DNA from: Chiloscyllium plagiosum
Lineage: Eukaryota
Direction: 5' to 3'
DNA length: 64,000 bases
Assembly: GCF_004010195.1 (NCBI RefSeq)
Contig: NC_057717.1
Span: 69,770,721 to 69,834,720 of the forward strand
Shown one piece after another: positions 1 to 64,000 of the stretch. Under the pieces are notes generated by a model. The model searched no databases, was not told the DNA's origin, and was given only the letters and a program-made list of their open reading frames with translations. How positions within the stretch are numbered: position 1 is the stretch's first letter; every line of letters starts with the position of its first letter. A program made the position numbers and the translations under genes.

Positions 1-244
1 TCGACCAACTGCAAGGAAATGGGGTGAGCGTGGATGGACATTTACGACACGGAGGTCGAACCTCGATGTTAATTAAATCAAACATCCACAAAAGCTCGCT
101 TCGTCTCTTAATCTGATGAAACATGAGCGGCAGAGAACTCCTACATTCCAGTATTTCAAGACAAGTAACAATTTAGTTTCCGAACTTATACAGTGCAGAC
201 TAAACAACAACTATTCACAAATCCAAGCCTCCCTTTTCCTCACT

Positions 245-857
245 ACGTGCGGTGAAGAAGGCATATGGCGTACTGGCTTTTATTGGTAGAGGAATTGAGT
301 TCTGGAGTACTGAGGTCATGTTGCAGTTGTATAAGACTCTGGTGCGGCTGCATCTGGAGTATTGTGTGCAGTTTTGGTCGCTATACTATAGGAAGGATGT
401 GGAGGCACTGGAACGGGTGCAGAGGAGGTTTACCAGGATGTTGCCTGGTATGGTAGAAAGATCGTATGAGGAAAGGCTGAGGCACTTGGGGTTGTTTTCA
501 TTGGAGAAAAGAAGGTTTAGGGGTGACTTGATAGAGGTGTATAAGATGATTAGGGGTTTAGATAGGGTCGACAGTGAGAATCTTTTTCCATGTATGGAGT
601 CAGCTATTACAAGGGGCATAGCTTTAAATTAAGGGGGGGTAGGTATAGGACAGATGTTAGGGGTAGGTTCTTTACTCAGCGAGTTGTGAGTTCATGGAAT
701 GCCCTGCCAGTAGCAGTGGTGGACTCTCCCTCATTATGGGCATTTAAGCGGGCATTGGATAGGCATATGGAGGATAGTGGGCTAGTGTAGGTTAGGTGGG
801 CTTGGAACGGCCAAAGGGCCTGTACTGCGCTGTATTCTTCTATATTCTATGTTCTAT
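245..857 (+). mobile_element. CR1-clade (HER1-like) LINE, 5'-truncated 3' end with tail
   Basis: ORFs 252-632 and 590-790 give the CR1 ORF2 C-terminus (LYKTLVRLHLEYCVQFWS, LERVQRRFTRM, FFTQRVVSSWNALP), followed by a (TTCTATG)-like tail. Confidence 0.92.
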
Positions 858-859
858 GG

Positions 860-3790
860 TAAAAGAGGAGGCGGGGGTGTAGCATTGTTGGTCAAGGACA
901 GTATTACAGTCGCAGAAAGGATGTTTGGGGACTTGTCAACTGAAGTAGTATGGGCTGAGGTTAGAAACAGGAAAGGAGAGGTCACCCTGTTGGGACTTTT
1001 GTATAGGCACTCCGAATAGGTTCAGAGATGTAGAGGAAAGGATAACAAAGATGATTCTCGATAGGACTGAGAGAAACTGAGTAGTTGTCATGGGGGACTT
1101 CAACTTTCCAAATATTGACTGGGAACACTATACTACAAGTACTATAGATGGGTCAGTTTTTGCCCAGTGTGTGCAGGAGGGCTTCCTGACACAGTATGTA
1201 GACAGGCCTACAAGGGGCGAAGCCACTTCAGATTTAGTACTGGGTAACGAGCCCGGCCAGGTGTTAGACTTGGAAGTAGGTGAGCACTTTGGTGATAGCG
1301 ATCACAATTCTGTTATGTTTACTTTAGTGATAGAAAGGGATAGGTGTATACGACTGGGCAAGAGTTACAGCTGGGGGAAAGGCAATTACGATGTGATTAG
1401 GCAAGATTTAGGAGGGGGAAAGGCAATTACGATGTGATTAGGCAAGATTTAGGAAGCATAGGATGGGGAAGGAAACTGAAGGGGATGGGCACATTAGAAA
1501 TATGGAGCTTATTCAAGGAAAAGCTCCTGTGTGTCCAAGCTAAGTATGTACCTGTCAGGCAGGGAGGAAGCTGTAGAGCGCGGGAGGCGTGGTTTATGAA
1601 GGAAGTGGAATCTCTGGTCAAGAGGAAGAAGAAGGCTTATGTTAGGATGAGATGTGAAGGCTCGTTTAGGGTGCTTGAAGGTTACAAGGTAGCCAGGAAA
1701 GACCTAAAGAGAGAGCTCAGAATAGCCAGGAGGAGACATGAGAAGTTGTTGGTGAATAGGATCAGGGTAAACCCTAAGGCTTTCTATAGGTATTTAAGGA
1801 ATAATGGAATGATGAGAGTAAGATTTGGGCCAATCAAGGATAGTAGTGGGAAGTTGTGTGTGGAGACAGAGGAGATAGGGGAAGCACTAAATGAATATTT
1901 TTCAACAGTATTCACTCTAGAAAATGACAGTGTTGTCGAGGAGAATACTGAGATACAGGCTACTAGACTAGGTGGGATTGAGGTTCACAAGGAAGAGGTA
2001 TTAGAAATCCTGCAGAGTGTGAAAATAGATAAGTCCCCTGGGCTGGATGGGATTTATCCTAGGATCCTTTGGGAAGCCAGGGAGGAGATTGCCAAGCCTT
2101 TGGCATTGATCTTTAAATTGTCATTGTCTACAGGAATAGTGCCAGAAAAACTGGAGGTTAGCAAATGCCCCCTGTTCAAGAAGGGGAGCAGAGACAACCC
2201 TGGGCGGCACGGTGGCACAGTGGTTAGCACTACTGCCTCACAACACTAGAGACCTGGGTTCAACTCCCGCCTCAGGCGATTGACTGTGTGGAGTTTGCAC
2301 ATTCTCCCCGTGTCTGCGTGGGTTTCCTCCGGGTGCTCCGGTTTCCTCCCACAATCCAAAAAATGTGCAGGTTAGGCGAATTGGCCATGCTAAGTTGCCC
2401 GTAGTGTTAGGTGAAGGGATAAATGTTGGGGAATGGGTCTGGGTGGGTTACGCTTCGGCGGGTCGGTGTGGACTTGTTGGGCCGAAGGGCCTGTTTCCAC
2501 ACTGTAAGTAATCTAATCTAATCTAATCTAACCCTGGTAATTATAGACCAGTGAGCCTTACTTCAGTTGTCGGTAAAGTGTTGGAAAAGGTTATAAGAGA
2601 TAGGATTTATAATCATCTAGAAAAGAATAATTTGATTCGGAATAGTCAGCACAGTTTTATGAAGGGTAGGTTGTGCCTCACAAACCTTATTGAGTTCTTT
2701 GAGAATGTGACCAAACAGGTAGATGAGAGTAAACCGGTTAATGTGGTGTATATGGATTTCAGCAAGGCGTTCCATAAGGTTCCCCACAGTAGGCTATTGT
2801 ACAAAATGTGGAGACATGGGATTGTGGGACATATAGCAGTTTGGATCAGTAACTGGCTTGCTGAAAGAAGACAGAGGGTGGTGGTTGATGGGAAATGTTC
2901 AAGCTGGAGTCCAGTTACTAGTGGTGTACCATAAGGGTTGGTGTTGGGTCCACTGCTGTTCATCATTTTTATAAACGACCTGGATGATGGCGTAGAAGGG
3001 TGGGTTCGTAAATTTGCAGATGACACTAAGGTCGGTGGAGTTGTAACTGCAATGCAAAGTACTAGGCTAATGGTAAGATTCTTGATAGTGTAGATGAGCA
3101 GAGAGATCTCTGTGTCCATGTACACAGATCCTTGAAAGTTGCCACCCAGGTTGACAGGGTTGTTAAGAAGCCATACAGTGTTTTAGCTTTCATTAATAGA
3201 GGGATCGAGTTCCGGAACCATGAGGTTATGCTGCAGCTGTACAAAACACTGGTGTGGCCGCAATTGGAGTACTGTGTACAGTTCTGGTCACCGCATTATA
3301 AGAAGGATGTGGAAGTTTTGGAAAGGGTGCAGGAGAGATTTACTAGGATGTTGCCTGGTATGCAGGGAAGGTCTTATAAGGAAAGGCTGAGAGAATTGAG
3401 GCTGTTTTCGTTAGAGAGAAGAAGGTTGAGAGGTGACTTAATAGACACATATAAGATAATCAGAGGGTTAGATAGGGTGGACAGGGAGAGCCTTTTTCCA
3501 AGTATGGTGACGGCGAGCATGAGGGGGCATAGTTTTAAATTGAGGGGTGATAGATATAGGACAGATGTCAGAGTTAGTTTCTTTACTCAGAGAGTAATAA
3601 GGGTATGGAATGCTTTGTCTGAAACGGTAGTAGATTCGCCAACTTTAAGTGCATTTAAGTTGTCATTGGACAAGCATATGGACATACATGGAATAGTGTA
3701 GGTGGGATGGGCTTCAGATTGGTATGACAGGGCGGTGCAACATCGAGGGCCGAAAGGCCTGTACTGTGCTGTAATGTTCCATGTTCTGTG
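860..3790 (+). mobile_element. CR1-clade LINE ORF2 (APE endonuclease C-terminal half, RT, 3' tail), frameshifted and interrupted by a SINE
   Basis: Motifs GGGVALLVK, MGDFNFPNIDW, GDSDHN, KSPGLDGIYPRIL, YMDFSKAFHKV, SGVP, KFADDTK and LEYCVQFWSP. A 41-bp tandem duplication at 1373-1454 shifts the frame, and there is an internal deletion near 3044. Confidence 0.93.
2204..2529 (+). mobile_element. HE1-type tRNA-derived SINE (V-SINE), apparently full length
   Basis: A-box-like TGGCACAGTGG, B-box-like GGTTCAACTCC, central GTGTCTGCGTGGGTTTCCTCCGGGTGCTCCGG domain, (AATCT)n tail, and an 8-bp TSD AACCCTGG at 2196-2203 and 2530-2537. Confidence 0.9.
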
Positions 3791-4069
3791 TTCTTTCTGT
3801 TACCAAATCAGAGTCTTGTCACACTCTGTCTCTCTCTTGGGTGTTCAGTGTTTGTCAATGTGACACTCTGTATTCCCTATTCAGTGTGCAGTCATATTTT
3901 GTCAATCTTCCCAGTTCAGAGTGTTGACTCTCTCTTTTACCCAAGTTCAGTTTGTTGATACTCTGTTCCGCTCTATTCCTGGTTCACTGTATTTACAATC
4001 TATTCATGGTTCTCAGTGTTGTCATTTTGTCTCTCACTATTTCTGGTTCATCACAGTTTCTTTTTGTCT

Positions 4070-4935
4070 CATACTTTTCTCAGTTCAGTGTGTTGTTTCT
4101 CTATCTGTACTCACAGTTCATGTTTTTTTCTTTATCTGTACTTGTAGTTCAGAGTGTTGTTTCTCTATCTGCACGCACAGTTCAATGTGTTGTTTCTCTA
4201 TCTGAACTCTCAATTCAGTGTGTTGTTTCTCAATCGGTACTCAGATCAGTGTGCTCTTTCTCTATCTGTACACTCAGTTCAGAATGTTGTTACACTATCT
4301 GTACTCAGTTCAGTGTGTTATTTCTTTATCTGTATTCGCAGTTCAATGTTTTGTTTCTCTATCTGCACTCTCAGTTCAGTGTATTGTTTCTCTGACTGTA
4401 TTCTCAGTACAGTGCTTTTTTTCTCTATCTGTCCTCAGTTCAATGTGTTGGTTCTATATCTGTACTCTCAGTTCAGTGAGTTGTTTCTATATCTGTACTC
4501 TCAGTTCATTGTGTTGTTTCCCTATCTGTACTCTCCAAGCAGTGTGTTGCTTGTCCAACTGTATCGCAGTTCAGTGTTTTGTTCCTCTGCCTGTACTCGC
4601 AGTTCAGTGTATTGTTTCTCTATCTGTACTCTCAGAACAGCGGGATGTTTTTCGATCTGTACTCACAATTCAATGTCTTGATTGTCTATCTGTACTTGCA
4701 GTTCAATATGTTGCTTCTCTATCTGTACTCTCACTTCAGTGTGCTGTTTCTCTGTCTGTACTCGCAGTTCAGTGTTTTGTTTCTCTGTCTGTACTTGCAG
4801 TTCAGTGTTTTGTTTCTCGATCTGTACTCACAGGTCAGTGTATTGTTTCTCGGTCTGTACTCGCAATTCAGTGTGTTGTTTCTCTATCTTGCACTCAGTT
4901 CAGTGTGTTGTTTCTCTATCTGTACTCGCAGTTCA
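4070..4935. repeat. About 33-bp minisatellite (CTCTATCTGTACTCTCAGTTCAGTGTGTTGTTT)n, more decayed towards 3900
   Basis: Tandem units are directly visible and produce repetitive 11-aa ORFs in all three + frames. Confidence 0.93.
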
Positions 4936-4949
4936 CTCTCTGCCTGCCA

Positions 4950-5000
4950 CTCTCTCTCTCTCTCTCTTTCTACTTGCCTAATCTCTCTCTTTCTCTCTCT
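4950..5000. repeat. (CT)n-rich microsatellite
   Basis: Seen directly in the sequence. Confidence 0.85.
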
Positions 5001-5050
5001 ATATGTATGATTTGGAGATGCTAGTGTTGGACTGATGTGTACAAAGTTAA

Positions 5051-5550
5051 NNNNNNNNNNNNNNNNNNNNNNNNNNNNNNNNNNNNNNNNNNNNNNNNNN
5101 NNNNNNNNNNNNNNNNNNNNNNNNNNNNNNNNNNNNNNNNNNNNNNNNNNNNNNNNNNNNNNNNNNNNNNNNNNNNNNNNNNNNNNNNNNNNNNNNNNNN
5201 NNNNNNNNNNNNNNNNNNNNNNNNNNNNNNNNNNNNNNNNNNNNNNNNNNNNNNNNNNNNNNNNNNNNNNNNNNNNNNNNNNNNNNNNNNNNNNNNNNNN
5301 NNNNNNNNNNNNNNNNNNNNNNNNNNNNNNNNNNNNNNNNNNNNNNNNNNNNNNNNNNNNNNNNNNNNNNNNNNNNNNNNNNNNNNNNNNNNNNNNNNNN
5401 NNNNNNNNNNNNNNNNNNNNNNNNNNNNNNNNNNNNNNNNNNNNNNNNNNNNNNNNNNNNNNNNNNNNNNNNNNNNNNNNNNNNNNNNNNNNNNNNNNNN
5501 NNNNNNNNNNNNNNNNNNNNNNNNNNNNNNNNNNNNNNNNNNNNNNNNNN
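5051..5550. other. Assembly gap (500 N)
   Basis: N run. Confidence 1.
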
Positions 5551-5559
5551 AGCATCAAC

Positions 5560-6925
5560 ATCGTTCTCTATCTGTATAATCATCTCCAGCCACAATCTCT
5601 TACTCAAACGTTCTACACTTTTCTAGCCCCAGTACCAGGCACTTCTCTTTTGCCTCCTGTGCACATACATTACAACTATACCCATAAACTCCTCCAGTAC
5701 CTACACCCGCCTCTATATCTGTAATCTTCTGCCAGTAGCTACACCCGCCCCTTTATCTGTAATCTCCTCCTTGGCTACACACCTCTTTTTCTCTATAACT
5801 TCCAGCTTGTCCAGCTCTGACTATTTCTGCAAAACCCTCCAAGCCCTGCACTACCCTTTCATATCTCTGTAGGATTCTCTATTCCCACATCACCTCCTTA
5901 TCTGTGTAACCACCTGTAGTCCCTGTGTCTCTCCTTATGTCTGTAGCCTCCTCCACCTCGTATACTCCTCCCAATCTCTGCAATGTCCTCCATGCCCAGA
6001 CACCTACCAATCTCTGTAATCTCCTCCAGCCACTGAACCCTTCGGATTTCTGTCCCCTCCTTCTGGCCCTACACACATCCCTATCTCTGTAACATTCTCC
6101 TACACATACAACCCTCCCATCTATGTAACATTCTCAAACCCCGACACACCTTTCTACCTCTATAACATCCCCGAGCCCCGACACACTTCCATGTGTCTAC
6201 AATCTCCTCCAGCCCCTACACGCTTCGTTATCTCTGTAACCTTCTCCTCACCCTACACACATCTCTATCTCTGTAAATTCCTCCAGCCTCTGCAACTCTC
6301 CCTAACTCAGTAACCCCTTCCTGGCCCTACACACATCTATTTCTCTGTAACCTCCATCAGCCCCGATACACATCCCTATCTGTGTAATATTCTCTAACCC
6401 CTAACCCCTTCCTAACTTTGTCACTCCTGCCGCACCTACACCCCCTATCTCTATAACCTCCTCCAGCCCCTACACCCTTGCGTACATATATAACTTCCTC
6501 CAGGCCTTACACACCTTCTTATCACTGTAACTCCTGCAGCCGTTGCTCTGCTCCCTACCTCCGTAACATATTCGAATCCTCCATTTCTACAAATCACTGT
6601 AATCACCTCTAGCATCTTCACCCATTCCTGTTGCTGTGAATTCATCCAGTATGATCACCACTCCACATCATAGGAACCACTCTAACTGTTACATCCCTTC
6701 CTATCGCTATAAAATCCTCAAGGTCCTCTCGATCTATGTAAATTCTTCCAGCCCCGACAGCCTTCTCTAAATTTGTAAAGTCTTTCAGCCCACACTCCCG
6801 GTACTATCTGGTTAATCTCCAATTTCTATTGCAACTTCCTCATATCTGTAACATCCTCCTACACCTGTACTTCCCGATCACTGGAACCGCCTACAGCCCT
6901 ACACTCCCCCATATCTCTGTGAACC
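5560..6925 (+). repeat. Decayed minisatellite of about 37-38 bp (CCTCCCTATCTCTGTAACCTCCTCCAGCCCCTACAC-like)
   Basis: Recurrent TATCTCTGTAA...CTCCAGCCCCTACAC units. Confidence 0.85.
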
Positions 6926-7269
6926 TTTCACTGCATTCATTGAGAGTGCATCCACAATCCTTGGTTTGGTCAATACAAAATACTCAAATACTCTTTGAAT
7001 GACGTATTTTCACATCATGTCAGTCTCAAATGAGTTCTCCCTTATCATGAGATTCTGTCATCGGGTTTTCGCCTCCCAGATTCACAGAAATTATTTCTCA
7101 GCATCTGCCCTATCCATCCCTGCCATTCATAATCTTTTACATTTCAATCAAATTACTTCTCCGATTCATGAAACTCAAGGGTATACGTGAAATTTATTCA
7201 CGACCTCATCAAAGGGAAACCGAGGTAACAAACAGTGAAATGTTAGTTTATCTTTCATTGATATAAATC

Positions 7270-7700
7270 AGACATTGATGGTTGGGCCATCTTTTATTGC
7301 TTATTCACAGTGGTTCAGGACAAGGTGACAGTATGCTGTCCGTGCAGTCAGTTTGGTGCACGGACATTCACAATAATGTTAGGGCATGAAAAGCGGGATT
7401 TTCATCAAGTGACACCCGTGGAACAGAGATATATTTCCCAGTCAGGATCGTCATTCAGTTATCTGTAACTTGCAGGAGTGGTGTTCCCATTTATCTATTG
7501 CCCTTGCCATTCCAGATGTTCATGGCTTGGGAAGTACTGTGGAATAAACTATGGTAAATTATTGCAATGCATCGTGTTACTGGTACACACTGATTCTACT
7601 AAGTATTGATGGTGGAGGCAGTGAATATTGGGGATGGGTTGGCAACCAAGCTGCACTGGAAATGTACCCTTCATTATGAATGGAGAGCATAACTGATCCA
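7270..7700 (-). mobile_element. Old non-LTR retrotransposon (CR1/L2 group) 3' fragment
   Basis: Resembles a recalled shark LINE 3' region (GATATATTTCC-AGTCAGGAT, AACTTGCAGG-GTGGTGTTCCCAT, TGGTACACACTG). Confidence 0.55.
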
Positions 7701-8351
7701 GGTATGGTCTTAGATTCTTTTTGACAATACAACTTTATTTTGTTACAATAATTGCCTGCGTGTAATTTAATGAAATCATTATCTGTTGAAATTAGGTTGT
7801 AATTGCCTACATGGTCACCCGTGCCTTTGCAATGTGGAACACAAGGTTACTGAGCCCCTTGAACCTGTTCTACAATTTAAAGAGTTTGTGACTGATTTGT
7901 TACGTAACTCCATATATCTGCCTTTGGCCCATATCCGTGACTATCTTTGTTTAGAAAAAAATCTATCTCTGATATTGAGGCATTAACAAAGAACTAAACA
8001 ATACCAACTAAAACAGAAGAAATGATTGATGTAAAGTTGATAACTCAAACTTCCTCCACTCAAAGTTAACCAGAGAAGACCGCCCAGTGGCAATTTGAAA
8101 TATTAGGCGTTGTACTTAATTCATTGTTTTAGTTTAGTTACCTTTACTTACTCAGTGTAGACGGTTATACAACGAAGACAGTTATACAGCTTTTGGTCTG
8201 GGGTTAGCCATGGGCACACGTATGGGCCCCAGCAATGCCTGTCTCTTTGTTGGCTACGTAGAGCAGTTGATCTTCCGTAATTACACCGGCACCACTCCCC
8301 ACCTCTTCCTCCGCTACATTGATGACTGCATTGGCGCCACCCCGTGCTCCC

Positions 8352-9252
8352 NNNNNNNNNNNNNNNNNNNNNNNNNNNNNNNNNNNNNNNNNNNNNNNNN
8401 NNNNNNNNNNNNNNNNNNNNNNNNNNNNNNNNNNNNNNNNNNNNNNNNNNNNNNNNNNNNNNNNNNNNNNNNNNNNNNNNNNNNNNNNNNNNNNNNNNNN
8501 NNNNNNNNNNNNNNNNNNNNNNNNNNNNNNNNNNNNNNNNNNNNNNNNNNNNNNNNNNNNNNNNNNNNNNNNNNNNNNNNNNNNNNNNNNNNNNNNNNNN
8601 NNNNNNNNNNNNNNNNNNNNNNNNNNNNNNNNNNNNNNNNNNNNNNNNNNNNNNNNNNNNNNNNNNNNNNNNNNNNNNNNNNNNNNNNNNNNNNNNNNNN
8701 NNNNNNNNNNNNNNNNNNNNNNNNNNNNNNNNNNNNNNNNNNNNNNNNNNNNNNNNNNNNNNNNNNNNNNNNNNNNNNNNNNNNNNNNNNNNNNNNNNNN
8801 NNNNNNNNNNNNNNNNNNNNNNNNNNNNNNNNNNNNNNNNNNNNNNNNNNNNNNNNNNNNNNNNNNNNNNNNNNNNNNNNNNNNNNNNNNNNNNNNNNNN
8901 NNNNNNNNNNNNNNNNNNNNNNNNNNNNNNNNNNNNNNNNNNNNNNNNNNNNNNNNNNNNNNNNNNNNNNNNNNNNNNNNNNNNNNNNNNNNNNNNNNNN
9001 NNNNNNNNNNNNNNNNNNNNNNNNNNNNNNNNNNNNNNNNNNNNNNNNNNNNNNNNNNNNNNNNNNNNNNNNNNNNNNNNNNNNNNNNNNNNNNNNNNNN
9101 NNNNNNNNNNNNNNNNNNNNNNNNNNNNNNNNNNNNNNNNNNNNNNNNNNNNNNNNNNNNNNNNNNNNNNNNNNNNNNNNNNNNNNNNNNNNNNNNNNNN
9201 NNNNNNNNNNNNNNNNNNNNNNNNNNNNNNNNNNNNNNNNNNNNNNNNNNNN
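8352..9252. other. Assembly gap (901 N)
   Basis: N run. Confidence 1.
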
Positions 9253-9337
9253 ACCTATTGTACTCTATGCTACTCTATCCCCACCCCCACCCTCCTCTAG
9301 CTTATCTCTCCACGCTTCAGGCTCTCTGCCTTTATTC

Positions 9338-9366
9338 CTGATGAAGGGCTTTTTGCCCGAAACGTC
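9338..9366 (+). ncRNA. Minimal type I hammerhead ribozyme motif in a PLE terminus
   Basis: CTGATGA-a-GGGC-TTTTT-GCCC-GAAA-CGTC: conserved core boxes, 4-bp stem II and palindromic ACGT in place of stem III. Confidence 0.7.
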
Positions 9367-11029
9367 GATTTTGCCTGTCCTCGGATGCTACCTGAATTGC
9401 TGTTCTCTTCCAGCACCACTGATCCAGAATCTGGTTTCCAGCATCTGCAGTCATTGTTTTTACCTCGCACCTCCTCTATGTCCAGAGGCAAAATAATAAA
9501 AAGTCAAACCTGTAATATCCGCCTTCATCTCCAACGTCAGTCAAAAATATACCTTATCCAGATCTTAGGATTTATTTATTCTACCAAAACTACCAATTTT
9601 TCCTCACCTTCTGTATCGATTTGCTTAAGGGTTACACTGTCAGTCTCACTGAAAATTGTAACTGCTTCTTCAAGCCGACATGTGGTGCGTGTTTAATATA
9701 TTGTCTGGCTACATGCACAGGTTACGTCTTTGATTCTCAATTATCCAATTCTTTTCATTTTATCCTCTTACCCTTGAAAACCGTAGGATTTCTTGTGAAT
9801 CTTGCTAATCTAACCTGCCAATGTTAAATCATGCCTACCTTTTTGCACATCTGCTTTCTTCTTAAGTTCAGACCTGCCCGTTCTATACTCTTCTCGCATC
9901 TCCATTGATCTTTTCACGTTCTACCTTCTTTAAGCTTCTCCTTCCTTTTTTTTATTCCATTCTCAATATTTCTAGACATTCAATGTTCTCTGGACTTGTT
10001 TTCCTAAATTTGATCTTAGATGTAACATCTTGAGCCCATACTCACATCGATTCCATATTGAGCATATGCTCCCCCCAACACCCCCCGCCCCCGGCCCCCA
10101 CCCTAAAACAGTATTCTGCTACAACGTTACCCAGAGGTAATTGTTCATAAACATCTTTGGCCAGATTTTGTCTAACAGAATCTGCCTCCCAATTGCAAAA
10201 AAAACCGTTTTCTTTTACAGATCCTCTTTAACTTTTGTCTTTTCTTTAACAGATTTAAAATATATGATGTAATGGGTAGTGCTCCGGAAAGTTTCTCCTA
10301 AGAATGTCTATAATACCTGACTGGCATCATTTTCCAAAATACGGCCCAGCTTTGCAACGTCCCTTGTAGTATCTTCGAGATATTGAAATAAAACACTAGA
10401 TGAAATAAATTTCAAGACATGTCCCTCCCTGTTCACAAAATATTCTTTCTCCAATAATGTTGGGAATTGAAATCGCTGAGTAGAATTACACTACTATTAT
10501 TTTTTACACACCTCAGTGAATTGGTGAGACGTATTCTTCTCTATTTTAACTGGCAGTCCAGAATATATGCCCAACAGTGCGCATGCCGTCGTTTTGTTCC
10601 TCAGCTCTATGCACAAATCCCTTCAAGACCGCTCTAATGTATTGTCCCTCCTTATGCAGTAATGATTTATTATACAACAACACACCGACACATCTTTTCA
10701 GCCCTGCACCGTCCTGCCTATGGTTACTATACCACAGAATATAGCATTGCTCGTCCTGGCCTCTCTCAATCTCGCCTCTATGGTAAGATTTATTCATTCC
10801 ACATGTGACTACAGTCCCTTATCACATCTATCTAACGTTTGATATTTGAATCATTTAGGTAAATACAATCTAGCCAGTAATATAACACTCAAACACTCTG
10901 TACCTCGGAGTTTGGCAGTCAATCACTGTTTGTTGTTATGCTGTCCCAAATGAACAAAAAAGTAATTTGGGGATTGAAAAAGTTGGTATTCATTCAATCA
11001 TTATTTACTTTATAAAAAACGTCATTAAA

Positions 11030-11349
11030 TTAGAAACGCTACAGTGTAGAAACAAACCGTTTCACCCATCAAATCCACAATGACCCTCCAAGGAGTAACC
11101 CACCCAGACACATTTCCTGACATTTACCCCTGACTAATGCACATTTCACAATAGGCAATTTATCATGGTGACTTCACCTAACATGCACGTCGTTAGATTG
11201 TGGGAGGAAACCGGTGCACCAAGATAAAAACCAATGAAGATATGGGGTGAATGTGTAAACTCCACACAGACGGTCGCCCGAGGCAGGAACCAAACTCGGT
11301 TCCGTGACAGGTTGAGGCAGCAGTGTTAATCACTGACCTACCGTGCCCC
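11030..11349 (-). mobile_element. HE1-type SINE, diverged
   Basis: Reverse-complement similarity to 2204-2529 (TGTGGGAGGAAACCGG, AAACTCCACACAGAC). Confidence 0.85.
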
Positions 11350-11779
11350 GACCAACATCAAATGCACCTTCACCTGTTGATTAATTCAGGACTCAGTGTG
11401 CACAGGGGACAGTCCTCAGTAATGGGCAGCATTGTTTGTCTCTCTCCACAAATGCACTTGTTCCAAGCAATGCTGCTGAACAGTGCAAGTGGCCCAGTTT
11501 ATGCTGACCCTTTGTGAGCAATAATCACTTTCATCCTGATAATTCAAACCTGCCTCTCACCAGATGGAAGTTCTCAGAAGAAAATTGTTTGTTCCTTCCC
11601 ATATTTTCCATTCCATAATCCAAAGAATGCTGAGAACCGTATTTCCTCATGAAGACAGACCATATGTAACCCTGAAATGGAAAGCAGTCTGTCAGTGCCT
11701 TGAACAAGGCATTAGAGAGTGGAAAAGTTGAGATGAAACACATACTGTGTCAACCAGTTTGTGGATTCTCATCAATTGG

Positions 11780-12290
11780 TGAATGCGTGAGGAAGTGAAA
11801 TGTATGAGGTCAGGAAGTTGGCGAGGGGCTTTAGGCCAAGACTTCCAGTTTTGGTGCACATTGTTACAGTACAGTGGATGCGTGGTGACCTACACCAGAC
11901 AGAATCCAATTCGTTCAGTTATTAAAGTAATTGTTGGCTTGCTGCTGCCGCTGCTGCTTTCTTCACGTGTATTCTGCAGGACTGATCTCCATTTAAATCC
12001 ACACAAAAGCATGCTGGGCGACCCAAATATTAATCTCGGACCATAAACGAAAATGTTTAATTTTATTTTGCTCCTGGTGAATAAGAAAGTAGCATATATT
12101 GATATGATTTTAAATGGTTCACTGTGAGACACCATTTGTGGCAGGAGACTTGCAAATTCTTAACGTCTTCATCCAGGGCCTGGTCCAGGGTGCAAATGGT
12201 TGGAGTCTGGAAATCAGGCATGATGTCATCAAAATAAGTAACTTGTGCGTTGTGATCCTGGCAATCAGAAATACATTCTATTCACTCACC
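11780..12290 (-). mobile_element. Degenerate Vingi/Ingi-like non-LTR RT C-terminal fragment
   Basis: Manual minus-strand translation across frameshifts gives YFDDIMPDFQ..LDQALDEDVKNLQVSCHKWCLTVNHLKS, CVDLNGDQSCRIHVKKAAA and GLKPLANFLTSYISLPH. These resemble the recalled Vingi motifs YADD..LNEDL..W.L.PN, LGVTLDR and GCLKPTP. Confidence 0.5.
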
Positions 12291-13175
12291 TGCTTTCAGG
12301 ACATTTGGAATCCACTTTCAGTGTTTATTTTGCAATTGCAAAGTTTCCTGATCTGGGAAATAACGCTTACTTTGTTTCGTGAAGTGAGCAATAGTAAGAT
12401 GTGAATTATAAGTAGTCAACAGAACATTAAGTGTTTTATCTCTGAAAACAATCATGTCGTTACGATATCTCTGAATCTAAAATGTAAAATCATGTCAACA
12501 CTTTATGGTACAAAAAAAAGGAAGTGTATTTATACCAAACAAAGAACATGTTGTGTAACGATTGTGCTGATCACAATTACATATTCAATGTCTGTATTAA
12601 AATGAATGCATTGTCGCTCTGATGTTTCGGAAGCGTTTGGCCTCTGAACGATTACATACTCACAGTGAGCAAACAATTGAGCATTCTAATAGAGATTTCA
12701 TTCTTTTAAATAAAATTAATTCATTTAATTTCTCAATGAAATGTTTGAGCTTCAGCTATTTGCCAACCAGTTAAATGTGACAATAATTCAGAATAACTTT
12801 AAATATTAACCTAAATGGATGTTTTGCGATATTGAATTGGAGTGAACAATAATTTGCAAGCATACAATGTTTAGAATAAATTATATTTACCGTGCAATGT
12901 GATAAGTGAAAAAATGAAAAGCATGCATTCATTTGAATGAAAAGTCAAACCTTTTCATTGAGCTTTGTGGCAAAAACAATCAACTGTTTGTTTTGGCCAT
13001 TGGGAGCAACAAATAGATTTCATAATGAACTAACTTTGCACTGCATACACTTTAAATGATTACGGTTCATCAAATATAGAGACATAGAGTCGTAGAAATG
13101 TACAGCATGGAAACAGATCCCTTGGTCCAACTCTTTTATGCCGACGAGATATCTCAAATTAATCTAGTCCCGTTT

Positions 13176-14795
13176 AGAATATAGAATATAGAACATTATG
13201 GTGGCACAGTGGTTAGTTCTGCTTGCTGACAGCGTCAGAGAACTGTGTTCGATTCCTGCGTCGGAAGTCTGACAGCGGAGTTTGGCTTTCTCCCCGTGTC
13301 TGCGTGGGTTTCCTCCGGGTGCTCCAGTTTCCTCCCACAATCCAATAAAAAAATGTGCAGTTTAGGTGAATTGTCCGTGCTAAATTGCCCATAGTATTAA
13401 GTGAAGGGGTGCATGCAGAGGAATGGGTCTGGGTGGGTTGCTCTTCAGAGGGTTGGTGTGGACTTGTTGGGCCAAAAGACCTGTTTCCACACTGTACGTA
13501 ATCGAATCTAATCATTGCAGAGCAGGACAGGCCCTTCGGCCCTTGATGTTGCGCCGACCTGTGAAACCAATCTGAAGTTGGCGAGTCTGCTCCTGTAGCA
13601 GGCATTTCCTTCTATGTCCCTACTACTCTCTGACTAAAGAAACTATCCCTGATAGATTGTCCTTTGACTATTATCCCTCAATTTAAAGCTATGTCCACTT
13701 GTGCTAGCCATCATCATCCGAGGAAAACGAATCTCACTGTCCACCCTATCCAATCCTCTGAATATCTGATATGTCCCAATTAAGTCACGTCTCAACCTTC
13801 TCTCGAACAAAAAGAGCCTCACGTCCCTCAGTCTTTCCTCATAAGAGCTTCTATCCATGCCAGACAACATCCTAGTAAGTCTCTGCTGAACCGTTTCTAA
13901 AGTTGCCACATCCTTCCTATATTGTGGTGAACGGATCTGTACACAATAGTTAAAGTATCGCCGCACCAGAGTTTGTACAGCTGCAACATGACCTTGTGGC
14001 TCCGAAACTCAATCCCTCGATTAATATAAGTTTACACACCGTCGTCTTTCTGAACAACCATGTCAACCTCGGTGGCAACTTTCAAGGATGTATGTACCTG
14101 CACATCGAGATCTCTCTGGTCCTCCACACTGCCAAGAATCTATCAATTGGTTATTATTCTGCATTTTTCTTGCTCCTTCCAAAGTGGAACACCACACACT
14201 CATCCGCATGAAGTTCCATTTGCCACGTCCCAGCCCATTTTTGCAGATTATTTATGTCCCTCTGTAACCTACTACATCGTTCATCACTATACACAACTCT
14301 ACTAAACTTAGTTTATCCGCAAACTATATTAACCTATCCTTCTATGCCCTCATCCAGGTCATTTATAGAAATGAATAAAAAGCAGTACACCCAAAACAGA
14401 TGCTTACGGTACACCACTAGTAACTGAACTCTAGGATGAACATTTCCCATCAAACAAAACCCTTTCATCTAGACAATCTCTGATACAAACTGAAAATCAT
14501 CCTCAATCACATGCAAACGTATTTTGTGATATAAACTACCGTGGGGAACCTCATCAAATGTCATACTGAAATCTATATGCACCACATCAATCGCTTTACC
14601 CCCATTCACTATTTGGTCACCTTCCCAAAAAACTCAATAAGGTTAGTGAGGCACAACCTACCCTTCACAAAACCGTGGTGACTATTCCTAATCAACTTAT
14701 TCCTTTCTAGATGATTATAAATGTTATCTCTAATTACCCTTTGCAACACTTTGCCCATAAACAAAGTAAAGCTCACTTGTCTATAATGTTCAAGG
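13176..14795 (-). mobile_element. CR1-clade LINE 3' portion (RT C-terminus and tail), with a SINE inserted in the tail
   Basis: ORFs 13643-13966 (NYCVQIRSPQYRKDVATLETVQQRLTRM) and 14609-14875 (HGFVKGRLCLTNLIEFF), and a (TAGAATA)n tail at 13176. Confidence 0.88.
13200..13513 (+). mobile_element. HE1-type SINE
   Basis: GTGGCACAGTGGTTAG head, V-domain, and CCTGTTTCCACACTGTA..AATCTAATC tail. Confidence 0.88.
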
Positions 14796-14893
14796 CAAAT
14801 GTGATGACTGCAGATGCTTGAGATCAGAATCAAGATTAAAGTGGTGCTGAAAAAGCACAGCAAGTCAGGCAGCATCCGAGGCGCAGGAAAATC

Positions 14894-14921
14894 GACGTTT
14901 CGGGCAAAGGCCCTTCATCAG
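14894..14921 (-). ncRNA. Minimal hammerhead ribozyme motif
   Basis: Minus strand reads CTGATGA-a-GGGC-CTTT-GCCC-GAAA-CGTC. Confidence 0.7.
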
Positions 14922-17800
14922 GAATGAGGCAGGTTGCATCCACCGTGGAGAGATAAATGGGAGGGGGTGAGGCTGGGGAGAAGGTACCTAAGAGCACAAT
15001 AGGTGGATGGGTTGGAGATGAAGGTGATGTTCAGAGAGTCGTATGGAGCAGATAAGTGGGAAGGAAGATTGACAGGTTGGAACTGGGTTGAGGTGGGGGC
15101 AGGGGAAATGAGAAAACTGGTGAAGTCCACATTGATATGTTCCGAGGTAGAAGATGAGGCGTTCTTCCTCCAGGTATCGGGTGGTGAGGGAGTGGCAGTG
15201 GAGGAGGTCCAGGACCTGCATGTCTGCAGCAGAATGGGAGGGGGAGTTGACATGCACGGCCCCGGGGCAGTGGGTTTGATTGGTGCGGGTGTCCAGGAGA
15301 TGTTAACTAAAGCGGTCTGCGAGAAGGCGTCCAGTCTCCCCATTGTAAATGAGACAGCATCTGGAGGAACGGATACAATAAATGACATTGGTGGATGTAC
15401 AGGTGAAACTCTGATGAATGTGGAAGGTTCCTTTGGGGCCTTGGATGGAGGTGAGGGGAAGGTGTAAGCGCAGGTATTGCAATTCTTGCTGAGGGAGGGG
15501 AAAGTGCCTGGAGGGGAGGGTGGGTTGTTGGGGGCGTGGTCTTGACCAGTTAGTCACAGAGGGAGCAGTCTTTGCAGAAAGCTGATAGGGGTGGGGAGGA
15601 ACATGTATTCCTCGTGGTGATGTCCGTTTGTCGGCTGCAGAAATGTGGACAGATGATGCAGTTCTTTCGTAGTTTGGTGGGGTGGAAGGTGAGAAACGGA
15701 GGGTTCTGTCCTTGTTGCAGTTGGAGGGGTGGGTGTGAGGGCACAAGTGCGGGACATGGATGAAATGCGTTGGAAGGCATCTTCAACCACGTGGGAAGGG
15801 AAATTATGGTTTTAAAGAAGGACGCCATCTGGCGTTTTCTGTGGTGGAACTGGTCCGCTTGGGAGCAGATACAGCAGAGACAGAGGAACTGGGAACAAGG
15901 GATAGCATTTTGCGGGAGCTGGGTGGGTAGAAACATAATTCAGGTAGCTGTGGGAAGCGGTGTGTTTGTGAAAATTGTCAGTGTTAAGTCGGTCATCAGT
16001 GATGGAGATAAGAGGTACAGGAAGGGCGTAGAGGTTTCAGAGATGGTCCAGGTGAATTTAAGATCGGGGTAGAATGTGTTGGTGAAGTTGATGAACTGCT
16101 CAACCTCCTAGTGGGTGCATAAGGTGGCACCGACGCAGTCATCTACGTCGCATAGAAAGAGGTGGGGAGTGATGTCATTGTAACTACAGAAGATGGATAA
16201 TTCTACGAGCCAACAAAGGGACAGGCATAGCTGGGGCCCATGTGGGTGCCCATGGCTACCCCATTCGTCTGCAGGAAATGGGACGATTCGAAGGAGAAAT
16301 TGTTAAGGGTGAGGACCAGTTCAGCCAAGCGAATGAGAGTATCAGTGGGGAGGTCGGGAGAGGAAGAAACAGAGAGTTTGGAGGCCCTGGTCATGGGAGA
16401 TGGAGGTGTAGAGCGATTGGATGTCCATAGTGGAGATGAGCCATTGGGTGCCAGGAAAACGGATGTCTTGGCGGAGTTGGAGGGTGTGGGTGGTGTCTCG
16501 AACGTATGTGGGGAGTTCCTGGACTACAGGGGATAGGATAGTGTCAAGGAAGGTGGAGATGAGTTCAGAAGGCTGGAGCAGGCGTCAGGATCTGGGACGG
16601 AGGTAGAATTGAGCGGTGTGGGCTTCCAGAACTATGCGGTTGGAAGCTGCGAGTGGGAACTCTCCTGAGGTGATAAAGCTGTGTATGGTCTGGGAGGTGC
16701 GGGGTTTGGTGGTGGGGGTGGAGTCATGGTCACGGGGGCGGTAGGAAGAGGTGTCTTAAAGTTGGCGCCTGCCTTCAGTGGTATAAAGGTCAGTATGCCA
16801 AACTACGACTGCACCCCCTTTTTCCGATGGTTTGATGGTGTGGATGGAATTGGAGCAGAGATAGTGGAGGGCTGCGCGTTGTGAGGGAAGAGAGGTTGGA
16901 GTGGGGGACGGGTGCAGACAGGTTGAGGCGGTTAATGTATCAGTTGCAGTTGGAAATGAACAGATCGAGGGCAGGTAGTAGGCCAGCACTGGGTGTCCGG
17001 GGGATCAGTGCGCTGGAAGCGGGCAAAGGGGTCCCCAGAAGGTGGGCAGACGTCCTGACTGTACAAATAAGCTCGGAGGCAGACGCAATGGAAGAAGTGT
17101 TCGATGTCAGGACGCATATTAAATTCATTGATGCATGGGCGGAGGGAGACAAAGGTGAAGCCTTTGCTGAGGACTGATCGTTAGTCCTTAGTGAGGGGGA
17201 GGTGTGGCAGGATGGTGAAAACTCAGCACGGCTGGGAGCTAGGACCTGGTGTATGTTTAGAGCTGGGATTGGGGGCGGAGTCTGTAAGTAGAATGGGAGT
17301 AGTAGTGGGGGAATGGGGTGGAATCATTAGCAGGGGCAATGTTCCCTTCGGGGTTCTGGGGCAGGGATGATGATAGTGGGATCCATGGCAGAACGTGTCG
17401 GCAGTATGCAGGTGAGTGGTATTGGTGTGAGCGGAAATGGTGGTGATGATGTCAGTGGTGGGGCAGAGGTTGCAGAACGCGTGACATTTGCGATGACGTG
17501 AGGGGGAGAAGTGATGTCACGCGTGGTGCATTTGAAATCATGCGGGGCAGAAGTGTCTGCAGAAGCGACAGCGATGTGGGCGGAAGTGATTTCATCGATC
17601 TCCTTGGGGATGATGGCTGTACAGGCCTCGTGGCTAACAGCAGCCGAGCTGGACCGAAGGCCGAGGGCAGCTTCTAGGATGTTTGAGGAGTGCTTGTTAT
17701 GGAGGTGGGTCCAGAAATATTTGCTGTACTTACAGTTTTTGATGTTTAACATGATGTAGAAATACTGTTTTTTGAGAGTATGAATTCCTCTTAGGATATA

Positions 17801-18531
17801 CAAGTGAACTTCCATTAACTAATCGAGATGGAGGGCCACTATTTCGTTCGGATAATCAATTATTCGGATAATCGATTCACTGCCTTTCCTCTGGTGCTTG
17901 GAGTTTTTAATATCTTCTCCCATTCAGGAGACTGCAGCAGTTTGCAGCGTGCGAGCCTCCGCCTCCAAAACCGCCCCCGCCCGCCCCGTCCAACACTGCC
18001 GACTACTCAAAATAGCCATTGCCCCAACCGTCCAAAAGTGCCTCCAGCACACCCGCACTGACCTCCACAATAAGACTGCTGCTGCAGCTGGCTTTGTGGG
18101 GTAANNNNNNNNNNNNNNNNNNNNNNNNNNNNNNNNNNNNNNNNNNNNNNNNNNNNNNNNNNNNNNNNNNNNNNNNNNNNNNNNNNNNNNNNNNNNNNNN
18201 NNNNNNNNNNNNNNNNNNNNNNNNNNNNNNNNNNNNNNNNNNNNNNNNNNNNNNNNAACTTTTTGACAAGTTCCAAGTTTGCCCTGAACAGGACAATGTT
18301 GGAGAGATTATCTGGGGAAGTGGGGGGTTAGGGGACACCCCACTGTAGAACTCCAAAGTAAGTATTGGAAGAGAGAGGTCAGTCATTTGGAGATGGTGCC
18401 TGTCGAATCATTGTAAACAAAAGAAACTGTTAGGAACACGTTTTTGAGATAATGTTTCTGTCAGGACCTCGAGACTCCTTTGGATAACCACTTTATGGAT
18501 AATTGGTATTCAGATAATCGAGGTTCCTCTC
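17801..18531. mobile_element. Tc1/mariner (Tigger-like) non-autonomous element inserted in the PLE; contains a gap at 18105-18256
   Basis: Right end GATAATCGAGGTTCCTCT and degenerate left end TA|CAAGTGAACTTCCATTA, with repeated GGATAAT subterminal motifs. It splits a contiguous PLE reading frame. Confidence 0.6.
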
Positions 18532-19049
18532 CAATACAGTATGGGTCCTTTGCAGTTCTGAGACAGCGGCCCTCAGTTGTGGCAAAGCTGACTGTACAGA
18601 GTTTAGGTGGTGGCGCATGGCTGTGAGTGTGGTTTGGTGGATCTTGAAGGAGAACCATAGCTGATGATTTTGTTTTGGCAGTCTGCACTGGTTGTCCTGT
18701 TCGGATTCCAACTGTGCTGAGTTGAATGTAGTCCGGGGTCCATGTGGGATCAGTTGGTTGCGGAAGCAAACACTGAGGAAGCAGATGTGGCTGTGGTAGT
18801 GGGTCTGTTTCTGTACATGGTTGAAGAGCTTTCTACCTATGTCTTAGTTCTGACGTCACCACTCACAGACTCCCATACACTCAAACAATAATTCAGGTTC
18901 CCATCACCCTGCTGAAATAGTTTAAACTCACCCGAAGGGCATTAGAATTTCCACCTCCAAGGATATTGTTGCGCTTCTGGTTCTGGTGAAGACAATCCTA
19001 TTTGTAGTGGTCCCATCGACTCAGAAAGAACCGAAATTATCCAGGGTGA

Positions 19050-19745
19050 GTAGCAGGATGATGAGCTGGGTTAAAGGTAGCTCAGAATGCGATAGGTAGA
19101 TGAAGGTGAGGGAGAAAGTTAGATGTTGGAGAGGAGGGTGGAGCAGATAGGTAGGAAGGAAGATGGGCAGTTAAGACCGTTCAAGAGGGTGGTGCCGAGT
19201 AAGAATGTTGGGATGTAGATTAGATGGGGAGGGGGAAATGGAGAAACTGGTGATGTTCACATTAATCCCGGATGGTTCGAGGGTCCCAAGGCGGAATATG
19301 AAGTGTTCTTCCTCCAGGCATCTCGTCTTTAGGGCTGATGATGAAGGAGGCCCAGGACCTGCACATCATTGGGGGAGTGGGAGGGGGTGTTGAAGTGTGC
19401 AGTCACGGGACAGTGGGGTTGGTTGGTGCGGGTGTCCCAGAAATGTTTTCCAAAACAATCTGAAAGGTGGCTTCCTGTCTTCCTAATCGTGTGCAATGGA
19501 AGTCGTAGATGATGTGTTTGAAGGTCCAGGTAAATTTTTGTCGAACGTGGAAGAATCCTCTGGAGGGAGGTGTGGGCACAGGTTTTGCACTTCCTGCGAT
19601 GGCAGGGGAAGATTCTGGGAGGGGAGCGTGGTTTCGTGGGGCCCGTGGACTTCACAAGGGAGTTGTGGAGGAAATGGTCCCTTTGAAGCGCAGATATGGA
19701 TGGCGACAAATATATCTCTGGTCGTTTGCAGCCACAACAAGGAAA
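19050..19745 (-). mobile_element. Penelope-like 3' fragment (GIY-YIG region)
   Basis: FPCHRRKCKTCAHTS and KHFWDTRTNQPHCPVTAHFNTPSHSPNDVQVLGLLH. Confidence 0.85.
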
Positions 19746-20935
19746 CCTACCGACCCCCACAGCGACCTGCTCTACACTCCTCCCACCCTGCTTCCTGTAA
19801 AAGCGCTATCCCTTATGCACAATTCCTCCCCCTTTACTGCATCTGCTCCCAGGAGTGCCAATTCCACCATTGAATATCTCAGATGGCCTCCTTCTTCAAA
19901 GACTACAATTGCCCTTCCCACGTGGTTGACAATGCCCTTCAGTGCATCTCCTCTAATTCGTGCTCCACCACCCTTGAACACGTTGTCTGCAATCACAACA
20001 AAGATACAACCCCCTCTACCTTACCTTTCACTCCACCAATCTCTGTACGCATTGCATCATCTTCCACCATTTACGAACAGGCCCGACACCCATGGCCATA
20101 TTCCCCTCTCCTCCCCAATACGCGCTCCAGAGATACCATTCCCTTCACGATTCGTTTGTTAGGCCTCCACCAATTCATCCTCTACACCCACCGCCTTCCT
20201 CTGCAACAACAAGTACAAAATCTGCATGCACATGTCGCCACTCACATTCATCCAACAACCCAAAATGATTCTTCTGCAACTGATAGAGTACTTGTACACA
20301 TGTGAGCTACTGTGTCCATTGCTCTTGATGTTGTCTCCTCCAGGTTGGCAAGACAGGGCGCCAACTTGCAGAAATTTGAAAGAACAGCTTTGGGACACAC
20401 GCATTAAATAACCCCACTGTTTGTGACAAAAACGTTCCCTCCCCCACCAACTCCACCAAGGACATGGAAGTCCGGAGCCTCCTCCCAGTAAACTCTAACC
20501 ACCAATCACCTAGATGAAGAATGCCTCATCTTTCACCTTGGGGTATCCAGCCAGAAAGGATCGAAGTGGGTTTCACCAGTTACCTCATTTCCCCTCCCCA
20601 ACCTTATCCCAGGTCCAAATTTCCAACTCAGCACCGTCCTCTTGAATTGTCCTACCTGTCCATCTTATTTCCCATTTATCAACTCCACCCAGCTCTCCGA
20701 CCTTTTCACCTTCACCTTCATCTATCTATAGCATTCAGAGCTGCCTTTCTTCCAGACCCACCTCCCTCGTATTTATCTCTCAGGGACCTTGGGCCACCCC
20801 ACCCCATTCCTGATGAAGACATTATGCTCGAAACATGGATTCTACTTGTTCTCGGATGCTGCCTGACCGGCGGTGCACTTCCAGACCACAATCTCAACTC
20901 TAATTTGCAGCATTTGCTGTCCTCACTTTCTCGTC
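19746..20935 (+). mobile_element. Penelope-like 3' fragment in the opposite orientation to its neighbour
   Basis: SSHPASCKSAIPYAQFL and MASFFKD, with a terminus CCTGATGAAGAC..CTCGAAAC at about 20810. Confidence 0.85.
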
Positions 20936-21464
20936 TCTGACAAGAAGCTAAAAGAAACATTTTCCTAACTTGCTGGTATCACAGAGGAGATCAGATGATC
21001 AAATTCCTGATGTATTTGTGCTGTTAAATGTTATCTCAAACCCGTCTCTGAAAGGCTGAAATCGAATGCTCCCACTGTGCCTTAAAATGTGTGAATCAAA
21101 ATCAGAAGACCTCCACCATCAGGACATTGGAGCAGAGACATATGTTCGCATTTAATACTTGAATACCACCAGTAGCACATTTAGTTAAAAACATAAATTG
21201 ATTTACAGAGACAGATGAACCGATGTATATTTCCTTTCCCACAGAGGAGCAGAGAGCTATCAACAAGGACCAGGTATAAGCAACTTTGGTGTAACATAAC
21301 CATGTAACGCTTGGTTCAAAACAAAATACTCCACGAGGTATACTCCAAGGCAAACGTATGAGTTTGCTTAGGGTAGATATTCATGTCTGACTTTTTTAAA
21401 AGCCATAAAAACCCAAATCTAAAGTTACTGTGGCACACCTGAGATATTGAGAAATGTGTCCAAT

Positions 21465-21780
21465 AAGGAAACGTCTGAGTCGGCTGGGGCTATGTTGCCT
21501 AGAGCATCAAAAGCTGAGACCTTATACCGGTTTGTAAAATCATGAGGGGCATGGATAGTGTAAATAGACAGGCTTTTTTGCTCTTGGAATGGGGGAATCC
21601 AAAACCAGAGGAAGTGGTGGAGGCTGGTGCAATTATACCACTAAAAGAACATCTGGATGGGTACATGAACATGAATGGTTTAGAGGGATATTGGCGAAAT
21701 GCTGGCAAATGAGACTAGATTTATAACGGGTATCTGGTCGGCATGGACGAGTTGGACCATGCTGTCCATCTCTGTGACTT
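21465..21780 (+). mobile_element. CR1 3' end fragment
   Basis: AAAATCATGAGGGGCATGGATAG, CATCTGGATGGGTACATGAA and GGTCGGCATGGACGAGTTGG. Confidence 0.75.
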
Positions 21781-22264
21781 AATGACATTGCAACAGCCCC
21801 TCTATCACTTCAGCCTGAGAGAACAAACAACAGTCCTTTTGACTTGTAAGTGCAAGTTATAACCTTTGCTATTTACATGCTTTAGGTGGACTTTAATCTA
21901 AGTTTCATTTTAAAATGATTTCATACTTTTTTCAGTCTAAATACTTTCCATTATTATTACTCTTTCTTAATAAACCGTCGACTTGAATTCCACCAGTAAA
22001 GTCTTGCCATTGTTGATCTTGCTTTGCGAAATTGTAAGCAGAATGTCTTGCTCTGTCTAAGCACTCAATGATCCATATTTTTTTTCTCTGGTGTAATCTG
22101 CCTGGACTGACAATAAACATTTTTTTCAACGTACTCAGGTACATGTGTCTATAATAAATCAAAAAATGTAACTCACCGTTTCATGCTAATTTATCCTTTG
22201 CCTTTCAAACACTACAATTACATAAACTCTTCAGAATGCTGTCGGAGCAAACTTTTCCTTTTGC

Positions 22265-22305
22265 TTTTCCACAGTTTCAAATAACGAATTTGAAACTGTG
22301 GAAAA
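22265..22305. repeat. Perfect 18-bp inverted repeat with a 5-nt loop
   Basis: TTTTCCACAGTTTCAAAT-aacga-ATTTGAAACTGTGGAAAA. Confidence 0.95.
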
Positions 22306-22982
22306 AACTAGGATGTTCAAAAACTAAACCTTACTAGAAATCTTGTATGGTTAGAGCAGCCTGTTTACAGAAATATGATTAACCTTCTAATGTTTCTTCC
22401 TTCAAAAAATCTCATCTTGCCCAGTATATTTACATGAAGATCACAAATCTATCTGTGAACAACTATTGTACGTAATTGTGAATTCTTGCTGCATTCTTGT
22501 GTGAAACGAAATACCTCCAAGTGAGCATCTTGTCAACGTAATCATGGCACACTACAACACTGCCCGGGGACTTGGTGCATATCCAGTGGCAGCAGATTAG
22601 AGCGTATTATTGTCACCAGCCAGCTGGTATAAGTTACAAATATCTCTACGATAGATTTACCAGTCAGTCGGTCTAAAAGTGTATTAGCCATATTTTATAG
22701 ATGCTTTAAAAATGCAGTGGTGTCTAACTTAACCTGCTATTACTATTTCTAATAGTCCCCTCCTTTGTGGCAGTCCAATTTAGATTAGTTTCAGAATTCT
22801 ACACTAATTCATCACATTCTTGGCTCTCGTGTAGTTTTATCAAAAAGATCTGAAATTTCACTTACCTCTTCACAAATTATTCCAATGCCTCAGCTGATGT
22901 CTTGGTCACCACATTCAATTATCTATTCAAAACAAGACAAGGCCACAAACATCACTAAAGGAAAGCTATCAGTTTAGTGCAT

Positions 22983-23035
22983 TCATCCTGTCATGAGAGC
23001 TCATCCTGTCACGAGAGCTCATCCTGTCACGAGAG
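22983..23035. repeat. 18-bp tandem repeat, about 3 copies (TCATCCTGTCACGAGAGC)
   Basis: Seen directly in the sequence. Confidence 0.9.
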
Positions 23036-23769
23036 ATTATTCATGTTCTTATATGTCTTCTACAACCGGTTTCCACTCTTACTTAATTACTCTTATCCAA
23101 ATTTGCTGTGCAATTAACACAATTCTGTCAAGAACCGGGAAAGATTTGTGCCGTTCAGCGAAACATTTTCTTGTAATTTTCGCAGAACAGAAATCAAACA
23201 TTCTTCATTAGCTCTTTCTTTGAGAAGACCATTTAATAAAAAACTTGACAACTTATTCTACACATTTGATATATCTACGTGTGAAGTTGTCCAAATTCCA
23301 TACCTCATTTACTCATCAAAAACACCGACAAGTCTTCCTTGCATCCATTAAAATCACCGAGCCTGTGTTAATGCATATTCTTCATTTCCAGAATTCCTTT
23401 AAATTTCAGGTAACTGTTCTCCTTTAAACGTTTTAGAATACCAGATCAGTAAATTCTAATGTAATTGCTTATTACGATAGTCTTGAATGGGCGCAGAGTT
23501 CGTTACTGAGAACAGCCCAATGCTTAATTTATTTAAAGTTGGCATTGTTGTTCTCCAACAATGGGATGCAATGTTGAGGAATAGTCTGATGGATTGAGGG
23601 TCACTTGGTCATCACTGTGTTACAATGTTTAAAGCCTGCAGTCAAGTTCAGAAATACGACGATGTCGGCTAAGGCTTCTGTATCTTCTGTTCTTTCAAAA
23701 AAAAATCCAATTCAAGCAGAATTGATTAAATAGTTAATGCTCAAAGGAACAATGAGTAATGGGCTCATA

Positions 23770-24205
23770 GTAAGTATCTTGCCTGTATAGATGAGCAGAG
23801 TGATTTCGTTCCCCAGGTATATAGATCCTTGAATGTTGCCACCCAGGTCGATAGGGTTGTTAAGAAGGCAAACGATGTGTTAGTTTTATTGGTGGAGGGA
23901 TTGTGTTTCGGAGCCACAAGGTCATGTTGCAGCTGTACAAATCTCTGGTGTGGCAGCACTTGGAGTTTTTCCTGCAGTTGTGGTCACCATATTATAGCAA
24001 GGATGTGGAATCTTTGGAAAGGGTTCCGTGGAGATTTACGAGCATGTTGCCTAGTATGGCGGGAAGGTCTTATGAGGAAAGGCTGAGGCACGTGAGGTTG
24101 CTTTCATTAGAGAGAAGAAGGTGAGAAGCGAATGAATTGAGACATCTAAGATAATCAGAGGGTTAGCTAGGGTGGACAGTGAGACCCTTTTTCCTCGTAT
24201 GGTAT
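23770..24205 (+). mobile_element. CR1 ORF2 C-terminal fragment
   Basis: VMLQLYKSLVWQHLEFFLQLWSPYYSKDVESLERV. Confidence 0.85.
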
Positions 24206-24255
24206 ATCTGTGTGCAGACGACAAGTCTAGCTGTGAACATCTGCGGTGTGTAACT

Positions 24256-26171
24256 AGTAGAATTTGAGGACAACAGATGCCTGAGATCAGAGTCGAGATT
24301 GTAGTGCTCGAAGAGCATAGCAGGTCAGACATCATACAGCCAGCGGAGGAAACTACGTTTCAGGCATAAGTCTTTAAACAGAAATGAGGCTTGTGGACCA
24401 AGTGAGCTGAGACATAAATGGGAGGAGAATGGAGTTGAAAGAGAAGGTAGGTGAGAATGCGTTAGGTCTTTACAATGAAGGTGAGGGAGACGGTGATAGG
24501 TCGGAGATGACGGTGTACCTGTTAGATGAGAAAGGTGCTGTACAGGACAGGAGGACAGTGCCGAGTTGGAGGCTTGGGACAGGGATAAAGTGAGGGAGGG
24601 GGAATGAGTAAACTGTTGAAATCCACATTGACCCCTTGTGGTTGCAGGGCCCTAAGGCAGAATATGAGGCATTTTTCCTCCAGGTGTCGGGTGGTAACGA
24701 TTAGATAATGGAGGAGGCCCAGGATCTGGATGCTTTTGACAGAGTGTAAGGGGGACTTGAAGTGTTTACCAATGGGGCGGTTGGATTGCATGGTGCAGGT
24801 GTCCCGGAGATGTTCTCTGAAACGTTCTGAGAGTAGACATCCTTGCTTCTTGATGTTGAGGAGACCACATCGTATGGAACTGATACAGTAGATGACATTG
24901 GTGGAGGTACATGTAAACTTCTGTTGCATGTGGAAGAATATTTTACGGCCTCAGATATCCGGCCACCAAGCCTCATTCCTGACGGGCTGACCAGGTGGAT
25001 GGGGTGTGTTGGGGAAGGAGTTCTCATTGGGTGGCAGGAGTCTTGATTGAAAGAGTGGGCCCAGAGGCAGAGACGGTGGAAGAAATCTATCGCGTTCTCA
25101 GCTACCTTAACCAACACAACCCCCTCCGATTTATGTCTCAGATATGGGAGAAGTGGGAGAATTGGGAGGAGACGTTGATAACAGTGAGGTCCAGTTTAAC
25201 CAGATGGATTAGGGTGTCGGTGGAAGGGTTGTGGTTGGGATGGCGTGAGAGGAAGAATGAGGGCTTGGAGGCATTCCTTATGGTGGATGGATATGTACAG
25301 GAACTTAATATCCATGGTAACAATGAGGCGATGACGCTAGGGAAAGCAAAATCTTGGAGCAGGAGAAGGGCATGGGTGGTGTCCAGAATGTAAGTAGGGA
25401 GTTCATGGACTAAGGGGGACAGGACAGTTTCAAGGTATACAGAGATGAGTGGAGTGGGATAGGAGGAATTAAGACAATGGGTGGACCAGGGAAGTCAGAA
25501 ATGTCAATCTTTGGTAGGAGGTAGAATCAGGCGGTGTATGGTACACCTCCAATGTGGTTAGAGGCTGTGGATGTGAGATCCCCTGAGGTGATAAGGTTGT
25601 GGATGGTCTGAGAAATGATGGTTTGCTAATGGGAGGTGGCAGTAGGAGGATGTGCCTGTGAGTTAGCACCTGGCTTCAGCGGTGCAGAGGTCTGTGCGCC
25701 AAAATATTACTGCGCAGTTCCTTGTCTGGGGGTTTGATGGTGAGGTTGGTGTTCGGTTGTGGCGGAGGGAGTGGTTGGCTGCGTGTCGTGAAGGTGGGAG
25801 GTTGGATTGGGTGAGATGGTTGGAGAGGTTGAGGTGTTCGATATCTTGGCAGCAGTTAGAAATGAAGAGGTGAAGAGGTGGTAAAAGGCTAGCACAGGCT
25901 GACCAGGTGGATGGGGTGTGTTGGGGAAGGAGTTCTCATTGGGTGGCAGGAATCTTGATTGAAAGAGTGGGCCCAGAGGCAGAGACGGTGGAAGAAATCT
26001 ATCGCGTTCTCAGCTACCTTAACCAACACCACCCCCTCCGATTTATGTCTCAGATATCCGGCCAACAAGCCTCATTCCTGACGAAGGGTTTATGCCCGAA
26101 ATGTCAATTGTCCTGCTCCTTGGATGCTTCCTGACCTGCTGCGCTTTTCCAGCACCACGCTCTCGACTGCT
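24256..26171 (-). mobile_element. Rearranged Penelope-like insertion (minus-strand body plus inverted + strand terminus) bounded by a 9-bp direct repeat
   Basis: FTCTSTNVIYCISS (GIY-YIG) and PSTDTLIHLVKL (RT). TGTGTAACT occurs at 24247-24255 and 26172-26180. A hammerhead-like CTGACGA..GAAATGTC lies at 26078-26105. Confidence 0.8.
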
Positions 26172-26645
26172 TGTGTAACTGTCAAGCCCTTTCATTCATG
26201 TAGAATTAGCTAACTAAAGCCAAAGCGGCCATCTTCTCAACTTAGACTGCTACAATGTCCACAAGTTTCTAATTTTATTTGTTTCTGAAAGAAGAATGAA
26301 CAATGCTCCGTTTGCTGCACGGGGTACTCACAGTGATCAAGGGAATGGTTTCTCATTCATAGTTGAATGTGCCGTTGTTACTTTGAGCTCACAAGACATC
26401 CTGTTTGGTGGCTGCACACTGAAATATTACATTAAAATAGCGCAGTGCAGGACAGCCATCAGATGCGTCGAAGCAGAGGATCCTGAGAGGGAAAAATGGT
26501 GCACATCACTATACGTCTCCCAAACGGCCTCAATTACATGGAGATGGTGAATGCAACGGAGGAGAGGTTTGGAATTTATTGTCACATGCACAGACATCAA
26601 GGGAAAATACGGAACATTATAATCATGAATAGTGGTATGGAGATA

Positions 26646-26724
26646 TACTTGGCATGGGGATGGAACCCACAACTTTGGCATTATTAGCACCGCACGACCA
26701 TTGCGACCAGCTGATGCTCCGGTG
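26646..26724 (-). pseudogene. tRNA-Ile(AAT) pseudogene, copy A
   Basis: Minus strand GGTGCTAATAATGCCAAAGTTGTGGGTTCCATCCCC versus recalled vertebrate Ile-AAT GGTGCTAATAACGCCAAGGTCGCGGGTTCGATCCCC: 31/36 by hand. The anticodon is intact; the D-arm and acceptor stem are disrupted. Confidence 0.8.
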
Positions 26725-27895
26725 TCATAATGTATTTCCTCATGATGAGCACAGCCACGGCAACCAGGAAATTGTTGTTTTGAACACAAATCTTGCAATA
26801 GAGGAAAAACAATTCCTTCAGTTTCAGCTTTCATGGAAAAAAGGTGGTCCGTGTTCTAATTGCCCATATTCGAGTTAACTGGTTGATTTTCAATCCAAAT
26901 TCTCAACAAAGCCCAAAACAGACAAATTGCAGCACTATTCCACCAGCTCAGCTAATGTTTGTGTTAATGTGGCTAATCCTGTTAAGCAGCTCATCTTCAA
27001 CGTCATTCACCACTGGGCATGAAGATCACAGACATTTTGCCTCCCAATTGTACTCTGCTGAGGTACTTGTCACGAAGCTCATGCCAAATGGATTCGATTT
27101 GGAAGTTGTTACAGGAGTTGTTCCGGCTTGTACACTATTTTATTAGCAACAGATCCGAATTCAGTTGTGCTTTTTTGTGAAAAGATTCACGTTGCTTTTG
27201 ACTGCACTTATGAGCAAGTTTATCAAACCTTCCTGTAGCGATTGCGAAAGACAAATATGATGCAATGATTATTGCTGCAAACTGCAGTATAAGAATATTT
27301 ATGTCACATAACTGAAACACATCAACGTTGTTGCGAATTTTCCAGCCTCCATCAAACAGAAGCAAGATATTGGGGCATACGTTGTTAACACCAGGAGAGG
27401 CTCTTCTATTACTTTCAATGTCGATGTTTGAAGTGAGTCCAAGGAGTTCTACTGAGCAGTGGTGGGGAAAGTGGTGAAAGACATCTGGCAATAGCGTTTC
27501 AAAAATGTCACTTGAATGGAAAGCTTAACGAGACACTGCATGGCCTGCTTAGTTTCTCCAAAATATTGTATTTTTACAGTTTCTACTGAACCTCTTCTTT
27601 TTGTGATCATGGTGATCAAGCGTGTGCCTACCATTTCCTGCGCATATTGCTTCCAGTTTAGTGCCTGCACACTGGAAGACTGTTTCAAAATTGAGCAGCG
27701 CATCTGGTTGGCACAGATTCAAACTATACGATTTATATAGCAAAACGCAGTGCAGAACATAGAATGTGCCTCACCACATCTCAGTTGCACGGAGATAGTG
27801 AAGGCCAAAGGTGAGACAGCTGCACTGTCTCATCAAAAATGCATCTTCAAATGAAAGTATGGTACTTCTCATTCCTGCTTAGAAGCATGCAGACG

Positions 27896-27969
27896 TGACC
27901 AGTGTGTGGATTGGATCAATGACCTTGACGTTTTTCCCACCACGATCTTACCATCTGAGCTAATTGATC
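27896..27969 (-). pseudogene. tRNA-Ile(AAT)-derived pseudogene, copy B
   Basis: 74-nt ungapped alignment to the recalled 74-nt Ile-AAT gene: 53/74 by hand. The A-box TAGCTCAGATGG is retained; the B-box and anticodon loop are mutated. Confidence 0.8.
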
Positions 27970-28121
27970 ATGATGACCACTTTGTGTTTCAGTATCATAC
28001 CGACGTTTCCAATGATGAGCATAGCGCAGGAACCAGTCAACTGCTGAATTGAACACAGATATTGTGATAGATACAACTCATTCAGTTTCATCTTTCATTG
28101 ACAAGAAGCAGCCCGTATTAT

Positions 28122-29029
28122 AATCGCTCATTTTTGAGATAACTGTTTGACTTGCAATACAAAATTTCAACCAGGTCTAATGACATGCAATGCCACAAGC
28201 TCAGCTAATGTCTTTATCATTAATGCTTATCCTGTAACGCAGCGCATCTTCTACTCTCGAACATAATTACCGTTGAATCTTGCCACAGAACTGAATTCGA
28301 ACTTAGTCTCGAGTTTGTTTCAGCTTCTGAACTAAAAATCTCCTTTGCATTAACAACGCTTCTGAATATTTTCTGAAAAGATGCAAGTAGCTTATTCAAC
28401 ATTTCTTTTTCGACTGCATATATTGGTAAGTTATCAGGCCTTCCTATAGTTGTGGTCAAAGTCAGATGAGATGCAAAGATTACTGCTGCAGACTGAAGGT
28501 GAAAAATATTTATGTCGTTTAACTGAAACACATAGACATTAACGGGAATGTTCCAAACTGCATCAAGGAGCTGCAAATCGCTCATTTTTGAGATAACTGT
28601 TTGACTTGCAATACAAAATTTCAACCAGGTCTAATGACATGCAATGCCACAAGCTCAGCTAATGTCTTTATCATTAATGCTTATCCTGTAACGCAGCGCA
28701 TCTTCTACTCTCGAACATAATTACCGTTGAATCTTGCCACGAAACTGAATTCGAACTTGTTGTAGAGTTTGTTTCAGCTTCTGAACTAAAAATCTCCTTT
28801 GCATTAACAACGCTTCTGAATATAATCTGAAAAGATGCAAGTAGCTTATTCAACATTTCTTTTTTGACTGCATATATTGGTAAGTTATCAGGCCTTCCTG
28901 TTGTTGTGGTCAAAGTCAGATGAGATGCAAAGATTACTGCTGCAGATTGAAGGTGAAAAATATTTATGTCGTTTAACTGAAACACATAGACATTAACGGG
29001 AATGTTCCAACCCGCATCAAGGAGCTGCA
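28122..29029. repeat. Recent 454-bp tandem duplication (28122-28575 and 28576-29029)
   Basis: Near-identical adjacent copies with a few substitutions. Confidence 0.95.
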
Positions 29030-29794
29030 ATACACTAGGACATGCCTTGGTAAATTTTTGGCTACTTTCAATGGTGATGCATGAAGGCAATGGAGAGAGA
29101 TAAGTTCCACAGGCGACCGTGGGGAAGTTGGTCAATGAAGTCCGGCAATAGTATTTGAAAATGGTCACTTTAAATGAAAACTCAACCCTGCTTCTATTCT
29201 GAGACACTGTCAGTTCTGCTTAATTTCGCTTCAAATTTCACCCAATCAAACAAGATGGTGCCATCTATGTGAGACTCATTGTGAGCGCCCTACATCAGAT
29301 CTAATTCTGATAATTCTTATGACTGTTTTCTGCATTCAATCTTAAATTCTATAGCTGTAAATAATAATAATAATGTTCTTTTAAATCTGCTTTTAAGTTT
29401 GAGGATCTTACAGTCGTCCAGACCTGACTCATGTTGATGCAGGACTACGCACACACAGAACAGATTTTCCAGCTCCCGACAGGAACCACGAGGACACTCG
29501 TAAGCAACACCAGATCCCCGATGGCGTAGCAATTGGATCCTGATCTGGAACGGAATTAACTCCTCAACTACTCATCTCTATCGAGGCCCAAAAAACAGTG
29601 CATCCAATCTCGGACCAGCAGCAACATGATCCCGTGGATGCCCAAATAGCATACACCTGGTCGTTGATTCCAGACCACGAGATCGGAGAAAGTCTGGCCT
29701 GGCGAGGTCTAACTTACTTACCTGCAGGAGCGGAAGCATCGATCCATCAACAGCCACAACTGCCCAAGAATGAAAATTCCACAGCCAAGATGAC

Positions 29795-30131
29795 TGATAC
29801 AGGTGTACAAGATGATTAGGGGTTTAGATAGGCTTGATCATGAGAACCTTTTTCCACTTATGGAGTCAGCAATTACGAGGGGGCATAGCTTTAAATTAAG
29901 GGGTGGTAGGTATAGGACAGGGGTAGATTCTTTACTCAGCGAGTCGTGAGTTCATGGAATGCCCTGCCATTGGTGGACTCTCCCTCTTTATGGGCATTTA
30001 AAGGGGCATTGGATAGGCATATGGAGGATAGTGGGCTAGTGTAGGTTGGGTGGGCTTGGATCGGCGCAACATCAAGGGCCAAAGGGCCTGTACTGCGCTG
30101 TATTTTTCTATGTTCTATGTTCTATGTTCTA
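29795..30131 (+). mobile_element. Young CR1 3' end nested in Rex1
   Basis: Highly similar to 535-857, with a (TTCTATG)3 tail. Confidence 0.92.
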
Positions 30132-31661
30132 TAAAACTGTCCCCAGTAGCCTAGACCATCCTCGGCCTGAACTGTACAACACAGCCTCCTGCCCTGTGTT
30201 CAGTCCAACTAGACCCGACTCACCTAACTGCAGGGGCACCAGGTTGGCACCATTGACATCCAAAACTATGCAGATGTAGGAAAGGAAATGGAGAAAACCT
30301 TCTGGCTTGAACATGAGGCTGAAACAACCTGTTTTCAAGACTACTCTCCCAATCCTATTCCTAGCAAATGCTGAGACCATCCAAAACAAAATGGATGAAC
30401 TCAGATCTAGACTCACCTATGAGAGGGAACTGAAAGACATTGATGTGCTCTGCTTCAAAGAGACTTGGCTCACTCTTGCAATTTCCAACTGTACCCTACA
30501 AGCTGATGGGTTCTCCATACATCACATGGACCACACACCACGCTTAGATAAGTCGAAGAGCGGTGTGGTTTGCTTCCTGATCAACACTTCCTGGTGCTCA
30601 GACGTGGAGAACCTGGAAAGCTTTTGGATTGCGGCCTTGAAATATCTTACAGTAAAATCCTTACTATCTACCTTGAGGGTTCACCTCCATCATCCTGACA
30701 GCAGTCTACTTACCAGCCCGTGCGGCTGTAAAGGATGCCCCAAATGAAATTTACAGCGCCATAAATACTCTGGAGGCGAAATCTTTTAAAGTCCTGTTCA
30801 TTCTGGTTAACAACCTCAACCAAACCAATCTTGACAGGGTGCTGCCAAAAGACTACCAATATATCTCGTGCCCCACATGAGGACTGAACTCTCTGGATCG
30901 TTGCCGCACAACCATCAAAATTACCTATCACTTCATTCCTCTATCCACACTTGGAAAAATCAGATCACAGCATTGTGTTACCACTCCCAGCTTGCAAGCC
31001 GATGCCGACACAGGAGGCTCATTCACAAAAATAATTGCCATGCTGGACCGAGTCTGTTAGAGACGGTCTCCAGGACTGTTTGAAATCAATGAACTCGACT
31101 GTGTTAATGTAATCAGTAGAAAAGGTAGACGTGAACACCACCACCATCACAAACTTCGTTAGCAAATGCGTGGTGCACTGTTTACCATATACGTCGATCC
31201 AAGTGTTCCTCAATTGGATGAACCTGGAAATTCACTCCCTACTGAAGACCAGACGTGCAGCAATCAAATTGGATGAAACAGATCTGTAATGGAAATACAG
31301 GTATGAACTCTGCAAAGCAATCAGGGATGCCAAGTTAGAGGTCCAAACCAATCCCACAGCCTGCCTCCTCCAGTGGCAAGGCATAAACAACATAAATGGA
31401 TGCAAAATAAAGCATATCATGACAGCAGACAAACAGATATCCCTCCCTTGTGCATTCAATATGTTCTATGCTCCTTTTGAGCAGTGTGCCAGTGGCTGCA
31501 GATGTCAGATCGGTTTTCCTGGGAGTCACCCAAAGGAAAGCGACTGACCCGGACAGAGATCCCGAATGACCACATAGATTCTGTGCAGACCAGCTGGTGG
31601 AGGCATTCACTAACATCTTCCAACACTTCTTTCCACATGCCAAAGTCTCCACTTGCTTCAA

Positions 31662-32555
31662 GAACATAGAACATAGAAATTTACAGCGCAGTACAGGCCC
31701 TTCAGCCCTCGATGCTGCACCGACCTATGACATTAATCTGATGCCCATCTAAACTGCATCATTACATTATTATCCTTACGTATGTCCAATGCCCATTTAA
31801 ATGCCCTTAACGTCAGTAGGTCTACTACATTGCAAGCAGGCTATTTCACATCTCTCTGATTAAACAAACTACCCCTAATATCTGTCCTAAATCTATCACC
31901 CCTCAATTTAAAGCTATGTCCCCTGCTGCTAGTCATCACCATCTAAGAGAAACGTCTCTCAGTGTCTACTCTATCTAAACCTCTGGTTATCTTATTCGTC
32001 TCAACGAAGTCACCTCTCAACCTCCTCTCCAACTAAAATAGCCACAGTTCCCTCAGCTTTTCCTTGTAAGACCTTCTTCAGGAATGCCCAAAACTTCGAT
32101 TCTCCTGCTCCTTGGATGCTGCCTGACCTGCTGCGCTTTTCCAGCAACACATTTTTCAGCTCTGATCTCCAGCATCTGCAGTCCTCACTTTCTCCTTCTT
32201 TTATACCAGACAACATCCAAGAGAATCTCCTCTGAACCCTTTCCAAAGCTTCCATATCCTTGCTGTAATGCGGTGACCAGAACTGTATGCAATACTCCAG
32301 GTGCGACCTTGCCAGTGTCTTGTACAACTGAAGCAAGGCCTTGTGGCTCCCAGACGTAATCCTCCTACCAATAAACTCCAACGCACCATATGCCATCTTA
32401 ACAACCTTACCAAACTGTGTGCCATTTTTAAAGGAATTTAAGCAGCTGGACACTAATATATCTCTTTTCATTTATCGCCAAGAATTTTACCACTAACCCA
32501 GTGCTCTGAATTCCTGTTACTTCTTCCGAAATGAACTACTTCACACTTTTCCATT
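31662..32555 (-). mobile_element. CR1 3' fragment nested in Rex1, itself carrying a PLE terminus at about 32072-32196
   Basis: LLQLYKTLARSHLEYCIQFWSPHYSKD and an (AGAACAT)n tail. Confidence 0.88.
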
Positions 32556-33939
32556 TGCCATAATCAGAAGGCCATAATCATCCCAGCACGGACAAAACTG
32601 AACATATTGTGCCTTATATGTATACCGTCAAGTGATTCTGACCTCAATGAATTGCTTCAATAGGCTGGCGATGGCCTACTTCAATTCTAGCCTCCTAGCC
32701 TTCATCGACCCCATACAATTTGCCAACCAAAGTAATGGGTGCCATCAGTGGATGCCATATCCCGAGCACTCATTCCTGGAACATCTGGATAACAAAGATA
32801 TATGTGTCAGACTCCCGTTCATCGACTGCAGCTCCACTTTCAATGCTATGATTGCCTTTAGACTAATCTAAAAACTCCGAGATCTTGGTCTCAGCTCTGA
32901 CCTCTGCAATTGGATCCCCAACTTCCCGACCGCAATCTGTGAATACAGGCAACTACTCCTCCACCATAATAACACTTAACACTGGTTACTCCCAAGTATG
33001 CTCCTCAGACCCTACACTACTGACCCACGACAGTGTTGACAAATTCCAAACCAACACCATCTGCCAGTTTGCTGATGACATCATCGTAGCAGGTTGGATA
33101 TCGAACAATGACTGGTTACAATACAGAAAGTAGATAGAGGGCTTGGGAATTGGGGAATTGTGAACAACCTCTGTGTCAACGTCAACAAAACTAAAGAACT
33201 AACCATTGACGACAGAAAGAAGGGAGGAAAACACGCCACCATTTCCTTCAATGGAACTGAGGCTGAGAAGGTGGAGAGCAGAAAGTTGCTCGTAGTGATG
33301 ATAACTGATGACCTGAACTGGACTTTTCATGTAGATGCTATGGTCACGAAGGAGCAACAACTTATCATCTTCCTCAGTAAGTCAGGAAATTTGGTATGTC
33401 CATACAGAAACACATAAACTTTTACAGATGCATCATTGAAATGGTTCTGCCCCGGTTCATAACGTTCAAGTATGCAAACGGCTTTGCCCAAGACCGTAGG
33501 AAACTAGAGAATGTGGGTGTGCCAAGCGCATGGAAGGCAACCTCCCATTTATGGATAACATTTTCACAGCTTGTGACAGTGGAAAAACTGACAACATCAT
33601 CAAAGACCCATCACACACTGGTAATGCTCTCCAACAACCCCTTCAGTCAGAGAGAAGATACAGAAGCTTGAATACATGCATTAGCAGGTTCAGCATCCGT
33701 TTTTTTCCAGGTTGTTTTTAAACTGAAGAATGGAGTCTGTTACTACAATTAATGCTGATCTTGGTGTTTTGATTTTGCTCAGTCCACGCCCTGTGTGACA
33801 TAACATGTCTACCTCTGCCTAAGTTTCCTTTCCATTCGATGTGTTCTTGTTGACTTTGTTGTGCTGTACTGCTTAAAAGCAAATATTTCCATGGTACTTG
33901 GTGCATGTACATGTGAAAATAAATACCGCAAATCAAAAA

Positions 33940-35230
33940 TGACAAAACCCAATGGACCCAGCATCGATCCTTGCAGTAAACTGCTGATCACAGATTGGAA
34001 TTGTTCGTTCAGTCATCAAAATCAGCCTCTATGGATTCTAACTATCTACACTGGAAAAAGAAAACATCCCCATGATCCTGCTTTCTGCATTCAAACTAGT
34101 TTTATAATCACATAGTTATTAATATAATGTTCCTGGAATCAATGTGATCTCATCTTGCTAACCAGTCTACCGTGTGGAATCTTTTCAATTGTCTTTCTGA
34201 AGTCCATGCTCATAATGTTCACTGCTTTGCCTTCGTCAATCCATTTAGTCACTTCTTCAAAAATCAATCAATTTAATGAGGCACGGTTTTCCACGTATAC
34301 AGACATGTTGACTATTCCTAATTAGTTCTCGCGATTCCAAATGTAAGTCCTGTCCCTTAGAGTCCCCTCCAACAATTTACGCATCACTGACGTCAGCCTC
34401 ACCGGTTTATGGTTCCCTGGCTTTTCCATGCCATTTTCTTAAAGAATAACACCACATTAGCCACCCCTCGTCTTTTAGCATCTCCCCTGTAACTACTCAT
34501 CACACAAACATCTCAGCAAGTGACCGAGCAATCACTTTAGTAGCTTCCTACAACGTCTGGGATACATATTGTCAGATCTCAGGAATTTCATAATTTTGAG
34601 AATTTTGACAAGTCCAGCAAACTCTCCTCTGTAAAATAACACGTATCAAGATATAAGTATTTATGTCTTCAAGTGTTACGGCTTCTCTTTCCTTCTCCAT
34701 AGTAAATACTGATGCAAAATGTTCATTAAGAATCTTCCTTCTCTCCTGCGATTCCACACACAGGCGTCCTTGCTGATCTTTACTGGGCTCTAATTTCTCC
34801 ACCACTCTGGTTACTCTTTTGCCCTGAATGTATTTGAAGAATCCCTTTGAATTCACCTACTTGCCAAAGCTCTCTCATGTCCAAGTTTGGCCCTTCTGAT
34901 TTCCCTCTTGAATATTATCCTACTGCCTTTAAACGCATCAACATATTAATTCGGTCCTTGGTACCTATACATATTGTATACATTCTTATTTTTCTTGATC
35001 GGGGCCTCAATTTCACTTGATATCCAGAAACCTCTACACTTTCCAGCCATACCCTTCTTATAATCAGGACATTCATAATCACTTCTGAAGGACTCCCTTT
35101 GTTCTTTACCTGCAAATAGCCTATCCCAATTAGTTTCTCAAGTATTTGCCTAAAACGCTCAAAACTATCCTTAGTCAATTTAGTACTGTAACATTTATAT
35201 CAGGTCTGTTCTTCTGCTTAAGTATTTTAA
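33940..35230 (-). mobile_element. Old CR1 ORF2 fragment, part of the duplicated cassette
   Basis: NSKGFFKYIQGKRVTR..ILNEHFASVFT; parallels 59280-60590. Confidence 0.8.
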
Positions 35231-35244
35231 AACTATTATCTATT

Positions 35245-35430
35245 GTTTCACAGGTATGAGAAACTGAGTGATCTCCTCCTGTCCTTCTGTAATGCACCTG
35301 AGAGGCTGAATGGCTTCTTCCTTATCCTGTGTAAGAGACTCGAAACGCTGAATGACTGTCTGCAATTCTTCTAACAGACCCCAAAGGCTGAATGACCTCC
35401 TTCTATCCCTCTGTAATGTACTCAAAGAAT
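35245..35430. repeat. About 42-bp satellite (TAACAGGCTCGAGAGGCTGAATGGCCTCCTCCTGTTCC..)
   Basis: Recurrent GGCTGAATG units; same family as 40245-41030 and 60611-61020. Confidence 0.8.
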
Positions 35431-35989
35431 TAGATGACACAGAGTTATGAGCAGCCATTAAATTGCAAGTGATGGACGACGTCCACTTCTCAGTTACAGA
35501 AATACAAACAACACAAGGTACTCCAAAGGAAAGTGAGGACTGGAACTGCTGGAGTTCAGAGTCGAAGAATTTGGTACTGGCAAAACACAGTGGTTCTTAG
35601 ATGCTCCCTGAACTCCTGTGTTTTTCCAGCGCCACACGTTTTGACAATGTGCTGCAGGTGTCCTCACAGTAACATGACATACATCTGCAGTGACCTTTCT
35701 CTATGCATTGAAATTGTGCCAACATTTCAGCTTTCTACCTCTTCAAGTGGTAATAGGCTCGAGTAGACTGAATAGCCTCCTTCTATCCCTCTGTGACTGC
35801 TACATGGGGACAGAATTCATTCCCCCGTTACTGATCAGCAGTTTCAATGTTCTGAATAATGTATTGACGTAATGAAGTGATTTGATAACAAGGCATTTCA
35901 AACTAGGAACAGCATAACACAAAGTCCGAGAGCAATAATTATTGTTGCCCTGGTTTATGGTCTCTAGAAACTTTCCCATCAGTCATGTT

Positions 35990-36035
35990 GTGCAGCTGGT
36001 CTGTTGTTTTATGTATGTCTCCTACTATAAAAAGT
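35990..36035 (+). promoter_or_regulatory. Candidate promoter: E-box CAGCTG (35993-35998) and TATAAAAA (36026-36033)
   Basis: Both motifs are retained at equal spacing in the paralog (61448-61453 and 61481-61486), about 390 bp upstream of the ATG. Function is not demonstrated. Confidence 0.4.
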
Positions 36036-36412
36036 GTGGGAAATATATCACCCTGCAGTGTTCTGTCACTACTCCCACACACAAGGCAGAATGCTGAAGA
36101 ATATTGAAAGGCTTATTGTTCATGCACCAATAAACCTCATAATTCCATCCAGACCTTCTATTGTGATATGATAAGTGTGGGAAGGAAGGCGCTTACTGAA
36201 CTTGTTTGTTCAGTGACTGTAATCAACGTCAATCTCGATGGATTCTACCTATCCCAGAGGAAGGTTTCCATTCTTTAATGCAAAATGCACTCTGTTGTAT
36301 GAGCCCACAAAATGAGAGATCCTCACCTACTGAACTAACAGAGATCAACAGCTACAAAGGGAGGAGGAGCAGTTATCAGAATCTGAGAGCATTCATTTGG
36401 AATGTCCCAACA

Positions 36413-36581
36413 ATGGCTCAGAATCTGAGAACTTTAGACTGTCATGTTACAACAATGGACAGGAGTTTGTCTGAAAATATTTGGTTTCTTTCTACATCTT
36501 CTGTTTGGTTGTGGATTTATGATGCACTTTCCATTACGCAATATTTTTATTATCCTTTCCTGGCTATCATTGGTATCCCTG
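36413..36581 (+). CDS. First coding exon of a GPR139/GPR142-like class A GPCR (N-terminus and start of TM1); partial gene
   Basis: MAQNLRTLDCHVTTMDRSLSENIWFLSTSSVWLWIYDALSITQYFYYPFLAIIGIP ends at CCT G|GTAAGT. The YYP.LA.IG.P motif and the phase-1 intron after TM1 'GxP' match the GPR139 family structure as I recall it. There is an alternative ATG at 36455. Confidence 0.75.
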
Positions 36582-36913
36582 GTAAGTCTCACTGTCCATT
36601 TATTATTTCTGTAAACTGCTTTTAAATGTATTATTTCTCTTGTCATTTACTCTACACTCTTTGAAGCTGTTATTGTTCCTGCTGGTCATCTGAATGCAGA
36701 TATTCACGCTACAAACCAATGCATCAGTGAACCTTTTCATTCACCCTCCATCTTTGTTTGCTTCTGAAGTTGTCCCTCACGCATCTCGATGTTGCCCTAC
36801 CTAGTTTCAGTGGTGAACCACAATTAGTTGTATCCATGGACTTATTATCTAAATATTGGACAAAGTTAAAATCGATCTTTGAGAAGATTTGTACTTTAGG
36901 TTGAGGTTCTGGA

Positions 36914-37089
36914 TGTAGGTTTGCCCGCTGAGCTGGAAGTTTCGTTTTCAGACATTTCGTCACCATACTAGGTAACATCTTCAGTGAGCCTCCGAATGAA
37001 GCTTCATTCAGAGGCTCACTGAAAATGTTACCAGGTATGGTCACAAAATGTCTGAAACCGAACCATCCAGCTCAGCGAGCAAACCTACA
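36914..37089. repeat. 176-bp imperfect spacerless palindrome (88-bp arms) made of a PLE terminus
   Basis: Centre AAG|CTT at 37001/37002, with roughly ten mismatches between arms. Confidence 0.92.
36951..36984 (-). ncRNA. Hammerhead ribozyme motif (second PLE family)
   Basis: Minus strand reads CTGAAGA-t-GTTACC-tagtat-GGTGAC-GAAA-TGTC, flanked by TCA/TGA (short stem I). Confidence 0.65.
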
Positions 37090-37879
37090 ACGAAAGTTAA
37101 AAATCAAACAACACCAAATTATAGTCCAATAAGCCTATTTGGAAGTGTGAGCTTGGGAGCATGGAGGTTGCTCTCTTCTGTTCTGGCCATGAACTCCATT
37201 TCCTTCCTCTGATTTCATATCATCTCTGCTCAATATCTGTGCTTGAAACAGATCAATCACAGTTGTAGCAATCCCGTCGGCCATGAGCTGATTCCTGAAA
37301 CCATGCCCTGATCATTTCTATTTTTAAATGTTAACAAATCCAGAATATACTTCATTGGTTCATCCCATATGCTATGTGAACCTTGAGCTATGAGGCGCAG
37401 TTTAATGATGTCAATAAACACCTGCTGGAACTCCCAACTTCATGCTGGCAGAAGCAAATCTTAGTCGATACTCCACGGCTATTCATTATTCCTGGGCACT
37501 GATCTGTATTGGTTTCGAGTCTGAAAATGCCCTTAATTTAAAATTCTTTAATTGGTCGTCTCAGCTGTATATGAAATGTCCTTCAGTCTCTGTCTCTGAA
37601 ATTCCCAAACTGTTGCTATTGTTCATATTGAAACTGATTGCCTGTATAGTTGTTCTCTCTCAAATAATAATTATCACTTGTACACTCCATACGTCTTCCG
37701 CCACCCCCGCCTCCCCCAACACACAGAAACACACACGCGCATAAACCCACCACAGACACAAAAAAATTCGCACTTATCTGTTTCCTTTGTGATATAGAGG
37801 CGTAAGTTTATGGGATTCCCATTAACGATTATTCACAACATTAGGCTGACCTTAAGTTCCCTTGGATCCATCCAGAACG

Positions 37880-38265
37880 TAAGTTGACCTGGGCCATCCG
37901 AGACACCAGCCTCCCCTTTCTGGACCTCTCCATCTCTCCAGTGTCCAACTCAACGAGGACATTTACTTCAACCCACCGATTCCCCACACCATTCCTGGGC
38001 GCACCATCCCCATAAAAGCGTTATTCATTTCGCCTATTCCTCTACGTCTGCCTTATCTAATCAGAAGGAACACAATATTCCCAGCCACATGATCAACATT
38101 ATCCTCCCGTACATCTCCTCCACTTCCCACACCTCCGCCCTTGAATCCCAAACCCTCCAACCACAATGAAGATAACCAGCCCCGCTCCCGGTCCTCACCC
38201 TCCACCTCAATAGTCTCCAGACACAGAGCATTATCCTCTGTCATTTACACCACCTACAATCAGAC
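37880..38265 (+). mobile_element. Decayed PLE RT fragment
   Basis: CTCCCCTTTCTGGACCTCTCCATC (LPFLDLSI) and GTCCTCACCCTCCACC. Confidence 0.7.
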
Positions 38266-38884
38266 GGACGTAATTAACAATTTTATCTGATCTAACAATG
38301 CCTTTATTGAATGCTCTCATTCTTGCGGTTTGTAACATCAAAGGAATCTCTCCTCCAGTTCGTCCCTCTCCCCTGTCATTTCATCCAAATTTCCACAAAG
38401 TGTTCTGAGTTCATTTTTGATATGATTCTGTCTTTATTGTGAATCTTTCTGCTCTTCTGTATATTTTCCTGCTTTTGTTTTTGATTTCCTTTCGTATCGA
38501 GTGCTGGCATTGTGAAGCTCAGAAACAATGAAATGTTGCGTTTTTAACAATTGTTTACTTCCTGGTGAGCACCGTGTGGTGCTCCGTGGTAGATAGGGAT
38601 TTTCAGCAGCTTTGACTCATGTCTTTCAAAACTGATCCACGCCTGTCCACTGAACGCCTATGTTTGTCCCTATCAGCTGATCTGCGGTCAATAGTAATTG
38701 GAAGCCCCTCGAGTATTTTTAAAGAAGACTAGACATCAAATTTGTAGTTTAGTGGATTCTGACTGACTCCTATTATTGAAAAGTTAGGCGAGGTGATGGG
38801 GAATTTTTTTTGTGGTTGTGTTGTGATCTACCCCAGAGATTCTAGGAAACCTTAGGATTTGTTGACCCAACTCTGGAAGGAGTA

Positions 38885-39830
38885 TGGGGACTGCAGTTGC
38901 AGCATCTGGGTCTATAACACGAACAACAAATGGAGCAGAGGTTGCAGAGAGGGGTAGCTCTGAAACCACGGAGTGAGTGAACGTCGGGAAAGGGATCTAC
39001 CATATCCACCCCACTTTTCCAAGAACAGCTTCCCAAGCCACACTTAACCCAGGAGCAGAGTGTGAGGGTACCCTGATTATACAGAAAGCTGATCAAGCAC
39101 TGTGTTACCTCTTTCAACACGATCTGGAGCTTCACACCGAGGTGGGGGAGGGGCGGGGGGGGGTTGTCGGGGGCTTTTAGGGGAAACACTGTTGCTAGTG
39201 GCTGTTAAGATCACAGTTTTATTCAGCTTCCATGATCCAGAACTTTCCAACTATGAGTGTGTGACACATGCACCATCTTGCTGTATGTTAATATCAATCT
39301 CACCATTCGGTTTCGGAGGATATATGTGTTGAATGAGGCAAAAATAATGTTTTCTTCCTCAGCAGGGACATTCCTTGATTTCCCAATATAGCGCGATTTC
39401 CCGATGGTATATATGGTTATGCGGAGTACCCATGTCAATGTGGGGTTACAGAAACTGAAGGAATTTTCACTCTATTAATATTGCGGTATGACCATGTACA
39501 GTACATCATGTTGGTGAATATCCATTGCCCTGACAGCCACGGCCTCTTCATTCAGAAGCAGTCAGCCATTCCCATTGTATTTGGACCTCTGTATTAAAAG
39601 AAAGAATGCCTCTTGCATAACGTCTGTCCCGTTAAGACTCGTTTCCAAATTTCCTCCCTCTCACCATTCCCCACTAACCACCAACCACATCAAAATATTC
39701 AGTGTGTAATGAGAGCAATGGAGCCACTGGGAATATCCAGGAGCAGAACATCAAGGGATGGAGCAACGCTTCCGAAGTCTGAACATGTAAGAGTGAACCT
39801 TCTGTTGCATCACTGTATCACTAAGTCCTG
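38885..39830 (+). mobile_element. PIF/Harbinger transposase relic (HARBI1-like DDE), with multiple frameshifts
   Basis: Ordered motifs LTQEQSVR, ALCYLFQHDL, LLVAVKITVLFSF, RN*RNFHSINI, DHVQYIMLVNIHCPDSHGLFIQKQSAIP, CNESNGATGNIQEQNI and QRFRSL. These match recalled Harbinger motifs LPVAVKVT, NRKGFHSIN, PGSxHD and YNxxHxxTRxxIEQTIGxLKxRFRCL. Confidence 0.75.
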
Positions 39831-39999
39831 TAGTCGCTTTCCATTTCAGTAACGTACTACCATCCATTCTTCCTGAAAATAAAAATGAAAGATTGTCTAT
39901 CACATTCTGCATCACCTTTCAAACAAATATCCATTTTGGTAACCGTTTTTATATCCAAAGTGGACAATGGAACTTCTTTAACAAACATGTCCTGTTGGA

Positions 40000-40195
40000 C
40001 CCCATATACTAACCACTAAGAATCCACCAACCCCAGCAGACTCAGACATATAAATGGCAATTGGAACGTAACATAAACATTTCACTGGAGGCACATGGAC
40101 GATATTACCCAGAATGGTGACAAAACATCTGCGACTAACTAGTCAGCTCAGCAAGAAAGTCACTAACCTTATTCACAACCTGAGCTACAAAAATT
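40000..40195 (+). mobile_element. PLE terminus of the same family as the 36.9 kb palindrome, decayed
   Basis: GATATTACCCAGAATGGTGACAAAACATCTG..CAGCTCAGCAAG. Confidence 0.65.
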
Positions 40196-40244
40196 GAATA
40201 TTCTATTTTAACGTGTCTGCTCCCAGGTCCGTGTATGAGGCATC

Positions 40245-41030
40245 AGTGGCTGAATGAACTGATGCTGTTCCTGTTTTGCAAGCTCGATGGACTGAATGTC
40301 CTCCTTGTGTTCCTATATTATAATCTCAATGGGCTGAATGTCCTCCTGGTGTCCCTACATTATGGTCTCAATGGTCGGAATGTCCTGCTGCAGTTCGTGA
40401 ATCAGTGGGAAAACGTCTGCTTGTCCTCCGCTTGTTGAGATGTAAGGAGCTTGATGGCTTATGCAATCTTCCTGTTACTATGTAACAGTTTTAGGGGCTG
40501 AATGGCCTCCCAAGTTTCCCCTATAATGGAGCTGAGGTACCTTACAGTCTCAACCTGCATTCCTGAAATGAGACAAGAGAAATTATTACTCATCTCCTGT
40601 TCCCATATAACAGGCATGTCAGCTGAATTAACTTCTGCTTTCCCGTAAAAAAAAGTCTGAAGTAGTTTGTATCCTTCTCCAATTACCGCACAACGCAGTC
40701 GATGAGCTGAATGGTCTCTTCTTTTTCCATGTATGAATGTCAAGTCGTTTTGTGTTCCAGACTTGAAGCTGAATGCACTGATCCTGGTGCTATGCATCAG
40801 GATACTGGTATTGCATGACTTCCACTCGGGCCAGTGCTATAGGGTAGAAAGGTTGATTGGCCTCCTCCTGTAACAATGAATACGGCTTCCGGTTGAGAAG
40901 AGCCTCATCCTGCTTTTTTTGTAACCTGTTCGAACGCCTGAATATGGGTTTGCGGTTCATATGTAGCAGGCTCAAAAGACGGAACGGATTCTGCCAATTC
41001 CTGTGTAATTGGGTTCTGTTGCTGAGTACT
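40245..41030. repeat. Decayed satellite array, unit about 42 bp
   Basis: Recurrent GGGCTGAATG(G/T)CCTCCT..GTTCCT units. Confidence 0.8.
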
Positions 41031-41559
41031 TCCAGTCTTCGATGTAAAAATGAAATCAGCTTTCATTCTTGTTACCTGCAATGGGTTTTGAATCAAACCC
41101 ATCACCATTTACATGTTAGCACCTTAATTCCAGAAATCAGTTGAGGGAACCACTTGTGAGCTGCTTCAAGTTGAACAGTATCCTTCCTTCAGTGAGGGGA
41201 TTAAATCTATAAACACGGACCTTATGTCTGAAAGTGGATAGATTGTGCTGCATTTCAGAAGGTACAAGTATATGCTTCTGTGATTGCATGTTTGCAGAAG
41301 GTCAATCGTTGAGCAGTTTAAGACAGGAATTAATGGGAACTCTTAAACAAGGATTTTAAGACTGCGTGATGTTCATTTCAAAATGATTTAACTACAGGAG
41401 TACGGTTGTCTTACTGGGGCTCTACAGGGCCTTGGTGAGTCCTCATCTCGAACATTGTATAATATTGTGTGCAGTTTTGGTCATTGTCAGTGGACATTGT
41501 TTTCAAGGTAACTAGTAGTTACACAAGATGTTAGATGTGGACGTTTTATTAATTGTTTT

Positions 41560-42640
41560 GAACTGGCTGGAATGTAAAAGATAGAAGATGGGTTCAAAGG
41601 TTGTTTTTGAGACTGGACGCCAATGACCAACTATGTGCGACAAGGATCGGTGATGGGTCCACTGTTTTTCGTCATTTATATAAATGATTTGTGTGTCATC
41701 ATAGGAGGTATTGTTAATAAGTTTGTAGATAGCACCAACATTTGCAAGTAGATTGAACAGCGAAGATGCTTAGCTCAGTTTACAAATGGATCTTGATCAG
41801 ATGAATCAGTGAACAAAGCAGTGGCAGATGGTGTTCAAATTAGATAAATGTGAGGCGCGGTATTTTGGAAAGGCAAATCAGGGCATGGTTTATATGCTTA
41901 ACGATAAGTTCCTGGGGAGTGTTGATGACTAAAGAGACCTTGATGTGCAGGATCATTGTTCCTTGGACGTGGAGGCATATGTAGATAGGACAGAGAAGAA
42001 AGTGTTTGCGATGCTTGATTTTCTTGGTCAGTGCAATGTGTATAGAAGTTGGGATGTCATGTTGCAGTTGAACAGTATACTGTTTACTCCACGTTTGGAA
42101 TACTGCGTGATGTTAGGTATCTCTGCTGTAGGAATGAAGTTGTGAAACTTGAAATGCTTCGTAGAAGGTTTACAAGGATATTTCCAGAGTTGGACAATTT
42201 GAATTATAGGGAGAGGCTGAATAGGCTGGGGCTATTTTCTATCGTGTGTTGGAGGCTGAGAGGTGAACTCACACAGCTTTATAGAATCAGGAAGGGCATG
42301 ACTAGTGTGAATAGACAAAAAGGTTTCATTTGGGTGTGGAGTCCGAAACTAGAGACGGAGGTTTAAAAGATAGAATACATTTAAAAGGGACCTAAGGGAC
42401 AACTATTTTTTTTCCGCAGGGGGTGGTGCGACTATAGAATGAGCTACCAAAGAAAGTGGCGGTGGTTGTTTCAAATGCAACATTTAAACTGCATCTGGAT
42501 GGATTTACGATTAAGGAGGATTTAGAGGGAAATGTTTCAAACGCTAGCAAATGGAAATGATTTATATAGGAAATCTGTTTGGCTTGGTCAATTTGTACTA
42601 AAGAGTCTTTTTCTATGTTGTACAGCTCGATGATCTGTGA
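41560..42640 (+). mobile_element. Old CR1 RT and 3' end
   Basis: SWDVMLQLNSILFTPRLEYCV and RRFTRIFPELDNLNYRERLNRLGLFS. Confidence 0.85.
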
Positions 42641-44229
42641 GTATATAATTTCAGACAGCTTCCAGAGCAGCAGCTTGTGCTGGATTCTTGGCAATCCAGT
42701 GAAATTTCCACAAAAGCACCATCTCATCATGGGTACCTATGGAAACCCACACTGAGCAGGTTATTTCTGCTGCTTAACAACGTTGTCAAAAATAAATTCC
42801 AACAATTAAATTATCTTAATGAGACTACAGGTGTGGCAACTGATCAGATTGTAATTTCCTCCTCTTAGGGAACAGGCTATAGTTGAGTAATTTTCTACAT
42901 TTCCAGGTAGGTGTCAGAGTTGGACCTGGAATGAAAATTCTCCCCAGGGCCACGGTTTGTTGCGCAGTAAAAGTTTTTAGTCCAAATGAAGGAAAACTGG
43001 TCAGGGCCCATTGTCTTTTTCGTATTGACTGCTTTCAGCAGTTGCTTGATGTCACGTGTATTGAATCAGACTGGTTGAAGACAAACGTCTGTGATTCTGC
43101 GAACATCATGACGAGGGTATGGTGATCATCAACGCAACACCTCTGGCTGAGGATGTTGCAGATACCACATGGTATGCAGGGTTGTTCAATTATTTAAGAT
43201 TAATATATTTATGCAGTTCTCTGCTCCATTGAGTTGCTTAATATTCTATCACCATTTATGACTATGTTTGGCAGGACTGTAAGGCTTAGGTCTGATCTCT
43301 TGGTCTACTAATCATTTCACTTTCGCTATCTCATTAACAGCTAATAGAGAAGGTGAAGTGATCCCAAGATAAAGAGAACGGATAATGTTTTCTGTTGTTT
43401 GGCATGTAAGCAATCAAGTGTGATAGTTTTCATAGGTTGTTGTCCGGTTTAGGTAAATATGGTTCTGACGCTAGCATGTTCACCCACACTCATCACTGAA
43501 CAATAGATTGGCTCGAAGCTATTGCAAAACTGAGGCTTGTCAAAAGCCTGTAGATTGTGGTTGTATGCAATTCTGCGTCTGCTGCTGCTCTGGTAAACAG
43601 CATGAAATGAATGTCCAGTTTTGAGCTGCAATATCTGCATTGGAATTCTGTTGTCTCTCCTCCAATTTTCCCAGAGGCCAATTCACCCATCAGCCCTGTA
43701 CGCAGTGACTTGCACTGTTTTCTGATGTAGTTATACTTCCATTTTAATATTCTCACCCCTCTGATGATCTATCCCGTGTTTGACAACACCAATTTGTAAG
43801 AATCGTGCAAGAAAAGCAACATATTCATATGAAACGTTTTCCTTCCAGTCGTGCCATCTTCTGCGTTTAAAGGTAATGTGGTTCCATCTGCTTCTCTCCC
43901 TAACCATGATTAAGAGTTTTGTAATATCAGTGAAATGTCTTTGCGGTTTCAGAAGCAATGAAGTTGTGCACCTTGCAGTACTGATCAATTCCCAATGTAT
44001 GGCGATATATTTTGGAAATACTTGGAGAATACAGTCAATCTCAGCAGAGCATGTGTTCAGTCACTTGAGGAGGTATCCCCTGAATGATTACAAAGTACCA
44101 GGCTTAAAAATTGCAATGTTTTCTCTAACAAGGATGTTAAAATATACCTTAGGAAGGTCAGTGGATGTACAATGGTAGACATTTAAGCGGATATTTCATA
44201 ATGTTCAGCAATGATCTTTTTCTGTTCAG

Positions 44230-45700
44230 GAAGCAGAGCTCGATAAGAAGTTGAATCGCCCATGGTTCGCTAAAGGTGTCAAGGAGAATATTAAGTCACA
44301 TACTAAAGAATTCAAGTTATTCTCAGTCAGGTTTGGGATTTTTTTTTACAAACCAGAGGCAGATGATATGAAGCTAAAAATGGAATACTATGCAAGTATT
44401 TATTAAGAAATATAAAAACAACAACCTAGGTTTTCCTTCTATTTATTTAAAACATTCCAAGATGAGTCCGCGACCATTTGAGGAAAGAAAAAACCCGGGA
44501 AAGCTTATATTGGATACTTGGACAATGCAAGTGGAGAGTTCGTTACAAGGAACAGACAAACATTTTAACTGCCATCAACTACTACCCTCTGTCTTCTTCC
44601 ATCCAGCCAATTCCTAATCCAAACCTCCAACTCACCCTCAATGCCATATCTCTCCATATCTCAATGCAAGTGGAGAGTTCGTTACAAGGAACAGACAAAC
44701 ATTTTAACTAGAATTTTGCATTGGAAGACACTGTAAATATTTCACAAGTGATGTTAGCAGGATGGTTAATAAAAAGGAAAGTTGAGTTGTCTCGAAGAAT
44801 AGGAGCAAGTCAGTCGACAAGCACATAAGACGCAGGTAGACAAAACAGCTGCAACTGGTATTCTGTTTTGATAGAAATGCTTGCAAAGTGATTGGCCATA
44901 TTATGTGAAATACTCCATAACTTTCTGGATTAGCAGAGTGTGTTGTCGAAACTGGAGAAACTCCAATGTTGCAACTGCCTTCAATAAGGAAACGAGATAG
45001 AAAGCAGAAACCTATCGGCCATTTCACCTCACAAAAATTGCTAGGAATACTCTAGAGTCTGTTATTAAGAAAGGAGTTGCAGGACATTTAGAAAAGCTTA
45101 ACATAATCAAAGTCAACACAATTTGTGAAAGGGAAGTTATGTGTTGCCTTGTAATATTATGAAAAACCTAGCTGGAGTTCACTGAGAAAGGGGTTCAGGT
45201 GTTCCTGTGTATGAAACATACAGTTAGCGTGCTGGTGCAGCAAGTAACTAGGATGATTCATTAGGCTGGCTCTTGGAATGAAAGTGGTGACTTGTCAAAG
45301 ATGTCTAAAATGTTGAGTCATTAATTCATTGTAGTTGAAATGAGGGGTGATATTACTGAACCAAGATACAGAGCGGGGTAGACAAGTTAAATGTTGAGAA
45401 GGTGTTTCCACTCCTGGAACTAGTCTCAAACGGAAGGGCATGGATACTCAAAAAGAGACATCAATTTAAAATCGAGATGAAAAGGAATTTCTTCTCTCAA
45501 AAAGTAGTGAAATTTCTGGAATTGATTAAACAAGAGAAGTCTGGAGGCCAAATTACTGAAAGAATGTAAAGACGAGTAGAATCTATATTTCTGAGGTATC
45601 AGCGAGAGGAGGGGTCAGGAAACTAGCAAGAAAATGTAGGTGAATCCTAAAGCATATCAGCCATGCTGTTACTGAATGATAGGGCTCGAATAGACAACTC
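44230..45700 (+). mobile_element. Highly decayed CR1-type LINE fragments
   Basis: AAAGCAGAAACCTATCGGCC (NYRP region) and GAATTTCTTCTCTCA (FFSQ region). Confidence 0.55.
44523..44709. repeat. 48-bp perfect direct repeats (44523-44570 and 44662-44709) flanking a 91-bp antisense CR1 fragment
   Basis: CAATGCAAGTGGAGAGTTCGTTACAAGGAACAGACAAACATTTTAACT occurs twice. Confidence 0.92.
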
Positions 45701-46329
45701 GTAGTGTCAGAAACAATGAATTTTGATCCTTGCACGATTGCGCACTTCCTGGTGTCTGGTGTTCCTTGTTGGACAGGATATTTGATCACCTTGGACACAC
45801 GTCAGTGAAACATGTCTAAAAGCAAAACTTGTTGAGAAAACAAACCAGTCTGGCAACGACTGTGGATTGAAAGCCGAGTTAATATTTCGGATCCAGTGGT
45901 CATTCTTCAGAGTTCCTAATTGCTCCAGAAATATGGTTTATTTCCCCAGTTCTTTATTTTATTGAAAACTGAAACGCTGGACGTCTGGCAACACCTATGG
46001 AGAGAGATAAGAAATGATAACGGTTCTAGTCGAGCGTGAAACCACTTCAGTGCTGAAAAAAAAATTGAAAATTGTCTTATTAACAAATTGGCAGAGCTGG
46101 AGGAGGGGTGACGAGGAACAGAGAGAGTGGAGGTGCAGTGCGAAATATAAACATTGTTTTTGTGATTGAAGTGAAACAGGTGAAAAATTGATGTAAATAA
46201 AGGTCTGACTGAAGGAAATAGTTTCTCGTTATTCACACCAAGATAAACAAGACATAATCAAAACAAGGTTTTCGGGAGACGGAGATAGAATACATAAAAA
46301 TGGGAGAAAAGCCATCATGGGGTCAGGCT

Positions 46330-47120
46330 GTGAAGTTATTGAATTGAATAGCAAGTCCTCCCGGATGTAAAGTACCAACACACAAAGTGAGGTGTAACTT
46401 GAGCTTTATTTGCGCTTCATTGAAGCATGAGAGCAGACCTGGACCGAAATATTAACATGAGAGCAAGGTCGTAAATTGAGGTGGTCATGCATGAGAAGAC
46501 CAGGACTATTCCTACACACTGACGGGAAGTTTACCTCAAAGCAGTGTCTGTTTGGTCTCACCAATATAAAGGAAATTGCATTGTGAGCAGTAATGACAGT
46601 ATATTGGATTTAAGTGTACAAGTGAAATGTTGCTTTATCCGAACGTGGTGTTTAAGGTCATGAACAGTGAGGAAAAAGAAGTGAATCGACAAGTGCTGCA
46701 GCTTCTTCAATTGCATGAGAAGCTGCAATGGGGTCTTGGGAAAGTGTTCGAGTTGATGGAGGGTCTCACGGGAGGGGCAACAATACCTATGAAATTCTGA
46801 CAGTGGACAGGAAGGGAAGACATGCTTGATGGCGTTGTCCTGCTGGATGTGGCGGAAGATGATGCCTTGATTGTAGAGTCTAGTATGGTGCAAAATGGGG
46901 ACAAGGTGATCTCGACCATTCCTCTGGAAAGGTGGGGAAGGGGTGAGGCAAAAGTGCAGAAGATGGGGTCATCATAGCTGAAGATTGTGTTCAACAGAAT
47001 TGGGGGCATTTCTTGTTTGATGGGGAAAAGCAACTCATATCAGAAGCTTCCCACAGCAATGTGGCGTAATCAAACAGAAATAACAGAGATGGATAAACTG
47101 GGAAAATGAAGTCATGTTCA
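46330..47120 (-). mobile_element. Old PLE fragment
   Basis: IIFRHIQQDNAIKHVFPSCPLSEFHR and HVRIKQHFTCT. Confidence 0.7.
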
Positions 47121-47449
47121 TCTGAACACGTTCTCAACCACATGCAGAACTTGTCCGCAAATGATGGAGAAGAACTAGGTATCTAAATGACAGATTTTTG
47201 CGTTACATCTAGTTTGAAGCGGAATGTGAAATCAGATGGTTAGTGGATGTAAGCTGTCAGCTATTTAAGCTGTTAATTATTAATGCTTAGATTGCTTCTG
47301 TTCAAAGGGAAGGGACTCAATACGAATGTGAACCAGAAAGGACATCAAGGATGCCTTTCAATCACAAACTAAAGATTTCGAAATGGCAAGAGCTAGTGTA
47401 GGACAGGTTTGAGATGTTCATATTAGAAATAAGAAGAATATGGTGGAAA

Positions 47450-49190
47450 ACAAAAAAAAGGAAAAGTATTGTGTATGAAAACTAATCGGAAATATAAAAT
47501 CATGCAGCAAGAGCTTTCCTTGTATATGTTAAAAGAAAATTTCAGAATGAGCATGTGACCTTTGGAAGAAACCAAGACAGCAATGTAAATATGATGCACC
47601 TGGATGAAGTGAATGTAGAATCGGTTCCAGGGAAGTGCAGGTAATGTAGACCAGTATTTTGTATTGTTCCTCACAGGTGAAGCCGCTGTCAGTATTTCAC
47701 TGCTGTAAGCAAAATGGTAATAAGAGGAAATTCTTGAACTGTCTCCAACAAAAGCAACAAGGATTTTGATTAAACAGATAAAATTAAGGGTACACAATTC
47801 AGCAGGAAAGACGGAATACTGAGGGAGGGTGGTACATGTCAGCAGAAAATGACACACAGTTTCCAAACAAGTGCTTGGAGAGTGACTGGTGGCATTGCTT
47901 GAATTTATTTAAACTCTCTGAATGGTAGGGTTGCTCTTGTGAAACTGGGGAACCTCCAATGTGAAGCCTCTCTGCTTGAATGGAGCGAGAGAGAAAGCAG
48001 GAACCTACAGGCCCTTTAGTCAAACAATTATTGCTCTGAATGTCCTGGAGTCTGTCATTAAAGAAGGAATTGCTGAACGTTTAGAACAGCTGAACGCTTA
48101 ATATTGTTTCCTTCAAGATCATGCAAAATTTTGCTGGAGTTACCTGAGAATATAAAAAGCAGACTTGACGAAGGTGAACTGGGAGACGATGTATTTGGCT
48201 TTCCCAACATTTTCTATAATGTACCATAAAATAAAGTTGGTTCATAAGATAGGGGCTGACAGTATGACGGCTAATGGAATGTGGATTAGTTATAACAGAG
48301 AAGGCTGGCAGTCATTATTAATGGGTATTTATAAGTTTGAAAAGGTATATCTATTGCTCAACCACAAATATTAGTCCTGTAGCATTCGTCATTGGCAATT
48401 AGACTGGCGTTTTGAGTGCACTGTATATCTAATTTGTGGATAATGCAAACATATGTGGGAGGGCATCTTGCAGTAAGGAATGCAAGGAATCTGAAAGCAG
48501 GCATGGATAACGTCATGGAATGGGTAAATGACTGTCAGGTGGAGGTTATTTTATGAACTAAAGTGCAAGGATATGCACTTTGGCTCTAAGAGCCAAAAAG
48601 GGGGCTGTTACATAATGGAGAGGCGCCAATAAAAGTGCAGCATAAAAGAGATTGGAATGGTCCTATGTATGCAATAATGCTGGCATGCTGTGCAGCAAGT
48701 AAATAGCTTGTTCCATTCGTCAGATTCCTGGGATGAAAGTCCTCATTTAGCAAGAACATCTGAAATGGTTCGGCCTTAATTCATTGCAGTTGAGGTGAAT
48801 GACAGGTCACATTACTGAAACATTCAAGATCGAGAGAGTCTTCAAACGGTAGATGTTGAGAAGGTGTTTCCTGTCCTGGACAGAATCTTGATCACAGTGT
48901 AGATAAAGACAATTTACAACTGAAATGCAAAGAACTGTCTTCTAGCAGAAAGTAGTGAATATCTGGAGTTCTCTAACCCAAGGAACTGTGAAGGCTGGAT
49001 CATTCAACATATTTACAGACTAAGTGGATGAGTATTTCACATATCAGCAAGTTGAAGGATACAAACAATTAGCGTGAAAGTGAAGTTGAGCCCTGGAGCA
49101 GATCAGCCATGCTCTGATTGAATGACTGCATAAGCTTGAACGGTTGATAAGCCTACTCCTGTTCCTGTTTCTTATGTTATTATGTTCTGT
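47450..49190 (+). mobile_element. Highly decayed CR1-type LINE with 3' tail
   Basis: MYLAFPTFSIMYHK (from YLDFQKAFDKVPH) and the tail CCTACTCCTGTTCCTGTTTCTTATGTT. Confidence 0.6.
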
Positions 49191-50369
49191 CATGACAAAG
49201 TAACTTGCTGTTTTCCCCAAAGTCTTATTGTGCAATGCCGCATTGAGGGAGAACAGAGAAATTGATTGATCTAAGGGTGGGAAACGGTGGCTTTATTCAC
49301 AGTGAACCTGGATGTGCACATTAACAATAATTGGATCGGAATTTGCAGAGGCAGGAAGCCTGGAAAATTCATTTGGGGTGTCTGGGTGAGTGTGTGTTGG
49401 GAGTGGGCAGTTGGGGGATGCGGGGAGCCGTTGGGAAGCCTGGTGTTTTCAAGAACATTTTTCCATCCACATTTGCAACTAATCGATCTGCTCCAGTGTA
49501 ACAGATCTGAAGGTCTGAATGGAGCATCAGAACATAGGACTCAGGAGCACAAGTGGTCTCTTTGTCCCTTGACACTCTCCCACAAGGAATTAAGACAGTG
49601 GCTCATCTCTTTATGATCCCAGTCGCATTTCTCTATCAATTTTCCATTAACCCTGATGCACCTGACTATCGAAAATTAAACGACGTCAGCCTCGATATAA
49701 GTGAAAGATCCAGCCATCACAAACTTCTGGGAAAGGAAATTTCCACTTTAGTGAATTCTCACCTTGTGGATTTCTCCTTGTCTCTGTTCTGACCGAAGTT
49801 GGAGGGATCACTGCTTCCTTTTCAAGTCCCACTCCTCATCTGGTCAGACCAATTTTACATGTAACCAATTTGGTGAGATGGTCAATAATACAGGTTTCAA
49901 ACTGGGACGATTTCAGTGATACAATGAATTCAGGGAGATTTCTTTCAAAAGCCGTGCCTGAATCATTTATTATCAAAGCAAGCTTTCTCTAACAAAGGAG
50001 AAAGAGTAATGGTAACACATTTGGACTATACAATACTCATCAGCAATCCATCTGATCCACTCTCCTCAAGATCTGGTATAACCAAATAAGACCAACTCTT
50101 ATTCAAAAGGTAACCCATTAACCCTCTACAATATAAGTCATACATTCCAGGAATAAGAGAAGTGAAACATCTCTGAACTGAAGTGAATGTATTCTATCTC
50201 AGGTAAGGAGACAATATACTGAGTCAAAGTCCTCCAGATGCATTATCAATTAGAATGAGTACTTTTGCAGCAACACGCCCGACCGACAAAGCTAATTTAA
50301 AATACAATGAGCAGGAACATTTTATGTATTTTCTTCATTAGAAATCTATTCTCCATCTATTACAGAGAT

Positions 50370-51472
50370 GAGGAGATTTTTTCCCTTTTCTGAGGGTACA
50401 TAGGTGGATGAAGGTGAGGAAGAAGGTAATAGGTCAGAGAGGGGAGTGATGGACGTGTCCAGAGTGTGGTGCTGAGTTGGAGCCTTGTGACTGGGATAAT
50501 GTGGGGAAGGGACAATGAGGAAGCATCAGCGCATCTCCTCCACTTCATGTACCACCACTCTGGAACCATAACCCTGCAAATGCAACAAAGACAGAACCAC
50601 ACATCACGGTCCTCACCTTCCACATCACCAACCTCCGCATACAACACATCGTTCTCTGCTACTTCCAGCACCTCCAAACAGAACTCACAACCAAAGATAT
50701 GTTTCCTCCCAACGCCTAACAGCATTCCGAAAAGGCCATTCAATCCGTGACTCCCTTGCCAGGTCCCCACCTCCCACGAGCCCACACCCCAGTCCTGGTA
50801 CCTTTCCCTGCCACAGCAGGCTGAGCAAAACCTACGCCTACACCACTCTAATCACATCCATCCAAAGTCCATCCTTCCACATCTGTCAGAAATTTGCCTC
50901 TACCTCCACCAAGGTCATCTGCCTGCATCCGTTGCACCCCGTGTGGTCTCCTCGACATAAGGGAGACAGGAATCATTCTTGTGGATTGTTTCAGAGAACA
51001 TCTCTGGGACACCACCCAGATCCCACCAACCCGACCAACCCTTCGCTGAACACTTCAATTCCCATTCAATCAAAGACATGCAGGTCCTGGGCCGTCTCCA
51101 CCACCATAACGCTCCCACCCCACATCTGGAGGAAAAACGCCTCATTTTCCAACTTGGGAACCTGCAGCTACATGGGATAAATTTTGATTACAACAGCTTC
51201 CTCATTTCCCCTCCGCCACAATATCCTAGTCCCAAGTCTTCAAGCCGGCACCCGTCCATTACAAGCCCTCTGACCTGTCACCTTCTTCATCACTTGCATT
51301 CATCTATCGCTTTCCCAGTCACCTTCCTCCAACCCCATCCCCTCTCATTTATCTCAAAGGCCCGACCGACAAGCCTCATTCCTGATGAACGTCTTATACT
51401 CAAAGCGTCGATGCTCCAATTTCTCGGATGCTGCCTGACCTGCTGTGATTTTCAAGCACCACACTCTCGACA
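50370..51472 (+). mobile_element. PLE 3' part (+ strand from about 50520) preceded by a short inverted (-) piece
   Basis: FAEHFNSHSIKDMQVLGRLHHH..LEEKRLIFQLGNLQLHGINFD, with a decayed hammerhead at about 51382. Confidence 0.85.
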
Positions 51473-51654
51473 CAGATAGATTCATGAAAGAGAACGGAGT
51501 AGGAGTTATTGCGGAGAGGGCAGGGATGTGCAATGTGGGAACAATGCTGACAGTAGTACAAAATGAAACTTCAGATGACCAGAACATCCAAGAATATAAC
51601 GGAAAAAGAAATGATAATATAGAGAGAATTTATAAATGTAGATAGTGATAGAAT

Positions 51655-51865
51655 ACAGTCTCTGTACTCCCAGAGGACATTTAGACTGATTTCTCATTCG
51701 AGAGAGACCACCCATACTCGTGTAACCTGATGGTTACCACACCTCGGGTAAGGCTGCAAGGATGAGAAAGTGGAGCTTCATGGTAACGTCTGTCGATGGG
51801 GGAATTGAACGTACGCCTCTGGCCATCCTCACCATCAGAAATTGGCTATCCAGCCAAGTGAGTGG
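51655..51865 (-). mobile_element. Diverged tRNA-derived SINE of a second family (unassigned)
   Basis: Minus strand CTCACTTGGCTGG (A-box-like), GTTCAATTCCC (B-box-like), then GTTACCATGAAG..GAGGTGTGGTAACCATCAGGTT. Confidence 0.55.
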
Positions 51866-52129
51866 AAGACTATGAGATGACTATAGACAGAATAGTCAAA
51901 GACAAATAGTCAAAGACAAAGGACAATCGAAACGTTGATAATAAGGAAGCTAGCATTCAAGGTCATGACTGACGACAAATAACTTCCTCCGTGAAAAATT
52001 GTCTTTCTTAATTAGATAAGTGTTTTGATGCTGTAGTTGGATGAATCTGTCAAGGTGAGACCAGTGAAATAACTGAAATTTCTGATTGTAATTGATTATT
52101 GATAACCATAAAATAAATGTAATTTTCAT

Positions 52130-53410
52130 TAAACAAAACAGAAGATGGTAGAAAAGCTTAGCAGGTGTGGCAACAGGATTTGAGGATGTACAGTACAGAT
52201 GGCTGTGGGAGTTGATGGGTTTTCAGTGAATATCCGTGGCCGGCCCATCACCAGAAATGGAAACAGAAATGTCGAGGAAGGGAAAGGAGGAGTCAGAGAT
52301 AGCCCATATGAAGGTGGGAGTGGGGTGTATATGGAAGTGAAATCAATGAATTTATTTTCCAATTCCGGACGAGAGAGAGAAGCAGCACCGATGATATAAT
52401 CGATATTTCCGAGAAAGAGTTGTGGCTCGGGCCTGAATAGCATTGGTAATTTGAAATATTCCACATACCCCACGAAGGGTCAGGCATAATTGCGCCCATG
52501 CAGATATTCATGGCCAGTCCTCTCATCAGAAAAAATAATAGAGGAGTTAAAACGTTAAAGTCGACAACAAGCTCAGCCAAATGGGAGAGAGTGATTAGAT
52601 TAGATTACTTACAGTGTGGAATCAGGCCCTTCGGCCCAATAAGTCCACACTTCCCCACCGAAGCACAACACATCCATACCCTTACATTTACCCCTTACCT
52701 AACACTACGGGCAATTTAGCATGGCCAATTCACCTCACCTGCACATCTTTCGACTGTGGGAGGAAACCGGAGCACCCGGAGGAAACCCACGCAGACACGG
52801 GGAGAACGTGCAAACTCCACACAGTCAGTCGCCTGAGGCGGAAAATGAACGCGGGTCTCTGGCACTGTGAGGCAGCAGTGCTAAGCACTGTGCCACCGTG
52901 CCACCCACAGGGTGGTTGTGGGTGTGGACAGTTCAGGCATTGCTCTGGGAGGAAGCAGAGAACGCTGAGACCATCTTGGAGAGGGAGAGAAGTGAAGAGG
53001 GATTTTATGTCCATGGTAAAGAGAAGGCTGCTCGAGCCTGAAAACTGGAAATTTTGAAATTGGCACAAAGAGCCAGCGGATTCATGGATTATTCACATAA
53101 TCTGCCAACGTATTTTACCTATTTTTAGCCACTAACAGTCCCCATTGACAGATATTCAGACTCCCACCCAGATCATTATCTACTCCTTTGTCATTCGAAC
53201 TGCTCTTCGCTTTCTTTGGGCTCTATCCTCACCTATCATTTACTTCTTAGCCTTCCCGCTACGACATTACTTCTGTACACAAACCGGCAGTTTCCTAGTT
53301 ACCATCAGTTCTAAAGGAAGATGTCAACTCTGATTTCTCTTCACAGATTCTGGCAGACCTTTGAGATTTTTCAGCAACGTATGTTCTTTTTCTGCATTTA
53401 CACCGTTCTT
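52130..53410 (-). mobile_element. Decayed PLE RT fragment with inverted terminus, interrupted by a SINE
   Basis: FTMDIKSLFTSLPLQDGL and GLAMNICMG. Confidence 0.75.
52594..52903 (-). mobile_element. HE1-type SINE, young
   Basis: Reverse complement of the 2204-2529 family with a (GATTA)n tail. Confidence 0.92.
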
Positions 53411-55519
53411 TTAGTTTATATTTTTGATTGTCCTGTGTAAAGTGTGCTTTTGATGACATAAAAAATATGAGGCTGATGCACTTTTTTGTACGGAGAGTCT
53501 GTCATCAAGGGAAACGATTCCAGAACACATATTTGAATAAACTTAAAGTAAAAAGAGTCCGAGAGTCAGCTGCTCAGTCAGAGCAAAACAGGGTGTTGAA
53601 AGATTGAAGTTATCTGTGACATGGAGATCAGGACAGAGTCAGATTAGCTACGAACCTATTGAATAATAGAGCAGGTTGGAAGGGCTCAATGGCTTCCTGG
53701 TTGATTTTAATTGTGTTTGATCTGAACAAAAAAAAATACAACTTTGCTCCTTCCCCTTCAGTGTTACAAATTCCGGGACTGATAGTTTCCTGAAACTGAG
53801 ATTGTTTGGAACAGTATCTGGAACATTCTATTAACAACATCATTCATAAAATTCTAAAAGTGAATATCTCCATAACATTCTCCAATCATGCGTCGGTTTT
53901 CCATAGGTGAGGGAGATAGAGAGAGAGTGTAGAAGGTGCTGCATGCAAGAGTTAGAAAGGTGGAGTATCAGACTTTTTCGAAGGTAGGTGCTACAACAGA
54001 TATGCAATGATTATGAGGAAGCAGAGAGAATACGGTGACACTTATCCTGGCAGAGTGTGTAAGGTAATTGACGCTTATTATGTATCACTGGACATTTCTT
54101 CAGACCGCAGATTCTGCACTGAGTTGGATGGTGAGCAAAGACCAGATATTTGCGTCTGGTGGTGGGCCCTCAAATGAATAGGAAATGGTCCACTCTGCAC
54201 CAGCACAAACACCAGGATCTCCAGGACCCTGTCCACAATTTGTGGTACAATTGCTCCTCATCTGCCATGCTCGCAGAAAAAACATGCAGGGCAACTCAGA
54301 ACAGAGAATCTCGACCTTGTGCCCAATGACCACTTACAGATAGCATGAGTGCCATGGATCATGGAATATGCAGGGATTCGGCAGCCCTGAGTAACTCTAG
54401 TCATGATTGGAGAATTAGGCTGGCATTGGATGGGAGGGAAGCTATGCCATGTGGTAGATCTGTAACAAGGTGAGTTTGATAAAGTAGCAGCAGGAAATGA
54501 AATTGGCCTCGTGCAGATGATTCATCTCTCAAACTCAGTCAAAACGACATGAGCAAAAAATATTGTTAGATTCATCCTAATGACTCTGTTGACCCCACTT
54601 CCTGTTACAAAGCTACAGAACAAATACTTTTCTAACCATCTCCAATTTCCAAACTCGCATGAAAGTCCTGTTCGCGCATCATTCATGGAAACACTGGCTC
54701 GTGTTGCAAGGTGATCTCGAAATGATTTCATTTCAGCATGCTGAAGCCTGCTAACACATCCTTACAGATTATTGTCTCTCAGTGTCCCGTTGTCTGTCTA
54801 TATCCCCAAACCATCCCAATTCTTAGTGTTTAAACTGATTGCCCCAACACCTCTCTCTGGCAGTGATTTTGACATCCATTGTACCCCTTGCCATGGCACA
54901 CTCGAAGTATGGAGCTGCGAATGGATGGAGTTGCACATTATGTCCCTTTTAGCATGGGCTGTAATTGTCCCCACACTGGCCAGTGATCTAATGCAGTTCA
55001 ACCGAGCAATGCACTGGGTCTACATGGCTATACATGTTGAGTAGTTAACTGCTCCAGGTTTACACATCAGTTCATTGGTGTTCATGGCGCAGCTCCCTCT
55101 GCTGCACAGGTATCGATTTCAAGTGTATAGGTCCATGTACTGGCGTGGTCTGCACAGTGATGATCTCTGAACAGATTGCTGTCTTGCATTGACCATTTCA
55201 TTAGATTGATCAGCACAGTGCTCTGTGATGAAAAGATATCTCAGCTAGATCCATGATGTTGGGGCTGATTTTGTGAGTTGGATTGAGAATAAGATGTAAC
55301 CATTTCAGATGATCTTGCAATTTTGTTTTGTTCTCATCCTTCTGACTGGACTGTCCTAACTCTCATTCCACTAATGTTGGGAGTGTGGCCATGCATAATA
55401 TTTCATGTTGGTGAATGTCTTCAGTATTAGCCAGCCTTTTCCATTGTCTTCGGATCTCTACACAGAACGAAAGGATGCTTCTTTGATGAAGATCATACAC
55501 TTGCTACCAGGGTGAAAAC

Positions 55520-55745
55520 ATCTCCCCCTCCCCACTCCCCACCATCAATGAAACACATCCAGTATCCCACGTGTACTGAGAGCAATGGAGCCAGTGGAAA
55601 CATCAGGGAACAGACCATCAGGGAAATGAAACAACACGTCTGATGTCTCAGCCAATCATTGTGAACCCTCCAGAACACATTTTCCCACTAAGTGGTGTAG
55701 TCTCCCTCCATTTCAGTAACACATTGCCTTCTATTCTTTTCAAAA
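55520..55745 (+). mobile_element. Harbinger transposase C-terminal relic, paralogous to 39650-39880
   Basis: CTESNGASGNIREQTIREMKQHV*CLSQSL*TLQ, with shared GAGAGCAATGGAGCCA and CCATTTCAGTAAC. Confidence 0.7.
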
Positions 55746-56204
55746 AAAGATCAGTTTCCTTTGTTGACTTCCAATTGTCGAATTGTTTTCCATGCTTATC
55801 CATTTACAGATTTTCTGCCCATTCTCGATAAATTCATTTCCTGAATATTATCCATACATTTATTTAGAATACATTTGTTTCATTTATCAAAATTGTTCAT
55901 ACGGGTAGCAAATAGTCAAGGATCTAGCATTGGTCACTGTGTCATTACTGTCAGTATTAAATGTTAAATTGATAAAGACTAACTTATCCCAAACTTATCC
56001 CTGCTTCCGGCTCGTTATTCAGAGTTCACCATAATCCAGTGTAGCATCTTTGAAACTCTGAATGTTCCCTTCCATTTCCTGTAGAACAGGCATGAGCAAT
56101 GGAAAGAACTGTTCCAGTTGCTGAACAACAGTCTCGAATGGCTAAACTGCCTCATTCTGTTCCTGTTTTAAAAATCTTGATGGGCTGAATAGAAACAGGA
56201 AGGT

Positions 56205-56530
56205 TACTTCCTAAGGCGGGTGAAATTATAACTGGGAGGCAAATCCTCAAAGAAAGGGAACATATTTAGGACTGAGTTGAGGAGGAACGATTTCATCCAA
56301 AGGGTTGTGAATATGGGGAAGTCCCTGCCTAGTGGAGACGTTGGGGCTACTTCGTTGAATGTATTTGAGGCAAAGATTGGTAGATTTTTGAACAGCAAAG
56401 GAATTAAGCGTGATGGTGAACATGTGGATAAGTGGAGCTGAGTGCAAGAAAAGATCAGCCATGATCCTATTGAACAGCAGAGCAGTCTTGAGGAACCACA
56501 TGGTCTCCTCCTGGTCTTTCTTCTTATGTG
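56205..56530 (+). mobile_element. CR1 3' end
   Basis: TTTAGGACTGAGTTGAGGAGGAAC and AGATCAGCCATGATC tail region. Confidence 0.75.
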
Positions 56531-57099
56531 TTTACGGACTGGCCTAATATTACTGCATTTGTCTGCAAAGTGCCAGATGACTCGAGTTTCAGGAGTGATT
56601 TCCACTGGGAGCCTATGTTTGATGAATGGTTAATGATGTGTGAACTCTCGCTTTGACACTCACATTGAATTAGATCCACTGCTTACTGAATGCTATCCAC
56701 AGAGCAACTCGTTATTCACTGGAGATTCTGGAATGAATGACCATCCCGGGCACCAGTGCAAACTTTCAATCCCGATAGTGCCCTGCAATAAACCTAGCCA
56801 GTTTGGAGGTACCCTGCACAGTTCCCTGATATTAAGCCTGCACGTCGCACTCTGGGACAAATTTCTTCTGTCCACAAAACAAATTTGTAAGTGTGGTAAT
56901 GTAACTTCTCCTTCATGGGAAGGTTCACAAGCAAGTCTTCCTTTTCCCCCAATGGAGGCTATGCTACAAGGCCAGGCCAGCCAGCTCAGAAGTTGCCACC
57001 CAGACCAGAGCAGTCTCAGCCACCTGGAGAATTGCAAAACATTGTACGGAGATCATTGTCCTTCTACACGTCGGCAGCATAAGGGGACATCAAGTGAGA

Positions 57100-58142
57100 A
57101 GTCGCATGGGGTCAGGTTGTTCTAGCTAGATGGATAGACAACTGGTTAGGTAACAGGAGACAGAGGGAGCTCCTCAAAACGGAGACCTGTGAAAAGCGGT
57201 GTCTCACAGGGATCTGCGCTGGGACCACAGCTGTTTGTGTTATACATAAATGACTTGGAGGAATGTGTAGGTTGCCTCATTAGCAAAATTGCAGATGACA
57301 CTAAGACTGGTGGAGTAGAAAATAATGAAGGGGACTGTTATAAATACAGCAGCATATGGATGGATTGGAGAGCTGGGCAGAGAAATGGCAGATGGATTTT
57401 AATCCGGACAAAGTGATGAGATGCAATTGGGAAGATGTAATTCCAGAGCGAACTATATAGTAAATAAAAACGTTCAAGGGACAGTTGAAGGACAGAGAAA
57501 TCTGGGTGTTTAGGTCCATTGTTCCCTGAAGGCAACAACGCAGGACAATCTACTGTTCACGAAGGCATACAGCATGCTTTCCTTCATCGGACGGGGTATT
57601 GAGTACAAGAATTAGCAGGTCATGTTACAGTTGTATAAGAATTTGGTTTGGCCACATTTGGAATACTGCATACAGTTTTAGTCGCTACATTGCCAAAAGA
57701 ATGTGGATGCTTTGGAGAGGGAGCAGAGGAGGTTCACCAGGATGTTGCCTGGTTTGGAGGCTGCTAGCTATGAGTAAAGCTTGAGTATATTATTATTATT
57801 ATCATTGGAAAAAAAGAGGTTGAGTGTGGTCCTGATTGAATCCTACAGAATTATTGGAGACACGTTGGATAGCAAGAGCGGAGGACCCAGTTACTACGGG
57901 TCACGAGTTCAAAGTGAGAGGACAAATTTTGGCAGATATACATGGAACGTTCTTCACACAGAGGGTGGCAGTAGTGGCGGGAATGATCACGACTTTAAAG
58001 ATGTACCTGAACAGACACACGAATGGGTAGGGAGCAAAGGGATACAAATCCTTAGAAATCAAGTGGCAATTTTAGACGGAGAATATGAATTGACGCAGGC
58101 TTGGAGGGCTGAAGGACCTGTTCCTGTGCTGTAATGTTCTTT
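57100..58142 (+). mobile_element. CR1 RT and 3' end, decayed
   Basis: SGVSQGSALGPQLFVLYINDLEE..SKIADDTK. Confidence 0.88.
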
Positions 58143-58807
58143 GTCCTTTGCTTTCTTTTTGTTTGAGAATCTAGCCATTCCTCTCGAGAAGAATGAAGAA
58201 GAGGCAACGGGATTACCTTAACTTCCACGCAGGCCTCACAAAACATCGCGATTCAATTGCCATTAAACTCGCCATAACCCTTATCACTCAGATTACACAG
58301 AAGCAGTTTGTCTGTAATTTAGAAACAGCAAGAAGAATTAAATACTGATAAGAGTTTTATGTCTAAGTCAAAACTGCAGAGCAAATTTTATGCATGTTAT
58401 AAACAGGAAATTAGATATTCAAGTACAGATATTACCATCAAAACTCAACAAGTTTGGTATCATCAGGAGGAAAGAAGCAGTGATACATTTCAAGTCTGTG
58501 TCTTGTCACCGAAAAAGTTTCTGTTTCCGATGTCCTGCATTTGCAGATCTTTGTTTCATTTGAGATTGGCTAGTATTCTGCATACAACAGTATTGATCTG
58601 GGGAGAAGGGGAAGTGGTTACGGCTGAAGGGGAGGAGATGGGTCAGTTACAGCTGAAGGCCCTGTCCATCAGAGGTCGTGGGTGGGGGAAGAATTCTCGG
58701 GTGAGGGAAAAGGAAGTCATTATAGAGGTACCCCACTGTAATTGGACATCATCTCAAATGATGTGACGGATTTTTTAAAATGCAGGAATGTGGTTACCCT
58801 TAGCTTT

Positions 58808-59140
58808 GGGTTACACAGTGGCACAGTGGTTAGAACTGCTGCCTCACAGAATCAGGTACCCTGGCTCAATTACACCCTAGGGCGAAGGTCTGCGTGGAAT
58901 TTGCACACACTCTCCATGTCTCTGGGAGTTTTCTCAGCGTGCTGTGGTTTCGTCCCACAATCCAGGTTCGGTATGTTGGCCATGGTAAATTGCCTTGCAG
59001 TGTCCAGTAATGTCTAGGCTAGGTGGTTTAACTATAGATGATGTAGGGTTACAGGATCGGATGGGGGTACCTAGTGGGATGTCCATCAAGGGGTCAGTTA
59101 GACTCGATGGGTTGAATGGCCTTTTTCACACTGTTGCGAA
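58808..59140 (+). mobile_element. HE1-type SINE, diverged
   Basis: GTGGCACAGTGGTTAGAACTGCTGCCTCACAG head and GGCCTTTTTCACACTG tail. Confidence 0.8.
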
Positions 59141-59279
59141 TCTATTACAATCTTTGTGTTTGGCAACTCTCGCCGTAGTACTACAATTAATTCTGTTACT
59201 TCCACCCTCATCTGGCTTACAGAAATGCAATACTTCACAGTTAACTAATTGGCCACTCATTGGCCCATCTGATCAATGT

Positions 59280-60590
59280 CCTGTTGTACACTGAAATAAT
59301 CTTCTTCACTCTCGACTGCACACCAAGTTTGGTGTTATCTGAAAACTTACTAACTACTTCTCCTACATTAAAATACATGTTATTTGTTAAGTTACTGGAA
59401 CCATTGGACACCGCACCGATCCTTGCAGCACACTAAACTTCACCAGCCACCAGTCAGAAAGAAGAGTCCACCATCACCCTCTGTCTTCTGCCTTTCAGCG
59501 AATTTTGTCTCTGAAAGGTTGGTCTCCCTGGATTCATATTAATCTTACCTTACTAAACAGTCTGAAATGTGGATCTTTGTTGAACACATTGCTGAAGCCA
59601 ATATAGACGTTGTCAAATATTGTGTCTTCATCAATCTTCTTCAAAAAATGTCATACAAATTAGTGACACGTAGATTCCCATGCGCACAGCCATGCTAACT
59701 ATCCATAATCAGTCTGAGCCTTTGTAAGACATGGAATCCTGTCCCTCAGAATCTCCTCTAGCATTTTAGCCGTGACTGCTCATTGGTTTATGGATTTTCC
59801 ACGCCACTTTTTTAAATAATGGCACTCATTCGGTACTCTCCAGTCTTCCATCACGTTACTTAAGACTATCCATGATACGAATACCTCAGCGAGGATCTCA
59901 GCAATGACTTCTAAAGCTTTCCACAAAGGTCTACCATACAACGGATCAGGTTCCAGAGAATTATCCACGTGTATGCACTTTAAGACGTTCAGTATCTCCT
60001 CCTCTGCAATGTGGACAGTTCCCAAGATGATCTTTTTTTTTTCTCCTTCTCCACAATAAATAATGATTCAAAATATTCGTTTCATACCTCATCTTTCTCC
60101 TGTGGTCCCATCCGTTGGTGACCATGCTGATGTTTCAGTGGCCTTAATCTCTTCTTAGTTACTCTTTTGTGCTTAATGCATTTGCAGAATCCCTTCAGAA
60201 TCCAGTCTTCCTCATTTACCAATGCTATGTCATGCTCCACTTTGCAGTCCTGAATACCTTCTTGAGTATACTCCTACTAACCTTGTACTGTTTTAGGGAC
60301 TCATTCGTTCCCTGCTGCCTGCACTTGTTTTTTTTATTTCCTTCTTTTCATTGATCAAAGCCTCAATTTCCCTTGTCATCCAACCCACCAGACTTGCATT
60401 TCATACTGTCAGAAACATACCACCTCTGGAGATCCATAACTTCATTTTGAATGTTTCCCAATTTCCATGTATCCTGTTACCTGGGGATATGTTTTCCCAA
60501 TAAACTTTCCAAAGTGTTTGATGCACGTTTTCAAAATTGGCTGGCTAGATTCAGAACTTTAAACCAAGGTATCCTTTTACATAACTATTT
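59280..60590 (-). mobile_element. Old CR1 ORF2 fragment, part of the duplicated cassette
   Basis: EEEILNVLKCIHVDNSLEPDPLYGRPLWKA..EDWRVPN. Confidence 0.8.
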
Positions 60591-60610
60591 TAAATCCGGT
60601 AGTTACAACG

Positions 60611-61020
60611 TAACAGGCTCGAGAGGCTGAATGATCCCCTCATGTTCATATATAACAGACTGGAGAAGCTGAACGGCATCTTTCTGCGCCGTTGTAACAC
60701 ATTCCAGAGGCTGAACATACTCCTCATGTTGTTCAGTGAAGACTCGAGAGGCTGAACTAATAATCTATGTTCCTGTATAACAGACTAGAGAAGCTGAATA
60801 TTCTCTGCCTGTTCCCGTATGACAGGATCGAGAGGCTGAATGGGCACTTTTGCTACTTCCGTAGTAGACACAAGAGGCTGATTGGCATTCTTCTGTTCCA
60901 CTGTAAGAGACTGGAGCAGCTGAATTGCCTCCACAAGAGGCTGAATGGTCTTGGCGTGTTCATGTATAACAGACTTGAAAGGATGATTGGGCTCTTCCTG
61001 TCCTCTGTAACAGGCTCAAA
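60611..61020. repeat. 42-bp satellite, about 9-10 units
   Basis: TAACAG at 60611 and 60653, and recurrent GAGAGGCTGAA. Confidence 0.9.
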
Positions 61021-61865
61021 ATATTAAATGAACGGCCGTTAAACTGGTGGAGGTCCCTCTATTCTCAGTTATACAAATTTAAAAACACAGCGTAATCCAA
61101 GTGTTCTTTCAGTGATACCTCATTTGCTGCAGTAATCCTTCTCTATGTTTTGAATGATTCTCCTTGCAAGACCTGTCAACATTCCAATTTTCTACCTCTC
61201 AAGTGGTTATTTTTTCGAGTGGGCTAAATGGACTCCTTCTACCCCTCTATAGTAGGCACATGGAGACTCAATTTTTTTCCGGGTTTCTGAACAGCCACAT
61301 CAATGGTCCTAATAATGTCTCAAGATTATGAAAGAATGCGATAAAGGGCGCTTAACAATAGGAGCAGCAATATTCAAAGTCAGTGATCAATAAATGTTGT
61401 TATCCTGCGTTCTGCTCTCTTGAAATTACCTGAACAGTCATTATCTGCAGCTGGTCAGTTAATATATTTCTGTCTCCTATTATAAACTGTATATAACATA
61501 TATGCAATCCTGCTGTGCTCTGGCATTACTCCTACATGCAAAGAAAAAGAATAAAAATATTGGAAGTTTTATGGCCCATTCATCACGAACCCTCATACAT
61601 TCTATCCAGACCAAGTAATAGTTCCTCTTCTTGTAACACAAAGAGTGCGATAAGGAAGGCGTGAATCGAACCTGTTTGATCGGCGACTGTGATTAATGTC
61701 AGTCTCCATAAATTCTAAGTATCACGACAAATGTTCTCTGAACAATTTGTTACCCCATAGTTTGAGCAGAAACAGCACCCCGTAGCACTAACAGTTATCA
61801 AGAGCTGCAGAGAGAGGGGGAGAAGAGATCAGTAACTGTGAACATTAGAGTGGAATGTGACAACA

Positions 61866-62044
61866 ATAGAGCAGAATCTGAGAATAATTGACGGAAATAT
61901 TCCAACTCTGGAGAGGAGTTTATCCTGGAATGTTTGGTATCTTTCTGCACATTATCAGATATCATTAATCACTGTGGCTGCAGTATGCTCTTTTGATGAT
62001 TCAATGATTTCATTATCCTATCCTGGCTATCATTGGTGTCCATG
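61866..62044 (+). pseudogene. Inactivated paralog of the GPR139-like exon 1
   Basis: IEQNLRIIDGNIPTLERSLSWNVWYLS, then after a frameshift LWLQYALLMIQ*FHYPILAIIGVH. Both ATGs are lost (ATA, CTG), there is an in-frame TGA, and the donor has changed from G|GTAAGT to G|TTAAAT. Confidence 0.8.
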
Positions 62045-62892
62045 TTAAATCTCACTGTCCAGTTATTATTCCTATAAACACTATGTAACAATACTACGAT
62101 TATCTTCATTTACTCCACACTCCTTGCCACTGTTATTGTCCTCGCTGAGAGTCTGAATTCAGATATTCACTCTTCAAATCACGATTAACTACATCAGTGA
62201 TCTTATTCGTTCAATCTCTTCCTCCAGCTTCTGGCAGTCTCTCTCATGGGTATCTCTGAAGAACAACTCAGTTTCAGGTGTGAACCAGGATTCATTGTAT
62301 CACTGCACTTATTAATTAAATATTGGGGGCATGGTGGTCACCGTCTTCTGTTATGGTTACAAAACCATTTTTTCGTCTGACCCCATGCCATCCTTGACCA
62401 ATATCTGAGGATGAAACAGACGAAATACAACTATATTGATCTCTTTGGCCATGAGCTGATTCCTGAAACCGTAACCCGTCCATTCCTAATGTTAACTACT
62501 AACACCTCCAGAATATACTTCACTGACTCACCCCAACTCTTATTTGAAACTTTACAGATGAAATACAGTCTGCGTAATGCCAAGAATCTACTGCTAACAC
62601 TCCCAGCTTCAAATCTGCACAAACAAATGCACTCCACGGCCGATATTCAAACTCGTACTAAAACCCCATTCATCCATCATTCCTGTGTGCGCTGATTATT
62701 CGTGGGTCTGACAATGCATTTACTATAACATTCTGAAACACATCATCGCAAGTACCAAGAAACGTCCTTCAGCCTCTCTCTCTGTCACTTACCTAAAATG
62801 TTACCAGTTGTTCAAATTTAAACTGATTTCCTCCATGCGTGTTCTCTCTGAAGCAACAGTTGTCACATGTAGCCAGCCCCTACCTTCCACTA

Positions 62893-62904
62893 TACACACA
62901 TAAA

Positions 62905-62935
<31 letters not shown>

Positions 62936-62956
62936 GCACACACACACACACACACA
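62893..62956. repeat. (CT)n(CA)n microsatellite
   Basis: Seen directly in the sequence. Confidence 0.9.
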
Positions 62957-63409
62957 ACTTGTCTTGTTCTGGTGCTATCCTAACATAGAAATATAAATTC
63001 GTGTAAGCCCAATTTAATGTCACGTACACCAGAGACTGGAAGTTTCCCCGTGTTCGGCAGTTACTTTGTGCAAGTATAATGGCAATATATTGGCAAAGGT
63101 TTGCAATGTTCCCATGCTGGGAATATAGTCCAGTTTATTGAGCAAAACACGAGCACAGTCTGCAAAGTTCTCCATGCTGTACTGTTACCTTATCTCAATT
63201 TATGGTATCTGAACTGGTTCTGTGAGACAGGTTCAGAATTCGATGATGCAAATCATTTCAATTGATCTGACAATGTCGTTGCTGAATGTTGTCCTCCCCC
63301 ACTCCTATTCAGCATCTTTGAAGGGGTGAAAAAGAAGAATGAGAATCAGTTAGCAATTCAGCCCCTCAAGCATGCTACACCAGTTAATACAATCATGCCT
63401 GATTTCAAC

Positions 63410-64000
63410 TCAGAGCTTAAAAATGTGTTGCTGGAAAAGCCCAGCAGGTCAGGCAGCATCAAAGGAGCAGGAGAATCGACGTTTCGGGCATAAACCCTTC
63501 TTCAGGAATGAGGAGGGTATGCCAAGCAGGCTAAGATAAAAGATAGGTGAGAGGCCGGAGGGGGGGGGGGGGTGGAGAGGTCGGGAAGAAGATTGCAGTT
63601 CAAGAAGGCGGTGCTGAGTCTGCGGGTTGGGACTGAGATAAGATAGGGGGAGGGGAAATGAGGAAACTGGATAAATCTGCATTCATCCCTTGTGGTTGGA
63701 GGGTTCCTAGACGCAAGATGAGGCGCTCTTCCTCCAGGCGTCGTGTTGCTATGGTCTGGCGATGGAGGTGGCCAAGGACCTGCATGTCCTTGGCGGAGTG
63801 TGAGGGGGAATTAAAGTGTTCAGCCACAGGGCGATTGAGTTGGTTGGTGCGGGTGTCCCAGAGGTGTTCTCTGAAACGTTCCGCAAGTAGGCAGCTTGTC
63901 TCTCCAACATAGAGGAGGCTACATCGGGTTCAGCTGATGCAGTAAATGATGTCTGTGGAGGTGCAGGTGAATTTGTGACGGATATGGAAGGATCCCTTGG
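63410..64000 (-). mobile_element. Young Penelope-like element 3' end, running off the window
   Basis: AEHFNSPSHSAKDMQVLGHLHRQTIATRRLEEERLILRLGTLQPQGMNAD. Confidence 0.92.
63478..63505 (-). ncRNA. Minimal hammerhead ribozyme motif
   Basis: Minus strand reads CTGAAGA-a-GGGT-TTAT-GCCC-GAAA-CGTC. Confidence 0.7.

What the first reader, a model, noticed from the sequence alone, without database searches (positions are those of the whole stretch)
33940..62990. Tandem GPR139-like 'promoter + exon 1' cassettes with no exon 2 between them: possible variable-first-exon GPCR locus
Seen: a cassette of about 3.8 kb (antisense CR1, 42-bp satellite, E-box/TATA, exon 1, intron start, CA repeat) occurs at about 33940-37800 and again at about 59280-62990 in the same orientation. 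Copy 1 has an open exon and a perfect donor; copy 2 is dead. I could not find the large second exon (TM1 end to TM7) in the 27 kb after the donor. Established: GPR139 is a two-exon gene split in TM1, and as I recall GPR139-like genes are expanded in cartilaginous fish annotations. Inference: either copy 1 splices over copy 2 to a distant exon 2, giving alternative N-termini on a shared body as in UGT1 or clustered protocadherins, or these are orphan first exons from birth-and-death duplication.
Basis: partly seen in the sequence, partly recalled or inferred. Interest (0 to 1): 0.7.

Follow-up and report, generated by a model that had tools for sequence, protein, structure and literature searches.

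The report
Shark receptor with spare first exons
This shark DNA holds two old tandem copies of a receptor gene's promoter and first exon, one intact and one dead, in front of a single intact receptor body just past the window; such runs of spare first exons recur across this huge gene family, but most copies are decaying, so each gene likely uses one surviving first exon rather than choosing among many.

Summary
Observation confirmed: two same-strand cassettes (64% identical overall), copy 1 with an open exon 1 and GT donor, copy 2 dead, and no exon 2 or N gap between them. The missing exon 2 lies 26 kb past copy 2 (window-equivalent 87,883-88,790). It is intact and in phase with copy 1, which would give a 358-aa receptor across a 51.3-kb intron. 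The family is the huge shark 'probable GPR139' expansion, not GPR139 itself. The arrangement recurs: 9 runs of 2-5 first exons in 1.75 Mb sampled, built from a repeated unit of promoter, exon 1 and most of the intron. On this scaffold I found 27 exon 1 against 4 exon 2; sampling favoured exon 1, and at least one exon 2 is likely hidden in a gap. Only 7 of 28 array exons are clearly intact, and 1 of 9 arrays has two. No read shows splicing from this donor. Best reading: redundant first exons from ancient partial tandem duplication, one survivor likely driving the body; not a working UGT1-type system here. The scan has noted this family many times and this anatomy twice before (e1-9159284, e1-9936102).

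The parts
34067..35059 (-). Decayed CR1-type LINE fragment upstream of copy 1 (part of the duplicated unit)
   Evidence: tblastn with the window's own CR1-type ORFs, E 3e-17 and 8e-22; CR1 label recalled
35264..35438 (.). 42-bp satellite, 4.2 copies
   Evidence: TRF with relaxed settings
35993..36032 (+). E-box (35,993-35,998) and TATA-like box (36,026-36,032), candidate promoter of copy 1; function untested
   Evidence: read from sequence, same spacing in copy 2
36413..36581 (+). Copy 1 exon 1 coding part: 56 codons, N-terminus to mid-TM1, phase-1 GT donor at 36,582; intact
   Evidence: 62% to P0012 N-terminus
36582..64000 (+). Window part of the predicted 51.3-kb intron of copy 1. It continues past the window end to the only exon 2 in 464 kb (window-equivalent 87,883-88,790; L033:3883-4790): pyrimidine tract and AG acceptor, 301 open codons, TM1 end to TM7. 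The splice is inferred, not shown.
   Evidence: exon 2 matches PF00001 at E 3e-15 and carpet-shark 'probable GPR139' at up to 81%
36914..37089 (.). 88+88-nt inverted-repeat insertion present only in copy 1's intron
37150..55760 (+). Remainder of the duplicated unit: low-copy intron modules in the same order as in paralogous introns, ending in modules that lie just before exon 2 in three other genes; acceptor-proximal flank and exon 2 absent
59546..60234 (-). CR1-type fragment of copy 2
60610..60925 (.). 42-bp satellite of copy 2, 7.6 copies
61448..61487 (+). E-box and TATA-like box of copy 2
61866..62046 (+). Copy 2 exon 1, dead: ATGs lost, +1 frameshift, stop, donor TT at 62,045-62,046
62919..62956 (.). 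CA repeat at the end of copy 2's conserved block

Best explanation
Two tandem copies of a unit made of promoter, first exon and most of the intron precede one intact receptor body; they likely arose by an ancient partial tandem duplication, the nearer first exon has died, and the farther one likely still serves the body by splicing across it, so the locus would make one receptor rather than a set of variants. Shown: the anatomy, the dead and live exons, the in-phase join (358 aa) and the recurrence of such runs. Inferred: the duplication route (a breakpoint or deletion just upstream of exon 2, then unequal crossing-over among units and block amplification), transcription from copy 1, and the 51.3-kb splice. 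Over time this would move promoters and N-termini onto new bodies (first-exon turnover).
For: One exon 2 in 464 kb, in the same gap-free piece as both cassettes, phase-compatible. The copy-1 interval holds the paralogous intron modules in order, and the same 'intron end, then next cassette' junction precedes 7 other first exons. 9 arrays of 2-5 same-strand first exons were found; 7 intervals between successive exons hold at most 376 N in total and no exon 2. Each of the 3 arrays with an intact body in view keeps exactly one intact first exon, and in 2 of the 3 it is not the nearest. Copy 1 is intact on a 0.20 branch, with simulated neutral survival 0.02 (0.17 without indels); the distal exon on C101904 (0.16 branch) is also intact, survival 0.04. 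The body has no indel against its nearest paralogue while its flank has 18 gaps in 3.1 kb, and neutral survival at 3.5% divergence is 0.03 (0.23 without indels). Copy 2's coding part is about as diverged as its flanks.
Against: No RNA read at 90% or better on copy 1 and no junction, from 2-6% of two single-cell runs of one sample. pN/pS is not significantly below 1 for the body's own branch (0.68, p 0.36; same as its two stop-bearing sisters) or for copy 1 (0.73, p 0.29). The body has private changes at conserved sites, including an Ala-to-Pro in TM2. The window was flagged because copy 1 is intact, which biases the survival figure. Copy 1 may have had its own exon 2 until recently. The assembly is fragmented and likely hides at least one exon 2 in a gap.
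Confidence: 0.55

Rival explanations
1. The whole locus is a decaying relic: copy 1 is an orphan left by loss of its own exon 2, the body lost its promoter when copy 2 died, and nothing functional is made.
For: Both closest paralogues of the body carry stops with the same pN/pS. Only 13 of 30 best-matching bodies show a full open frame, although some of the others are cut by contig ends or N. 19 of 28 array exons are clearly broken. No reads.
Against: Copy 1 and the body are both intact against neutral expectation. The junction behind copy 1 is shared with other arrays, so the lack of exon 2 looks old.
Confidence: 0.3
2. A true variable-first-exon system (UGT1/Pcdh type) in this subfamily: several promoters and first exons are alternatively spliced to one body, and this locus is a degraded member.
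For: Five old exon-1 types recur in ordered runs. Paralogous slots 90-92% alike carry different lesions, so several types were intact together when the blocks duplicated. One array has two intact exons 70 kb apart. Distal exons are no more decayed than proximal ones (5 of 19 against 2-4 of 9, Fisher p 0.4-1). Exon-1 and body distances are uncorrelated in 22 models of this subfamily (rho 0.15, 117 of 1000 permutations reach it) but correlated in 80 others (rho 0.46, 0 of 1000).
Against: Only 7 of 28 array exons are clearly intact. Arrays with two or more intact exons: 1 of 9, against 1.6-2.3 expected from independent decay. 32 of 32 near-identical-body database pairs share their exon 1, mostly horn shark, automatic models. 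The RefSeq isoform sets seen differ only by truncated or non-family N-termini. At this locus only one exon is alive.
Confidence: 0.1
3. The excess of first exons is mostly an assembly artefact: near-identical exon 2 copies collapsed into gaps or unplaced contigs.
For: A pre-exon-2 flank runs straight into a 500-N gap 131 kb upstream of the window. More than half of the 40 best exon-2 matches lie on high-numbered, probably unplaced contigs. Orientation on C8 changes only at 500-N joins.
Against: No N between the two window cassettes. 7 inter-exon intervals have too little N to hide a 0.9-kb exon and show no acceptor flank.
Confidence: 0.05

Closest known systems
Elasmobranch 'probable G-protein coupled receptor 139' models (RefSeq/UniRef; Rhincodon, Stegostoma, Chiloscyllium, Heterodontus)
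   Same: Body up to 81% identical; exon 1 62% to P0012; same split in TM1.
   Different: Database models have one first exon per body; the tandem spare first exons are not represented in the 163 proteins examined.
UGT1A / GCNT2 / clustered protocadherin multiple-variable-first-exon clusters (PMC1885805, abstract read)
   Same: Tandem array of promoter-plus-first-exon units upstream of a shared downstream exon; diversity through birth-and-death.
   Different: Here arrays are short (2-5), mostly dead, repeated at many loci rather than one cluster, encode only about 56 residues rather than a whole domain, and alternative splicing is not shown.
GPR139 / GPR142 (human GPR139, PDB 7vug, 9m42)
   Same: Best PDB match of family member P0012 (E 4.8e-9); class A, PF00001.
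   Different: The window's body gives no PDB match at E 0.001, whereas locus L058 of this genome matches GPR139 at E 6.9e-92. The family is a distant sister, not the orthologue.

Membership tests
Multiple-variable-first-exon cluster (UGT1/Pcdh type) | Tandem same-strand paralogous first exons, each with its own promoter and donor, upstream of a shared downstream exon | tested here: met
   Window: 2 cassettes, 1 body, no gap; 9 arrays in 1.75 Mb. Promoters judged by motif only.
Multiple-variable-first-exon cluster (UGT1/Pcdh type) | Two or more intact variable exons per cluster | tested here: not met
   1 intact of 2 at this locus; 1 of 9 arrays has two.
Multiple-variable-first-exon cluster (UGT1/Pcdh type) | Several donors spliced to one acceptor in transcripts | tested here: inconclusive
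   No locus-specific RNA reads; no such pair among database models.
Multiple-variable-first-exon cluster (UGT1/Pcdh type) | Variable/constant organisation conserved across species | not testable with these tools
   No relative genomes held; one AI note reports the same anatomy in another shark (e1-9159284, not checked by me).
Shark 'probable GPR139' two-exon class A family | Short exon 1 ending in TM1 in phase 1, and a large exon 2 with PF00001 | tested here: met
GPR139 orthologue | Best and strong match to human GPR139 | tested here: not met
   No PDB hit at 0.001 for the body; L058 hits at 6.9e-92.

The most novel reading that the evidence does not exclude
A branch of the shark orphan-GPCR repertoire is organised as many small variable-first-exon cassettes: each body can draw on several upstream promoters and N-termini, multiplying receptor diversity and giving a promoter-choice mechanism. 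I know of no such organisation in a class A GPCR family and found none in my searches. The window would be a member that has lost all but one option.
Probability: 0.15. Interest if true: 0.8.

Novelty: new variant of a known kind. Interest (0 to 1): 0.42.

Why it matters
The family has on the order of two thousand first exons in this genome (rough estimate) and appeared in none of my six literature searches. Recurrent arrays of spare promoter/first-exon units mean that nearest-exon gene models can be wrong: in 2 of 3 arrays with an intact body in view, the nearest first exon is dead. They also offer a route by which promoters and extracellular N-termini are swapped between receptor bodies. If several exons of one array are used, this would be a UGT1-like system in GPCRs, directly testable with long-read cDNA.

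Tried and rejected
Homologue search with the 56-aa exon alone: nothing. A degenerate exon 2 at 36.6-59 kb: rejected. The weak match at 54-55.7 kb to pre-exon-2 sequence lacks the acceptor-proximal part and also precedes other first exons, so it does not prove a recent deletion here. Recombination between two copies of that module as the cause: not supported by which half matches what. A recently recombined-on body: cannot be told, because the 90% matches to C101904 and C101531 stop at N gaps. Genome-wide exon 1:exon 2 ratio: not settled; first-look candidate counts were 1933 and 1480 for exon-1 queries and 2893 and 764 for exon-2 queries, with queries of unequal typicality, so they are not copy numbers. 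RNA: no RNA holder listed. X5 gave 11 reads, all under 90% alike; X6 gave none; X7 gave 5 contigs, none at 95% or better. Reads on the body were mostly paralogue-like and showed no splice joint. Papers: searches listed none on this family or its arrays. I read passages of PMC12294341 and PMC6504862 (no shark expansion mentioned in the passages) and the abstract of PMC1885805; no supplements were opened. Most subscription papers are outside the library.
Full report
Observation. Both cassettes are real and same-strand: 64% identity over the whole block against 47% for a shuffle, 67-68% over promoter, exon and intron start. The CR1-type fragment, 42-bp satellite, E-box/TATA-like motifs and CA tract are present in both. 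Copy 1 has 56 open codons and a phase-1 GT donor at 36,581/36,582. Copy 2 has lost both ATGs, has a frameshift and a stop, and its donor reads TT. No exon 2, intact or degenerate, lies between 36.6 and 64 kb, and that stretch has no N.

Identity. The window lies on contig C8 of a 3.56-Gb genome. An intact exon 2 lies at window-equivalent 87,883-88,790 and is the only one in 464 kb. It matches shark 'probable GPR139' models at up to 81% (1924 hits), and copy 1's peptide matches the N-terminus of P0012 at 62%. Joined in phase they would give 358 aa across 51,301 bp. The family is only a distant relative of GPR139: another locus of this genome matches human GPR139 at E 7e-92, the window's body not at all at 0.001. 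That human GPR139 has two exons is recalled, not tested. One exon-1 motif has 1,950 matches genome-wide; it hit 21 times in 24 sampled loci, which suggests roughly two thousand first exons.

Counting. I scanned 1.754 Mb with DNA profiles and tblastn. 864 kb around the window: 11 exon 1, 3 exon 2 (two from a distant subfamily, 43-51% alike), plus one exon 2 that is likely hidden, because its flank runs into a gap. Two 200-kb samples chosen for exon 1: 9/0 and 4/0. Samples chosen for exon 2: C27 3/5 (two partial), C30 2/1, C101904 2/1, C101531 0/1, C8:545-635 kb 3/1. On C8 that is 27 against 4 seen, with biased sampling; C27 looks like ordinary paired genes. On C8, orientation is uniform within pieces bounded by 500-N joins. 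Seven intervals between successive first exons have at most 376 N and no exon 2, so the arrays are not only artefacts. The genome-wide ratio is not settled.

Architecture. The repeated unit is much longer than 3.8 kb. Ten low-copy modules behind copy 1 recur in order in paralogous introns, almost always on the gene's strand. The last ones lie just before exon 2 in three genes and just before the next first exon in seven others. This fits an old partial tandem duplication, or an old loss of exon 2, then spread by unequal crossing-over and block duplication (inference). The tree shows five old exon-1 types in recurring runs. Copies 1 and 2 are both of the type that usually sits nearest the body, on long branches (0.20 and 0.22). 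The two exons on C30 are sisters, so tandem doubling likely happened more than once.

Alive or dead. Of 28 exons in 9 arrays (two arrays counted across one join or gap each), 7 are clearly intact and 2 are open but frameshifted at the N-terminus. Distal exons are intact in 5 of 19 cases, proximal ones in 2-4 of 9 (no difference). One array has two intact exons, against 1.6-2.3 expected by independent decay. Lesions are mostly private even between slots 90-92% alike, so several types were intact together before the blocks duplicated; this is the main point for the variable-exon rival. Among the 30 best genome-wide matches to copy 1, itself included, 21 are open with a GT donor. All 3 arrays with an intact body in view keep exactly one intact first exon, the distal one in 2 of them.

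Selection. Simulated neutral survival is 0.02 for copy 1 (0.17 without indels) and 0.03 for the body (0.23 without indels). The indel rate was taken from the body's flank, and the window was picked for its intact exon. pN/pS values are 0.73 and 0.68, neither significant, and equal to those of stop-bearing sisters; the body has an Ala-to-Pro change in TM2. The evidence for function is therefore modest.

Database models and reads. Among 163 proteins, 32 of 32 pairs with bodies at least 98% identical and a family exon 1 on both share that exon. The isoform sets seen show no swap of family exons. Exon-1 and body distances are uncorrelated in this subfamily (22 models, rho 0.15) but correlated in the other 80 (rho 0.46), which fits first-exon turnover; these are automatic models and the tree is poorly resolved. 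The RNA runs gave no locus-specific read or junction. Contigs of run X1 match copy 1 with 6 differences in 399 and 1 in 213 letters.

Verdict. A real, recurrent array architecture with the anatomy of UGT1-type clusters (PMC1885805, abstract), but failing the test of several intact variable exons. Best reading: redundant first exons with one survivor, here copy 1, likely splicing over dead copy 2 (0.55). Rivals: relic locus (0.30), working variable-exon system (0.10), assembly artefact (0.05). Six searches found no paper on the family or its arrays. Earlier AI notes had reported the family and this anatomy; the ordered multi-exon unit and the counts are from my own calls.

Noticed in passing
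G000:C8, 131 kb upstream of the window (L070 area): An exon-2-proximal intron flank ends exactly at a 500-N gap: a body is probably hidden there, downstream of four minus-strand first exons.
   Followed up: partly
G000:C8:69,556,092 and 69,626,217 (L132, L069): Two intact first exons of different types, same strand, 70 kb apart, with a dead one between and no exon 2 found: the best candidate for true alternative use.
   Followed up: partly
Family exon 1, e.g. C7:112,693,364-112,693,765: A 42-nt (14-residue) unit inside exon 1 is tandemly expanded, at least 10 copies at this site, giving variable N-terminal length.
   Followed up: no
L086 / C101531:17,728-19,390: The closest paralogous body carries an internal tandem duplication of about 540 bp and a stop.
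   Followed up: partly
L058 (G000:C24:44,306,114-44,309,470): Large exon of a close GPR139/GPR142 orthologue, E 6.9e-92 to human GPR139.
   Followed up: partly
L062 (G000:C9:94,390,048-94,393,398): Somatostatin-receptor-like open frame (label recalled) of 599 codons with a long Ser/Val/Gly-rich tandem repeat inserted around the second extracellular loop.
   Followed up: no
window 26,742-29,219: 454-bp tandem duplicate (96%) with related older copies and minus-strand open frames of 129-181 codons; not identified.
   Followed up: no
window 40,266-40,390: A third 42-bp satellite inside copy 1's intron, apparently the same family as the promoter-side one.
   Followed up: no
window 4,078-4,935 and 5,932-6,541: 33-bp and 37-bp minisatellites flanking a 500-N stretch.
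   Followed up: no
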